NCBI GenBank assembly: GCA_002269645.1
Contig: NIVC01002778.1
Span: 1 to 64,000 of the forward strand
DNA: 64,000 nucleotides
Reading direction: 5' to 3'
DNA from: Macrostomum lignano
Taxonomy: Eukaryota
The position numbers and the translations under genes are program-made. The notes beneath the pieces were generated by a model. It was not told where the DNA came from. It did no database searches and was given only the letters and a program-made list of their open reading frames with translations. Of the stretch, positions 1 through 64,000 are shown piece after piece. Positions within the stretch are counted from its first letter, which is position 1. Each line of letters starts with the position of its first letter.

Positions 1-43
1 AGTTTTTGTACTTTAAAGCAATAGTAGGCTATACTATCTTATA

Positions 44-777
44 CAAGGGTGCTAGCTGGGATAGTGATCATTTGGCATGCTACTTTCTACAATGGCATCT
101 AAATTGCCTAAAGGAGCAGGTAGTTTAAAGAAAAACTATCAATGGTCTAGATGAGTGTTGATTTTTTTCTCTAGCACTTATTAGCTGAGTTATGGCCTAT
201 CACGTGGTGATATCTATGGCCATAAATTGCAATTTCACTAGTTGCGGGTGACATATCACCAGGTATATCACCCTGCAACTACAGAGTATTTGGTGCATTT
301 AAGCAGCTCATGCAGGGTTGAGTGCTTGGCAGCGACCATGTGCAAGTGGAAGCTAAGGTGATGCATCTGATTTGCTCGCAGGAATTCTGCTCCATGTATT
401 GGCAGGCTATCAACAAGCTCTCGAAGAAGTGGCAAAGGTGATCGCTGAGAGGAAGATTGCGATGATTGTGATGACATTTGATTCTTTTGCTTAAGATTTT
501 TTCAAGAACGATTGTGTCCCTGTTTGACCCCTGACCCTCCAATCCTAGTGGCTTTAGACTTTTATCTTTTAGCAGCTGGTGAAAATTGCAATTTATGTCT
601 GTAGATATAACCACGTGATGGGCTATAACTCAGCTAATAAAAGTGCTAGAGAAAAAAAATCAACACTCATCTAGACCATTAATAGTTTTTCTTCAAACTA
701 CCTACTCATTTAGGCAATTTAGATGCTATTGTAGAAAGTAGTGCCCAAATGATCACTATCCCAGCTAGCACCCTTTG
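44..777. mobile_element. Non-autonomous Tc1/mariner-like MITE with ~200-bp terminal inverted repeats
   Basis: 44-245 (CAAGGGTGCTAGCTGGGATAGTGATCATTTGG...) is the reverse complement of ~575-777. TA dinucleotides flank both ends (42-43, 778-779). No transposase in the core. Confidence 0.75.
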
Positions 778-3700
778 TATATAGATTAATATCTTATGCA
801 TATATTGCATGGAATAACAAAGTTATTTTATTCTTCTATTTTAATACTTTGATGATATTATAAGCCTATATATTCTTACATGATCATATATCTATATTTT
901 TATATGTATATATATTATTTTATATGCCAATTTAGAAGAGTAAGCAAAATATACAATATTCAATAATGCCTCTTACTAAGTACATGACAATGTTGCCTAA
1001 AAGTGCACTAAGTCTAAGACCCAATATAGCCATTATAGCTATTATATTAAAATTATAACTGAATAATATTAATACATAATAGTATAATTAATACTAGGCA
1101 TATAAGTATAATAATCTACTAAGGCTAATATATAGGCCTAGTAATAAATAATAATGGCAATCTATTTTTAAAAGCCTAAATTTAATATAATGTTAGTCCT
1201 AATAATAAAAATAAAGAAACAATTTGTTTGTTTTTTTAAACAAAAGTTAAATAATAATAAATAGGCCTAGGGCCTAATGAATTTAAATAAATCAGGTTGG
1301 TTTATACTAGCTTAGGCATTGGCCATACAAGCTTTGCATAGGCCTACATTGGAATTAAGAAGATGGTCCAATTTTTTTCATAATATTTATTCAGCATTAG
1401 GGGCCTATATCAATATTGGGCACTGCATGCATTGCTAGTCCTACTGTGTTACTTAGCAGTTTCTATTATGTTAATATAGGCTATAGCAAACACACTTGTA
1501 AATTATTGCAAAAAAGCAAAGATCTAAATTAAGAATGACTAAAACTATTGTTGATTGCTGCTTTTCTTTTCTTTAGGACTACATCTTGAAAACAAAATAA
1601 ATGTTTCTGACCTTCTGTACTCAACTCAACGGCTATGTTCGTCTAGGCCCATGCATTGCTAGGCCCGGCCCTACCTACTAAATGTATCATCATGCAGTCG
1701 TCAGCAGCATCTATAATAGAACAGAACCACGCATGCACAATTACACAGAGTGTACTTGTACTGATAATGCGACCTAATGTAATGTAATTAAATGTATAGG
1801 TGGAACCTCCACATGTAAAATGTAAGGAATACTTGAGTAGTCCTTGGTAAAATGCTTTATGGTGATGTTATGTAAGGTTGGTTCTTGGAAATTATGCTTC
1901 TTGTGATGCGAAGCCCTAGTTGTTGAGAAATATTTCGAAATTTTAATTTAATCGCTTCAATTTTAATTTCAATCGTGTTGAATTAGCAGCGAAGGTATAA
2001 ATTTCAATTTGTTCAACGCTGAATATTCAGACCAAAAATTTTTATTTTAGTGAAGTGAACACAGCCGATACGCTCGTATTTGCTTATTTGCGAGTTTATC
2101 GATTTTAATTTAAAAAAGATTCCTAGGCAGGGCATTCTCCATCCGTCGCCGTCACTCTTCCTCCGCGTCTCCCTGCAGTCACTTATGTGTCACGTCCGCT
2201 AACCAACCACAGGCGGTTAATTCAGCTTTAACTCAGGCGTCCAAGCCATTTTCAAAAGTCAGGTTGCTAACATGTTGAACGGACCATGGCAACAGGGCGC
2301 GATCAAATAGATGATCGATCACGGGGCAGTTGAGTTGACTACATGTTTAAAAAGAGAGCTGTTTTGGCTTGTTCATAATCTGTTTATAGCTAGAGATGGC
2401 TATTGCAAATCAGATGGTCCATTCGATAATAATTACATGTATATATCTAAGATTCATGCAGACTTATTAAAATTTAAACGAAGTGCATTCTACTTTACTA
2501 TTAGCAAAGACCACGTGACATGACTATTAGTCGATAACAATGCTCAAACAAGCAATTTTCGCTTGTGATCATAAGACACATTGGAGGAAGACATTTGTAA
2601 GAGCTCGGAATTTTGATCAGGAGATGGGGCAGAGTGACAGCGAGACAGGAGAGTGATAATTAGGTGACGAAAGATGATCGACAGAGAGACGTTGTCAGAT
2701 TGACAGGGAGACGGAGGCGAGTGACAGGGAGACAGGTGAAAAGTAACAGGGAGACGGATGAAATTGATGGTTTCGACCTTCGGGCTCCTTGTTAGGGAAG
2801 CCTTCGGGCCTCAGGCTCAGAAATAAATCAATTAGAGACCTGGCCCCCCACTCCTGTCAGATGGTCAGCCCCATGGTAGCTTGATCGTGTGGCGAGCAGT
2901 CTAGGTCCTATAGCTAAGAGAGGGACTAAGCGAGAGACGAGCAGGGAGAATTTCGAAGGTAGAAATTAGCTAATCCGCAGATCAACTAACTTGCTGCCAC
3001 CAGACTGTGCGCCCTGGCTCACCACACCGGGACTCTCGAAATCGGGCTTCCGACTAGAAGGGGCTTTGCACTTACCTGCCAACTAGTGTCTTTTTGCTGT
3101 CAATCTCGAAGTCATAGCCGATGATAAGGGACACTGCTGGGACTAGATCGCATTGGCCATGCAGGTACACAGAGGGGACTTGTGCAGGGGATTCTTGCGG
3201 TGGCGAGTCTATGGGGTAGCTACATGTACTATTACATTGCTAAATACGAAGGTTTGTACTTTTGGCCTTCAACGCGCCAACTAGCCTCTCCTAGCGCTGA
3301 TGATAGACTAACTCGAACTTCAGAGACCGCATGATTCATCACCCGAGCCGCTTGGCGAACCTAGAGTGCACAGAGTACACCTCTGGAGCCGATTCTGCAC
3401 TCCTGGCAGCTTTGCTCACTGATTTGATAGATTGATCGACTGAGAACTGCCTTGCCATTGGTCCACTGTGACCGGCGCCTACTAGCTTAGCTACTCATCT
3501 GAGCCATCGGCGAACAAAGAAATAAAACCGATAAAAATAACTGTTAGATTTAACCTCCTTAGATCACTTCACACTTCAGATTGAATTGGAGTTTTAGACT
3601 ACTAGCAGTATTATTGAATGACTTCTGCCTCGATTACAGCACTACTGAACAAAATGAGCAAAAGTGTGCGCCTAATCCAGCTACTGAAACAGGAGACAGA

Positions 3701-4769
3701 TGAGGGATCACCCAATCAAGCAAGTCTAGGCAGCCTCTCACCCAACCAATCAGAAACTCAACAGCCGGAGACCAGGTAATCCACAGTGACCGAATCGGCT
3801 TGATGCTCTGCAGCTGTAGACTCGGGATGATACTGTCACAATCTTCGCTGTTAGCTAGCAGGTGATGCTCTTCACTTGATGTTCGCTGCTGATGACCGGG
3901 GGACTCGTCCTTGATGATGATGGGGGGGGGGGAAGTCGCAATCCGGGGATCAAGAAACGACGGTCAGGCTCCGGGAGGTCTCAAGCTAGGCCAAGTTCCC
4001 AGGAGGTTCCACGGAGGTTCGAGTCCGAGCGGGCCAAAAACTCCGGTTTAAATAGCCGCCAACTGGACCGCAGTTTGTTATAATGGAACACGTCGATTCT
4101 GATTGGCTGAGCCGTTTTGTTAAAATGAGCGCCGAATTTTCTGATTGGCTAAGCTTGTTGCTACCCAGAATCACGTGACCGGGAGATCCTATCAGTTCCC
4201 ACAGGATCGTAAAAAGATGACAGGTGCGGCCATAAATCAATCAAAATCGCAACAAAATGATTTATGACTTTTCGCGTAGGATTGACAGAAATTAATGAAA
4301 AAATATACATTAGAAAGCTCTTACTAAATAGAAATTGAAGATAATGAAGAGAAATCGCTAATCGCTAATCCCAAAGTACTTTTAGGGGTAAAACGCATAG
4401 CTGTCAAAGCTGTCACACGCTTGAGTGAACACGAACAATAGGCTCTGACCTCATAAATCTTGATGGCCTGTCAAAATGATGAGAAAAAACCTGCTGCCCG
4501 CATCCTCTCAGACCATCTGGCGCCAGCCTCAACACCGAGTGAGGCGCAGGTGGCTGTCAGACCAGCTTCGAAAGCGATGATTTATGACCCAAAAAGCTGC
4601 GCCTATGTTATTATGACTACTAGTATGACCAAACATTATATCTAGTATAGATTCTATGACAATTCGCAGAAAAAGAATAAAAATGCCCTTAGCCTGCTGT
4701 CAGTAGTCTAGTAAGTTTAGAGCCCATGTGCTAGCGCGGGATTTGGGAAAAAGTGCGTCCTCATCAAAA

Positions 4770-4995
4770 TGAAGAGTGACAGGGGAGACAGAGGGAGAGT
4801 GACATGGAGACGGATGAAGAGTGACAGGGAGACGGGTGAAGAGTAACAGGGAGACGGAGGGCGAGTGACAGGGAGACGGGTGAAGAGTAACAGGGAGACG
4901 GAGGGAGAGTGACAAGGAGACGGATGAAGAGTGACAGGGAGACGGAGGGAGAGAGTGACAGGGAGACGGAGGGAGAGAGTGACATGGAGACGGAG
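4770..4995. repeat. Minisatellite, ~21-23-bp unit (GAAGAGTGACAGGGAGACGG...); related units at 2630-2762 and inverted at ~2130-2180
   Basis: Direct reading of tandem units. The ORFs at 4700-5335 are repeat-derived. Confidence 0.85.
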
Positions 4996-5451
4996 TAGCA
5001 TATTTGCATTGGAGATGAAGGCGAATGGGGTGAGAGTAAAACACAAAGGCATCGGAGGCAATAAATAAAGCACGGTCAAACCCTCTGGTTGTTACAACCA
5101 GAAGTTTGATGGAGACGTAATAAGCTGACAGAGCTTGAGCAGATCCGCCCCTCCGTCTCGTCCATGCCATAAAAAACAGCCAGGCAGGTCTCCCATAAAT
5201 GCAGATCGTAAAACTGGGTTGCGCAGTGAAAAAAGCATAAAATACAACAATTGCAAAAATATGCAGGCTGTGAGCCGTGCTCAGCGCGAGCTGTGCCAGG
5301 TCGTTAAAACAACAGACAGGGTATGACCAAGACAATCAAATTAATTGAGCCGTGGGAGGCCTTGTAAAAGACTCGTCGCACAACAAAAGCATAAATTCAG
5401 AGAGCAAAATCTCAAATGCAGTCTGCAGCCTGTGTCGGCAGGAGTTGAAGC

Positions 5452-5772
5452 ATGGAGTCGCAGAGCGGCAGCTACGAGGCTGCAGCTGACGCTGTGGAGA
5501 TGCCAGCAAGCGGGCAGTCAGCCGTGGACCTGAGGGCCCTGCCCGGCTTCTCCTTTGTGCACCGCCAGTCAACCGTCGAGCCGACGCTGCAGGACGGCAG
5601 CGATCAGATCCTCAGCCCGCGGACGGCGGCTAAGAAGCGACCGGTGCCACCTGGATCCCAGGTGTTCCAGGCGTCCATGAGCAAGAGCCGCTGGAGATAT
5701 AACGGCCAGTATTACTCCAGGATTGAGTCAACTTCTGAGCAGTCGGGGTCTCAGGAGGATCCAGCTTCGTGA
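5452..5772 (+). CDS. Putative 106-aa protein of unknown function (possible terminal or single exon)
   Basis: GC-rich ORF from ATG to TGA in AT-rich surroundings, with a CGGCAG acceptor-like site just upstream. No recognisable domain. Confidence 0.35.
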   Translation: MESQSGSYEAAADAVEMPASGQSAVDLRALPGFSFVHRQSTVEPTLQDGSDQILSPRTAAKKRPVPPGSQVFQASMSKSRWRYNGQYYSRIESTSEQSGSQEDPAS

Positions 5773-6634
5773 GGAAGAAGCATGCGAGCTACGGGCGTAT
5801 TGTATCTATATGAGTAACCTTGTGAGGTAATAGAAGGCTTTTTTTCGTCTGCTTGATAAAAATATACCGAAAACCTTCGAAGACAATGCTGATACCCAGT
5901 TTTTATTAAGTTTACCTGTGGCCGGGACAAAAGTTGATAAAATTTGCAACAAATGGGAATTCGTTTCAGTTGATCAGAAGAACCAACGTTATTATGTGCT
6001 CATAAAAAGATACTTTTTAAGGCTACTTATCTTAGTGAAGGCCAATATATTTCGATTTTGCACCGGTAAATGGTTGATAAATACATGTAGGCCAATCAGG
6101 ATCGAGGCTATCTTGTGGTGGAGTCGAAGTAACCCAAGTACAACTTCGATGCGGGTGTGCCTCCGCAAAGTGGTTGCACGAATTTGGAGCTTCCTACTCC
6201 AATGAAGGCCCGCTCATGAGTACAGGAGTTGTGAGCTATACAAAGTGCATTCAGTTATCAGTGCGAATGCATAATAAAGCAAACCTATAAGCGTATGTGA
6301 TAAGTCTAAGGCATTATCGTTTAACTAATTAATAATACAAATTTAATAATGCTACTATTGATCTATTTGTATCCTTATAGTTATATACATAGTTATACAT
6401 ATCTAGCGACGTTAGAGAATGAATTAGAGAAATTAACAAACAAGCAAGTAAATATATTACGTTTTTAAGTTATTTATTACCTTAATCATAACAAAGTATT
6501 AATATCAATAATATAGCTTACAATCACCACTAGCAAGACGGTTTCAACTGAGAGAGAGAAGAGTGAGACAATAAATTTGTTAAAAGTTTTGTATTACAAG
6601 AAATAAAAAAATACTAACAGTAACAAAATATCAG

Positions 6635-9600
6635 TTAGGTAAGAAAGGCCGGGAGAAAGGCCAGCACACTTGCTCCGCACCTCGGGCATTGACTCCGACT
6701 CGTACTGCATCGCGAGCAAATCACCAGGTGTCTGCAAGGCAGGCAGACTCTGTTCACCTGGTTGGACTGACACGCCCTGCATGCGCTTGAGTCTGGCTTG
6801 TCGGTGTCCTGCTCAGAGCGTTGCTCTGGTGAGCATTCTGCTTCTGCCGCTGCTGCCGCTGCTGCCGGTGCAGCGGCTTCGGGTGTCCGCTGTAGGCTAT
6901 AGAGACCCAACGATCTGGGAGAAACAGACATTGGTGGTGGAATCGCATCGTTGGTAATGGAATCGCATCGTTTCATTCGTGGGATGGCGAGTTTGCGCAC
7001 AAGTGCAATACGTATTTGACAGATTTTGACGGATTCATATTGGACTTCATATCACATTTAGATCGGAGAACATTGCAGGTTTAGTTTGGAGAATATAACA
7101 GGTTTAGTTTGGAGAACATGACCGATTTAGTTTGGAGAACATGACAGGTTTCGTTTGGAGAACATGACAGATTTAGTTTGGACAACATGACAGATTTAGT
7201 TTGGAGAACATGACAGATTTAGTTTGGAGAACATGACAGATTTAGTTTGGAGAACATGACAGGTTTCGTTTGGAGAACATGACAGGTTTAGGTTGGAGAA
7301 CACCACAGATTTAGGTTGGACAACATGACAGGCTTAGTTTGGAGAACATCACAGATTTCGGTTGGAGAACATGACAGATTTAGGTGAGCGAGCATGCAAA
7401 TACTTCACTAAAAAGGTGACAGTGGACGTGATAGTGATTTCGAAGATCAATTTATCGAATCTTGCCAGACTTACCTGTCAGCTTTTCCCATGCCGAGCAG
7501 GGCGTCAACAGCGTCAGGCAGGAGCTTCCAACGGAGTGTCGCCCAGACCTCACCGCAGTACCCGCCGTCTGTCAAATACTGATGGACGCTGCTGATCAGG
7601 TCCCCGGCCTGGAGCTGGTCAACCAGCGGACCGATCTGACCAGCTTGCACTGATCCCTCTTTGCCTGGCTTGCTGCAGCACCGAGCCAGAACCGCAAGCA
7701 GGAGGTCAGGCATCTCGAACCCAAAGGTGACAGCTATCCGCGCCGCTATGGAGTCCTGCAGCCGGTGCCAGATGGAAGCCAGCAGCTGGCAGAACTGATC
7801 CACAGCTGCTGCTGTTGTAGCTTCTGGTGATTTTCCTGCAAAGTGTTTGAATTTCATAGTGCAGTGAGCTGTCCTCATCAAAATCGAGGAAATCTTACTA
7901 CGAGCGCGTAGTATCGGAGGCATAGCTTATTAGTAGAAGTCTGGATTTCTTAAGCACAACTAATACGAGTACAATTAAGGGCTGATAGTTGAGATACTTG
8001 ATATACGAGTGGTTTAGGCCCACTACTGGCTACTGCTGCAAAAATGAGCCAAGTAGTCAGTATCACCCAACTAGCAACTCTGGTAAACGCACCTTATTTT
8101 TTATGGTTGCACTTAAGCGAACCTTTCTACATTTCCATCGCATTCTGTGGTTTGTAAACTGCAACTGCTTGCACAATTTTCGCGTCTCTAGGAACATACG
8201 AAAACCTCTAATATTTTATTGTTTCATCCTTAGTTTAAATCAACGTAACGGAACGTTGCAACACAAGCTCCAGTGGACAAAGCATTAGATTGGGAGCTTC
8301 AAATCCTGCAGTTTAAGGAATCAATGCTTATTCTAGGCGCCGCCGTGCCCTTGTACGCCGTGTGTTCCGCCTCAAGCCTTGCAGTGCTGTATGTTATCTA
8401 AACTTTTTTTTAGGACACTTTAGACAGCGTAGACCTCAGCCCCCAGCAAACCTTGATTCTATGGGATCTCCACAAAATTTACAGAAACATAGTAAAACAA
8501 TTTACTATGCAGATGTTCGCCTGACAACGCAGTTGCGGGCAGCAGGCGGAGCAGGCGAGCCACCGGACAGGCGTCCGAGCAACAGGGAGCTCCGCTGCCG
8601 CAGCAGAAGCAGCGCTGCTGCTGCTCTTGCGGTTCGCCCTTCATTGATGAAGCCGCCAGCCCGATGGCACCCGCGACAGCCAGCAGTTCCAAATGCTCTT
8701 TGCTGCTGTCTTTGTTGAAATAATCAGACTGCAACTGCAATGCTCGCAGTCTGTCTTCGTAGACTGCGAATTTGGGAAATTCACAGGAAGCGACAGCCAG
8801 ACAAGCGTTTCCTGAGGGTGTTGTAGTGGATTCTGTACAGGGTTCTGTACGGGGGGTACTGTAGGGATTTCTGTAGGGGTTACTGTAAATGGTTCTGTAG
8901 ATCGTACTGTAAGGTATTGTAGGGTACTGTGGGGATTTTTGTAGATTTTACTGTAAAGGGTTCTGTGGTGGGTTCTGTTGTGTGTAGTGGGGGTACATGT
9001 ACTGTAAATGGTTCTGTAAGGGGTACTGTAAAGGGTTCTGTAAGGGGTACTGTAAAGGGTTCTGTAAGGGGTACTGTAAAGGGTTCTGTAAGGGGTACTG
9101 TAAAGGGTTCTGTAAGGGGTACTGTAAAGGGTTCTGTAAGGGGTACTGTAAAGGGTTCTGTAAGGGGTACTGTAAAGGGTTCTGTAAGGGGTACTGTAAA
9201 GGGTTCTGTAAGGGGTACTGTTGGATCTTTCAAAGTATTGAAATGCTGATTGGACAGATGGGATACTTTAAAGGGATATCTTTTTAGCAAAGAGTTGGTT
9301 AGCTTGGGCTTTAAACGCGGTACTTCTTAAGGCTTATAAAAACACTTATATACGCAGTTGGTGTTTTTTGTTTAAACGTGCTTGAGGTGCCTCATAAAAA
9401 TGGCCATTTGGGGGAGAGTGGGCACTCCAGATACTTGCTTAAAGCTTCCTTAGCTTCCATTGTAGGCGCGTACAGCACTGTTGAATTCAAAAGCAGCAGT
9501 CAGGCAGACTCACAGGGTACTTCAGTATAGCAATTGCACAGTTGACAATAATAGCTCTAAGAGCTCAAAGTGCACACTGAGAGACAGCCTAAATCTGAAC

Positions 9601-9969
9601 ATGGAACCGAAATTTTTTAACATTTGAGTTTTAATAAACATTGATTCATTCTACACTTTTTACGACTTGAAATATTCCAAAAAGATTTGTAGCGTTTTCA
9701 ATATTCTAAGCACTAAATTTTAGATGATTTTTCTCATATATGATTTAGACCAAAATTAGACTAATATTCTCTAATGTTAATCTGAACGCTCCATTTCAGA
9801 ACTAAATCAGAATGGATTTGAGCTTACCAACAATGTAGGCCTGCAGAGACCCAGCATCGACGCCCTTGACGCTCGCCGACTGCAGTTTAGTTGAGGTCTC
9901 GTGGCCAAACAAATTCTGCAGCAATTTGCCTACAAAAGGTTTGATAAACTCAGCATTGGATTGTGCCAT
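6635..9969 (-). CDS. IAP-like protein (degenerate BIR - UBA-like - C-terminal C3HC4 RING); model exons 9969-9828, 8832-8506, 7925-7475, 6914-6635
   Basis: The last exon encodes an IAP-type RING (CRACQSNQVNRVCLPCRHLVICSRCSTSRSQCPRCGASV). Exon 8832-8506 reads PKFAVYEDRLRAL...LLAVAG...RCFCCG...ACPV (BIR-like). Exon 7925-7475 has AVTFGFE (UBA MGF-like). All GT/AG junctions are phase-compatible (1,1,2). The first exon is the least certain. Confidence 0.7.
7078..7385. repeat. 23-bp minisatellite (GGAGAACATGACAGATTTAGTTT) in IAP-like intron
   Basis: About 13 tandem units read directly. Confidence 0.9.
8835..9225. repeat. 24-bp minisatellite (GTACTGTAAAGGGTTCTGTAAGGG), degenerate at its left edge
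   Basis: Tandem units; gives TVPLTEPF-type pseudo-ORFs that are out of frame with the BIR exon. Confidence 0.9.
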
Positions 9970-10214
9970 TTCTACGTATATGTGCAGAGTTTTATGAGAA
10001 CAGCTTTCGGACAATGGAATCGAGAAGGTTAGCTTTGTGGCGCATATGTGTGTATATATACTGTATACAAGCTAGCTGCACTGCAGCTGTACCTGCAGGT
10101 AGCCACCCCACAACAGCAACCCCAGCACCCACCCCTAATTCCTATACCTTTTTTGTATAGCACGGATAGAAAATCATCATACTTAATTAGACCTTTCTTA
10201 AGACATGACGTTCA

Positions 10215-11385
10215 CTGTCGCTAAAAGGGGTCACTGAATCTATGCGACTACTAGGGTCACTGTCCCTAGTGGGGGTCACTGAGCCTACATGTATGCGGTT
10301 GCTAGGGTCACTGTCCCTAGTGGGGGTCACTGAGCCTACATGTATGCGGTTGCTAGGGTCACTGTCCCTAGTGGGGGTCACTGAGCCTACATGTATGCGG
10401 TTGCTAGGTCACTGTCCCTAGTGGGGGTCACTGAGCCTATGCGGTTGCTAGGGTCACTGTCCCTAGTGGGGGTCACTGAGCCTACATGTATGCGGTTGTT
10501 AGGGTCACTGTCCCTAGTGGGGGTCACTGAGCCTACATGTATGCGGTTGTTAGGGTCACTGTCCCTAGTGGGGGTCACTGAGCCTACATGTATGCGGTTG
10601 CTAGGTCACTGTCGCTAGTGGGGGTCACTGAGCCTATGCGGTTGCTAGGGTCACTGTCCCTAGTGGGGGTCACTGAGCCTACATGTATGCGGTTGCTAGG
10701 TCACTGTCGCTAAAAGGGGTCACTGAATCTATGCGACTGCTAGGGTCACTGTCCCTAGTGGGGGTCACTGAGCCTATGCGGTTGCTAGGGTCACTGTCCC
10801 TAGTGGGGGTCACTGAGCCTACATGTATGCGGTTGCTAGGTCACTGTCCCTAGTGGGGGTCACTGAGCCTATGCGGTTGCTAGGGTCACTGTCCCTAGTG
10901 GGGGTCACTGAGCCTACATGTATGCGGTTGCTAGGTCACTGTCCCTAGTGGGGGTCACTGAGCCTATGCGGTTGCTAGGGTCACTGTCCCTAGTGGGGGT
11001 CACTGAGCCTACATGTATGCGGTTGCTAGGGTCACTGTCCCTAGTGGGGGTCACTGAGCCTACATGTATGCGGTTGCTAGGTCACTGTCCCTAGTGGGGG
11101 TCACTGAGCCTATGCGGTTGCTAGGGTCACTGTCCCTAGTGGGGGTCACTGAGCCTATGCGGTTGCTAGGGTCACTGTCCCTAGTGGGGGTCACTGAGCC
11201 TACATGTATGCGGTTGCTAGGTCACTGTCCCTAGTGGGGGTCACTGAGCCTATGCGGTTGCTAGGGTCATTGTCCCTAGTGGGGGTCACTGAGCCTATGC
11301 GGTTGCTAGGGTCACTGTCCCTAGTGGGGGTCACTGAGCCTATGCGGTTGCTAAGGTCACTGTCCCCAGAGAGGGTCACTCAATC
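10215..11385. repeat. Minisatellite with mixed 51-bp and 45-bp units (GGGTCACTGTCCCTAGTGGGGGTCACTGAGCCT[ACATGT]ATGCGGTTGCTA)
   Basis: Tandem units differ by presence or absence of 6 nt. Confidence 0.92.
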
Positions 11386-11779
11386 TGAAGAAGAGCAGTC
11401 GGTAGCACCCAGTCAAAGCCCCTGGACAAACCCGAACGGCACCAGCGAATGGCACCAGCGCATCTCCCTCAAGTACCCCAGAAGATGTTTCAAAGAAGAG
11501 ATCAATAGCTTTTTTCTAGTTGTCCTTGATTAAGGCACCCGGTAGTACCGGTAGTTTCCATGGCTCTATAATATGTGGATAGCCTGTGTGTTTTTACCTC
11601 ACTGTAAATATTAAAAAATTGTTATTGCTACTGCGAGTAGAGCGTGTGAAAATGTAATAATTAAAATGCGTAGGAATAAGCCTTGTATTTTCTTAATGCA
11701 CTTGAAGCAGAAACTAATTCTTTGAAGACGCCTCCACTGACATCTTACTACTCCTGACATCTCACTGGCCTGGCCTAAC

Positions 11780-12186
11780 TGACACCTCACTGTCTCTCCT
11801 GACACCTCACTGTCTCTCCTGACACTTCACTGTCTCTCCTGACACCTCACTGTCTCTCCTGACACCTCACTGTCTCTCCTGACACCTCACTGTCTCTCCT
11901 GACACCTCACTGTCTCTCCTGACACCTCACTGTCTCTCCTGACACCTCACTGTCTCTCCTGACACCTCACTGTCTCTCCTGACACCTCACTGTCTCTCCT
12001 GACACCTCACTGTCTCTCCTGACACCTCACTGTCTCTCCTGACACCTCACTGTCTCTCCTGACACCTCACTGTCTCTCCTGACACCTCACTGTCTCTCCT
12101 GACACCTCACTGTCTCTCCTGACACCTCACTGTCTCTCCTGACACCTCACTGTCTCTCCTGACACCTCACTGTCTCTCCTGACACT
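11780..12186. repeat. Near-perfect 20-bp minisatellite (CCTGACACCTCACTGTCTCT)
   Basis: About 20 almost identical units. Confidence 0.95.
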
Positions 12187-12454
12187 GAAAGAAATATTTT
12201 CAAATGTATTGTAATACCTCACTCGTGGCGCAGATCAAAAGTCTAACGAAAAGTGGTAACACAGTGTAGTTTAACGCGTGAACGAAGTTTTAGCTTGATT
12301 AATTTTCTGCTGTAGAAACTGTCCTGTTACATGTAAAGCTGGAAAATATTCCAGTCTAATTTAAAAAACTTTTCGTCACAAACTGCGTGGATTTCACTTT
12401 CAACGGAGAGGGGTTGCGCCGGAGTGCAAGCCCAATCTATTTTTAGACACACTC

Positions 12455-12591
12455 GGGGCGGGGCTTTCCCAGACCCCAAGCTGGGGGAATCTCCACCGGC
12501 CGGGCCAGCGAAGGCTGCCGCCTTGCGGCAGTTTAACGAGGAAAATTCCATCGCTAAGAATGAGCGATGACGGTCGGAAAGGGGGAATCCT
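12455..12591. promoter_or_regulatory. Cluster of NF-kB-like sites plus GC box; putative promoter of the IAP-like gene
   Basis: GGGGCTTTCC (12460-12469) and GGGAATCTCC (12485-12494) match GGGRNWYYCC exactly. Near-matches are GGAAAATTCC (12540-12549) and GGGGGAATCC (12581-12590). GC box GGGGCGGGG at 12455-12463. Confidence 0.45.
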
Positions 12592-12939
12592 TGAATTCTT
12601 TTTCTTGTTAGAAAAAACTTTGAACTTTTAATCAAAATATGGAAATACTACTGGCAGTCTAGTAATCTGCAATTTTTTAAATAAACGATACATTTAGTTT
12701 CTGACCTTGCATAGTCACCATTGTTGATCTCTAAAGGAAAATGATTTTTACAGCAAAAAAGCATCAGCCCTAAAAGCCAGCTGTTTAGCCTAAAATATCA
12801 GCATCCCCTTGAGAAACAGCATCTCAGCAATTTCCCCATGAGCCATGAAATCACAGCAATTCCACATATGCGCTTTGAAATTTCTGCAATTTCTCATCTC
12901 AGCAAGAGTAGAGGATGACAAAGTATGGAGTGGAGAGTG

Positions 12940-13375
12940 ATTAAAGGGAAGTGTAAGGTGACAGAAATGAGTGCCGGGTGACAGAAATGAGGATTGCAGG
13001 GTGACAGAAATGAAGAGTGAAGAGTGACAGAAGTGAGGAGTGGAGGGTGACAGAAGTGAGGAGGGGGACAGAAATGAGGAATGCAGAGTGACAGAAATGA
13101 GGATTGGAGAGTGACAGAACTGAGGAGTGGAGAGTGACAGAAATGAGGAGTGGACAGTGACAGAAATGAGGAGTGCAGAGTGACAGAAACGAGGAGTGGA
13201 GAGTGACAGAAATGAGGAGTGGAGAGTGACAGAAATGAGGAGTGGAGAGTGACAGAAATGAGGAGTGGAGAGTGACAGAAATGAGGAGTGGAGAGTGACA
13301 GAAATGAGGAGTGGAGAGTGACAGAAATGAGGAGTGGAGAGTGACAGAAATGAGGAGTGGAGAGTGACAGAATTT
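12940..13375. repeat. 23-bp minisatellite (GAGTGACAGAAATGAGGAGTGGA)
   Basis: Tandem units read directly. Confidence 0.92.
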
Positions 13376-14207
13376 AGTTTCTTTCAAACTCATTTGAACT
13401 ACTTTTAAAATCAGGAAAGTTGCTAATAATGTACCTGAGACAACGCTAACATGAGTTTAGTTAAGAACCTTGAAAACTTAGGTCATTGGTCACTATACAA
13501 CAAACCGGTTTTGGCCACTTTATAACCGGTTTCTGGCAATTTGTTTTGTTTATAGCAGCTACGTTCAATTTTTGTGAATCAGCCGTGTTTACCCGACTCT
13601 GTCATTGCTCACAGCCCATGATGTTAAACAAATGTAACAAAAATTGTTTAACACACTGAAGCTATCAAAACTTGTGCAATGTTTTTCATTAACCAGAATG
13701 GATGATATAATTTAAACAAAACAGACGACAACAATATTAACAATCCTCGAACAAAATTGTCTCACGACAAATTCAATTAAAGTTACTCAAAACTGGGAAT
13801 TACTCGTATAACTAGGCAGCTACAATGACCCCCTATAATGCATAATCGGGTTAAAGTCAGTCGCAATGCCCAGTCCAGCTTATCTCCTCGTGTTTCTATT
13901 GAATACGCAGCCAGTGCTGTACATGCCGCTGATAACGGATAAGACCGGAGCAGGCCGTGTAAAGCTGTCAAGGCCAAACGAGATAGCGGCAAGGGAAGAG
14001 AGCAGCCCAAGCCAGGTGGGCCGGCAGCAGAAGACTTGGAAGTTTCCGCCGCGCTCGCACGCGCAGTAGTGCAGTGCGGCATTGCTGTGCGGAGTTAGCA
14101 GGACTGGCTGCAAATTTCTCAATGCTTTGGGGGCCGGCGCAAGTCCTGCGTCACCAGTGGCCTTGCGCCAGGGCCGCGGAAATATTGTGAATGAAATTCT
14201 AGAAGAC

Positions 14208-14460
14208 TAGATTAGCAATCCATTCTATTCCTTAGTCCAACAACTGCGCATAGATTAGCAATCCATTCTATTCCTTAATCCAATGACTGCGCACAGATTA
14301 GCAATCCATTCTATTCCTTAATCCAATGACTGCGCACAGATTAGCAATCCATTCTATTCCTTAATCCAATGACTGCACACAGATTAGCAATCCATTCTAT
14401 TCCTTAATCCAATGCCTGCGCACAGATTAGCAATCCATTCTATTCCTTAAATCCCCGTTG
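14208..14460. repeat. 43-bp tandem repeat (AGATTAGCAATCCATTCTATTCCTTAATCCAATGACTGCGCAC)
   Basis: About 5-6 units. Confidence 0.9.
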
Positions 14461-15094
14461 ACTTGATTAGCAATCCAATTGATCCAGTCTAACAGTCACA
14501 CAAGCAGGCAAAATAACCGAACACCATGAAACCATAAACTGCAGATTAGTGTGCAATTAGTTGTTGTTTTCTTTGCTCACCCTGCGCAGTAGCATTTGGT
14601 AATAAACAAAGCTCAATATTTCTTTGTATTTATCTATATTAAATATGCAAGTGGGAAAAATCATAAATGAAAGCGAAAACTTGACTAGACGGAACTGCGG
14701 CAAACAGACTAGAAGCGGATATTAGTGCAGGCAACACTCTGGCAAAAGAAGCATCTGCGCTAGCTATGTATAACAAAAATATACAGAAATTGTTCAACTG
14801 CCAAGGTTTGAAGTATTGCAGTCAGGTTAATAAGTATAAATTATATAAACACCGAACTACAAGGCTTTAATATATTGAGCAATACGAAATAAGCCACGAC
14901 TGATTATTGATAAACGACGCGTGATAATTTATGAAGACAACTGCATTAACATGCTGAAACTTCAACTATCGAGAAATGCACAAGAAGTCGACCAGAGATA
15001 CACTTGATCGGCTGTTTATTAAACATTTTCTGATTTGGGGCCCTTAGAGTCAGCAAAGAGATATTTCGTAGTATGGGATCAGGACTAAACAATT

Positions 15095-15830
15095 TTCAAT
15101 TAGGGATTCCAGACTTCTCAAATAGGGATTACAGAATTCTCAATTAGAGATTTCCGGATTCTCAATTAGAGATTCCCGGATTCTCAATTAGGGATTCCAG
15201 AATTATCGATTAGAGATTCCAGGATTCTCAATTAGGGATTCCAGAATTCTCAATTAGAGATTCCAGGATTCTCAATTAGGGATTCCCGGATTCTAATTAG
15301 GGATTCCAGAATTATCGATTAGAGATTTCCGGATTCTCAATTAGGGATTCCAGAATTATCGATTAGAGATTTCCGGATTCTCAATTAGAGATTCCCGGAT
15401 TCTCAATTAGGGATTCCAGAATTATCGATTAGAGATTTCCGGATTCTCAATTAGGGATTCCAGAATTATCGATTAGAGATTTCCGGATTCTCAATTAGGG
15501 ATTCCCTGATTCTCAATTAGGGATTCCCGGATTCTCAATTAGGGATTCCCTGATTCTCAATGAAGGGAGATATGGTATCCAAGCAGACTTTAATTGATGA
15601 GATTTTGTATGTTAGGGATTCCAAAATTCTCAATTAGGGATTCCCTAATTCTCAATTAGGGATTCCAGAATTCTCAATTAGGGATTCCCGGATTCTCAAT
15701 TAGGGATTCCCTGATTCTCAATTAGGGATTCCCTGATTCTCAATTAGGGATTTCCTGATTCTCAATTAGGGATTCCAGAATTCTCAATTGGGGATTCCCG
15801 GATTGTCAATTAGAGATTCCAGAGTTTCAG
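15095..15830. repeat. ~21-22-bp minisatellite (GATTCTCAATTAGGGATTCCC...)
   Basis: Tandem units with variants, interrupted around 15560-15610. Confidence 0.88.
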
Positions 15831-15921
15831 AACGCATGAGGGAGCTATTTGCTGTCAGGACTCCAGAATTCCCTTTAGGATAAAAATCCCCATGCGAATG
15901 CCAGGGCGTGTCAGCCGGCAG

Positions 15922-16436
15922 TCACAACGCAGTCCGCTCAGGCTGCATGCAGGAGGCGTACGAAGGCGGCGAGGTGGTTGAGTTCTCCTCTATCCAGGGC
16001 GGCGTGGAGTCGCCGCCGCTACCTGTCGGCGCCAGCGCAGCCGCCGCAGCCGCAGCCGCCGAGCACGTGGAAACGGACGGGCCGGACTGGCGGGGGGAGC
16101 TCGCCACCTCCCGCTGCTCGAAGTCTTCGTCAGCGGCCGCCGCTGCTGCTGCGACAGCCGCCTGTGACGGCACCAGACGGCAGGAGCTCGGCGAGGAGGC
16201 CACGGGCGACTGGCAGCAGAGGCGGTACCGACAGCAGCACCGGGGTTGCCGACGCCGCCGCAGCACGGTGTCCAGCACCAGCAGGAACAGCACCAGCAGC
16301 CCAACGCACAGCACCACAACAAAGACCTGCGTCTGCGACAATTCTAAAGCATCCTTGACTGAGGCAGATGGAGCTGGGCTGGAAGTTTGAGGACTGCTCG
16401 GCTTGCCAGCTCCTGTGCAGTTGGTTGGGCTTGGCG
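15922..16436 (-). CDS. Terminal exon of a single-pass membrane protein (Ser/Pro stalk, TM helix, Cys-rich juxtamembrane, PPxY tail)
   Basis: After the acceptor CCCCTCCCCACAG the frame reads SPSPTNCTGAGKPSSPQTSSPAPSASVKDALELSQTQVFVVVLCVGLLVLFLLVLDTVLRRRRQPRCCCRYRLCC...PPSY...stop. No upstream exon found. Confidence 0.6.
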
Positions 16437-16764
16437 ACTGTGGGGAGGGGGTTACTCATTCTCAAGTCTAGACAGGTAATGTGCAATCACATCCATTGCA
16501 GAAAATGTGTGTGGTTTATTACAGACTTGAATACTTTAATCAATAAGCTGATATAAGCAAATTTATAGTTTAAGCAGCCTAGAAATGTAAGGTTAGATAT
16601 AATAAAAACAATAAAAACAAAATAATAAACTATTATTCTGTGAAAAAAGTATATAATAAACACTGTAACAATAATAGTGACAGTACTCATAACACATATA
16701 GTTTATTATACTATAGAATATACAGTAGATTTTATTTATAATTTGCTATTTTGAATTCAAAAAC

Positions 16765-17075
16765 AATAATAATAATAATATAATTGATTACACCTGCCCA
16801 ATGGGCAGATGTGCAACCGACAGCTCAGCCGCAGCTATTGCGCGGCGCATCTGAAGGCTGCGTACGGCTGTTCAGTCCAAGGACTGGGGGTCGCCACACA
16901 CACCCTCAATTACCCCAGCTAATGCTGGTACCCATTTTACAGCTGGGTAAACTGAAGCAACGCAGAGTTAAGTGTCTTGCTCAAGGACACAAATTGTTGC
17001 AGAGGGATCGGGAATCGAACCCCCGACCTTCAAGTCGTGAGTCCGACGCCCTAACCACTAGGCTACAACCCCCTA
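16765..17075 (-). mobile_element. tRNA-derived SINE with CORE-like central domain
   Basis: Minus strand has A box TAGCCTAGTGG, B box GGTTCGATTCC, a CORE/MIR-like GTGTCCTTGAGCAAGACACTTAAC...CTGTAAAATGGG segment and an (ATT)n tail. Confidence 0.8.
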
Positions 17076-18421
17076 GCCTACAACCCCCAAAAACAAGAAA
17101 CTAACATAAAATTAATTAAAAAACTAAATAAGTTAAACTAATTAGAATTCTAGTTTATATTTACTTTAGTTCTTATCAACATTAAGATTATATTAGCCTT
17201 TTATTAAAAATGGTAATACAAAACTATTTATTAATTGTTTTTTTGATGCCATATAAAACTAAACAGCATAGGCCATTGCCTATAGTTAAATACATAAATT
17301 CACAAAAATATCTAGGCAATATAAAACAATATAATAAGTATATAAAAAAATCTACTTAATTCATTATATTTAACAATCTATATAACTAAATTTAACTTGT
17401 ATATACATTAATGGGAATTAATTTTATACCAAAACTTAAAGTAGCAATTTTTTAAACCAAGAATCCACATAGTAGCATATAATAACTCTAAAAAAAGGCT
17501 TTTAGTTTTAGTATTATTTGAATGGCTATTTTAATAGTATGCGCAATACTTGAATCATTTATATTATTGCATTGCATCTAAAAATATTTACAATAATACT
17601 AAATACATTGCATAATTGTTAGTGAAGTTCTTTCTCTTGCAATATTGTTAGCATTCGCCATGACATGGGCCATGGCCATGGGGCAAGGGGCAGTAGGCAT
17701 GCTAGTAGCATACTACAGTTGCAACACAATGATTGTATTAAATTTGATAACAAAATAAATGATACAGTTATTGGAAATTAGATATTTAGTATAGGTGAAT
17801 AGGTAGACAAACTATTACAAGGAATCGATTCTTTAACCTTGTAGTACTACATAAAAATATCTATTTCTTCAGAGTGTCTCTTTAAATTTTCTCGTAAATT
17901 GCTCAATTTGAAAAGTTACCGCAGCACGAAATAAAACCAACTGGATACGAACTACTTACTGATTTATCGAAAAATGAAATGTGCACATAACTAAATGCGT
18001 TTATCGACAAAACTCAAAACAATGCTCAAGAAAAATATAAAATTTTATTGCTTAGAAAGCATACAATTTTATGGGAATTTTTATTATGCAAAAATACGCC
18101 GGATTTTGTGTGCCTGTTTTAAAAGGTTATAAGAAAATTTACGCTAAACATTAGTACTTAGTTATATACAAGTATCTTATTGCAGAAATTGCTAAGAAAA
18201 AACTATTTTATATTCTTTATATCTTTTTAATATTTGATAATTTGCTACGAACTTCTTGTTAATTGACCTATTTTTCTTCTATATATACGTGTGCGCTTTT
18301 GCTGAAACAAAATTGTCTTACTTGCTTTCTCCTCCACAGTTAGCACGCCAGCTTGTTTATTGCTCTAAGCGCCAATCTGCATATCTTTTCGTAAACTCCA
18401 CTTACAACATATCAAAACGAA

Positions 18422-20170
<1,749 letters not shown>

Positions 20171-20924
20171 GCTTCAGGTTGATCTCTTCAGCTCGAATTC
20201 GGAGCCTCAATCGTGACACTCAATAAATCATAAAATAGTTTTTTTACGCGTTCAAGTGCGCTTTGATAATTATTAATGTTTAGTTGGTATTTTAGTCAAA
20301 ACAAAACAAACAAACCTTGAAAACAAAACCATTATTCACATCTTGCGGTCCTGTCAGACAGTGTCATTCCAGCTGCTTAAAACACTAGTTGTCCCTTATA
20401 TCTCATGCGCATCAATATTTCCTAGTTAACTATCAAACCAGGTGTTGCGTCGCTTAAATTTGCTTATTAGCGTAGGCAGCACAGAATGCGCGCTTTTGTT
20501 TTCAACGGTGTTTTAAACTGTTTACTCAGCCGACTTGCAATTGGCCTTCGGGCTGTGTAGCTTTCTCAATAATTGTTTCTGTTATTATTATTAATACTCG
20601 TTACTTTTGTGGTTGCGCATCTTGACTGGCGTGAATAACTGCTTGATTAAATAAATTTTCATCGATGCACTCTGGATATTGTGACCAGCAAAGATTAATT
20701 TCGCCTGTGCTCGATATTAAAGACAACTTGTGCGATTTATTATTCAGTTCTGTAAGTGTGCGACTTTTTTCCTGAAATCTGGGCGCCATAATAACAGTTT
20801 TCTATCGGGTTCCAAATTTTACATCAGAAGAATGGTAAACACAAAGGTAGTTTGATGCAAGTTCGTGTTTACATGTGGAGGTTGCATGGAGTTTACTGCC
20901 TATAGAAAAATGTACATGTACATG

Positions 20925-21195
20925 TATAGTGCATTGTTAGAGCATCGGACTCACGATTAGGAAGGTCTGACCGGGGTTCTATCGATTCTCGACCCACTCG
21001 GAACAGTTGCGGTGAGCAAGACAAACTCTACATTTCTTCTGCAGTTCACCCAGGGTCAACTAAAACCGCACTAAAAATCGGTTTGAGTGTTTTTGTTCAC
21101 CCATGATCTGTAAAATTGGCACCACCAGCAATAGCTGTCGATTGCATGTCTGCCCATTGGGGCAGGTGTAATCAGTAGTTATTATTTATTATTGG
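20925..21195 (+). mobile_element. Diverged copy of the same tRNA/CORE-like SINE family
   Basis: Shares GCATCGGACTCACGA, GAGCAAGACA, CTGTAAAATTGG and the 3' end GCTGTCGATTGCATGTCTGCCCATTGGGGCAGGTGTAATCA with the 16765-17075 copy. Confidence 0.7.
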
Positions 21196-21594
21196 CTTTA
21201 GCAATTTAATGTACATGTACATAAATGTATAGCGTACAATATAGTAGTCATGGAGGTCGCTCGATGATGTCGTCGCAAGGTAGCAAGGTCAGCATCGTTT
21301 ATTACCATTATTATATTAGTAGTCCTTAGTACCGGCGCTCTTGTTTCACGTCTCTTGTTTGTTTTGTTTAAATTTGCATTGTTGGGAACTTAGTACATAC
21401 AAACACCGGCGCACTTGTTGGTCTTGCGATTTTAAAGACATAGAAGTTTAAGAACTAAGAGTTTTATCAGAGTATTTTTTTATTATACGTACTCAAATTT
21501 TTGAATTGTAGTACTTGTGAGTAATTTTTTTATTTTAGTCGAAAATGTTGTTTTTATTTTTGTACGGCTTGTGCATCATTGTTTAAGTTGGGTC

Positions 21595-21963
21595 CCCCTA
21601 AAACACGCACCGCACCGCCCCGAACCGCTACACGTTATAACATTTTTTGTCAATGCAGTATTTGATTGCAAAGAAAACTATTTGTTGTAAGAGTAATGGA
21701 ATAAATATCTTTAATTATTATTATAAATATTATTATTATTTTTTATATTCTCGTTTTCATTATTAAATTATATTCTCATTATTTTATTAATATTATTATT
21801 AATATCACTTATTATTCACCAAATTTTATATTTTATAGTAAAAAAACTGAATTTAATAAAAACTTTGAATTTTAACAGAAAACGCATTTTGAAGTGTCTT
21901 CAGTTATAGTCCAATTTGTTTTAATGTGTAGCGCTGCAGGGCGGTGCGGGGCGTGTTTTAGGG
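21595..21963. mobile_element. MITE-like element with ~45-bp terminal inverted repeats
   Basis: CCCTAAAACACGCACCGCACCGCCCCGAACCGCTACAC is the near reverse complement of GTGTAGCGCTGCAGGGCGGTGCGGGGCGTGTTTTAGGG, enclosing an AT-rich core. Confidence 0.6.
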
Positions 21964-22608
21964 CAGCCCGTTTAAATTCAGTTTTTTGTGTGGAAAAATT
22001 ATCATTTTAATGTGATTTTAATAACTCTACTAATTACTGATGATGTTAGCTGTAATGTTTGCTGTATCATGCGTCCAACATTCAAAAGCAGCAGTACTAC
22101 ATTATTAGGCCTAGGCCTAGCCTATTCCAGACTAGATATATATTAAAGATCCTCAATTTACCAGTCCTCAATTTATTGACTATCTTATATCTATAACTAT
22201 CTATAACTTTAAGACTATAACTATAACTATAACTATTGACCCAGCAGGAATATCTAATATAAGTGTTTGTAGGTTGTTTAACAATAGGCCCCTAATTCCT
22301 TTGGAATTTTCTGACTGTAGTTTCAGATCCTAGTTAGAAAATATCACTCATTATTGACTAGATAGGCCTAGTCTAAAAGATACTCAATCTTTATGTCTTA
22401 ATTCCTAATGTAACTCAATTTTGATCAAAGAAAGCTATTTTAACAATCAATAGAAACTCAAAATGAAAAAAGTATGCAACTTACAAAGAAAATGAAAGTA
22501 AAGCAAATAAAAAACATTCTATATATAAAAATGAATGCTTTATAGTTTAGTAAAAGTCTATTTCTAAAAGTGTATACAAAGGATATCCAGCAAAATATAG
22601 GACAGGTG

Positions 22609-23050
22609 CTAGGCTGGCAGTTTTTATTTGTCCAGTGACCAGACAAATAGCGATGTGGTTATTTGTCCGGTTACTGGATAATGGCTATGCTTTCTTATTC
22701 ATCTGGTTAATACCGGACAAATAGGCTTTTTATTATTTGACTGGTTAAATTGATAATGCTAAAATATCTATTTTATAGAAACTACAATGGTGATCCTAGA
22801 CTTCAAAGACTTCTTACTCATATCTTGATTATTATATTGTTATACTAGTGTTTGTCTTATTCACCAAATTATGCCAAATTGAATACACTGCTTTTCTTAT
22901 ACATGTACTACTAGTATACAACAAAATATTAATCAATATACATGAAAAGGTCTTAAAAATCTAGAATATTCATCAGTAAGCAATTTAACTGGACAAATAG
23001 TAAAAAGGCTATTTGTCCGGTCACCAGACAAATAACAACTGCCATGCTAG
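22609..23050. mobile_element. hAT-like MITE
   Basis: CTAGGCTGGCAGTTTTTATTTGTCCAGTGACCAGACAAATAGC matches the reverse complement of the 23005-23050 end; internal ATTTGTCC/GGACAAAT sub-terminal repeats. Confidence 0.55.
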
Positions 23051-23577
23051 GCCCTTTATATTTTAAACAAACACCTGAACACCTTTTTTTGTTAGGACAT
23101 TATCAACCATTGGCACCCACTGCTTGGATTGGTTTTTGGTTTCTATATTTACATAGTAAAGCCATATTTTATCAGCAGTGATTATTCCCTTTAGAAAGCC
23201 TAACTCACTTTGTATTATGCAAAAGAAATCCTACTCCTAAGCATAGCATATGCAGTCCTTGCAGTTTTCTTCTGAGCAAGTAAGACACCCATGTCCACCT
23301 AGCTAAAACATGCTTGAGCTACAAGTCATGGACTATAATCTTATGATATTGATGTCTTACTCAATTAGACAAACACAAACATAAGCAATAATCTCAATGT
23401 TTGTTGGGGTTGGGGTCCTGACAGTTAAGTCTTTGTTCTTTCTGTTTATCAGAACCATTGTGGTCAGAAGGTAGTTGGTTATAGGTATAATAAAATATAA
23501 TTGCCAACTTTAATCATAATATACCCAATGATAAGAATGAGGCCCAAATTCAGGCCAGGCCCAAATGCCTGATTTTT

Positions 23578-23767
23578 TAGTGGCAAATCCTGGGGGGGGG
23601 GGCAGGGAGCCATGGTCCCCCCTCCTCAGCTGCCTAAAAAAAATTCTGCTCTTGGCCTTTGGCCCCCTTTAAGTGAAGAAAAGGCTTGGGCCTTGGGGTG
23701 GGTTCCTACTTGGGGCAGTATGAAAAAAGTTGGCCCCCTCCTCAAGAAATTCCTGGATCTGCGCCTG
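23578..23767. mobile_element. Short non-autonomous TIR element
   Basis: Ends TAGTGGCAAATCCTGG and CCTGGATCTGCGCCTG are imperfect inverted repeats with G/C runs inside. Confidence 0.4.
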
Positions 23768-24870
23768 TGATTTTTGTAGGGTGGCTTAAATTTCTATATA
23801 TCTAATTGCCTAGATTTTTTGCCAATTGGTATTCTTTATTGACTAAGATACCTTCACAGATGCCTTTTTATTATTATTTGACCATTCATCTGTAGTACTG
23901 ACATTGACTTCTAAAAGCATGGCTCATTCTTACTCTTTTGTCTTTTTAATTTTTTGTGTTAGATTCACTAAATTTTATTACTTTAGGCCACATGTTGGCA
24001 AATTTTTTTGCCTCTTAAGCTAGATAGCAAACCTGATGCATGACTGTAAGCCATGCAGAGGATGTGGAAAAGTAATGTAATAAATATAAAAAAGGTAAAT
24101 TAAATGTAATAAAGGAAATAGCTAGGAGAAAGGCAAGGTGACGAAATAAGGGAAGAAAGGAGACAAGAAGAGAAGATAAGGGAGTAGAGAGAAAATGGAT
24201 TAGAGAGGATATTAGAAAGCAAACAAAATTTGAGTGGACTAGATTGCTTTTGTAAAGTTTCAAAGGACCCAAGGGCCAGATAAATAGGCTTTGTATATAG
24301 GCTGCATGTTGCCTATAGGCCAGAGTTTGCCAACCCTTGCTTTCAGTGAAATATATAAGAGAAGTGAAACTATGCAACAATAGATTTTTGTAGACATTGT
24401 TTAGTAAATATTTATTTTAATATTTGTTTATTACTCATAATTTTTTTGTTTTAAGCCTGCAAAAAAATAAATTCTCTAATACAGTTTCTCTGTAGGCAAA
24501 ATAACTAAGGCTTGAAAGTGGTAATTCATATTAGCTTTGCTATTGAATGCCAAGAAATCAGAAAAAGTTGTTTATTAGCTGAGTTTGCCTGGTGTATATT
24601 TATAGACAATAATGGTGTTCTAGGAATTTCTCTTATTTTGTCATAGAAATTTGCAGAAAAATGAAAAAATATCATGACTTAATTTGGAAATTTTTACTAA
24701 TATGGGATGTGCAAAGGTAACAAAAGTTAATTTTGTACTACTTACAAAACTGTTGCTAAGAGTAGTGCATGAGACATCTGTCAATACTTCATGTCTTCCC
24801 CATTGAACACATGCCGGCCCCGACTGAGTGACTGACTATCACAGAGTTCAGCGAGCTACACTTCGCGGCC

Positions 24871-27800
24871 ATGTCAACGCCAACAACTGAGAAGTCGGCG
24901 CCGACTCCCCGCACCCGGCCTCAGGCAGCTGCCGGCGGCGGCTCGGCAGTCAGCCGGATGACTCAGCTGCTGGAGACTCGGGCCGGCGGAGCGTCCGCCA
25001 TCATCGAGCTGGACGAAGCCGGACAAGGCGGCGAATCGCCCGACGCCGGTGGATCGCAAACGCCGGCTAAGCCTCGGCCGGCGCCGCGGAAGCAGCAATC
25101 GGAGGGCGCCAAGCAGCAGCAGGGCTCAAAGCATACCAGTCTGCACCACACTGTGGCGGGCGGCTCCTCAATGGACAGCGGCTTCCTGCGGCAGTTGGAG
25201 AATTCCATTAAAACTCAACGCGGGCCTGAGGTGAGAAAGGCTAAGCTTAGGGTCTAATTATTAAGATAATTACTGCTTCTATGTTATACTCACTATTGTT
25301 TAGAATGGCATTGCGTTTTGGAAAGCATTTTTAGTATCTTTTTATTCTTTGCTTCAGTCAAAGTGCTTCAAATTTTTTACTGAATTCCCAGATCCCTCAT
25401 CAGATCCACCAGGTGTCTCTTCCCGAATTCTCAGATCCCTCATTAGATCCACCAGGTGTCTCTTCCCGAATTCCCAGATCCCTCATTAGATCCACCAGGT
25501 GTCTCTTCCCGAGTTCCCAGATCCCTCATTAGATCCACCAGGTGTCTCTTCCCGAGTTCCCAGATCCCTCATTAGATCCACCAGGTGTCTCTTCCCGAGT
25601 TCCCAGATCCCTCATTAGATCCACCAGGTGTCTCTTCCCGAGTTCCCAGATCCCTCATTAGATCCACCAGGTGTCTCCCCGAATTCCCAGATCCCTCACC
25701 AGTTCCATCAGGTGTCTCTTCCCGAATTCCCAGACCCCTCACCAGTTCCATCAGGTGTCTCTTCCCGAATTCCCAGATCCCTCACCAGTTCCACCAGGTG
25801 TCTCCCCGAATTCCCAGATCCCTCCCAGACCCCTCACCAGTTCCATCAGGTGTCTCCCCGAATTCCCAGTTCCCTCACCAGTTCCATCAGGTGTCTCTCC
25901 CCGATTTCCCAGATCCCTCACCAGTTCCATCAGGTGTCTCCCCGAATTCCCAGATCCCTCACCAGTTCCATCAGGTGTCTCCTCGATCTCCCAGATCCCT
26001 CACCAGTTCCATTAGGTGTCTCCCCGAATTCCCAGATCCCTCCCAGACCCCTCACCAGTTCCATCAGGTGTCTCCCCAAATTCCCAGTTCCCTCACCAGT
26101 TCCATCAGGTGTCTCTTCCCGAATTCCCAGATCCCTCACCAGTTCCACCAGGTGTCTCTTCCCGAATTCCCAGATCCCTCACCAGATCCACCAGGTGTCT
26201 TCCCGATTTACCAGATCCCTCACCAGTTCCACCAGGTGTCTCTTCCCGAATTCCCAGACCCCTCATCAGTTCCACCAGGTGTCTCTTCCCGAATTCCCAG
26301 ATCCCTCACCAGTTCCATCAGGTGTCTCTTCCCGAATTCCCAGACCCCTCATCAGTTCCACCAGGTGTCTCTTCCCGAATTCCCAGATCCCTCACCAGTT
26401 CCATCAGGTGTCTCTTCCCGAATTCCCAGACCCCTCACCAGTTCCATCAGGTGTCTGTTCCCGAATTCCTAGATCCCTCCCAGACCCCTCACCAGTTCCA
26501 TCAGGTGTCTGTTCCCTAATTCCCAGATCCCTCACAGATCCCTCACCAGCTCCATCAGGTGTCTGTTCCCGAATTCCCAGATCCCTCACCAGTTCCACCA
26601 GGTGTCTCTTCCCGAATTCCCAGACCCCTCATCAGTTCCACCAGGTGTCTCTTCCCGAATTCCCAGATCCCTCACCAGTTCCATCAGGTGTCTCCCCGAA
26701 TTCCCAGATCCCTCACCAGATCCATCAGGTGTCTCCCCGATTTCCCAGATCCCTCACCAGTTCCATCAGGTGTCTCCCCGAATTCCCAGATCCCTCACCA
26801 GATCCATCAGGTGTCTCCCCGATTTCCCAGATCCCTCACCAGTTCCATCAGGTGTCTCCCCGAATTCCCAGATCCCTCACCAGTTCCATCAGGTGTCTCC
26901 TCGATCTCCCAGATCCCTCACCAGTTCCATTAGGTGTCTCCCCGAATTCCCAGATCCCTCCCAGACCCCTCACCAGTTCCATCAGGTGTCTCCCCAAATT
27001 CCCAGTTCCCTCACCAGTTCCATCAGGTGTCTCTTCCCGAATTCCCAGATCCCTCACCAGTTCCACCAGGTGTCTCCCCGAATTCCCAGATCCCTCACCA
27101 GTTCCACCAGGTGTCTCCCCAAATTCCCAGTTCCCTCACCAGTTCCATCAGGTGTCTCTTCCCGAATTCCCAGATCCCTCACCAGTTCCTTCAGGTGTCT
27201 CCCCGAATTCCCAGATCCCTCACCAGTTCTACCAGGTGTCTCCCCGAATTCCCAGATCCCTCACCAGTTCCATTAGGTGTCTCCCCGAATTCCCAGATCC
27301 CTCCCAGACCCCTCACCAGTTCCATCAGGTGTCTCCCCGAATTCCCAGTTCCCTCACCAGTTCCACCAGGTGTCTCCCCGAATTCCCAGATCCCTCACCA
27401 GTTCCATCAGGTGTCTCTTCCCGAATTCCCAGATCCCTCACCAGTTCCATCAGGTGTCTCTTCCCGAATTCCCAGATCCCTCACCAGTTCCACCAGGTGT
27501 CTGTTCCCGAATTCCCAGTTCCCTCACCAGTTCCATCAGGTGTCTCTTCCCGAATTCCCAGATCCCTCACCAGTTCCATCAGGTGTCTCCCCGAATTCCC
27601 AGATCCCTCACCAGTTCTACCAGGTGTCTCCCCGAATTCCCAGATCCCTCACCAGTTCCATTAGGTGTCTCCCCGAATTCCCAGATCCCTCCCAGACCCC
27701 TCACCAGTTCCATCAGGTGTCTCCCCGAATTCCCAGTTCCCTCACCAGTTCCACCAGGTGTCTCCCCGAATTCCCAGATCCCTCACCAGTTCCATCAGGT

Positions 27801-30800
27801 GTCTCTTCCCGAATTCCCAGATCCCTCACCAGTTCCACCAGGTGTCTCTTCCAAATTTCCTCATCAGTTTCCTCATCCTTCATCGGTTCTCTTCCCAAAT
27901 TTTCCAACAATCCCCAATCTGCATTAAATTATCTCCCACTTTGCAGACCAATAATAGAAAGCCTCAGTTGGTAAAGTCTGATCTTAACTGGCGACCGACT
28001 TTGAGATGCGCGGTAAATTTATTGTTTATTAATTTTTTAGCACCTTGCACAATCACTAATGTCAGCACTGGTACCTGGATTGCCGAATGTATTTCAAATT
28101 TTTCATTATTTTGTTTTTGTTGTGCTAGAAAAATCATCAACACTGCATGATTAGAAATTTCTTAAGTGTGATAGGAGTTTCTAGTGTACTTTTCAGAAAT
28201 AAAAGTTCCCCCGAGTACTTTAAACTTAGTTGCAGAGTTTCCCGTGTACTTTAATTAAGGGGGTTAAAATGTTCTCTGTGTACTTCAATTAGGGTTACGT
28301 AGTTCTACGTGTACTTTAATTAGGTTTTCAGTATTAGGGTTGCAGAAAGATTAACAGTGATTTGAGTGCGCTGAGTGATATTCGTGTGTATTGGTGTTGC
28401 TAGCCTTCATAATTCACCTTACCGCCTACCTGTCGCTGGTTTGCATGCGCACAGTTGCAGTTTATTCAGGGAACTATTAATAATATTCAAAGTGTATATT
28501 CCGCATGTAGCTAATTCTAGTAATTCGTATATAAAGGCTTTTGGTGACTGGTTGACTCTGCCCAGTGCCAGGCCTGGGAGCTGGCAGCTGCGCAGTAGCA
28601 ATGTTTCTGTTATTTTACGATCTTAAATGCCATTAGCAGTCTGTTGATCATGTGAAATCGTATATAGCTGCGCTAGCATTTAATGTTGTCGCATGTTAAC
28701 TGAAGTGCCGATTTTTCTTAATGAAATTAACATCGTATTGAAATTGGTTTCAATACAATCAAACAGTGCTATTATAAGTAGTTTAGTGCGCATTTTTTCT
28801 CGAAAAATGAGCTTGTAGTTAGCTCAATAAAAGAGTACTTAGTGTACTTTTAAATGTCATAAAAGTACTTCGTGTACTGTAAATCCGAGAGAAGTACCTA
28901 TTGTACTTTTATACCGCTTCTCCTCAGATTCCAGCCACCTCATCAGCGACGCTGCCGTCCGGCCTGCCCGGCTGGCGGGTTGAGGAGGGCGGGTCCGGCG
29001 AGCCCAGGAAATTCCTATTCGGCGAGCCCTCAATGAACATGGGCTTCCTGGCGCAGGGCCAGCAGTCTCAGGCTCTGCTATCTCAGCAGCCTTCTTCGTC
29101 GGCTAAATCGGCCGCGGTCATCGCCGAGTTGGAGAGGTCGGCGGAGCCGGCTGCTCCGGCGCAGACGCCGGAGTCGCAGCAGCCACAGCGGCCCAAGCTG
29201 GAGATCTCCCTGCCGGTGGGTGGCCGGCTGCAGGAGACGCGCAAGGAGAGCCCCGTGAAGGCCCTTCGGCTGCCGACGGCAGGGGCTGGTGGCAAGGTGA
29301 GGGCCGCTGTGTTTCCATTTTCTAATGGTATTGCTTGAATGCGATTTCCTTCTTAAAGCTCTTAGCAATGATTTCTTATTCGAGACTCTTTCCCTGTCTG
29401 ATCCTAATAGATGTCGCTCTTAAATCCCATTTTGTTCTCATATTGATCCCAGCTTATTCCCGATCCCACTGTCCCTCCTGATCCCATCTTATTTCCTCCT
29501 TCCCTATTCCCCTGTTCCTCCTGATCCCATCTTAATATGATCTTATTCCCTCCTTCCCTATTCCCATGTTCCTCCTGATCCCATATTATTCCCTCCTTCC
29601 CCATTCCCCTGTTCCTCCTGATCCCATCCTTTTCCCTCCTTCCTGAACCCCTCAATCTGAACTCGCTTTCCGCCATTCCATAGGAGTCTAAGAAGTCCTC
29701 GGCCAAGTCACCCAGCGGCAAGCGGCAGGCCTACCACCTGGTGCTGACTGGCCCAGACCTGCTGTTCTACCGGTCCCGCTCGGACAAGCGGCCGGAACTG
29801 GCCCTGGCCGTGGCCGCTGTCGAGGTAGACCCGTCTGGCGGCCCGCCAGCGCCTCCGCCGCTTCCATCGGACGATCCTTCGACGGGACCGCTAAGGCTTC
29901 GCTACGTCGCTGGCGGTGGCGGCGTCGGTGGCGACAGTGCCGGCTACGACTCTTCGTCGCTTGGGCGGCACGCGGATCTGTATCCTAGCGCCGACTGCGA
30001 CATGCTGCTCTACTGGGATGAACCAGGGGCCCGCAAGCAGTGGAGCCTAGCGCTGGAGTGAGTAGCTCTTGGCGTTTCTGGATATTAAAATGAAATCGTA
30101 GAATGGATTCTCTAGATTACGGTAGTTCGTGTATGGCAGGGTAGACTAGGGTAGATTCTGTAGTGTAGGGTAGATCCTGTAGGGTAGGGTAGATCCTGTA
30201 GAGTAGGGTAGATCCCGTAGTGTAGGGTAGATCCTGTAGTGTAGGGTAGATCCTGTAGTGTAGGGTAGATCCTGTAGGGTAGGGTAGATCCTGTAGTGTA
30301 GTGTAGATCCTGTAGGGTAGGGTAGATTCTGTAGTGTAGGGTAGATCCTGTAGGGTAGGGTAGATTCTTTAGTGTAGGGTAGATCCTGTAGTGTAGTGTA
30401 GATCCTGTAGGTTAGGGTAGATTCTTTATCTTAGGGTAGATCCTGTAGTGTAGGGTAGATCCTGTAGGGTAGCGTAGATTCTGTAGTGTAGGGTAGATTC
30501 TGTAGTGTAGGGTAGATCCTGTAGTGTAGGGTAGATCCTGTAGTGTAGGGTAGATCCTGTAGGGTAGGGTAGATCCTGTAGTGTAGGGTAGATTCTGTAG
30601 TGTAGGGTACATCCTGTAGTGTAGGGTATATCCTGTAGTGTAGTGTAGATCCTGTAGGGTAGGCTAGATTCTTTATCGTAGGGTTGATCCTGTAGTGTAG
30701 GGTAGATCCTGTAGGGTAGGGTAGATTCTGTAGTGTAGGGTAGATCCTGTAGTGTAGGGTAGATCCTGTAGGGTAGGGTAGATTCTTTATCGTAGGGTAG

Positions 30801-32456
30801 ATCCTGTAGTGTAGGGTAGATCCTGTAGGGTAGGGTAGATTCTTTATCGTAGGGTTGATCCTGTAGGGTAGGGTAGATCCTGTAGTGTAGGGTAGATCCT
30901 GTAGTGTAGGGTAGATCCTGTAGTGTAGTTGGAGATCCAATTCTGTAAGGCAGCACACAGAGCACTCACGAGTGTTTCAATTCCGCATACACAGGTACGC
31001 CAAGGACTTGGCAACTAAGCGCATGTACCAGCCTAGCTCGCAGCAGCAGCAGACTCCGCAGCAGTCGGCCTCATCGCACTCTGGCGGGGGCAAGCAGCAG
31101 CAGCAGTCGCAGACTCCGCCGCAGCCGCAGCCCCGCGACAGCAAGCAGCGAGTGTCCATAGCCCAGAGGCTGAACGATTTTTTCAGGCGTAGGCCGGCGC
31201 TGGACGAGCTGGAGAAGAAAGGCATCGTGCGGAACGAGCCCGTGTTCGGCTCCACCCTGCGCCAGATCTGCGCGCACGAGCGCTCGGACGCGCCTCGCTT
31301 TCTAAGCCGCTGCATTGAAGCTATCGAGGGCCACGGCCTGGAGACTGAGGGCATCTACCGGCTTGGCGGCAACGCGGCCACCGTGCAGAAGCTGCGGCTG
31401 CTGGTTGACCAGACTGAGGACTACGACCTGACCACCGGCTGGGACATCTTCGTGCTCACCTCGGCATTGAAAACTTTTCTAAGAGAGCTGAGAGAGCCGC
31501 TGATTCCGTCAGCGACTTTTCAGGTTCGTTGTTACTAGGCTAAGGTTTTCTGAGGTCAACAAACATGTTCATTCTAACGACACCTGTCTATAGTGTTAAT
31601 TTAGACACCTAATCTTACTGAGTAAACACATTCTACCATAGACACCTGTCCGCTCTAAATAGACACCTGTCCGCCCTGAAGAGACGCATGTCCTCCCTGA
31701 AGAGACACTTTTCCACCCCGAAGACACCTGTCCATTGTTAAAAAGGCACATGTTTATTGTGAAGACAACTGTTCACCGTGAAATCACACCTGTCCACGAT
31801 TAGGACACCCTGTCCATCGGGTATCGACACCTTTCCATCGAGAATAGACACATGTACATCAGGAATAGACACCTGTCCATCGGGAATAGACACCTGTCCA
31901 TCGGTAATAGACACCTGTCCATCAGGAAAAGACACCTGTCCATCGGGAATAGTAGACACCTGTCCATCGGGAATAGACACCTGTCCATCGGGAATAGACA
32001 CCTGTCCATCGGGAATAGACACCTGTCCATCGGGAATAGACACCTGTCCATCGGGAATAGACACCTGTCCATCGGAAATAGACACCTGTCCATCGGGAGT
32101 AGACACCTGTCCATCGAGAGTAGACACCTGTCCACCCGCAGCTGATCACCGAGCACTACCAGTCCAGCGCCAAGCCCAGCGCCAAACGCGAGTCAATCCG
32201 GCAGGTGCTGCGCACGCTGCCACCGGCGCACTACAACACCCTGCGCCTGCTGTTCCACCATCTCACCCGGGTTGTGCAGTGCAGCGAGCGCAACCAGATG
32301 AGCTCCCAGAATGTCGCCCTGATGATGGGCCCGAATCTGGTCTGGCCGGCCAGTGGCGATGCGGATGGCGGCCTCTGCCTGACCTCCAACCTGATGTTCC
32401 AAAATCAGGTGGTTGAGTACATCCTGCTGGAGACCGAGTTTCTGTTTACTGACTGA
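24871..32456 (+). CDS. PH + RhoGAP protein, ARHGAP9/12/15/27-like; exons 24871-25230, 28928-29296, 29684-30057, 30995-31523, 32142-32456
   Basis: PH-like exon 3 (YHLVLTGPDLLFY...ARKQWSLALE), family signature LNDFFRRRPALDELEKKGIVRNEPVFG, GAP domain with arginine finger (GLETEGIYRLGG; LKTFLRELREPL; NQMSSQNVALMMGPNL). All GT/AG junctions are phase-compatible (0,0,2,0). Confidence 0.9.
25383..27860. repeat. ~2.5-kb minisatellite, 41-43-bp unit (TCCCAGATCCCTCACCAGTTCCATCAGGTGTCTC[TT]CCCGAAT), in RhoGAP intron 1
   Basis: Tandem units with higher-order block duplication; source of the 678-aa and other pseudo-ORFs. Confidence 0.95.
29440..29645. repeat. Pyrimidine-rich degenerate tandem repeat in RhoGAP intron 2
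   Basis: Recurrent TCCTCCTGATCCCAT...TTCCCTCCTTCCC units. Confidence 0.75.
30130..30935. repeat. 19-bp minisatellite (TAGTGTAGGGTAGATCCTG) filling RhoGAP intron 3
   Basis: Tandem units read directly. Confidence 0.93.
31580..32135. repeat. 21-bp minisatellite (GACACCTGTCCATCGGGAATA) in RhoGAP intron 4, running up to the acceptor
   Basis: Tandem units read directly. Confidence 0.92.
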
Positions 32457-32509
32457 TTTGTTTAACTCTAGTTTAAATATGCCATTTATTCTGGTTTTGG
32501 ATTGCTGGA

Positions 32510-33005
32510 ACAGGTATAACCGGTATCTCTTAGGGTATTGTAGGAGCAGGTATCTTTTTATGGGATTGTAGGAACAGGTATCTTTTTGGGATTGTAGGAG
32601 CAGGTATCTTTTTATGGGATTGTAGGAACAGGTATCTCTTCTGGGATTGTAGGAACAGGTATCTTTTTATGGGATTGTAGGAACAGGTATCTTTTTGGGA
32701 TTGTAGGAGCAGGTATCTCTTCTAGGATTGTAGGAACAGGTATCTTTTTGGGACTGTAGGAGCAGGTATCTCTTCTAGGATTGTAGGAACAGGTATCTTT
32801 TTGGGACTGTAGGAGCAGGTATCTCTTCTAGGATTGTAGGAACAGGTATAACCGGGATCTCTTGTGGGATTGTAGGAACAGGTATAACCGGGATCTTTTG
32901 CGGGGATTGTAGGAACAGGTATAACCGGGATCTCTTGTGGGATTGTAGGAACAGGTATAACCGGGATCTCTTTTGGGATTGTAGTAACAGGTATAACCGG
33001 TATCT
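32510..33005. repeat. ~28-35-bp minisatellite (GGGATTGTAGGAACAGGTAT...) in the RhoGAP 3' region
   Basis: Tandem units with variants. Confidence 0.88.
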
Positions 33006-33897
33006 CTATTGTTTTGTGTCGCTAGTGTGATCTGATAATTGTTAATGAATTATGATTTATGAATTGATGGCAGCGTGTTTGCCAAACGAATTTCCACGTC
33101 TCTCTTTCAAGCCCCGAACACCCGGTTTAATATGCGGCAGCGCTACTGGAGTGCTAAATTTACTAATTACTGATATTGTGTATTTATACTATATCACCGG
33201 TCTGCAGACTTCCGTGAAAACCTGTTTTATTTGTTAAAGTTTTATAGCGAATCCAGATCCTATGTACAGTCTGTCCTTAACTCTTATCTCTCAGAAATGA
33301 GAGCTCGTACCCAGTATTGTTATCAAGATCGCTTTATCTAGAAATTATATTTTGTTCTTTTTAAATTAGATTTTTATGATCTACCAAATTAGGATTCAAA
33401 ATTTAATCAATATTCTCAATGTTCTCTACTCGCAGTAGGCGGAAACGGACATTGTAATCTTAAATTGACTTTCTGTTAGACAATAATAGATCACAAAAAT
33501 ATAAATTATTACATTTATGCAGTTGTCATGGCCTCGCTTGCTCCTTTCGACATGGGAATTATTCCGTATGTATTGAGACATGTACATCACCTGTACATGC
33601 GGAATGCAACCTCTTCTATATTCCAGAATTGGTTAGGTCACCCCTGTGTACCGTATCTCTATTTATAACACTAAACCTGTCTTGAATTTACACTGTTCTT
33701 GCTGATTACCTTGGCTGATCAAATTCGTGTGCTATTTTTCCCTCACTTAATGTTGCTTTTTATGCCACTTACTTAGTATTTAAAATGACTGGAGATATGT
33801 CAGTAGCTTTTCAATGTCTCCATTTTCACTCAATTCAATTGATTTTGTTTCTTTATAATCTGTGTTCTTTGTTTTGTTGAAATATTTATTGATGTTG

Positions 33898-34060
33898 CCC
33901 GGGAATTAGAACTCCCCGCGATTCCCGCCTTTGAGGGCCAGCCCGCAAAGGCACAGGAAGTGTACATGCTGTACACCCTGCGTGAGCGTGTGTACTCACT
34001 GGCTGCGGATCGACTGTCGCCACGGGATTCGAACCCGGGACCGCGACACAACCCCGACGC
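33898..34060 (-). other. tRNA-related (B-box) structured fragment, probably a truncated SINE
   Basis: GGTCCCGGGTTCGAATCCCG T-arm/B-box followed by two strong hairpins; no D or anticodon arm. Confidence 0.4.
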
Positions 34061-34261
34061 GTTGTAGTTTAAAATTAAAATTACAATTTTATTTGTATAA
34101 ATCTTTATATTCCAAATCCATATTCCATATCTTGTCCCGCTGCTAAATAAAATCGATCAATCCTCCATTGGCTTTTGTTTTATATAAAAAAACGACGAGA
34201 ATTGACTACTTTCGTTCGTTTTTTTGCTACACCAGGACATTCATAGTACCTTCGAATGAGG

Positions 34262-34850
34262 CTTTCTGTAGCTGTCGCCCCCTCTGTAGCTGTCACCCCC
34301 TCTGTAGCTGTCACCCCATCTGTAGCTGTCACCCCATCTGTAGTTTTCACCCCATCTGTAGCTGTCACCTCATCTGTAGCTGTCACCTCATCTGTAGCTG
34401 TCACCCCCTCTGTAGCTGTCTCCCCCTCTGTAGCTGTCACCCCCTCTGTAGCTGTCACCCCATCTGTAGCTGTCACTCCATCTGTAGCTGTCACTCCATC
34501 TGTAGCTGTCGCCCCCTCTGTAGCTGTCTCCCCCTCTGTAGCTGTCACCCCCTCTGTAGCTGTCTCCCCCTCTGTAGCTGTCACCCCATCTGTAGCTGTC
34601 ACCTCATCTGTAGCTGTCACCTCATCTGTAGCTGTCACCTCATCTGTAGCTGTCACCCCCTCTGTAGCTGTCACCCCATCTGTAGCTGTCACTCCATCTG
34701 TAGCTGTCACCCCATCTGTAGCTATCACCCCATCTGTAGCTGTCACCCCATCTGTAGCTGTCACCCCATCTGTAGCTATCACCCCATCTGTAGCTGTCAC
34801 CCCACCTTTAGCTGTCACCCTATCTGTAGCTGTCGCCCCATCTGTAGCTG
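34262..34850. repeat. 18-bp minisatellite (TCTGTAGCTGTCACCCCA)
   Basis: About 32 tandem units. Confidence 0.95.
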
Positions 34851-35070
34851 GCGCCTTTTTTATGATATTCAGGACAGATTAAGATAAGTTCCGCTCATAA
34901 AACGCACCGCAGGAAGTCTCGTAGGTTACATATTATTTGTTTAGTAATCCTTGATAGAGCTTGAACAGCTGCCTAGCACTAAGCACTTAGTAGTCCTTGT
35001 TTCCCGCAAGAAATTATAAAAGTCCTTGGCCCTGATTCATTCAGCGCAACAGCTGGGGGCGAACGGCGCA

Positions 35071-36649
35071 ATGCGAATCGACTGTCAGCTAGCCGTACTG
35101 CTCACCGGCGGCACCGGCTGCGGTGGCGGCCCGCCTCCGCGAGCCCGCCGGGCGCTGCTGAGCCTGTGCGGCCGCGACGGTCGCTATCGGCTCGCCTGCC
35201 AGTGGGGCGGCAGCGGCTGCCAGGCCTGGCCGGTGTCCGCCGCCAACATCGAGCGGCTGCACACCCGCTTCCTGTCTGAGGGCCGGCTCACCCTGTGCCT
35301 GACCGGGCCGCACGTGCAGCTGCTCATTAGCGGCGCCGAGCCCCGCCAGCTGGCCGGCTTGGCTCGCCTTCTCGGCGACGTAGCCGGAGGTCGTGGCGTT
35401 GACCGACGCCTACTGCTAGGCTCCGGCTTGGATTACTCCTCGCTGACGCCGTTGGACAAGCGACGGGTGCGGGCGCGTACGCAGACTCAGCTGACGGTGA
35501 GTTCAGGACAGGTCGGAGCTGCTGCCCTGTGGGCTAAATTGGAGCTCCGCCTAATTTTTCATTGTTGCCTTAGGAGGTGATCTCGGCAGGCCTAATTAGC
35601 TGCATACTAACTACGGCCAATTATGCTTAACTCTGTAGCACTAACGCACTCGGCTAAAGCGACCCCCTCCGAACTGAAGATTTAGTATATGCGGACTAGC
35701 ACTTCTGGCCCCCCTCGGGTGACCCCAACCGAAGCTCGCGAGCCAATCCAGCGAATCATTTCATCGCCCGCCCCGCCAGGTGTCCAGCCGGGAGGCCTAC
35801 CCATCCGCCGGTGACTTCCCGCCCCACCTGGTGCAGCTCAGCGTCGGTCCGATTGGCCTGCGTCGCTTCGACGCCCGCCTCTGCCGGCTGGGCCAGCTCA
35901 GCGTCCTACGTATCCATGGCAACCAGCTCGAGTCTCTGCCGGACGCAATCAATCGTCTGCCGCTAACGGAGCTCAGCCTGCCTGGCAATCGCCTGGTGAC
36001 CTTTCCAGGATTCGAACTCCGTGCCGCCGGCCCCCTTGCCAGCAGTCTGGCGGTGCTAGACCTCCGCGACAACTGCTTGGCCTGGCTCGGCTCTGAGCTC
36101 GGCCGCCTCGCCGCCTTGCGAAGCCTCGACCTCTGCGGCAACCGGTTGACCCGCCTGCCCGACTGCCTGCCTGCCGTGCCGCTGCTCCGCTCCCTCGCCC
36201 TCGACGGCAACCGCCTTCGCCTTTTGCCTCGGCCGGCTGTCCGACTCGACCGGCTGTCCATTGGCTCCGGCCAGCCGTTCAGCTGCCGCGACTCCGGCCG
36301 CCTCCCCGTCCGCCTGCCCGTGCCCGACCTCGCCTCGCTCTGTCTGGCCGTCGTTCGTCGGCTGGTTGTCGATTTTCGTTCAAAGTCGCCGCCGCCACTG
36401 CCGTGGCACCTCCTGGACGACCTGGCCGCAATGCCTGCCTGCGCCGCCTGCAGGCGTCACTGCGACCCGCGGGTGGCCCCCTGTCCGCTGCCCGTACACC
36501 CGCGGCACCTGGCCGCCTGCTACGAGCTGCCCGCTCCAGACGACTCCGACGGTAACGGCGGCGTCGCTACGGTGCCCGTCATGCTGCACTTCTGCTCCGC
36601 TGCGTGCTTCGAGCGGCGGCTCGAGCTGTGCCGCTATTTCTCGTGCTGA
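35071..36649 (+). CDS. LRR1: Leucine-rich repeat protein 1 (PPIL5; CRL2 substrate receptor); exons 35071-35496, 35780-36649
   Basis: The N-terminus MRIDCQL...RALLSLC...NIERLHTRFLSEGRLT parallels LRR1 (MKLHCEV...RAVLSLC...NIEQFFTKFVDEGKAT). The junction reads TQLT|VSSREAYP, followed by LRRs, BC/Cul2-box-like VPDLASLCLAVV...LPWHLLDDL and C-terminal HFCSAAC. Confidence 0.9.
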
Positions 36650-36935
36650 TCCATCTGTGTGCTGACCCACCTGTGTGCTGACCCACCTGTGTGCTGACCC
36701 ACCTGTGTGCTGACCCACCTGTGTGCTGACCCACCTGTGTGCTGACCCACCTGTGTGCTGACCCACCTGTGTGCTGACCCACCTGTGTGCTGACCCACCT
36801 GTGTGCTGACCCACCTGTGTGCTGACCCACCTGTGTGCTGACCCACCTGTGTGCTGACCCACCTGTGTGCTGACCCACCTGTGTGCTGACCCACCTGCTG
36901 TTTGTGTGCTGACCCATCTGTGTGTGCTGGCCCAT
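36643..36935. repeat. 16-bp minisatellite (CTGTGTGCTGACCCAC) beginning at the LRR1 stop codon
   Basis: About 16 near-perfect units. Confidence 0.95.
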
Positions 36936-37479
36936 CTATTGGCTGACTCTCGTGCCGACCCGTACATTGACTCAAATGCTTTTTTATTCCGATTGACCCA
37001 CTCGGGGTTGCCTAAATTTTTTGCAAGCAAAATGATTGACAGGCAGTCATTTGCAATGCATGCCTGTAAGTTGCTCTTATCAATGATCGATTTATTTTTG
37101 CAACAGAATGCCAAGCTGGCTCATTCTGTGCTGATGAACTGATGCAATTGTTCAGAAATGTATTTAAAGCATCTTCCACTTACCCGTATTGCTGCCTGCA
37201 TTTTTAAATGTCCGCGGTGTACTTTTTTAATTGTCAATTTATGTAGCAATTATGCATTTTTTTGTTTTTTTGATGAAAATGTTTCCATGCTATGAATATA
37301 CTTGTTTTATTAATATGTCTAACTATTTGTGCCAATCAGCTCAGCAGCGTTTAACTTTATAACATAAAACTATAAATTATGTTTTTGTTTATTGTTAGTG
37401 AATTTCTTCAATTAGCATAATTACATTTTTCTATCATAATGATGGATAGATTAATAAGGCAAGTGTTGACTAGTTGATA

Positions 37480-37880
37480 AAACAGGATAGACTACTTGAT
37501 AGATGGGATAGGCTAGTTGATAGATGGGATAGGCTAGTTGACAGATGGGATAGGCTAGTTGATAGATGGGATAGGCTAGTTGACAGATGGGATAGGCTAG
37601 TTGACAGATGGGATAGGCTAGTTGATAGATGGGATAGGCTAGTTGATAGATGGGATAGGCTAGTTGATAGATAAGATAGGCTAGTTGATAGATAGGATAG
37701 GCTAGTTGATAGATGGGATAGGCTAGTTGATAGATGGGATAGGCTAGTTGATAGATAGGATAGGCTAGTTGACAGATGGGATAGGCTAGTTGATAGATGG
37801 GATAGGCTACTTGATAGATGGGATAGGCTAGTTAATAGATCGGATAGACTATTTGATAGACTGAATAGGCTAGTTAACAT
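37480..37880. repeat. 21-bp minisatellite (GATAGGCTAGTTGATAGATGG)
   Basis: About 19 units. Confidence 0.95.
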
Positions 37881-38466
37881 CCGGGCTCAGTCAATTCCAC
37901 AGCAGCTCAAAATTCCCTGAAATTCCATGGCATTTCCAAAATCTAAAAATAGCCATTGCTCAGCGAGCACCCGAAAATAGTCATGTAGTTTGCTAGCTAA
38001 AAACGGAGTCTTGCTCACATTGCTCATGTCAACTCATTCTCACATTGTCTATAGCTTTGCTTTTTGTTTTTTTTCCTGGAAAATTGTGTACATTTTCCCG
38101 CGGGCAGCTCTGCAGTTTCAGATAAATGTTCAGACAGAAAAAGAAGCAAAATGGCAGTAGCTCAGGCAGACTGCGAGCTATGCCAATGGAAAGAAAAGAG
38201 ATTTTGTTGTTTGAATTAAAGGCTCTGTATAACTTCGTTTTGTTTAACTCAATGAACAGTTGTAGTGCGGCAGGTGAGTTACATATTAAAGCTTTTAATT
38301 GTGTTTTATTGGCTAGGATTTGTGCTGGCTCGTGTGCTCACAATTTTTTGTGCGTCATCATTGAAGCTGGATGGCCAGTGCTAAAATTACTCATTACATT
38401 GTATCTAAGCTCAAGTCTCAAGTTATTAATATTCTTTCTAGTTTGTATTTAAAATTATTTTTCATC

Positions 38467-39350
38467 ATATGAGGGGTGCTTGCGAGTATTAATTTTTTAG
38501 AAATATGCAATTAAAAATGAAGCAAGGCAGCGAAATTTTACACTAATTTTCTCAGACGAATGCTCTCTGCTTGCGTGCAACATTTCTGCTTCCATTGGCC
38601 ACCAAAATGCGCTGTAGAACTGGTGGACGATAACCTCACAGCCCCACGGATAATGAAAACCGGGTCTACTTCTACAACCCGGAGATTGGAGAGCAGAGCC
38701 GTCAGTGGGTCACCAGTGACGAGGATGCGCTGCTGAAGCTTCGTCGCGAGGCCTGCGGCATCTTGCAGCCAGTGTTGCTCGAGCATGGTGCCACAGTGAG
38801 CATGGTGCCACAGTGAGCATGGTGCCACAGTGAGCATGGTGCCACAGTGAGCATGGTGCCACAGTGAGCATGGTGCCACAGTGAGCATGGTGCTACAGTG
38901 AGCATGGTGCCACAGTGAGCATGGTGCTACAGTGAGCATGGTGCTACAGTGAGCATAGTGCCACAGTGAGCATAGTGCCACAGTGAGCATGGTGCCACAG
39001 TGAGCATGGTGCCACAGTGAGCATGGTGCCACAGTGAGCATGGTGCTACAGTGAGCATGGTGCTACAGTGAGCATAGTGCCACAGTGAGCATAGTGCCAC
39101 AGTGAGCATGGTCGAGGGAGAAGGCGCATCTTCCTTCACCACGACAACGCAGACAACGCAGCTTCAGCAGCTGCCGCATCTAACTTAGTCGCTCGACTTT
39201 CCCAAAATGGAGAAGAACTTGAAGGTAAGGCGGCTTGACTCTAGGGAGGAGCTCCTAGATATCCTGGACCCGTTTCAGGAAGCCTATCTAAGGGTTTGCT
39301 TCAACTCGTGGTTCCAGAGAATGCCAAATGCCAGGGTAACTAGATGAAAA
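38467..39350 (+). pseudogene. Degenerate mariner transposase relic interrupted by a 17-bp array
   Basis: Plus-strand frames give TDNENRVYFYNPEIGEQSRQWV (cf. TGDETWVYYYDPE..QS.QW), RRIFLHHDNA (cf. LHHDNARPH) and DFPKMEKNLKVRRLDSREEL...CFNSWFQRM (mariner C-terminus). A TIR-like TATGAGGGGTG lies at ~38467. Confidence 0.75.
38781..39112. repeat. 17-bp minisatellite (GAGCATGGTGCCACAGT) x19 inside the mariner relic
   Basis: Array is bounded by GAGCATGGT at both ends; 323 added nt = 19 units. Confidence 0.95.
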
Positions 39351-39809
39351 TGACTGTATGCTCTGAGAAACCTGCTGCTTAGGTTCCTAATAATGGGTAT
39401 CAAATTTCAGCTGAATTCAACAATGATAAAAAAATCCGAAAACTTGATCGATTTTACAGTTTGTTTTAGCAAAATTTTACCTCATCAATATTGATATTGG
39501 TCTTAAAACTTATTCCTATATTATTGAAAGTCTGTAGATAAGTGCTGTCTTCAGATTAGCAATATAGTACAAAGACGATGCCAGTTTTGAATTTTGTCTG
39601 CTAAGGGAATGCATTTTACGTACGAAAACGAATACTCGTAGTTGCTTATTTTAGAAACTAAAAATGTACACTTAGCCTTGAAAGCCTTCCCGCTGCAATT
39701 CCATAGTCTTTCCACGGAAAGTCTACGCATGAGCATAAAACGATTCGCCCACGATTTGCAACGCCCACGCCCTCTTCTGCGCTAGCTCACTCACTACAAA
39801 TTGAAGACA

Positions 39810-41811
39810 ATGCGATTAAAAGACAAACGCAGCTTTCTGTTGCTAGTTTTGTTGGTCTCCTCAGCCAGTCCGTTACCGGCCAATCCGATTAAGCAGCACA
39901 GATGCAAGCCGGGTAAGTATTTCGATGAGGACCTGGCTGGCTGTCTGCCCTGCCCCCGCCTTCTTGAAAACCCGGAGTCCTATCTGAAGTCGTTCGCATC
40001 AGTACACCCCGAGTGTCCGTATGCGCCGCCGCCTACTCCGGTCGAGACCACCATGACTTCGACTGTCAGAGGTGAGTTCATGCCATGGGAAACCATGTGA
40101 ACATTGTGTACGTATTTTTGGCTACACTCTGAGCTGTTGGTTCCATGTAGCTGGTATGGGAGCCCTGTAGACATTGTGTAGTTATTGTTGGTCATATTCT
40201 ACGTTTACGTCACAAGTTAATTGAAATTCTTTACCTGAACAACTCTAATATCTTAGGGGTCACTCTTTCGATAAACTGTTTCCCCCGGAAAGTATGATAT
40301 TAGAGTTGAGCATATTGATCAATTTTAATTAGTCATTAGATCCATGTTTGCGAAGGGAAATCCATGGGTATCCCACGGGTGTACAAGTCTATTTTTAGAT
40401 ACAAGAGCCGAGGACGACTTAAGTAGAAGGACCGGAAACCTCGTTTCTTGGAAAAAAAATTAAGGCAGTCATTTCTGAAAAAATACACAGAGACAGAAGG
40501 TTTTAATTTTTTTCAGCGCAAAAACTGTTATTGGGCCGTATGAATAAAACGTGAGAAAATCTTTAAAGATTATCTTTCGAGCCAAGAATTGCTTTCGATA
40601 GGAGGTAGACCCAGTGTTCATCTTTTGATGTGTTGTGCATTTCTTATAGCTCTATTGATATTCATAAAGCTTCTTGTTCAGAAAATTAGGATTCTATGCT
40701 AATTTTTTATTCTACGTATATTTCCTGTACCTAAATATCATAAAAATGCATGACACAGCTCGAATTTTTGGTTTTGTGAATTTATTTTATCATCTCGGTT
40801 ACACATATTGTTACACAGTCAGCTAAGAATTATAAAATGGATTCATAAAACCAATGAGCTGAGCCGTGTCATTTTAGACATTTTAGACATGCAAATGTAC
40901 GTAGAATAATAATTGAACATAGAATCCTAATTTCTGAAAAAATGCTTTGTGAATCCCAATAGAGCTATACGGAAGGCACAGCATATCAAAAGATGAACAT
41001 TGTGTCTGCCTCCTATCGAAAGCAATAACAATTTTTGTGCTGAAAAAATTAAAACCTCCTATCTCTGTAGTGTAGAAAAGTTGCCTTCAAAACATTTACC
41101 ATAGATTTCGAGTGTTGCGTCCTTCTACTTAAGTTGTCCTTGTAAACTGTATCCCCGGAACTTAGTATGATATTAGAGTTAAACATATCGATTCATTTTA
41201 ATTAGTCATTAGAACCCCGTTGGCGAAGGGAAATCCATGGGTATCCCACGGGTGCACAAAGTCTATTTTTAGAAACAAGAACATATGACTTCAACTGCCT
41301 TACAGTTTCGAAAACAAGCCAAGTGCCGCCAACAACGCCAGCAGGCGGCAGCAGCTTTCCTACTGTTGGTGCTTCAACCAAAACCGAAGCGTCTACGACT
41401 CAACCTCCAGCATCGAGCCCAGTTGATACAACTGTTAGAAATGGTGGAGTCGTGGAAAGACACTTGCTCATTGCTTCAGTTGTCGTCATATTGGCTTTTT
41501 TCCTCGCCATTGTGTGCTACATCTGTCGCCGATATCTGCGGGCTTGTTTAAAACGGCTGAGCAGACGCCTGAAATGTGAGAATGCTCCCCCCAATCAGCT
41601 GGACAGAGAACAGAGTCAAAGCCTAAATCAAGTCCTAAGCCACAGTCGCGACCAAGACCCAAGCAACAACAAAGACCCAAGCAACGACCAAGACCCAAGC
41701 AACGACCAAGACCCGGACCGAAGCCACAGACGGAATCAAGACCCACAGCCTCATCGCAAGAATCCCAACATGACAGAAAATCCCAAGCTTTTCGAGTCTG
41801 AAAGGGATTAA
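39810..41811 (+). CDS. Single-CRD TNFR-like type I membrane protein, paralog 1; exons 39810-40071, 41306-41811
   Basis: Signal peptide (SFLLLVLLVSSASP); CKPGKYFDEDLAGCLPC has the same C-x12-C-x2-C spacing as the BCMA A1 module; T/P-rich stalk; TM LLIASVVVILAFFLAIVCYIC; phase-1 GT/AG intron is in frame. Confidence 0.75.
40409..41142. mobile_element. Tc1/mariner-like MITE with long imperfect inverted arms in paralog-1 intron
   Basis: 40409-40700 is the reverse complement of ~40915-41142 (e.g. AGGACGACTTAAGTAGAAGGAC / GTCCTTCTACTTAAGTTGTCCT); TA follows the right end. Confidence 0.65.
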
Positions 41812-42774
41812 ACTTTTCGAGTTACAAGTAGTGCTCATTCGACTGCGTTCACAGAGGAATAATTTGAAAAAATTGACTCATTGCGGCTCCGCGAGTGGTC
41901 GTCTTTTGGCTGAAGGTCAATGCGAAAGCGATTCAGAGTTTGTAACACCAAATCCCATTCTGGCAAGACTCTGAAATCGAAGCCTGGCTTTAACGACAGT
42001 CTGCATAGCCGGTTGGTTCGTTGGAGTTCGAGTTTCTCCTTACAAAGAAAATGTGAATCGTGCTCATCAACTTCCTAGCAGCGAGCATTCATCCAAATAA
42101 ACAAAAATGTTTCATACCAGGATTGCGCTCGTCATGTGTTTATAATAATTCTAATAAATATTTGAATGTGTCATTATTTATGAAGATTCAAACATTAACT
42201 TCATTCCAAATCTTTCCTTGTAAATAGCTCGTAGCTACTCATATATTTTCTAGAAGCAGATGTACTATCAATCATTAATTTTGTTGATTAACCACAAAAT
42301 ACAAAATGCTTAAATTTCTAATCATTCTCAGTTTTAAAAAAATAATTTTCTGTCCTACAGCGAAATACAATTTTTATTTTATTTCAACTATTTAGTGAGC
42401 AGTCCTCAGAAGTTCGTGGGGGGCGGGGGGGCAAAACTTCGACATGCACGAGCGTGGGCATATCTTTGCTGCTCTAGATTGAATGGATGGTTTCTTAGTA
42501 AACAATTAACACGTTGAGCCTTTTTTTAGAAACTAGCTTTCAGCACGCACATGGGCTATTTTCCACAATGTACGAGCGCACGAGCGTACACTAAAAAATC
42601 TTGGCAATTCCACCGCTATTCCACGGAAATTCAAAAGAATTTCTGCTTCTGCATTGTAGACTATAATAACTAGGTTGAATAGGTGCGCTCCAATTAAAAC
42701 TTTCGAATATTATCTTCTCTCCTCTCTGCCTAACTATATACGAGCTATCTACCTGAACTGAACTGAATTGAAGT

Positions 42775-43009
42775 ATGCAGCTGAGCAAACTGCTGCTATT
42801 TATGTTAGTGGCCTGCTCAGCCATTCAAACACTCGGCGCACCGGTCGTCAGGCCGAAATGCGAGCTTGGCGAATATCCAGATGCTTTGGTTGACTGCCTG
42901 CCCTGTCCCAGCCTGGAGGGAAATACGGAAGACTATCTGAAGACATTCGCGAACCAGCACAAGGAGTGCCCGTATCCGCCTCCGGCCACCTGGACTGCCA
43001 CTACCGAGG
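42775..43009 (+). CDS. Single-CRD TNFR-like paralog 2, exon 1 (signal peptide + CRD)
   Basis: MQLSKLLLFMLVACSAIQTLGAPVVRPKCELGEYPDALVDCLPCPSLEGNTEDYLKTFANQHKECPYPP; phase-1 donor G|GTGAG. Confidence 0.75.
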
Positions 43010-43061
43010 GTGAGCTTTCTTTGTTGTATTTGCTCCCTTGGTTCCATTTTTGATTCAAAAT

Positions 43062-44005
43062 TTTGGTTCCATGTTGGCAGTATGTAAACTCTGTGGGCAT
43101 TCTGCAGTTGCTAATTGTGGGTAAACCTTGAAGAATTTGGTTCCATGTTGGCAGTATGTAAACTCTGTGGTCATTCTGCAGTTGCTACAGTGGGTAAACC
43201 TTGAAGAATTTGGTTCCATGTTGGCAGTATGTAAACTCTGTGGGCATTCTGCAGTTGCTACAGTGGGTAAACCTTGAAGAATTTGGTTCCATGTTGGCAG
43301 TATGTAAACTCTGTGGTCATTCTGCAGTTGCTACAGTGGGTAAACCTTGAAGAATTTGGTTCCATGTTGGCAGTATGTAAACTCTGTGGGCATTCTGCAG
43401 TTGCTACAGTGGGTAAACCTTGAAGAATTTGGTTCCATGTTGGCAGTATGTAAACTCTGTGGGCATTCTGCAGTTGCTACAGTGGGTAAACCTTGAAGAA
43501 TTTGGTTCCATGTTGGCAGTATGTAAACTCTGTGGGCATTCTGCAGTTGCTAATTGTGGGTAAACCTTGAAGAATTTGGTTCCATGTTGGCAGTATGTAA
43601 ACTCTGTGGGCATTCTGCAGTTGCTAATTGTGGGTAAACCTTGAAGAATTTGGTTCCATGTTGGCAGTATGTAAATTCTGTGGTCATTCTGCAGTTGCTA
43701 ATTGTGGGTGAACCTTGAAGAATTTGGTTCCATGTTGGCAGTATGTAAACTCTGTGGGCATTCTGCAGTTGCTACAGTGGGTAAACCTTGAAGAATTTGG
43801 TTCCATGTTGGCAGTATGTAAATTCTGTGGTCATTCTGCAGTTGCTAATTGTGGGTGAACCTTGAAGAATTTGGTTCCATGTTGGCAGTATGTAAACTCT
43901 GTGGGCATTCTGCAGTTGCTATAGTGGGTAAACCTTGAAGAATTTGGTTCCATGTTGGCAGTATGTAAACTCTGTGGGCATTCTGCAGTTGCTAATTGTG
44001 GGTAA
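43062..44005. repeat. 73-74-bp tandem repeat (~13 units) at the start of paralog-2 intron
   Basis: TTGGTTCCATGTTGGCAGTATGTAAACTCTGTGGGCATTCTGCAGTTGCT...AAACCTTGAAGAAT units. Confidence 0.95.
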
Positions 44006-45164
44006 TCATATTGCTGTATTTATACTCTGCAACATTGAACAGCCGCTACTCTATGCGCCAGTGAGCAATTTCTCTTAGAATATTCTGAAATAATAGACAC
44101 GAGACAACTGATCGGGGTAGCTTTAATCCGTCCAACCCTCGCAAACCGCTCCCCCACTTCATTCCTCAACTCAAGTCTGCCGCGTGGCGTAGCTAAGTTG
44201 CGTCACTCGCAAAGATTGAGAGACTCCACTCTTTACTTGCATTCTCAAAAGTGGCGACCCACAGATGGAATCTTCTGAGTACACATGCAATATGTGCCGT
44301 GGTAACTTGGCCTGCGTGCGCGCCGGGGGCGGGTGCTGGGTTAAGTTGTTTTGATGTCTCTCACTCTCTCGCTGAATGTACTTTGCTAGCGCGGGGTGGG
44401 GATAGTCGTGAGCCAGACGATATCGATAATAAACAGTTTCTCTATAAAACAGGCTTTTTAGCCTGCAATGTTGTTTGTGCTTTACTGTGTCACAATAAAG
44501 TTCTGACTTGACTTTATTTTACAATCACAATATACTAAATCCTATATACTAAAAATGTGATGTCTATATATATATATATATATATGTGATAGATTGGAGA
44601 AAAAATGGCTGGACCGATTTTGTTCGAACTTGCACTGTTCGATCAGAAATTTTCCCGTGACGGTACATGCATTATGGCTAAGAAATTGCTCGATGCTAAA
44701 GGCATTAAATATTCGAAAAACATGCTTTTTTTGCAAAGGTCAAGCAAACTTTTTGACTTGAAATGCATTGTAAGAATGCTAGAGAAAAAACTGACTGGTT
44801 GAATTCTGACTCTGAAATAGATTGCATCATAACTGAATTGTAACTCCGACTTGAATTGAAAATGCAGTGTGGAAGCGTAGCACCAGACTTGATTTAAATT
44901 GCGTAACCATATTGTTAACTGATACTGACTGACTGAGAAACTGATTATGTCATAACTGCTTCGTGTGATTTACTCTATGCTTTGATTTAAAAGTGTTGAG
45001 TTATATAAGTGCAAAAGTTGATGTTATTAAAACGATGAGAGCTAGCCTAGAGGTGAACAAACTGAACTGCTAAATGCAGTGACGATGGTTTGAATTTTCA
45101 TAGAGTATAATTTTTTAATTAAATCTTTTCAACGTCAGGAAAACTAAAAGACTTTTTAAAAAGA

Positions 45165-48100
45165 AGCGTCATGTAAAAATCGTAGAAGCGTCATGTAAAA
45201 AATCATAGAAGCGTCATGTAAACAATCATAGAAGTGTCATGTAAAAAATCGTAGAAGCGTCATGTAAAAAATCATAGAAGCGTCATGTAAACAATCATAG
45301 AAGTGTCATGTAAAAAATCATAGAAGCGTCATGTAAACAATCATAGAAGCGTCATGTAAACAATCATAGAAGCGTCATTTAAACAATCATAGAAGCGTCA
45401 TGTAAAAAATCGTAGCAGCGTCATGAAAAAATCATAGAAGCGTCATTTAAAAAATCATAGAAGCGTCATGTAAACAATCATAGAAGCGCCATGTAAACAA
45501 TCATAGAAGCGTCATTTAAAAAATCATAGAAGCGTCATGTAAAAAATCGTAGCAGCGTCATGAAAAAATCGTAGAAGCGTCATGTAAAAAATCATAGAAG
45601 CGTCATGTAAACAATCATAGAAGCGCCATGTAAACAATCATAGAAGCGTCATTTAAAAAATCATAGAAGCGTCATGTAAACAATCATAGAAGCGTCATGT
45701 AAAAAATCATAGAAGCGTCATTTAAAAAATCATAGAAGCGTCATGTAAACAATCATAGAAGCGTCATGTAAAAAATCATAGAAGCGTCATGTAAAAAATC
45801 ATAGAAGCGTCATGTAAACAATCATAGAAGCGTCATGTAAACAATCATAGAAGCGTCATGTAAACAATCATAGAAGCGTCATGAAAAAATCATAGAAGCG
45901 TCATGTAAAAAATCATAGAAGCGTCATGTAAACAATCATAGAAGCGTCATGTAAACAATCATAGAAGCGTCATGAAAAAATCATAGAAGCGTCATGTAAA
46001 CAATCATAGAAGCGTCATGTAAAAAATCATAGAAGCGTCATTTAAAAAATCATAGAAGCGTCATGTAAACAATCATAAAAGCGTCATGTAAAAAATCATA
46101 GAAGCGTCATGTAAAAAATCATAGAAGCGTCATGTAAACAATCATAGAAGCGTCATGTAAACAATCATAGAAGCGTCATGTAAACAATCATAGAAGCGTC
46201 ATGTAAAAAATCATAGAAGCGTCATTAAAAAATCATAGAAGCGTCATCTAAAAAATCGTAGAAGCGTCATGTAAGAAATCATAGAAGCGTCATGTAAAAA
46301 TCATAGAAGCGTCATGAAAAAATCATAGAAGCGTCATAAAAAATCATAGAAGCGTCATTAAAAAATCATAGAAGCGTCATGTAAACAATCATAGAAGCGT
46401 CATGTAAAAATCATAGAAGCGTCATGTAAAAATCATAGAAGCGTCATGTAAACAATCATAGAAGCGTCATGTAAACAATCATAGAAGCGTCATGTAAAAA
46501 TCATAGAAGCGTCATGTAAACAATCATAGAAGCGTCATGTAAACAATCATAGAAGCGTCATGTAAAAAATCATAGAAGCGTCATGTAAACAATCATAGAA
46601 GCGTCATGTAAACAATCATAGAAGCGTCATGTAAACAATCATAGAAGCGTCATGTAAACAATCATAGAAGCGTCATGTAAACAATCATAGAAGCGTCATG
46701 TAAACAATCATAGAAGCGTCATGTAAACAATCATAGAAGCGTCATGTAAAAAATCGTAGAAGCGTCATGAAAAAATCATAGAAGCGTCATTTAAAAAATC
46801 ATAGAAGCGTCATGTAAACAATCATAGAAGCGTCATGTAAACAATCATAGAAGCGTCATTAAAAATCATAGAAGCGTCATGTAAACAATCATAGAAGCGT
46901 CATGTAAACAATCATAGAAGCGTCATGTAAACAATCATAGAAGCGTCATGTAAACAATCATAGAAGCGTCATGTAAAAAATCATAGAAGCGTCATGTAAA
47001 CAATCATAGAAGCGTCATGTAAACAATCATAGAAGCGTCATGTAAACAATCAAGAAGCGTCATGTAAACAATCATAGAAGCGTCATTAAACAATCATAGA
47101 AGCGTCATGTAAAAAATCATAGAAGCGTCATGAAAAAATCATAGAAGCGTCATTTAAAAAATCATAGAAGCGTCATGTAAACAATCATAGAAGCGTCATG
47201 TAAACAATCATAGAAGCGTCATTAAAAAATCATAGAAGCGTCATGTAAACAATCATAGAAGCGTCATGTAAACAATCATAGAAGCGTCATGTAAACAATC
47301 ATAGAAGCGTCATGTAAACAATCATAGAAGCGTCATGTAAACAATCATAGAAGCGTCATTAAAAATCATAGAAGCGTCATGTAAACAATCATAGAAGCGT
47401 CATGTAAACAATCATAGAAGCGTCATGTAAAAATCATAGAAGCGTCATGTAAACAATCATAGAAGCGTCATGTAAAAAATCATAGAAGCGTCATGTAAAC
47501 AATCATAGAAGCGTCATGTAAAAATCATAGAAGCGTCATGTAAAAATCATAGAAGCGTCATGTAAAAATCATAGAAGCGTCATGTAAACAATCATAGAAG
47601 CGTCATGTAAAAATCATAGAAGCGTCATGTAAAAATCATAGAAGCGTCATGTAAACAATCATAGAAGCGTCATGTAAACAATCATAGAAGCGTCATGTAA
47701 AAAATCATAGAAGCGTCATGTAAACAATCATAGAAGCGTCATGTAAACAATCATAGAAGCGTCATGTAAAAATCATAGAAGCGTCATGTAAACAATCATA
47801 GAAGCGTCATGTAAACAATCATAGAAGCGTCATGTAAACAATCATAGAAGCGTCATGTAAACAATCATAGAAGCGTCATGTAAACAATCATAGAAGCGTC
47901 ATGTAAACAATCATAGAAGCGTCATGTAAACAATCATAGAAGCGTCATGTAAAAATCATAGAAGCGTCATGTAAAAATCATAGAAGCGTCATGAAAAATC
48001 ATAGAAGCGTCATGTAAAAATCATAGAAGCGTCATGTAAACAATCATAGAAGCGTCATGTAAACAATCATAGAAGCGTCATGTAAAAATCATAGAAGCGT

Positions 48101-51100
48101 CATGTAAACAATCATAGAAGCGTCATGTAAACAATCATAGAAGCGTCATGTAAACAATCATAGAAGCGTCATGTAAACAATCATAGAAGCGTCATGTAAA
48201 CAATCATAGAAGCGTCATGTAAACAATCATAGAAGCGTCATGTAAAAAATCATAGAAGCGTCATGTAAACAATCATAGAAGCGTCATGTAAACAATCATA
48301 GAAGCGTCATGTAAAAAATCATAGAAGCGTCATGTAAACAATCATAGAAGCGTCATGTAAAAATCATAGAAGCGTCATGTAAAAAATCATAGAAGCGTCA
48401 TGTAAACAATCATAGAAGCGTCATGTAAAAATCATAGAAGCGTCATGTAAAAAATCATAGAAGCGTCATGTAAACAATCATAGAAGCGTCATGTAAACAA
48501 TCATAGAAGCGTCATGTAAACAATCATAGAAGCGTCATGTAAAAATCATAGAAGCGTCATGTAAAAATCATAGAAGCGTCATGTAAACAATCATAGAAGC
48601 GTCATGTAAACAATCATAGAAGCGTCATGTAAAAAATCATAGAAGCGTCATGTAAACAATCATAGAAGCGTCATGTAAAAATCATAGAAGCGTCATGTAA
48701 AAAATCATAGAAGCGTCATGTAAACAATCATAGAAGCGTCATGTAAAAATCATAGAAGCGTCATGTAAAAATCATAGAAGCGTCATGTAAACAATCATAG
48801 AAGCGTCATGTAAACAATCATAGAAGCGTCATGTAAAAATCATAGAAGCGTCATGTAAACAATCATAGAAGCGTCATGTAAAAATCATAGAAGCGTCATG
48901 TAAACAATCATAGAAGCGTCATGTAAACAATCATAGAAGCGTCATGTAAAAATCATAGAAGCGTCATGTAAACAATCATAGAAGCGTCATGTAAACAATC
49001 ATAGAAGCGTCATGTAAAAATCATAGAAGCGTCATGTAAAAATCATAGAAGCGTCATGTAAAAATCATAGAAGCGTCATGTAAAAATCATAGAAGCGTCA
49101 TGTAAAAATCATAGAAGCGTCATGTAAAAATCATAGAAGCGTCATGTAAAAAATCATAGAAGCGTCATGTAAACAATCATAGAAGCGTCATGTAAAAATC
49201 ATAGAAGCGTCATGTAAAAAATCATAGAAGCGTCATGTAAACAATCATAGAAGCGTCATGTAAACAATCATAGAAGCGTCATGTAAAAATCATAGAAGCG
49301 TCATGTAAACAATCATAGAAGCGTCATGTAAACAATCATAGAAGCGTCATGTAAAAAATCATAGAAGCGTCATGTAAACAATCATAGAAGCGTCATGTAA
49401 ACAATCATAGAAGCGTCATGTAAACAATCATAGAAGCGTCATGTAAACAATCATAGAAGCGTCATGTAAACAATCATAGAAGCGTCATGTAAACAATCAT
49501 AGAAGCGTCATGTAAAAATCATAGAAGCGTCATGTAAAAATCATAGAAGCGTCATGTAAAAATCATAGAAGCGTCATGTAAACAATCATAGAAGCGTCAT
49601 GTAAACAATCATAGAAGCGTCATGTAAAAATCATAGAAGCGTCATGTAAACAATCATAGAAGCGTCATGTAAACAATCATAGAAGCGTCATGTAAACAAT
49701 CATAGAAGCGTCATGTAAACAATCATAGAAGCGTCATGTAAAAATCATAGAAGCGTCATGTAAACAATCATAGAAGCGTCATGTAAACAATCATAGAAGC
49801 GTCATGTAAACAATCATAGAAGCGTCATGTAAACAATCATAGAAGCGTCATGTAAACAATCATAGAAGCGTCATGTAAAAATCATAGAAGCGTCATGTAA
49901 AAATCATAGAAGCGTCATGTAAAAATCATAGAAGCGTCATGTAAACAATCATAGAAGCGTCATGTAAAAATCATAGAAGCGTCATGTAAACAATCATAGA
50001 AGCGTCATGTAAACAATCATAGAAGCGTCATGTAAAAATCATAGAAGCGTCATGTAAAAATCATAGAAGCGTCATGTAAACAATCATAGAAGCGTCATGT
50101 AAAAATCATAGAAGCGTCATGTAAAAATCATAGAAGCGTCATGTAAACAATCATAGAAGCGTCATGTAAACAATCATAGAAGCGTCATGTAAAAATCATA
50201 GAAGCGTCATGTAAACAATCATAGAAGCGTCATGTAAAAATCATAGAAGCGTCATGTAAAAATCATAGAAGCGTCATGTAAAAATCATAGAAGCGTCATG
50301 TAAAAATCATAGAAGCGTCATGTAAAAATCATAGAAGCGTCATGTAAAAATCATAGAAGCGTCATGTAAAAATCATAGAAGCGTCATGTAAAAATCATAG
50401 AAGCGTCATGTAAACAATCATAGAAGCGTCATGTAAACAATCATAGAAGCGTCATGTAAAAATCATAGAAGCGTCATGTAAACAATCATAGAAGCGTCAT
50501 GTAAACAATCATAGAAGCGTCATGTAAAAATCATAGAAGCGTCATGTAAACAATCATAGAAGCGTCATGTAAACAATCATAGAAGCGTCATGTAAAAATC
50601 ATAGAAGCGTCATGTAAACAATCATAGAAGCGTCATGTAAACAATCATAGAAGCGTCATGTAAACAATCATAGAAGCGTCATGTAAAAATCATAGAAGCG
50701 TCATGTAAAAATCATAGAAGCGTCATGTAAAAATCATAGAAGCGTCATGTAAAAATCATAGAAGCGTCATGTAAACAATCATAGAAGCGTCATGTAAACA
50801 ATCATAGAAGCGTCATGTAAAAATCATAGAAGCGTCATGTAAAAATCATAGAAGCGTCATGTAAACAATCATAGAAGCGTCATGTAAAAATCATAGAAGC
50901 GTCATGTAAACAATCATAGAAGCGTCATGTAAACAATCATAGAAGCGTCATGTAAACAATCATAGAAGCGTCATGTAAAAATCATAGAAGCGTCATGTAA
51001 ACAATCATAGAAGCGTCATGTAAACAATCATAGAAGCGTCATGTAAACAATCATAGAAGCGTCATGTAAACAATCATAGAAGCGTCATGTAAACAATCAT

Positions 51101-53900
51101 AGAAGCGTCATGTAAACAATCATAGAAGCGTCATGTAAAAATCATAGAAGCGTCATGTAAACAATCATAGAAGCGTCATGTAAACAATCATAGAAGCGTC
51201 ATGTAAAAATCATAGAAGCGTCATGTAAACAATCATAGAAGCGTCATGTAAAAATCATAGAAGCGTCATGTAAAAATCATAGAAGCGTCATGTAAAAATC
51301 ATAGAAGCGTCATGTAAACAATCATAGAAGCGTCATGTAAAAATCATAGAAGCGTCATGTAAAAATCATAGAAGCGTCATGTAAAAATCATAGAAGCGTC
51401 ATGTAAAAATCATAGAAGCGTCATGTAAACAATCATAGAAGCGTCATGTAAAAATCATAGAAGCGTCATGTAAAAATCATAGAAGCGTCATGTAAAAATC
51501 ATAGAAGCGTCATGTAAAAATCATAGAAGCGTCATGTAAACAATCATAGAAGCGTCATGTAAACAATCATAGAAGCGTCATGTAAACAATCATAGAAGCG
51601 TCATGTAAAAATCATAGAAGCGTCATGTAAACAATCATAGAAGCGTCATGTAAACAATCATAGAAGCGTCATGTAAACAATCATAGAAGCGTCATGTAAA
51701 AATCATAGAAGCGTCATGTAAACAATCATAGAAGCGTCATGTAAACAATCATAGAAGCGTCATGTAAAAATCATAGAAGCGTCATGTAAACAATCATAGA
51801 AGCGTCATGTAAACAATCATAGAAGCGTCATGTAAACAATCATAGAAGCGTCATGTAAACAATCATAGAAGCGTCATGTAAAAATCATAGAAGCGTCATG
51901 TAAACAATCATAGAAGCGTCATGTAAAAATCATAGAAGCGTCATGTAAAAATCATAGAAGCGTCATGTAAAAATCATAGAAGCGTCATGTAAAAATCATA
52001 GAAGCGTCATGTAAAAATCATAGAAGCGTCATGTAAAAATCATAGAAGCGTCATGTAAAAATCATAGAAGCGTCATGTAAACAATCATAGAAGCGTCATG
52101 TAAACAATCATAGAAGCGTCATGTAAAAATCATAGAAGCGTCATGTAAACAATCATAGAAGCGTCATGTAAAAATCATAGAAGCGTCATGTAATCATAGA
52201 AGCGTCATGTAAACAATCATAGAAGCGTCATGTAAAAATCATAGAAGCGTCATGTAAACAATCATAGAAGCGTCATGTAAAAATCATAGAAGCGTCATGT
52301 AAACAATCATAGAAGCGTCATGTAAACAATCATAGAAGCGTCATGTAAACAATCATAGAAGCGTCATGTAAAAATCATAGAAGCGTCATGTAAACAATCA
52401 TAGAAGCGTCATGTAAACAATCATAGAAGCGTCATGTAAAAATCATAGAAGCGTCATGTAAAAATCATAGAAGCGTCATGTAAACAATCATAGAAGCGTC
52501 ATGTAAAAATCATAGAAGCGTCATGTAAAAATCATAGAAGCGTCATGTAAAAATCATAGAAGCGTCATGTAAAAATCATAGAAGCGTCATGTAAAAATCA
52601 TAGAAGCGTCATGTAAACAATCATAGAAGCGTCATGTAAAAATCATAGAAGCGTCATGTAAAAATCATAGAAGCGTCATGTAAAAATCATAGAAGCGTCA
52701 TGTAAACAATCATAGAAGCGTCATGTAAAAATCATAGAAGCGTCATGTAAACAATCATAGAAGCGTCATGTAAACAATCATAGAAGCGTCATGTAAAAAT
52801 CATAGAAGCGTCATGTAAAAATCATAGAAGCGTCATGTAAACAATCATAGAAGCGTCATGTAAAAATCATAGAAGCGTCATGTAAAAATCATAGAAGCGT
52901 CATGTAAACAATCATAGAAGCGTCATGTAAAAATCATAGAAGCGTCATGTAAAAAATCATAGAAGCGTCATGTAAACAATCATAGAAGCGTCATGTAAAC
53001 AATCATAGAAGCGTCATGTAAAAATCATAGAAGCGTCATGTAAACAATCATAGAAGCGTCATGTAAACAATCATAGAAGCGTCATGTAAAAATCATAGAA
53101 GCGTCATGTAAAAAATCATAGAAGCGTCATGTAAACAATCATAGAAGCGTCATGTAAACAATCATAGAAGCGTCATGTAAAAATCATAGAAGCGTCATGT
53201 AAACAATCATAGAAGCGTCATGTAAACAATCATAGAAGCGTCATGTAAAAATCATAGAAGCGTCATGTAAACAATCATAGAAGCGTCATGTAAAAATCAT
53301 AGAAGCGTCATGTAAACAATCATAGAAGCGTCATGTAAACAATCATAGAAGCGTCATGTAAAAATCATAGAAGCGTCATGTAAAAATCATAGAAGCGTCA
53401 TTAAAAATCATAGAAGCGTCATGTAAACAATCATAGAAGCGTCATGTAAAAATCATAGAAGCGTCATGTAAAAATCATAGAAGCGTCATGTAAAAAATCA
53501 TAGAAGCGTCATGTAAAAATCATAGAAGCGTCATGTAAAAATCATAGAAGCGTCATGTAAACAATCATAGAAGCGTCATGTAAAAATCATAGAAGCGTCA
53601 TGTAAAAATCATAGAAGCGTCATGTAAACAATCATAGAAGCGTCATGTAAACAATCATAGAAGCGTCATGTAAACAATCATAGAAGCGTCATGTAAACAA
53701 TCATAGAAGCGTCATGTAAAAATCATAGAAGCGTCATGTAAACAATCATAGAAGCGTCATGTAAACAATCATAGAAGCGTCATGTAAAAATCATAGAAGC
53801 GTCATGTAAAAATCATAGAAGCGTCATGTAAAAATCATAGAAGCGTCATGTAAAGCGTCAATCATAGAAGCGTCATGTAAAAATCATAGAAGCATAGAAG
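45165..53900. repeat. Satellite array, 22-23-bp unit AATCATAGAAGCGTCATGTAAA[C/A/-] (roughly 390 units)
   Basis: Continuous tandem array read directly; more variant units at the left edge. Confidence 0.98.
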
Positions 53901-54344
53901 CCTCATTTAAAAAGTAATGAAAGTGTCATTTAAAATATTAAGAAGCATCATGGTAGAATAAAAGAAGCGTCATGTCAGACATGAAGGGTGTCATGTAAAA
54001 ATTAAATGAAGTTATAATGCTGTGCTGGGGAGAATTACTGAGATGTCAAGGCTCTCAGAGAATAACTTAGATTACGGGGGGGGTTTCTGAGATGTCAAAG
54101 CAATAGTCAGAGGCTATTTCAAAGTTCATGTACTTTACTCAATTTTTTATTGCATTCTTTGTTGGCTCGCCACGGGGGGGGGGCGCTGATAAAAAAGCGT
54201 AATGTAAAAAATAAAAGAAGCTTCACGTCGAAGTTAAGAGATTCATTTGGGAATCCCTACGATGTCGAGGCTTGCAGGGAATCGCTATAATGCTGTAGTA
54301 GTGCTATAATGACTCTCAGAGAGAATTACTGAAATTTCAATGCT

Positions 54345-54405
54345 TTAGGGTTAGGTTAGGGTTAGGGTTAGGCTAGGGTTAGGGTTAGGCTAGGGTTAGG
54401 GTTAG
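54345..54405 (+). repeat. Interstitial telomere-like repeat (TTAGGG with TTAGG/CTAGGG variants)
   Basis: TTAGGGTTAGGTTAGGGTTAGGGTTAGGCTAGGGTTAGGGTTAGGCTAGGGTTAGGGTTAG. Confidence 0.9.
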
Positions 54406-55224
54406 AAGGTTGACAGATATTTTTAGATTTCCAAGGCTTATTGGGGGCATTGCTGAGATGTCAATGGGGGAAGTTGATATGTTAAAGCTTGTGGGGGGGA
54501 GTTATTGACATGTCAAGGCTTACAAGGTTTGACAGGAGATTTTTTTAGATTTCAAGGAAATATGTAGCTTATTAAAAAACGTGTATTGCATTTCTTTGGC
54601 TCCCCAACGGGGGGCGTAGATTGCTAGTACATCCTATATACTAAAAATGAGTTGTCTGTGGGTAGGTATGCGATAGATTTCAGAAAAATTGGCTCAACCG
54701 ATTTTCTTCAAACTTGCACCATTCGATCAGAAATTTTCCTGGGACGGTACATGCATCTTGGCTAAGAAATTGCTCAATGTTAAAGGGATTAAATATTCGA
54801 AAAACCTGCTTTTTTGCAAAGGTCAAGCAAAATTTTCGACTTGAAATGCATTGTAAGAATGCTAGAGAAAAAACTGACTGGCTGAATTCCGATTGTGATA
54901 AAGATTGCATCACAACAAGTTGAAAACAGTGTCAAAGAAATGCACACACGACTTGAATGAAATTGTGTAACCATATTGGCAACTTAAATTGAGACTGATT
55001 CTGGCTGACTGAGAAATTGATTATGTCATAACTTTTTACTCCAATTGACTTGCTGTAAGAATTGAATTATAAGGGCCACAATTTATGTTCTCCAATTGAA
55101 AAAGATAGCCCAGATGCGAACAGACTGGAATGCTAATGTAGCGACTTGGGTTCGAATCTTAGTAGGGCAAAAAAGATTTTTTTTTATTAAAACACCTTAA
55201 AAACACAAAACTTCTAAACATAAA

Positions 55225-57640
55225 AGAAGCGCAATGTCAAACATAGAAGAGCCACCATGTCGAACATAAAAGAGCTAACATATCGAATATTAAAGAGCCA
55301 CCATGTCAAACCTAAACGAGCCACCATGTCTAATATTTAAGAGGCACCATATAAAACATATAAGTGACTTTATGTCAAACATAAAAGAGCCACCATTTCT
55401 AACATTAAACAGCCACCATTTCGAACATTAAAGAGCCACCATGTCGAAAATAAAAGAGTCACTATTTCGAACATCAAAGAGCCACTATGTCAAACATTTA
55501 GGAGCCACTTTTTCGAACATTAAAGAGCCACCATGTCAAACATAAAAGAGCCAACATGTCAAACATAAAAGAGCCAACATGTCAAACATAAAGAGCCACC
55601 ATGTCAAACATTTAAGAGCCACCATGTCAAACATATATGTGACTTTGTGTTAAACATTAAAGAGCCACCATTTCGAACATTAAAGAGCCACCATGTCAAA
55701 CATGAAAGAGCTATAACATGAAGAATATTAAAGAGCCACCATGTCGAACATAAAAGAGCTGCCATGTAAAATAACAAAGAGCTACCAAGTTAAACATAAA
55801 AGAGCCACCATGTAAAACATTAAAGAGCCACCATGTTAAACATTTAAGAGCCTTCGTGTCAAACCTAGAAGAGCCACCATGTCGAACATAACAGAGCTAC
55901 CATGTCAAACATTAAAGAGCCACCATGTCAAACATTCAAAAGCCACATTGTCAAACATTGAAGAGCCACTATGTCAAACATTTAGGAGCCACTTTGTCGA
56001 ACATTAAAGAGCCAACATGTCAGACATTAAAAAAGCCACCGTATCAAATAAAAAGAGTTAACATGTAGAACAAAAAAGAGCCACCATTTCGAACATAAAA
56101 GAGCCAACATGTCAAACATAAAGAGCCACCATGTCAAACATTTAAGAGCCACCATGTCAAACATATATGTGACTTTATGTCAAACATTAAAGAGCCACCA
56201 TTTCGGACATAACAGAGCTACCATGTCAAACATTAAAGAGCCACCATGTCGAACAAAAAAGAGCAACCATGTAAAACATTAAAGAGCCACCATGTCAAAC
56301 ATTAAAGAGCCACCATGTCGACCATAAAAGAGCCACTATTTCGAACATTAAATATCCACCATGTCAAACATAAAAGAGCCAACATGTCAAACATAAAAGA
56401 GCCAACATGTCAAACATAAAGAGCCACCATGTCGAAAATGAAAGAGCCACTATTTCGAACATTAAAGAGCCACCATTTCGAACATTAAAGAGCCACCATG
56501 TCGACCATAAAAGAGCCACCATGTCAAACATGAAAGAGCTATGACATGAAGAATATTAAAGAGCCACCATGTCGAACATTAAAGAGCCACCATGTCGAAC
56601 ATTTAAGAGCCACCATGTTAAACCTAAAAGAGCCACCATGTTAAACCTAAAAGAGCCACCATGTTAAACCTAAAAGAGCCACCATGTTAAACCTAAAAGA
56701 GCCACCATGTTAAACCTAAAAGAGCCACCATGTTAAACCTAAAAGAGCCACCATGTTAAACCTAAAAGAGCCATCATGTCAAACCTAAAAGAGCCACCAT
56801 GTCGAACACTTAAGAGCCACAATGTAAAATATTAAAGAGCCACCATTTCGAACATATAAGTGACTTTATGTCAAACATTAAAGAGCCACCATGTCAAACA
56901 TTAAAGAGCCACCATGTAAAACAAAAGAGCCACCATTTCGAACATTAAAGAGCCACCATGTCAAACATTTAAGAGCCACCATGTTAAACATAAAAGAGCC
57001 ACCATGCAGAATATTAAAGAGCCACTATGTTGAACATTAAACAGCCATCATGTCAAACCTAAAAGATCCACAATTTCGAACACTTAAGAGCCACAATGTA
57101 GAATATTAAAGAGCTACCATGTCAAACATTTAAGAGCCACCATGTCAAACATTTAAGAGCCACCATGTAAAACATTAAAGAGCCACCATTTGAAACATTA
57201 AAGAGTCACCATGTCAAACATTTAAGAGCCACCATGTCAAACCTAAAAGAGCCACCATGTCGAACATAAAAGAGCTATACCATGAAAAACATTAAAGAGC
57301 CACTTTCTCGAACATTAAGGAGCCACCATGTCAAACATTTAAAAGCCACCTTGTCAAACATTAAATAGCCACTTTGTCGAACATTAAAGAGTCACTGTGT
57401 CAAACATAAAAGAGCCACTGTTTCAAACATAAAAGAGCCACCAGGTTAAACATTAAAGAGCCACCATGTCAAACAATAAAGAGGCACCATGTCAAACATA
57501 AAAGAGCCACCATGTAAAACATAAAAGAGCCACCATGTCTGACATTAAAAAGCCATCGTTTCAAACATAAAACAGTTGCCATGTAGAACTTAAAACAGCC
57601 ACCATGTCAAACATAAAATTTACACAATTTCAAACATAAA
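55225..57640. repeat. Degenerate ~23-bp array (AAACATTAAAGAGCCACCATGTC)
   Basis: About 100 variable tandem units. Confidence 0.93.
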
Positions 57641-57699
57641 AGTAAGCGAATTTTAAAGGAGCCACTATAATGCTAAGGAAATTATCGCACTAGCTACTT

Positions 57700-57995
57700 A
57701 TTGTCTGGTGGATGCTTGCTATTTGGGGATGCTATCTATGTAGGGGATGCTTGCTATCTGGCGGATGCTTGCTATCTGGGGGATGCTTGCTATCTGGGGG
57801 ATGCTTGCTATCTGGGGGTTGCTTGTAATCTGGAAGATGCCTGCTATCTGGCGGATGCTTGCTATCTGGGGGATGCTTGCTATCTGGGGGATGCTTGCTA
57901 TCTGGGGGATGCTTGCTATCTGGGGGATGCTTGCTATCTGGGGGTTGCTTGTAATCTGGAAGATGCTTGCTATCTGGGGGATGCTTGCTGTCTTG
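57700..57995. repeat. 18-bp minisatellite (GGGGATGCTTGCTATCTG) near the 3' end of Helitron B
   Basis: About 16 units. Confidence 0.93.
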
Positions 57996-58177
57996 GGATG
58001 ATTTCTTTTTGCATTGCACTTCCTTTGAGTATTTTGTCTGTTTTTTTTTGTGAAGGCCTTTTTTGGCTATCTTTTTGTTACTTGTAGAGAACAGAGGTTC
58101 TATACAGATGTCCCCCAACGGGGTGCGAAGATTGCTAGTCTAAACTAATTGAGAAGTCTATATACAATTTTCCGCAG

Positions 58178-58497
58178 CCTCGAGCCCAGCAGCCTCAAAA
58201 CTGTCGACTGTGAGCTCGCCCACCGAGAACCCGGCACAGACACTGCCACCATGGGCTGCTGTAGTATTGGTGGCACTGTCTCTGCTGCTGCTGCTGGCTG
58301 GATGCGGCATCGCAGCTGCACTGCGCCCTGCGGTGTGTCGCAGGATGCTCGCATGCGACAGCAAAGCCGACGCTTCGGAGGCTGCAGTGGCGCCCGTCAG
58401 TGAGCCGGAAGCTCGGGAGCTGCTGGTGAGGCCGAAGAGCACCACCAGCCCCCAGATGCCGATAGTGGAGACTCAGCCTCGTGTTTCTGTCGTATAA
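58178..58497 (+). CDS. Single-CRD TNFR-like paralog 2, exon 2 (stalk, TM, cytoplasmic tail)
   Basis: Acceptor TTTTCCGCAG is phase-compatible with the 43009 donor; TM WAAVVLVALSLLLLLAGCGIAAAL; tail ends ...PQMPIVETQPRVSVV. Confidence 0.7.
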
Positions 58498-58811
58498 AAA
58501 CATTGCTGTGGAGGGTTTGATCTCCATGCTGGGCTCTCCACAGCTGGAATGTCAAATTAATGAGCTCGCTTTCCAAAATCCCGAATTATGTTACTGGTGT
58601 ATATAAGGCCAGCATTCCCTTTCTGATTTGCACGGTCTTTCACCTCTAGCAAAATTATTTATTGTAAGTTCTGAATTGTCCAAGTGTACAGAATCTAAAA
58701 ATAGCAAGATTGCTAATGTCTATTTTTTGATTCCGTCCGTTCATTCCATGGTTTTTCCGTAGATTCCCCTTATTCATTCTTCTGTATCTGTACCCCGCCC
58801 GGCTCAATGTC

Positions 58812-60062
58812 GCCCCGTCGAACTTTTCACCCGGAATTATTTCCGGAATTTTGTGATCCGGGCCCGATTTTTAATTTATTTCCGGGTGAACGCCCGGATC
58901 AGCTTTTTTGGCCCGGAACAGCCCCTTTTTCCGGAAAAAGATCCGGAAATATGATCCGGTAAAAATTTCGGGAAAAGGAAAGCTGTTCCGGTTGGATTTT
59001 CCGGAATTTTTCACCCGGAACACTATGGAATTCTGGGTGTACACCCGAATTTCAGTAGTGTTCCGGGTGAAAATGTTCCGGTGAGATTTCGGGACTTCAG
59101 TCGGAATTCTCCAGTGATCCGGACCAAATGATCCGGAAAATTCACCTGGATCAGCTCCCTTGACCCGAATTTCAGCCAAATTCCGGGCAAAGCTGATCCG
59201 GGAAAATTTCGGGACTTGAGTCGGAATCAATCCGGCATCCATTATACAAGCACCATGGGGATTTTGAGAGGAAGCCTCCGATGGAAAACCGCTGAATACA
59301 GACCCCAGCAAATGGCTATCCCATCAGGCAATCCCTGGCATCCATTTGGTCAACGGCGCTAATTCCTCTTGGAAAGCGAGGGGTAATAAAGCCTCGAGTA
59401 GCCAATGTCGCGATAAGGTATATAAAACCGTATACGGCTTCAAAAAAAGTTAATGGTAGCATCGAAGTCCAGCTGCCCATCCGAGTGACATTCAGAAGGT
59501 CAGCATTTTTTGTTTCTGAAAGTACGTAGAAGTGCATAGAAATATACGATTTACAGTTGTGCACAACTGAATTCAGTATTTCTGTTCGTGGACGGCTAAA
59601 TCGAATTCGATTCAATTCGTAGTCGTGGAAAATGTATGGAACAATGACCCGTTCTTTATTTAATTTTCTGTTACTGTGATAAGCCCAAGATTTGGCTGCA
59701 AATCCGGTTCAATCATCCAGAATTCACCTGGATTCGTGTGCTGATCCGGTTCACTCGCCCGGAATTCGCCCGGATTTGTGTGCTGATCCGGTTCAATCTC
59801 CCGGAATTCGCCCGGATTTGTGTGCTGATCCGGTTCACTCGCCCGGAATTCGCTCGGAACTGTCACGGGAATTTTTTTATTGATCCGGGTCAATTTTCTG
59901 GAATTTTTCTTTTTGATCCGGAAAATTCGCCCGGATTCTGTAAACTTTCGTTACAGATCCGGAATTTCCACCCGGATCGGATTGCATTACTGGAATATGA
60001 AAAAATTCCGGGTGAACGCAAAAAATTCCGGGCGAAATTCCGGGTGAAAAGTTCGACGGGGC
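58812..60062. mobile_element. Non-autonomous TIR element with dense CCGG-containing sub-terminal repeats
   Basis: GCCCCGTCGAACTTTTCACCCGGAATT at the left is the reverse complement of AATTCCGGGTGAAAAGTTCGACGGGGC at the right. Many TTCCGG/ATCCGG motifs in both arms; no TSD discerned. Confidence 0.75.
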
Positions 60063-60107
60063 AGCGCATTTTTGACAAATCTGCCTGAAAGCAATGCGCA
60101 AGACAAT

Positions 60108-61295
60108 ATGAAGCACTTCGTGCTGCACTTGGCTGTGGCTCTGACGGTCCTCCTTGCCGCGGACTGCACTCCCGTCAGCGACTGCCAGCCTGGAGAATAC
60201 CCTGACACCAACTCAGGGCTTTGCCTTGCCTGTCCAGGTCCCACGTCCGCTCTGTCGCGTTCTTAAAGTCGTTTTCTCTGGCGCACCCAGAATGTGCGAA
60301 CCCGTCAGGCCGCGCGACTACCGTCTCGGGTGAGGTCGCCATTCTTTAATGACGAATTTTCTGTATAAACTTGATTAGATGTCAGGAGTAGTGCAAAGCC
60401 GAAAGCAGATATTAAAGTCCCTCTTCTGAAAGCAAGAACAACCACTCTAAAATTTAAGAGGCCCAGATCCAGACAATTCTAAGAAGACTTTTCTGATTAT
60501 CTTGATTAATTTCCGTGCATCAGAGATAAAGCATTTCTAGCTCACGGTTCCATGTTGGCATGGAAATTCCATGGAATTTCCGTGAAATAGTTGTGTCCCT
60601 GAGCCGCAAGGCCCAATTCTGCTTAATCGTCAGCGTACTTTAGCGAAGTTTAAAGTAGTCTAAATCATTATAATAAGAGAATTCCAATTAAAATTCAGAT
60701 TTAAAAAATAGTTCCATATTTCAAAGGAAAACCCGTGGAAATTACCCACACCTGCACGAGCTATTTATAGAAACAAAAAGAAATTCAAAGTGCAGCCTAA
60801 CTAACTTCCATCTAGAAAGCTGTCTTTTATTCATTTTTTGACAGACCAACCTGATGGCAAGGTGATACCAAATCAGCTGAGCGAAATCAGTGGCCACGAA
60901 GATTCGCAACGACCGATGCAGACCGGACCCGGCTGAGTTCTGCAGACGCTTTTTTGGACAACAACAGAACTGACAGAGCGCCAGAGAAGACTGCAGATCG
61001 CAACAACGATGCTCAAATGCTGGAAGTCAAGCTGACTGATAGAAACTACTGGTTGATGCCACTGCTCTGCGTCCTGCTCGCTTCGGCTGCGATTGCTGGC
61101 ACCTGCTGCTGCAACTTCTGCCCCAGATGCTCTGGACTCGCGTCCTGCTTGAAGCGCGGCAACTTGCAGCTGGTCGGCACCAGGACAGACCGGACTGACT
61201 CTGCTCTACTAGCCAATGGCGAGCTGCAGGGCGCTACTGTCATGGACACTCCAAGAACGCTAATGTGGGAGGCCAGCAGCGCCAGTCCTGCATAG
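60108..61295 (+). pseudogene. Single-CRD TNFR-like paralog 3, frameshifted; exon 1 60108-60329, exon 2 from 60845 or 60946 to 61295
   Basis: MKHFVLHLAVALTVLLAADCTPVSDCQPGEYPDTNSGLCLACP, then a 1-nt deletion before FLKSFSLAHPECANP (cf. YLKSFASVHPECPY); phase-1 donor; TM WLMPLLCVLLASAAIAGTCCC. Could be a sequencing error. Confidence 0.65.
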
Positions 61296-62570
61296 CAGCG
61301 GCGGGTCCCACCCAAGTTCGTCAGCTGCCGACGGGCCCAACTTCAACACAATGCAATGCAGTTCGAAAATAAGAACTTACGTAATAAGAAGAGAATGTTA
61401 AACTTAATTGTAACAATTGACCCGCTGTTTCACCTGATAGATGATTGGTCAGTCAGAGCTTTCGACCTGTGACTGTACGGTCAGCCTCTGTAGATTAGCA
61501 AGTCTATTCCAACTAAGTATACTTTACCTAAGTACATGAATTTTTGCAACATAAAAAAATTTTGCGATCATTTTTTATTTTGAAGAGATGAAACGGAAGT
61601 CCTCAGCCGAATGTGACCGACCTATTTCTGTTAAATTTATTTATTTGTGGGAGCAGTATAATCAGTACGAATGAATTTTTTAAAAAATATCACTTTGAAC
61701 ATTCTGGAATAAATGAACGCACAAGAAACTGTGTGCTCGACAAAATTGTATAATTTGTTATTACTTTAAAAATATTAAAAAATTTCTAAGAAAGCCTCTA
61801 AACACGCGCTTTGGTGTACAATAATAAATGGGGGTATTATGGATTCAAAGTGGTACGAGAAGGAACCAAATGAAGCTTTGCAAAAATCAAAATAATCATG
61901 CAGGTAATTAAAAGACAAGCTGCGATCCGCAAAAAAATCTGTTGCTTATTTTCTAACCACTGAATACGAGTATTGTATAAAGCTTGATTAATATATATTT
62001 ATTGGATTAATTAGAGACAGCTATCAAAGTTATATTTTATGACTAAAAAAAAAAAAAAGACGCTGATTCGGAAAAACTCAACTTGCGGTGCATGTAAATC
62101 TGTTTAGTGCAAAGTTAAATAGGTTTCCAATATCGCAAACTAACGAAAGCACCCTTAACTCCATCACTAATTTTTACTTTAGACTACTTAAGTACAGTAT
62201 GTGGCCATGCACTTTAGTGAATGTACTTAATTTATCTCAGCCTAAACACTTGAATGGAGCCCCGAAGTTCAGCTTGGGACCGACTGAAATCGATAAGTCA
62301 ACCATAAAATCCCGATCTCATCGTCATTTTATCCCCTGGGAGGCTGTGGGAGCCCTGGAATGGACCTGGATGAGATGCCTCAATGCTTCTGCCCGAACCC
62401 TTTGTTCCAACTCCTTGCCCGACCCCTGGGCTGCTGCTTTTGCATTGCACAGGCGGATATGCAGGGTCAGCGACGTAAAGCCTACCAGCATGCAAACAAA
62501 GATAAAAGGACAGACAATAGTCTTATTGCCATCCTCTCGCAATGGCTTAAAAATCAGTCTAAAAATTAAT

Positions 62571-63980
62571 TTACCCATTGGTTTCAAGTTCGCCATTTTC
62601 AATATCAGTGAAATGGATCAGCACGGCGTCAGGTCCCGCTTCACCGTCCGACTCACCTCCGGCTATACAGTTCCGTGCAGTCTCCACTCTCAGATGATGC
62701 TTCTTAAAGTCCTGAATGCTCATGATCGAGTGAAACCTGTAGAAAACCTTCAGCGGCATGAGCATTAGAGACAAACTGTCGTGTTTGTCTTCTTCTCTTT
62801 GAAAAAATAACAGAAAGCAGAGGGCGCTTAGGACCCACTCGGAAAAGTTGAGCAGAATCAGAAAGTTCAGCATGGCAATGACAAAATTCCGTAGACGGTG
62901 GCGTTGCGCTTCTTCAGGTTGGGTCCCGCTTGAAAAGCATCGGCCTAAAAACCTTTTCAACGCCTCGTGCAGTTTGTTGTCCAGCGTGAACGAGCCAACG
63001 AGCATCAGCTCCAGGAACACCGCTTGCAAAACTGACTGAAAGGCGCCGAAAAAGTTTTCAGAGAGCTCAATCCTCACCTCCGTGTGATTTGACGCAAAAT
63101 CAACTGGCAGTTCATTTTCAATTTGATTAACATTTTTCCAAATATTATGAGCGTTGTTGCCTACAATAGCGATGACGCCAAGCCACAGAAGCAGCCGGTC
63201 GACCAGATTGTCGGAGCCGATGCGTCGGTTCTTATCGACTCGAAAATAGCAGAAAAGCACGGCGAGAACCAGCTTAGAAACTGATTGCAACACCATTTGC
63301 AGCGAGAAGAACAGAATTCTGAGGACTGGATTATTTTCGTCGAAGTGGACGAATGCAACGACGGCTAGAGAAGCCACCACAGTCAGAACGCCAAACAAGA
63401 TCACCCATGAGTGCTTTCTGATCGAACCGAATTCGGACAGCGACTGCGCCTGATCTTCGTGACTGCCGCCTTGCGCGCCTCCACTCCGCAGCATGATGCG
63501 CCTGACTCTGCGAACGATTTCTTGCGAGTCAAGGAGCCCCGAGCGGACCTGACTGTGCAGGAATTCCCCCAGCCTGCCCATGTTGGACATCAGCATGTAG
63601 GCCATTATAGATGACATGACGCAGTATTCTATTTCGAAGGGGTACAAGAAATTCATGATTTTGTCTATATTTTTATCGTAGCAATAGGTGCCATTAGCGA
63701 TTGCTTTGTCCGGTCTGCCGATATCCTGCAGCTCAAAGCCCACTGTGGTGAACCACACGCCAATATTCACTGCCATCACAATAGAGAGAAGCAGCCAGGA
63801 CCTGCCAAGCCTGAGCTGAATGGACGCTTTGCAGTACTTTAGAAAGAAGCGCGTTTGCAGCACAGTAAAGACGAATAAAAACGCGTGTCTAATGACCATG
63901 ACAATGCCGTGTGGAGTGTAGTCCAGTCCTGACGAATCCACGAATCGGATTTCCATTGCACCGCAGACGATTCCCAGCAC
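62571..63980 (-). CDS. Otopetrin-family proton channel, long terminal coding exon (gene starts beyond the window)
   Basis: Multi-TM protein with otopetrin motifs FLYPFEIEY, LDRLLL-like LVDRLLLWLG, LNFLILLNFSEW and PLKVFYRFHS; acceptor TTTTAAAG at 63981-63988. Confidence 0.88.
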   Translation of the reverse strand: MLGIVCGAMEIRFVDSSGLDYTPHGIVMVIRHAFLFVFTVLQTRFFLKYCKASIQLRLGRSWLLLSIVMAVNIGVWFTTVGFELQDIGRPDKAIANGTYCYDKNIDKIMNFLYPFEIEYCVMSSIMAYMLMSNMGRLGEFLHSQVRSGLLDSQEIVRRVRRIMLRSGGAQGGSHEDQAQSLSEFGSIRKHSWVILFGVLTVVASLAVVAFVHFDENNPVLRILFFSLQMVLQSVSKLVLAVLFCYFRVDKNRRIGSDNLVDRLLLWLGVIAIVGNNAHNIWKNVNQIENELPVDFASNHTEVRIELSENFFGAFQSVLQAVFLELMLVGSFTLDNKLHEALKRFLGRCFSSGTQPEEAQRHRLRNFVIAMLNFLILLNFSEWVLSALCFLLFFQREEDKHDSLSLMLMPLKVFYRFHSIMSIQDFKKHHLRVETARNCIAGGESDGEAGPDAVLIHFTDIENGELETNG

Positions 63981-64000
63981 CTTTAAAACGAGGTTTAGAA

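Follow-up and report, generated by a model that had tools for sequence, protein, structure and literature searches.

Introduction

Several members of the TNF receptor superfamily are built on minimal ectodomains. Human BCMA (TNFRSF17; PDB 1xu2, 1oqd, 4zfo) has one small CRD at its N-terminus, a TM helix and a short tail that lacks a death domain; its CRD contains six Cys in three disulfides, and a hairpin is followed by a helix-loop-helix second module. In TACI CRD2 (TNFRSF13B) and BAFF-R (TNFRSF13C) the CRD is minimal or partial and contacts the ligand by way of a D-x-L hairpin; BAFF-R has only four Cys. Grindelwald, an invertebrate receptor from Drosophila with eight Cys, and the minimal Fn14 (TNFRSF12A), with six, are single-CRD, type I TNF receptors that likewise have no death domain. 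The platyhelminth receptor (SmTNFR/NGFR-like), also present in Macrostomum lignano, instead combines several canonical CRDs with a predicted death domain. The one study devoted to flatworm TNF receptors reports a single NGFR-like receptor in each species, single-copy and without diversification (Bertevello et al. 2020, PMC7519573). Parasitic flatworms do not keep endogenous TNF ligands; M. lignano, by contrast, has 10 such sequences (PMC7519573). A later preprint counted 6 Eiger homologs in this species, together with 16 Wengen-like homologs and 1 Grindelwald-like homolog that were left undescribed (bioRxiv 10.1101/2024.07.27.603686).

Here we examine a tandem gene cluster of M. lignano that lies outside the scope of the earlier survey (PMC7519573), and whose products resemble the minimal receptors in architecture. 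The window, that is, the whole stretch of DNA analysed, is positions 1-64000 (64,000 nucleotides) of contig NIVC01002778.1 in assembly Mlig_3_7. The region is extremely repeat-rich. The assembly is based on PacBio reads and was polished by Pilon with Illumina and RNA-seq reads.

Results

The cluster consists of three paralogs, P1, P2 and P3, all on the + strand (Table 1). The original prediction, made from the DNA letters, had the span right, from the P1 ATG at 39810 to the P3 stop at 61293-61295, and its three ectodomain peptide motifs lie exactly where it put them, at 39903-39953 (P1), 42859-42906 (P2) and 60183-60233 (P3). The copies are true paralogs by tblastn (P3 versus P1, E=1e-8; P1 versus P2 is stronger, see below), but the claim of three intact genes has to be given up, as P3 is frame-disrupted in the assembly. 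No further copy was found in the window or in the 4.5 kb beyond it.

Table 1. Exons and introns of the three paralogs (positions in the window)
Feature	Position	Strand	Content
P1 exon 1	39810..40071	+	signal peptide, four-Cys ectodomain (CKPGKYFDEDLAGCLPC...YLKSF...HPEC), start of P/T linker
P1 intron	40072..41305	+	1,234 nt
P1 exon 2	41306..41811	+	S/T/P-rich stalk, TM helix, juxtamembrane CRRYLRAC, tail, stop TAA
P2 exon 1	42775..43009	+	signal peptide, four-Cys ectodomain (CELGEYPDALVDCLPC...YLKTF...HKEC), D-A-L at predicted hairpin tip
P2 intron	43010..58177	+	15,168 nt, mostly tandem repeat
P2 exon 2	58178..58497	+	S/T/P stalk, TM helix, juxtamembrane CRRMLAC, 52-aa tail ending -SVV, stop TAA
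P3 exon 1, disrupted	60108..60329	+	signal peptide and CQPGEYPDTNSGLCLAC in the ATG frame; conserved FLKSFSLAHPEC in the +2 frame from 60260
P3 intron	60330..60844	+	515 nt with the strong acceptor; 547 nt to the weak acceptor at 60876
P3 exon 2	60845..61295	+	146-codon open frame 60855-61292, stop TAG 61293-95; TM helix, juxtamembrane CPRCSGLASCLKR

The two-exon, phase-1 models of P1 and P2 proved correct, since both junctions recur in database proteins. P1 exon 1 ends in phase 1 and runs into GTGAGT, with the GT donor at 40072; in the intron beyond lie a foldback-type repeat insertion and a single copy of a conserved intronic element (40137-40194). UniProt A0A1I8I8D5 matches P1 over the same splice, with an identical junction. 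A 1-nt difference near 41590 makes its tail shorter than the 89-aa, DQDPSN-repeat tail of our model. The P2 protein is 100% identical to GenBank PAA55265.1 / UniProt A0A267E136, and since the Mlig_3_7 annotation was built from RNA-seq transcripts (PMC5730564), the P2 splice has transcript support. This is the intron that had been put at 15 kb, and it is indeed of that length. About 12 kb of it is tandem satellite: a 73-bp array covers 43062-44005, 23-bp satellites run over 45162-53893 and again over 55216-57618, and an 18-bp array follows at 57704-57997.

Might the exon pairs be open reading frames that arose by chance, or sequence derived from repeats, with no gene behind them? One could point to the extreme repeat richness of the region, but GenBank has a transcript-derived protein identical to the P2 model, UniProt has a model whose junction is identical to that of P1, the paralogs are similar at up to E=2e-14 (P1 versus P2) with dN well below dS, and intron phase is conserved, as are the consensus splice sites. 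The database protein matches, the paralog similarity and the dN/dS relation together effectively refute a non-genic origin, which we regard as extremely improbable.

It had been expected that automated annotation would miss these genes, and for P1 and P2 that expectation is wrong. UniProt includes both, and GenBank has P2 as well, within the RNA-seq-based annotation. UniProt names both "TNFR-Cys domain-containing protein", a name that presumably derives from a PROSITE profile match. P1 and P2 are thus already known under the TNFR-Cys label, and the finding is real but modest.

P3 is a different case. Its FLKSF...HPEC segment is shifted by +2 relative to the frame of the ATG at 60108, the result of a one-base frameshift; the ATG frame ends at TAA 60264-60266, and the indel can be placed between 60234 and 60260. 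At the second exon, the strong acceptor (AG 60843-44; pyrimidine fraction 0.80) is out of the TM frame and leads to TGA 60934-36, and the only acceptor in the TM frame is a weak one (AG 60875-76; 40% pyrimidines; exon start 60877). The intron between contains the exact 15-mer GGTTCCATGTTGGCA at 60546-60560. The original prediction did not mention the disruption.

P3 is probably a pseudogene. It could be argued that P3 is instead an intact third gene, its frame lesions being residual indel errors of the PacBio assembly, or the weak acceptor being used after all. No family-invariant residue of the second module is lost in the shifted frame, and the phase-1 end of exon 1 is preserved; exon 2 retains its TM helix, its juxtamembrane Cys motif and a long open frame, and such a frame has an estimated chance of ~0.001; and at this same locus the P1 tail offers an example of a 1-nt indel discrepancy between assemblies. 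Yet the assembly was polished with short reads and RNA-seq reads, the indel is outside any homopolymer run, and two independent problems would be needed, one of them overcome by an acceptor with a poor pyrimidine tract (0.40 versus 0.80). Moreover, the stalk has lost its S/T/P-rich character and no P3-like protein is recorded among ~5.8 billion clusters. An intact P3 is therefore unlikely. The locus is best explained as two transcribed genes, P1 and P2, in tandem with a third copy, P3, that was disabled recently.

A shared architecture had been claimed for the three paralogs, and much of it stands. In each, the N-terminus resembles a signal peptide, the ectodomain contains four Cys, and there is one TM helix (Kyte-Doolittle maxima of the hydrophobic segments 2.15-3.03), with the CRD between signal segment and TM helix, so that hydrophobicity predicts a single-pass topology with an extracellular CRD. 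The stalk is S/T/P-rich in P1 and P2 only (56-59%, versus 22% in P3), and P3 exon 1 is not read through. Otherwise the description fits: these are small type-I membrane proteins of a lineage-restricted family, arranged in tandem and with the exon structure originally given. The juxtamembrane motif Cys-Arg-Arg-x-Leu-x-Ala-Cys is conserved, and the tails are short and non-conserved. As anticipated, no death domain was found in the tails by Pfam. A crude regex search of the tails for TRAF2/3/6 motifs ([PSAT]x[QE]E, PxQxxD, PxExx[Ar/Ac], PxQx[TS]) found none, though flatworm TRAF motifs may differ.

The ectodomain, of ~38 residues and four Cys, begins with a first module of the form C1...C2-x2-C3. 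AF2 models of P1 and P2 show a hairpin followed by a helix, with pLDDT of 72 and 77 overall and ~80 at the hairpin. A canonical TNFR second module (B2, C2 etc.) is absent; one predicted helix and a single Cys follow C3. The putative binding loops differ among the copies, in agreement with the original prediction: the hairpin tip is D-E-D-L in P1, where the Leu is shifted by one, and D-T-N-S-G-L in P3, and a true D-x-L, as had been said, is found in P2 only, where D-A-L lies between predicted strands at residues 15-17 of the 52-mer. The family had also been called diversifying, a term that the pairwise dN/dS of ~0.26 for the P1/P2 CRD does not bear out; selection there looks purifying.

How closely does this ectodomain resemble a TNF receptor? 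The claim that it starts with a TNFR A1-like module can be kept in part: the first Cys hairpin appears BCMA/TNFR-A1-like by Pfam, hhalign and Foldseek, a genuine but weak likeness that does not extend beyond the first ~17-20 residues, but specificity to TNF receptors does not hold up. When the P1 CRD alone was compared with 24,736 Pfam families, the best matches, each spanning residues 8-24 and each below threshold, were TNFR_c6 (E=0.026) and BCMA-Tall_bind (E=0.055). TNFR_c6 also matched P3 (E=0.099), with no match to P2; its scores were 13-15 bits against a cut-off of 29.4, over profile positions 1-18 of 39. BCMA-Tall_bind matched P1 only, at 14 bits against a cut-off of 27, where the BCMA control scored 81 bits; no above-cut-off match to BCMA-Tall_bind, TACI-CRD2 or BaffR-Tall_bind was obtained. 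In hhalign, the family profile aligned with BCMA at 52% probability (P=1.5e-4) over 20 columns and with TACI CRD2 at 20%, and these two beat 150 of 150 Cys-fixed shuffles. Similarity to BAFF-R, Fn14 and Grindelwald was not above the shuffles, which did as well in 14, 31 and 82 of 150 cases, respectively, and the hhalign probability for the Grindelwald CRD was 0.2%.

Structural comparison points the same way, with E-values of 0.6-5 overall. Among 350,542 PDB chains, the top 13 Foldseek matches of the P1 model are all BCMA (hairpin rmsd 0.4-0.7 A; E=0.6-2, non-significant), Fn14, TACI, BR3 and Grindelwald are within the top 30, and BCMA is the top match of the P2 model as well. The highest TM-score, 0.44 over 46 columns, is with Grindelwald (PDB 6zsy; E=4). 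This ranking is not independent of sequence similarity, as Foldseek scores 3Di together with amino acids, and AF2 may reproduce BCMA-like hairpins from its training. By none of the three methods did a TNFR module align past column 25-30.

Two other hairpin families, Ephrin_rec_like (PF07699) and CBM_14 (PF01607), share the C-x2-G-x-Y-F-D-x5-C(-L-x-C-P) hairpin with the paralogs. An Ephrin_rec_like protein (P0007) matched the family profile better than BCMA did, at 94% probability over 41 columns that include all four Cys, and a CBM_14 repeat, at 40%, was on a par with BCMA. Membership in either family was rejected. PF07699 gave no Pfam match to P1-P3 at E<=10, and Ephrin_rec_like proteins are tandem hairpin arrays, whereas the paralogs have one hairpin, with C3-P and then a helix, in a type-I membrane protein. 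CBM_14 matched P1 below its cut-off (E=0.059; 14 bits versus 22.1) over positions 28-45 of 53, the C-terminal third, and CBM_14 units are six-Cys chitin-binding modules of secreted proteins, versus four Cys here.

Sequence and profile searches of the PDB found no TNFR, and a profile search against 1.84 billion representative proteins likewise returned none, its matches beyond the family being repeat-driven only. Such negative searches carry little weight, because BCMA itself finds neither TACI nor BAFF-R in the PDB at E<=1e-3, and Grindelwald, a receptor proven crystallographically, matches no Pfam family.

Discussion

We lean towards the view that P1-P3 are lineage-specific, BCMA-like minimal TNF receptors, homologous to the known ones. 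The first module of P1 agrees with that of BCMA in length and in pattern (C-x12-C-x2-C, with Y-F-D and C-[IL]-P-C), and identity to BCMA is 40-47% over 17-20 residues. The order of hairpin and helical segment is that of BCMA, and P2 has D-x-L at the tip. The differences are also plain. The ectodomain of the family contains four Cys and one predicted helix; BAFF-R has the same number of Cys but in a different spacing, and BAFF-R and TACI are both among the Foldseek matches. BCMA is a type III protein without a signal peptide, whereas the family proteins have one, and P1 and P2 carry a long mucin-like stalk and tails devoid of TRAF-binding motifs, unlike BCMA. With the NGFR-like flatworm receptor the family shares a phylum and a presumed ligand family, but has one partial CRD and no death domain, and its genes stand in a tandem cluster.

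One might think instead that these are lineage-specific mucin-like type-I membrane proteins, serving in adhesion, the glycocalyx or elsewhere, which bind no TNF ligand and whose N-terminal C-x2-G-x-Y-x-D...C-x2-C hairpin is like the TNFR A1 module through convergence or because such disulfide hairpins are generic. Several observations agree with this: CBM_14 and Ephrin_rec_like hairpins match the profile as well as BCMA or better, every TNFR match is short and sub-threshold, no TNFR emerged from the large protein search, the tails have neither TRAF motif nor death domain, and the composition of the P1 and P2 stalks is accompanied by a weak sialomucin-type Pfam match (MGC-24, E=0.047). Against it, among the TNFR candidates chosen a priori BCMA and TACI outscore every shuffle, P1 matches TNFR_c6 and BCMA-Tall_bind ahead of all other Pfam families, UniProt's automatic annotation independently applies the TNFR-Cys label to P1 and P2, the whole architecture is that of BCMA, TACI, BAFF-R, Fn14 and Grindelwald, and the species' TNF ligands need receptors. 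We consider a purely mucin-like nature possible but doubtful.

If the paralogs are receptors, how might they work? P1 and P2, and P3 before it was disabled, would encode small type-I membrane glycoproteins. Their ectodomain would open with a TNFR A1 beta-hairpin of the BCMA type and continue into an alpha-helix, presumably tethered by a C3-C4 disulfide. They would be minimal, single-CRD members of the superfamily, of the grade of BCMA, TACI and BAFF-R. The variable tip, DEDL in P1 and DAL in P2, might insert into the groove of an endogenous trimeric TNF ligand, and clustering by the ligand could then signal through the juxtamembrane region or the tail by way of putative adaptors. A more speculative proposal, which we offer tentatively, is that M. 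lignano evolved its own ultra-minimal TNF receptors, an A1 hairpin with a disulfide-tethered helix on a mucin stalk, that pair with its expanded set of endogenous TNF ligands.

What would follow? If the receptor interpretation is true, the picture of a single, NGFR-like, undiversified flatworm TNFR (PMC7519573) is incomplete, and minimal receptors of the BCMA/BAFF-R grade arose outside the vertebrates and arthropods. If they are not receptors, the C-x2-G-x-Y-F-D...C-x2-C hairpin is too generic to establish TNFR membership, which bears on automatic 'TNFR-Cys' labels. The practical gain is modest under either outcome. M. lignano is a model for regeneration and stem cell biology, and if P1 and P2 bind ligand, they would be tractable candidates, by RNAi and transgenesis, for TNF signalling in regeneration or immunity, and would represent an independent case of extreme CRD minimisation.

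Gene models and existing annotation

The three tandem copies at 39810-61295 on the + strand (P1, P2 and P3) are paralogs: tblastn matches P1 with P2 at E=2e-14, and P3, its frameshift bridged, with P1 at E=1e-8. A fourth copy was found by tblastn neither in the window nor in the 4.5 kb beyond it. The three motifs quoted in the original prediction do lie on the + strand, at 39903-39953, 42859-42906 and 60183-60233. The introns are in phase 1 with GTGAG at all donors, and the two-exon structures proposed for P1 and P2 are reproduced by deposited proteins. The full P2 model (184 aa) is 100% identical to GenBank PAA55265.1 (BOX15_Mlig029935g1) and UniProt A0A267E136, and the P1 splice junction, ...TSTVR/VSKTSQ..., is also present in UniProt A0A1I8I8D5 (193 aa). 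PAA55265.1 is encoded on contig NIVC01002778.1 of Mlig_3_7 (GCA_002269645.1), whose bases agree throughout with the window at equal coordinates from 32775 onward, and the window is therefore positions 1-64000 of this contig. The RNA-seq basis of the Mlig_3_7 annotation (StringTie/TACO plus a de novo transcriptome, TransDecoder ORFs; PMC5730564) gives the 15-kb splice of P2 transcript support. Automated annotation was expected to miss the family, but P1 and P2 are not new to the databases: both are in UniProt, P2 also in GenBank, and both were independently auto-labelled TNFR-Cys domain-containing.

In UniProt A0A1I8IT47, a 'Laminin N-terminal domain-containing protein', P2 exon 1 is followed by an exon of 43 aa that occurs neither in the window nor in the next 4.5 kb; the model is probably chimeric, or derives from a further copy of the locus in the older assembly. 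At the P1 C-terminus (~41575-41625) the present sequence gives 255 aa with a DQDPSN-repeat tail, versus the 193 aa (...PPISWTENRVKA) of A0A1I8I8D5. The discrepancy is one base in a CCCCCAAAT run at ~41590, either an inter-assembly indel or an allelic frameshift. In the 5' leaders, ATTGAAG stands directly before the ATG of P1 and P2 (39799-39809, 42764-42774), and AAGACAAT is common to P1 and P3; therefore the duplication unit took in the 5' leader.

Features of the paralogs, their introns and their neighbourhood
Feature	Coordinates	Strand	Remarks
P1 exon 1	39810-40071	+	ends phase 1
P1 exon 2	41306-41811	+	after 1,234-nt intron
P2 exon 1	42775-43009	+	ends phase 1
P2 exon 2	58178-58497	+	after 15,168-nt intron
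Intronic element, P1	40137-40194		one copy
Intronic element, P2	43062-44005		73-bp unit x 12.8
Intronic element, P3	60546-60560		exact 15-mer GGTTCCATGTTGGCA; 0.19 chance matches expected
P1 intron, foldback-type insertion	40291-41289		long inverted arms ~40398-40744 and 40872-41153
P2 intron, 23-bp array	45162-53893		8.7 kb, 386 copies, 96% matches
P2 intron, TTAGGG-like, telomere-type 17-bp array	54345-54405		short
P2 intron, second 23-bp array	55216-57618		104 copies, more degenerate
P2 intron, 18-bp array	57704-57997
C3HC4 RING exon	6635-7000	-
tRNA	17003-17072	-	sole Rfam match in whole window
Adenosylhomocysteinase exon	19184-20170	+
RhoGAP exon	30972-31538	+
LRR1-like gene	35050-36649	+
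Otopetrin-family membrane protein	62571-63980	-	469-codon open exon, Pfam E=2e-10; convergent with P3

Paralog 3

Are all three genes intact, as originally supposed? P3 is broken, by a premature stop in the ATG frame of exon 1 that had not been reported. The frame opened by the ATG (60108) reads CQPGEYPDTNSGLCLAC, then TAA at 60264-60266; from 60260 the conserved FLKSFSLAHPEC is read in the +2 frame, and therefore one base is missing or two are extra within 60234-60260. In the shifted frame exon 1 keeps its phase 1 end, at 60329. The textbook acceptor of exon 2 (tttattcattttttgacag, AG at 60843-44, 80% pyrimidines) leads into a TGA at 60934-36, and the sole acceptor in frame with the TM reading frame (146 codons, 60855-61292) is weak (AG at 60875-76, 40% pyrimidines). 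The stalk has a S/T/P content of 22%, versus 56-59% in P1 and P2, and a homolog search found no P3-like protein on record. Two splicing rescues were considered and the frameshift preferred: a 31-nt mini-intron at 60238-60268 puts HPEC in the wrong frame, and an upstream phase-1 site, CAG/GTCCCA (60237/8), is a poor donor that would skip the second module, the segment following the hairpin of the four-Cys domain. On its reading frames, P3 is probably a recently disabled copy. The alternative is that the lesions are assembly errors; the second module is still intact, as is the long open frame of exon 2, and assemblies also disagree by one base in the P1 tail, but the assembly was polished with Pilon.

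Introns and neighbourhood

All three paralogs carry a common intronic element soon after the exon-1 donor. Between P1 and P2 its identity (67%) equals that of the coding four-Cys ectodomain, or CRD (66%). It may act in regulation or splicing, or may simply be left over from the ancestral intron. Tandem satellite makes up ~12 kb of the long P2 intron, and the P1 foldback insertion is flanked by direct repeats of ~125 nt (40291-40415 and 41164-41289) that are 84-90% identical.

The adenosylhomocysteinase, RhoGAP, LRR1-like, C3HC4 RING and tRNA neighbours are unrelated to TNF signalling. The Otopetrin exon is not among the called genes returned for the contig. A long P/S-rich tandem array at 25585-28150 (+) has several open frames, the longest of 678 codons, and its GC skew is strongly negative (-0.49); it is either coding or satellite.

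Protein anatomy and selection

The products of P1-P3 have a hydrophobic N-terminal signal segment, a ~38-residue four-Cys domain, a stalk and a single TM helix, and the CRD lies outside, as in the TNF receptor superfamily (TNFRSF). The Cys spacing is C-x11/12-C-x2-C-x20-C, and C, G, Y, D, C-L-x-C-P, L-K-x-F and H-x-E-C are invariant across the family. In the AF2 models of both ectodomains (pLDDT 72 for P1, 77 for P2), two strands at ~12-15 and 20-23 form a beta-hairpin, and a helix of 10 residues spans YLKSF...H after it. Each exon 2 encodes a juxtamembrane motif (CRRYLRAC, CRRMLAC and CPRCSGLASC) whose Cys residues are possible palmitoylation sites; outside it the tails cannot be aligned. A Pfam search found no death domain in the tails, as predicted, and a motif scan of every tail found no simple TRAF2/3/6 signalling motif of the TNFRSF type.

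The family had also been thought to be diversifying. Over 43 alignable codons of the P1 and P2 CRDs, a tiny sample with dS near saturation, dN=0.32 and dS=1.24 give an omega of ~0.26 (0.15 for the hairpin, 0.34 for the second part). P1 and P2 are an old duplication under purifying selection, and diversification is not evident there; the stalks and tails are now too different to be aligned.

Resemblance to TNF receptors

What, then, is the four-Cys domain? The P1 CRD alone has TNFR_c6 (E=0.026) and BCMA-Tall_bind (E=0.055) as its best two Pfam families, over C1-C3 only; P3 matches TNFR_c6 at E=0.099, and the P2 CRD matches no TNFR family in Pfam. The BCMA sequence cited for comparison was correct. 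A profile built on the family aligns with BCMA by hhalign at 52% probability (P=1.5e-4, 20 columns), and BCMA and TACI CRD2 score above 150/150 Cys-fixed shuffles. For BAFF-R, Fn14 and Grindelwald, sequence similarity does not rise above such shuffles. In Foldseek searches of 350,542 chains the first 13 places for the P1 model go to BCMA chains, on which its hairpin superposes at 0.4-0.7 A with 44-47% identity, and Fn14, TACI, BR3 and Grindelwald come within the top 30; the top match of the P2 model is again BCMA. The proposed BCMA-like A1 hairpin is favoured by the hhalign, Foldseek and AF2 results, but every score favouring a TNFR is below curated or database-wide thresholds (Foldseek E-values 0.6-5).

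Controls show, moreover, that the hairpin is generic. Against the family profile an Ephrin_rec_like protein reaches 94% probability over 41 columns with all four Cys, and a CBM_14 chitin-binding repeat reaches 40%, about the BCMA level, although the comparison with TNFR targets chosen a priori is not symmetrical, because both controls are the best matches among 1.84 billion proteins. CBM_14 was also matched in Pfam (E=0.059). No TNFR module is matched by the rest of the domain, which so offers no TNFRSF second module. On another reading, somewhat improbable in our view, P1 and P2 are mucin-like membrane proteins with no part in TNF signalling, and their hairpin arose by convergence.

Whole proteins had no significant match in Pfam or among PDB sequences, and the family profile found no TNFR in the PDB, where one chance GST match appeared, or among 1.84 billion representative proteins. 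Homolog and profile searches for further members returned only the M. lignano proteins themselves and repeat-driven false positives: a TPR protein (matched over YLKSF..HPE), CBM_14 repeats from Elysia, an ephrin-like fragment and a junk repeat protein. In calibration, a BCMA query recovers neither TACI nor BAFF-R in the PDB at E<=1e-3, and Grindelwald, a proven TNFR, matches no Pfam family; therefore the negative sequence results carry limited weight. Minimal TNFRs are generally undetectable by sequence.

A study of flatworm TNFRs described one NGFR-like receptor per species (PMC7519573). For M. lignano, 16 homologs of the Wengen type and 1 of the Grindelwald type are tallied in a preprint (bioRxiv 10.1101/2024.07.27.603686), and P1 and P2 may or may not be among them. 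Literature searches by accession and locus tag turned up no paper that mentions these two recorded proteins, and the finding is of modest interest. TNFRSF membership of P1 and P2 is not established; we lean slightly towards regarding them as BCMA-grade minimal members. TNF ligands are present in M. lignano (PMC7519573; bioRxiv 10.1101/2024.07.27.603686). As minimal receptors, P1 and P2 would contact an endogenous TNF trimer through the hairpin tip (DEDL in P1, DAL in P2), and clustering would signal via the juxtamembrane region or tail, through adaptors.
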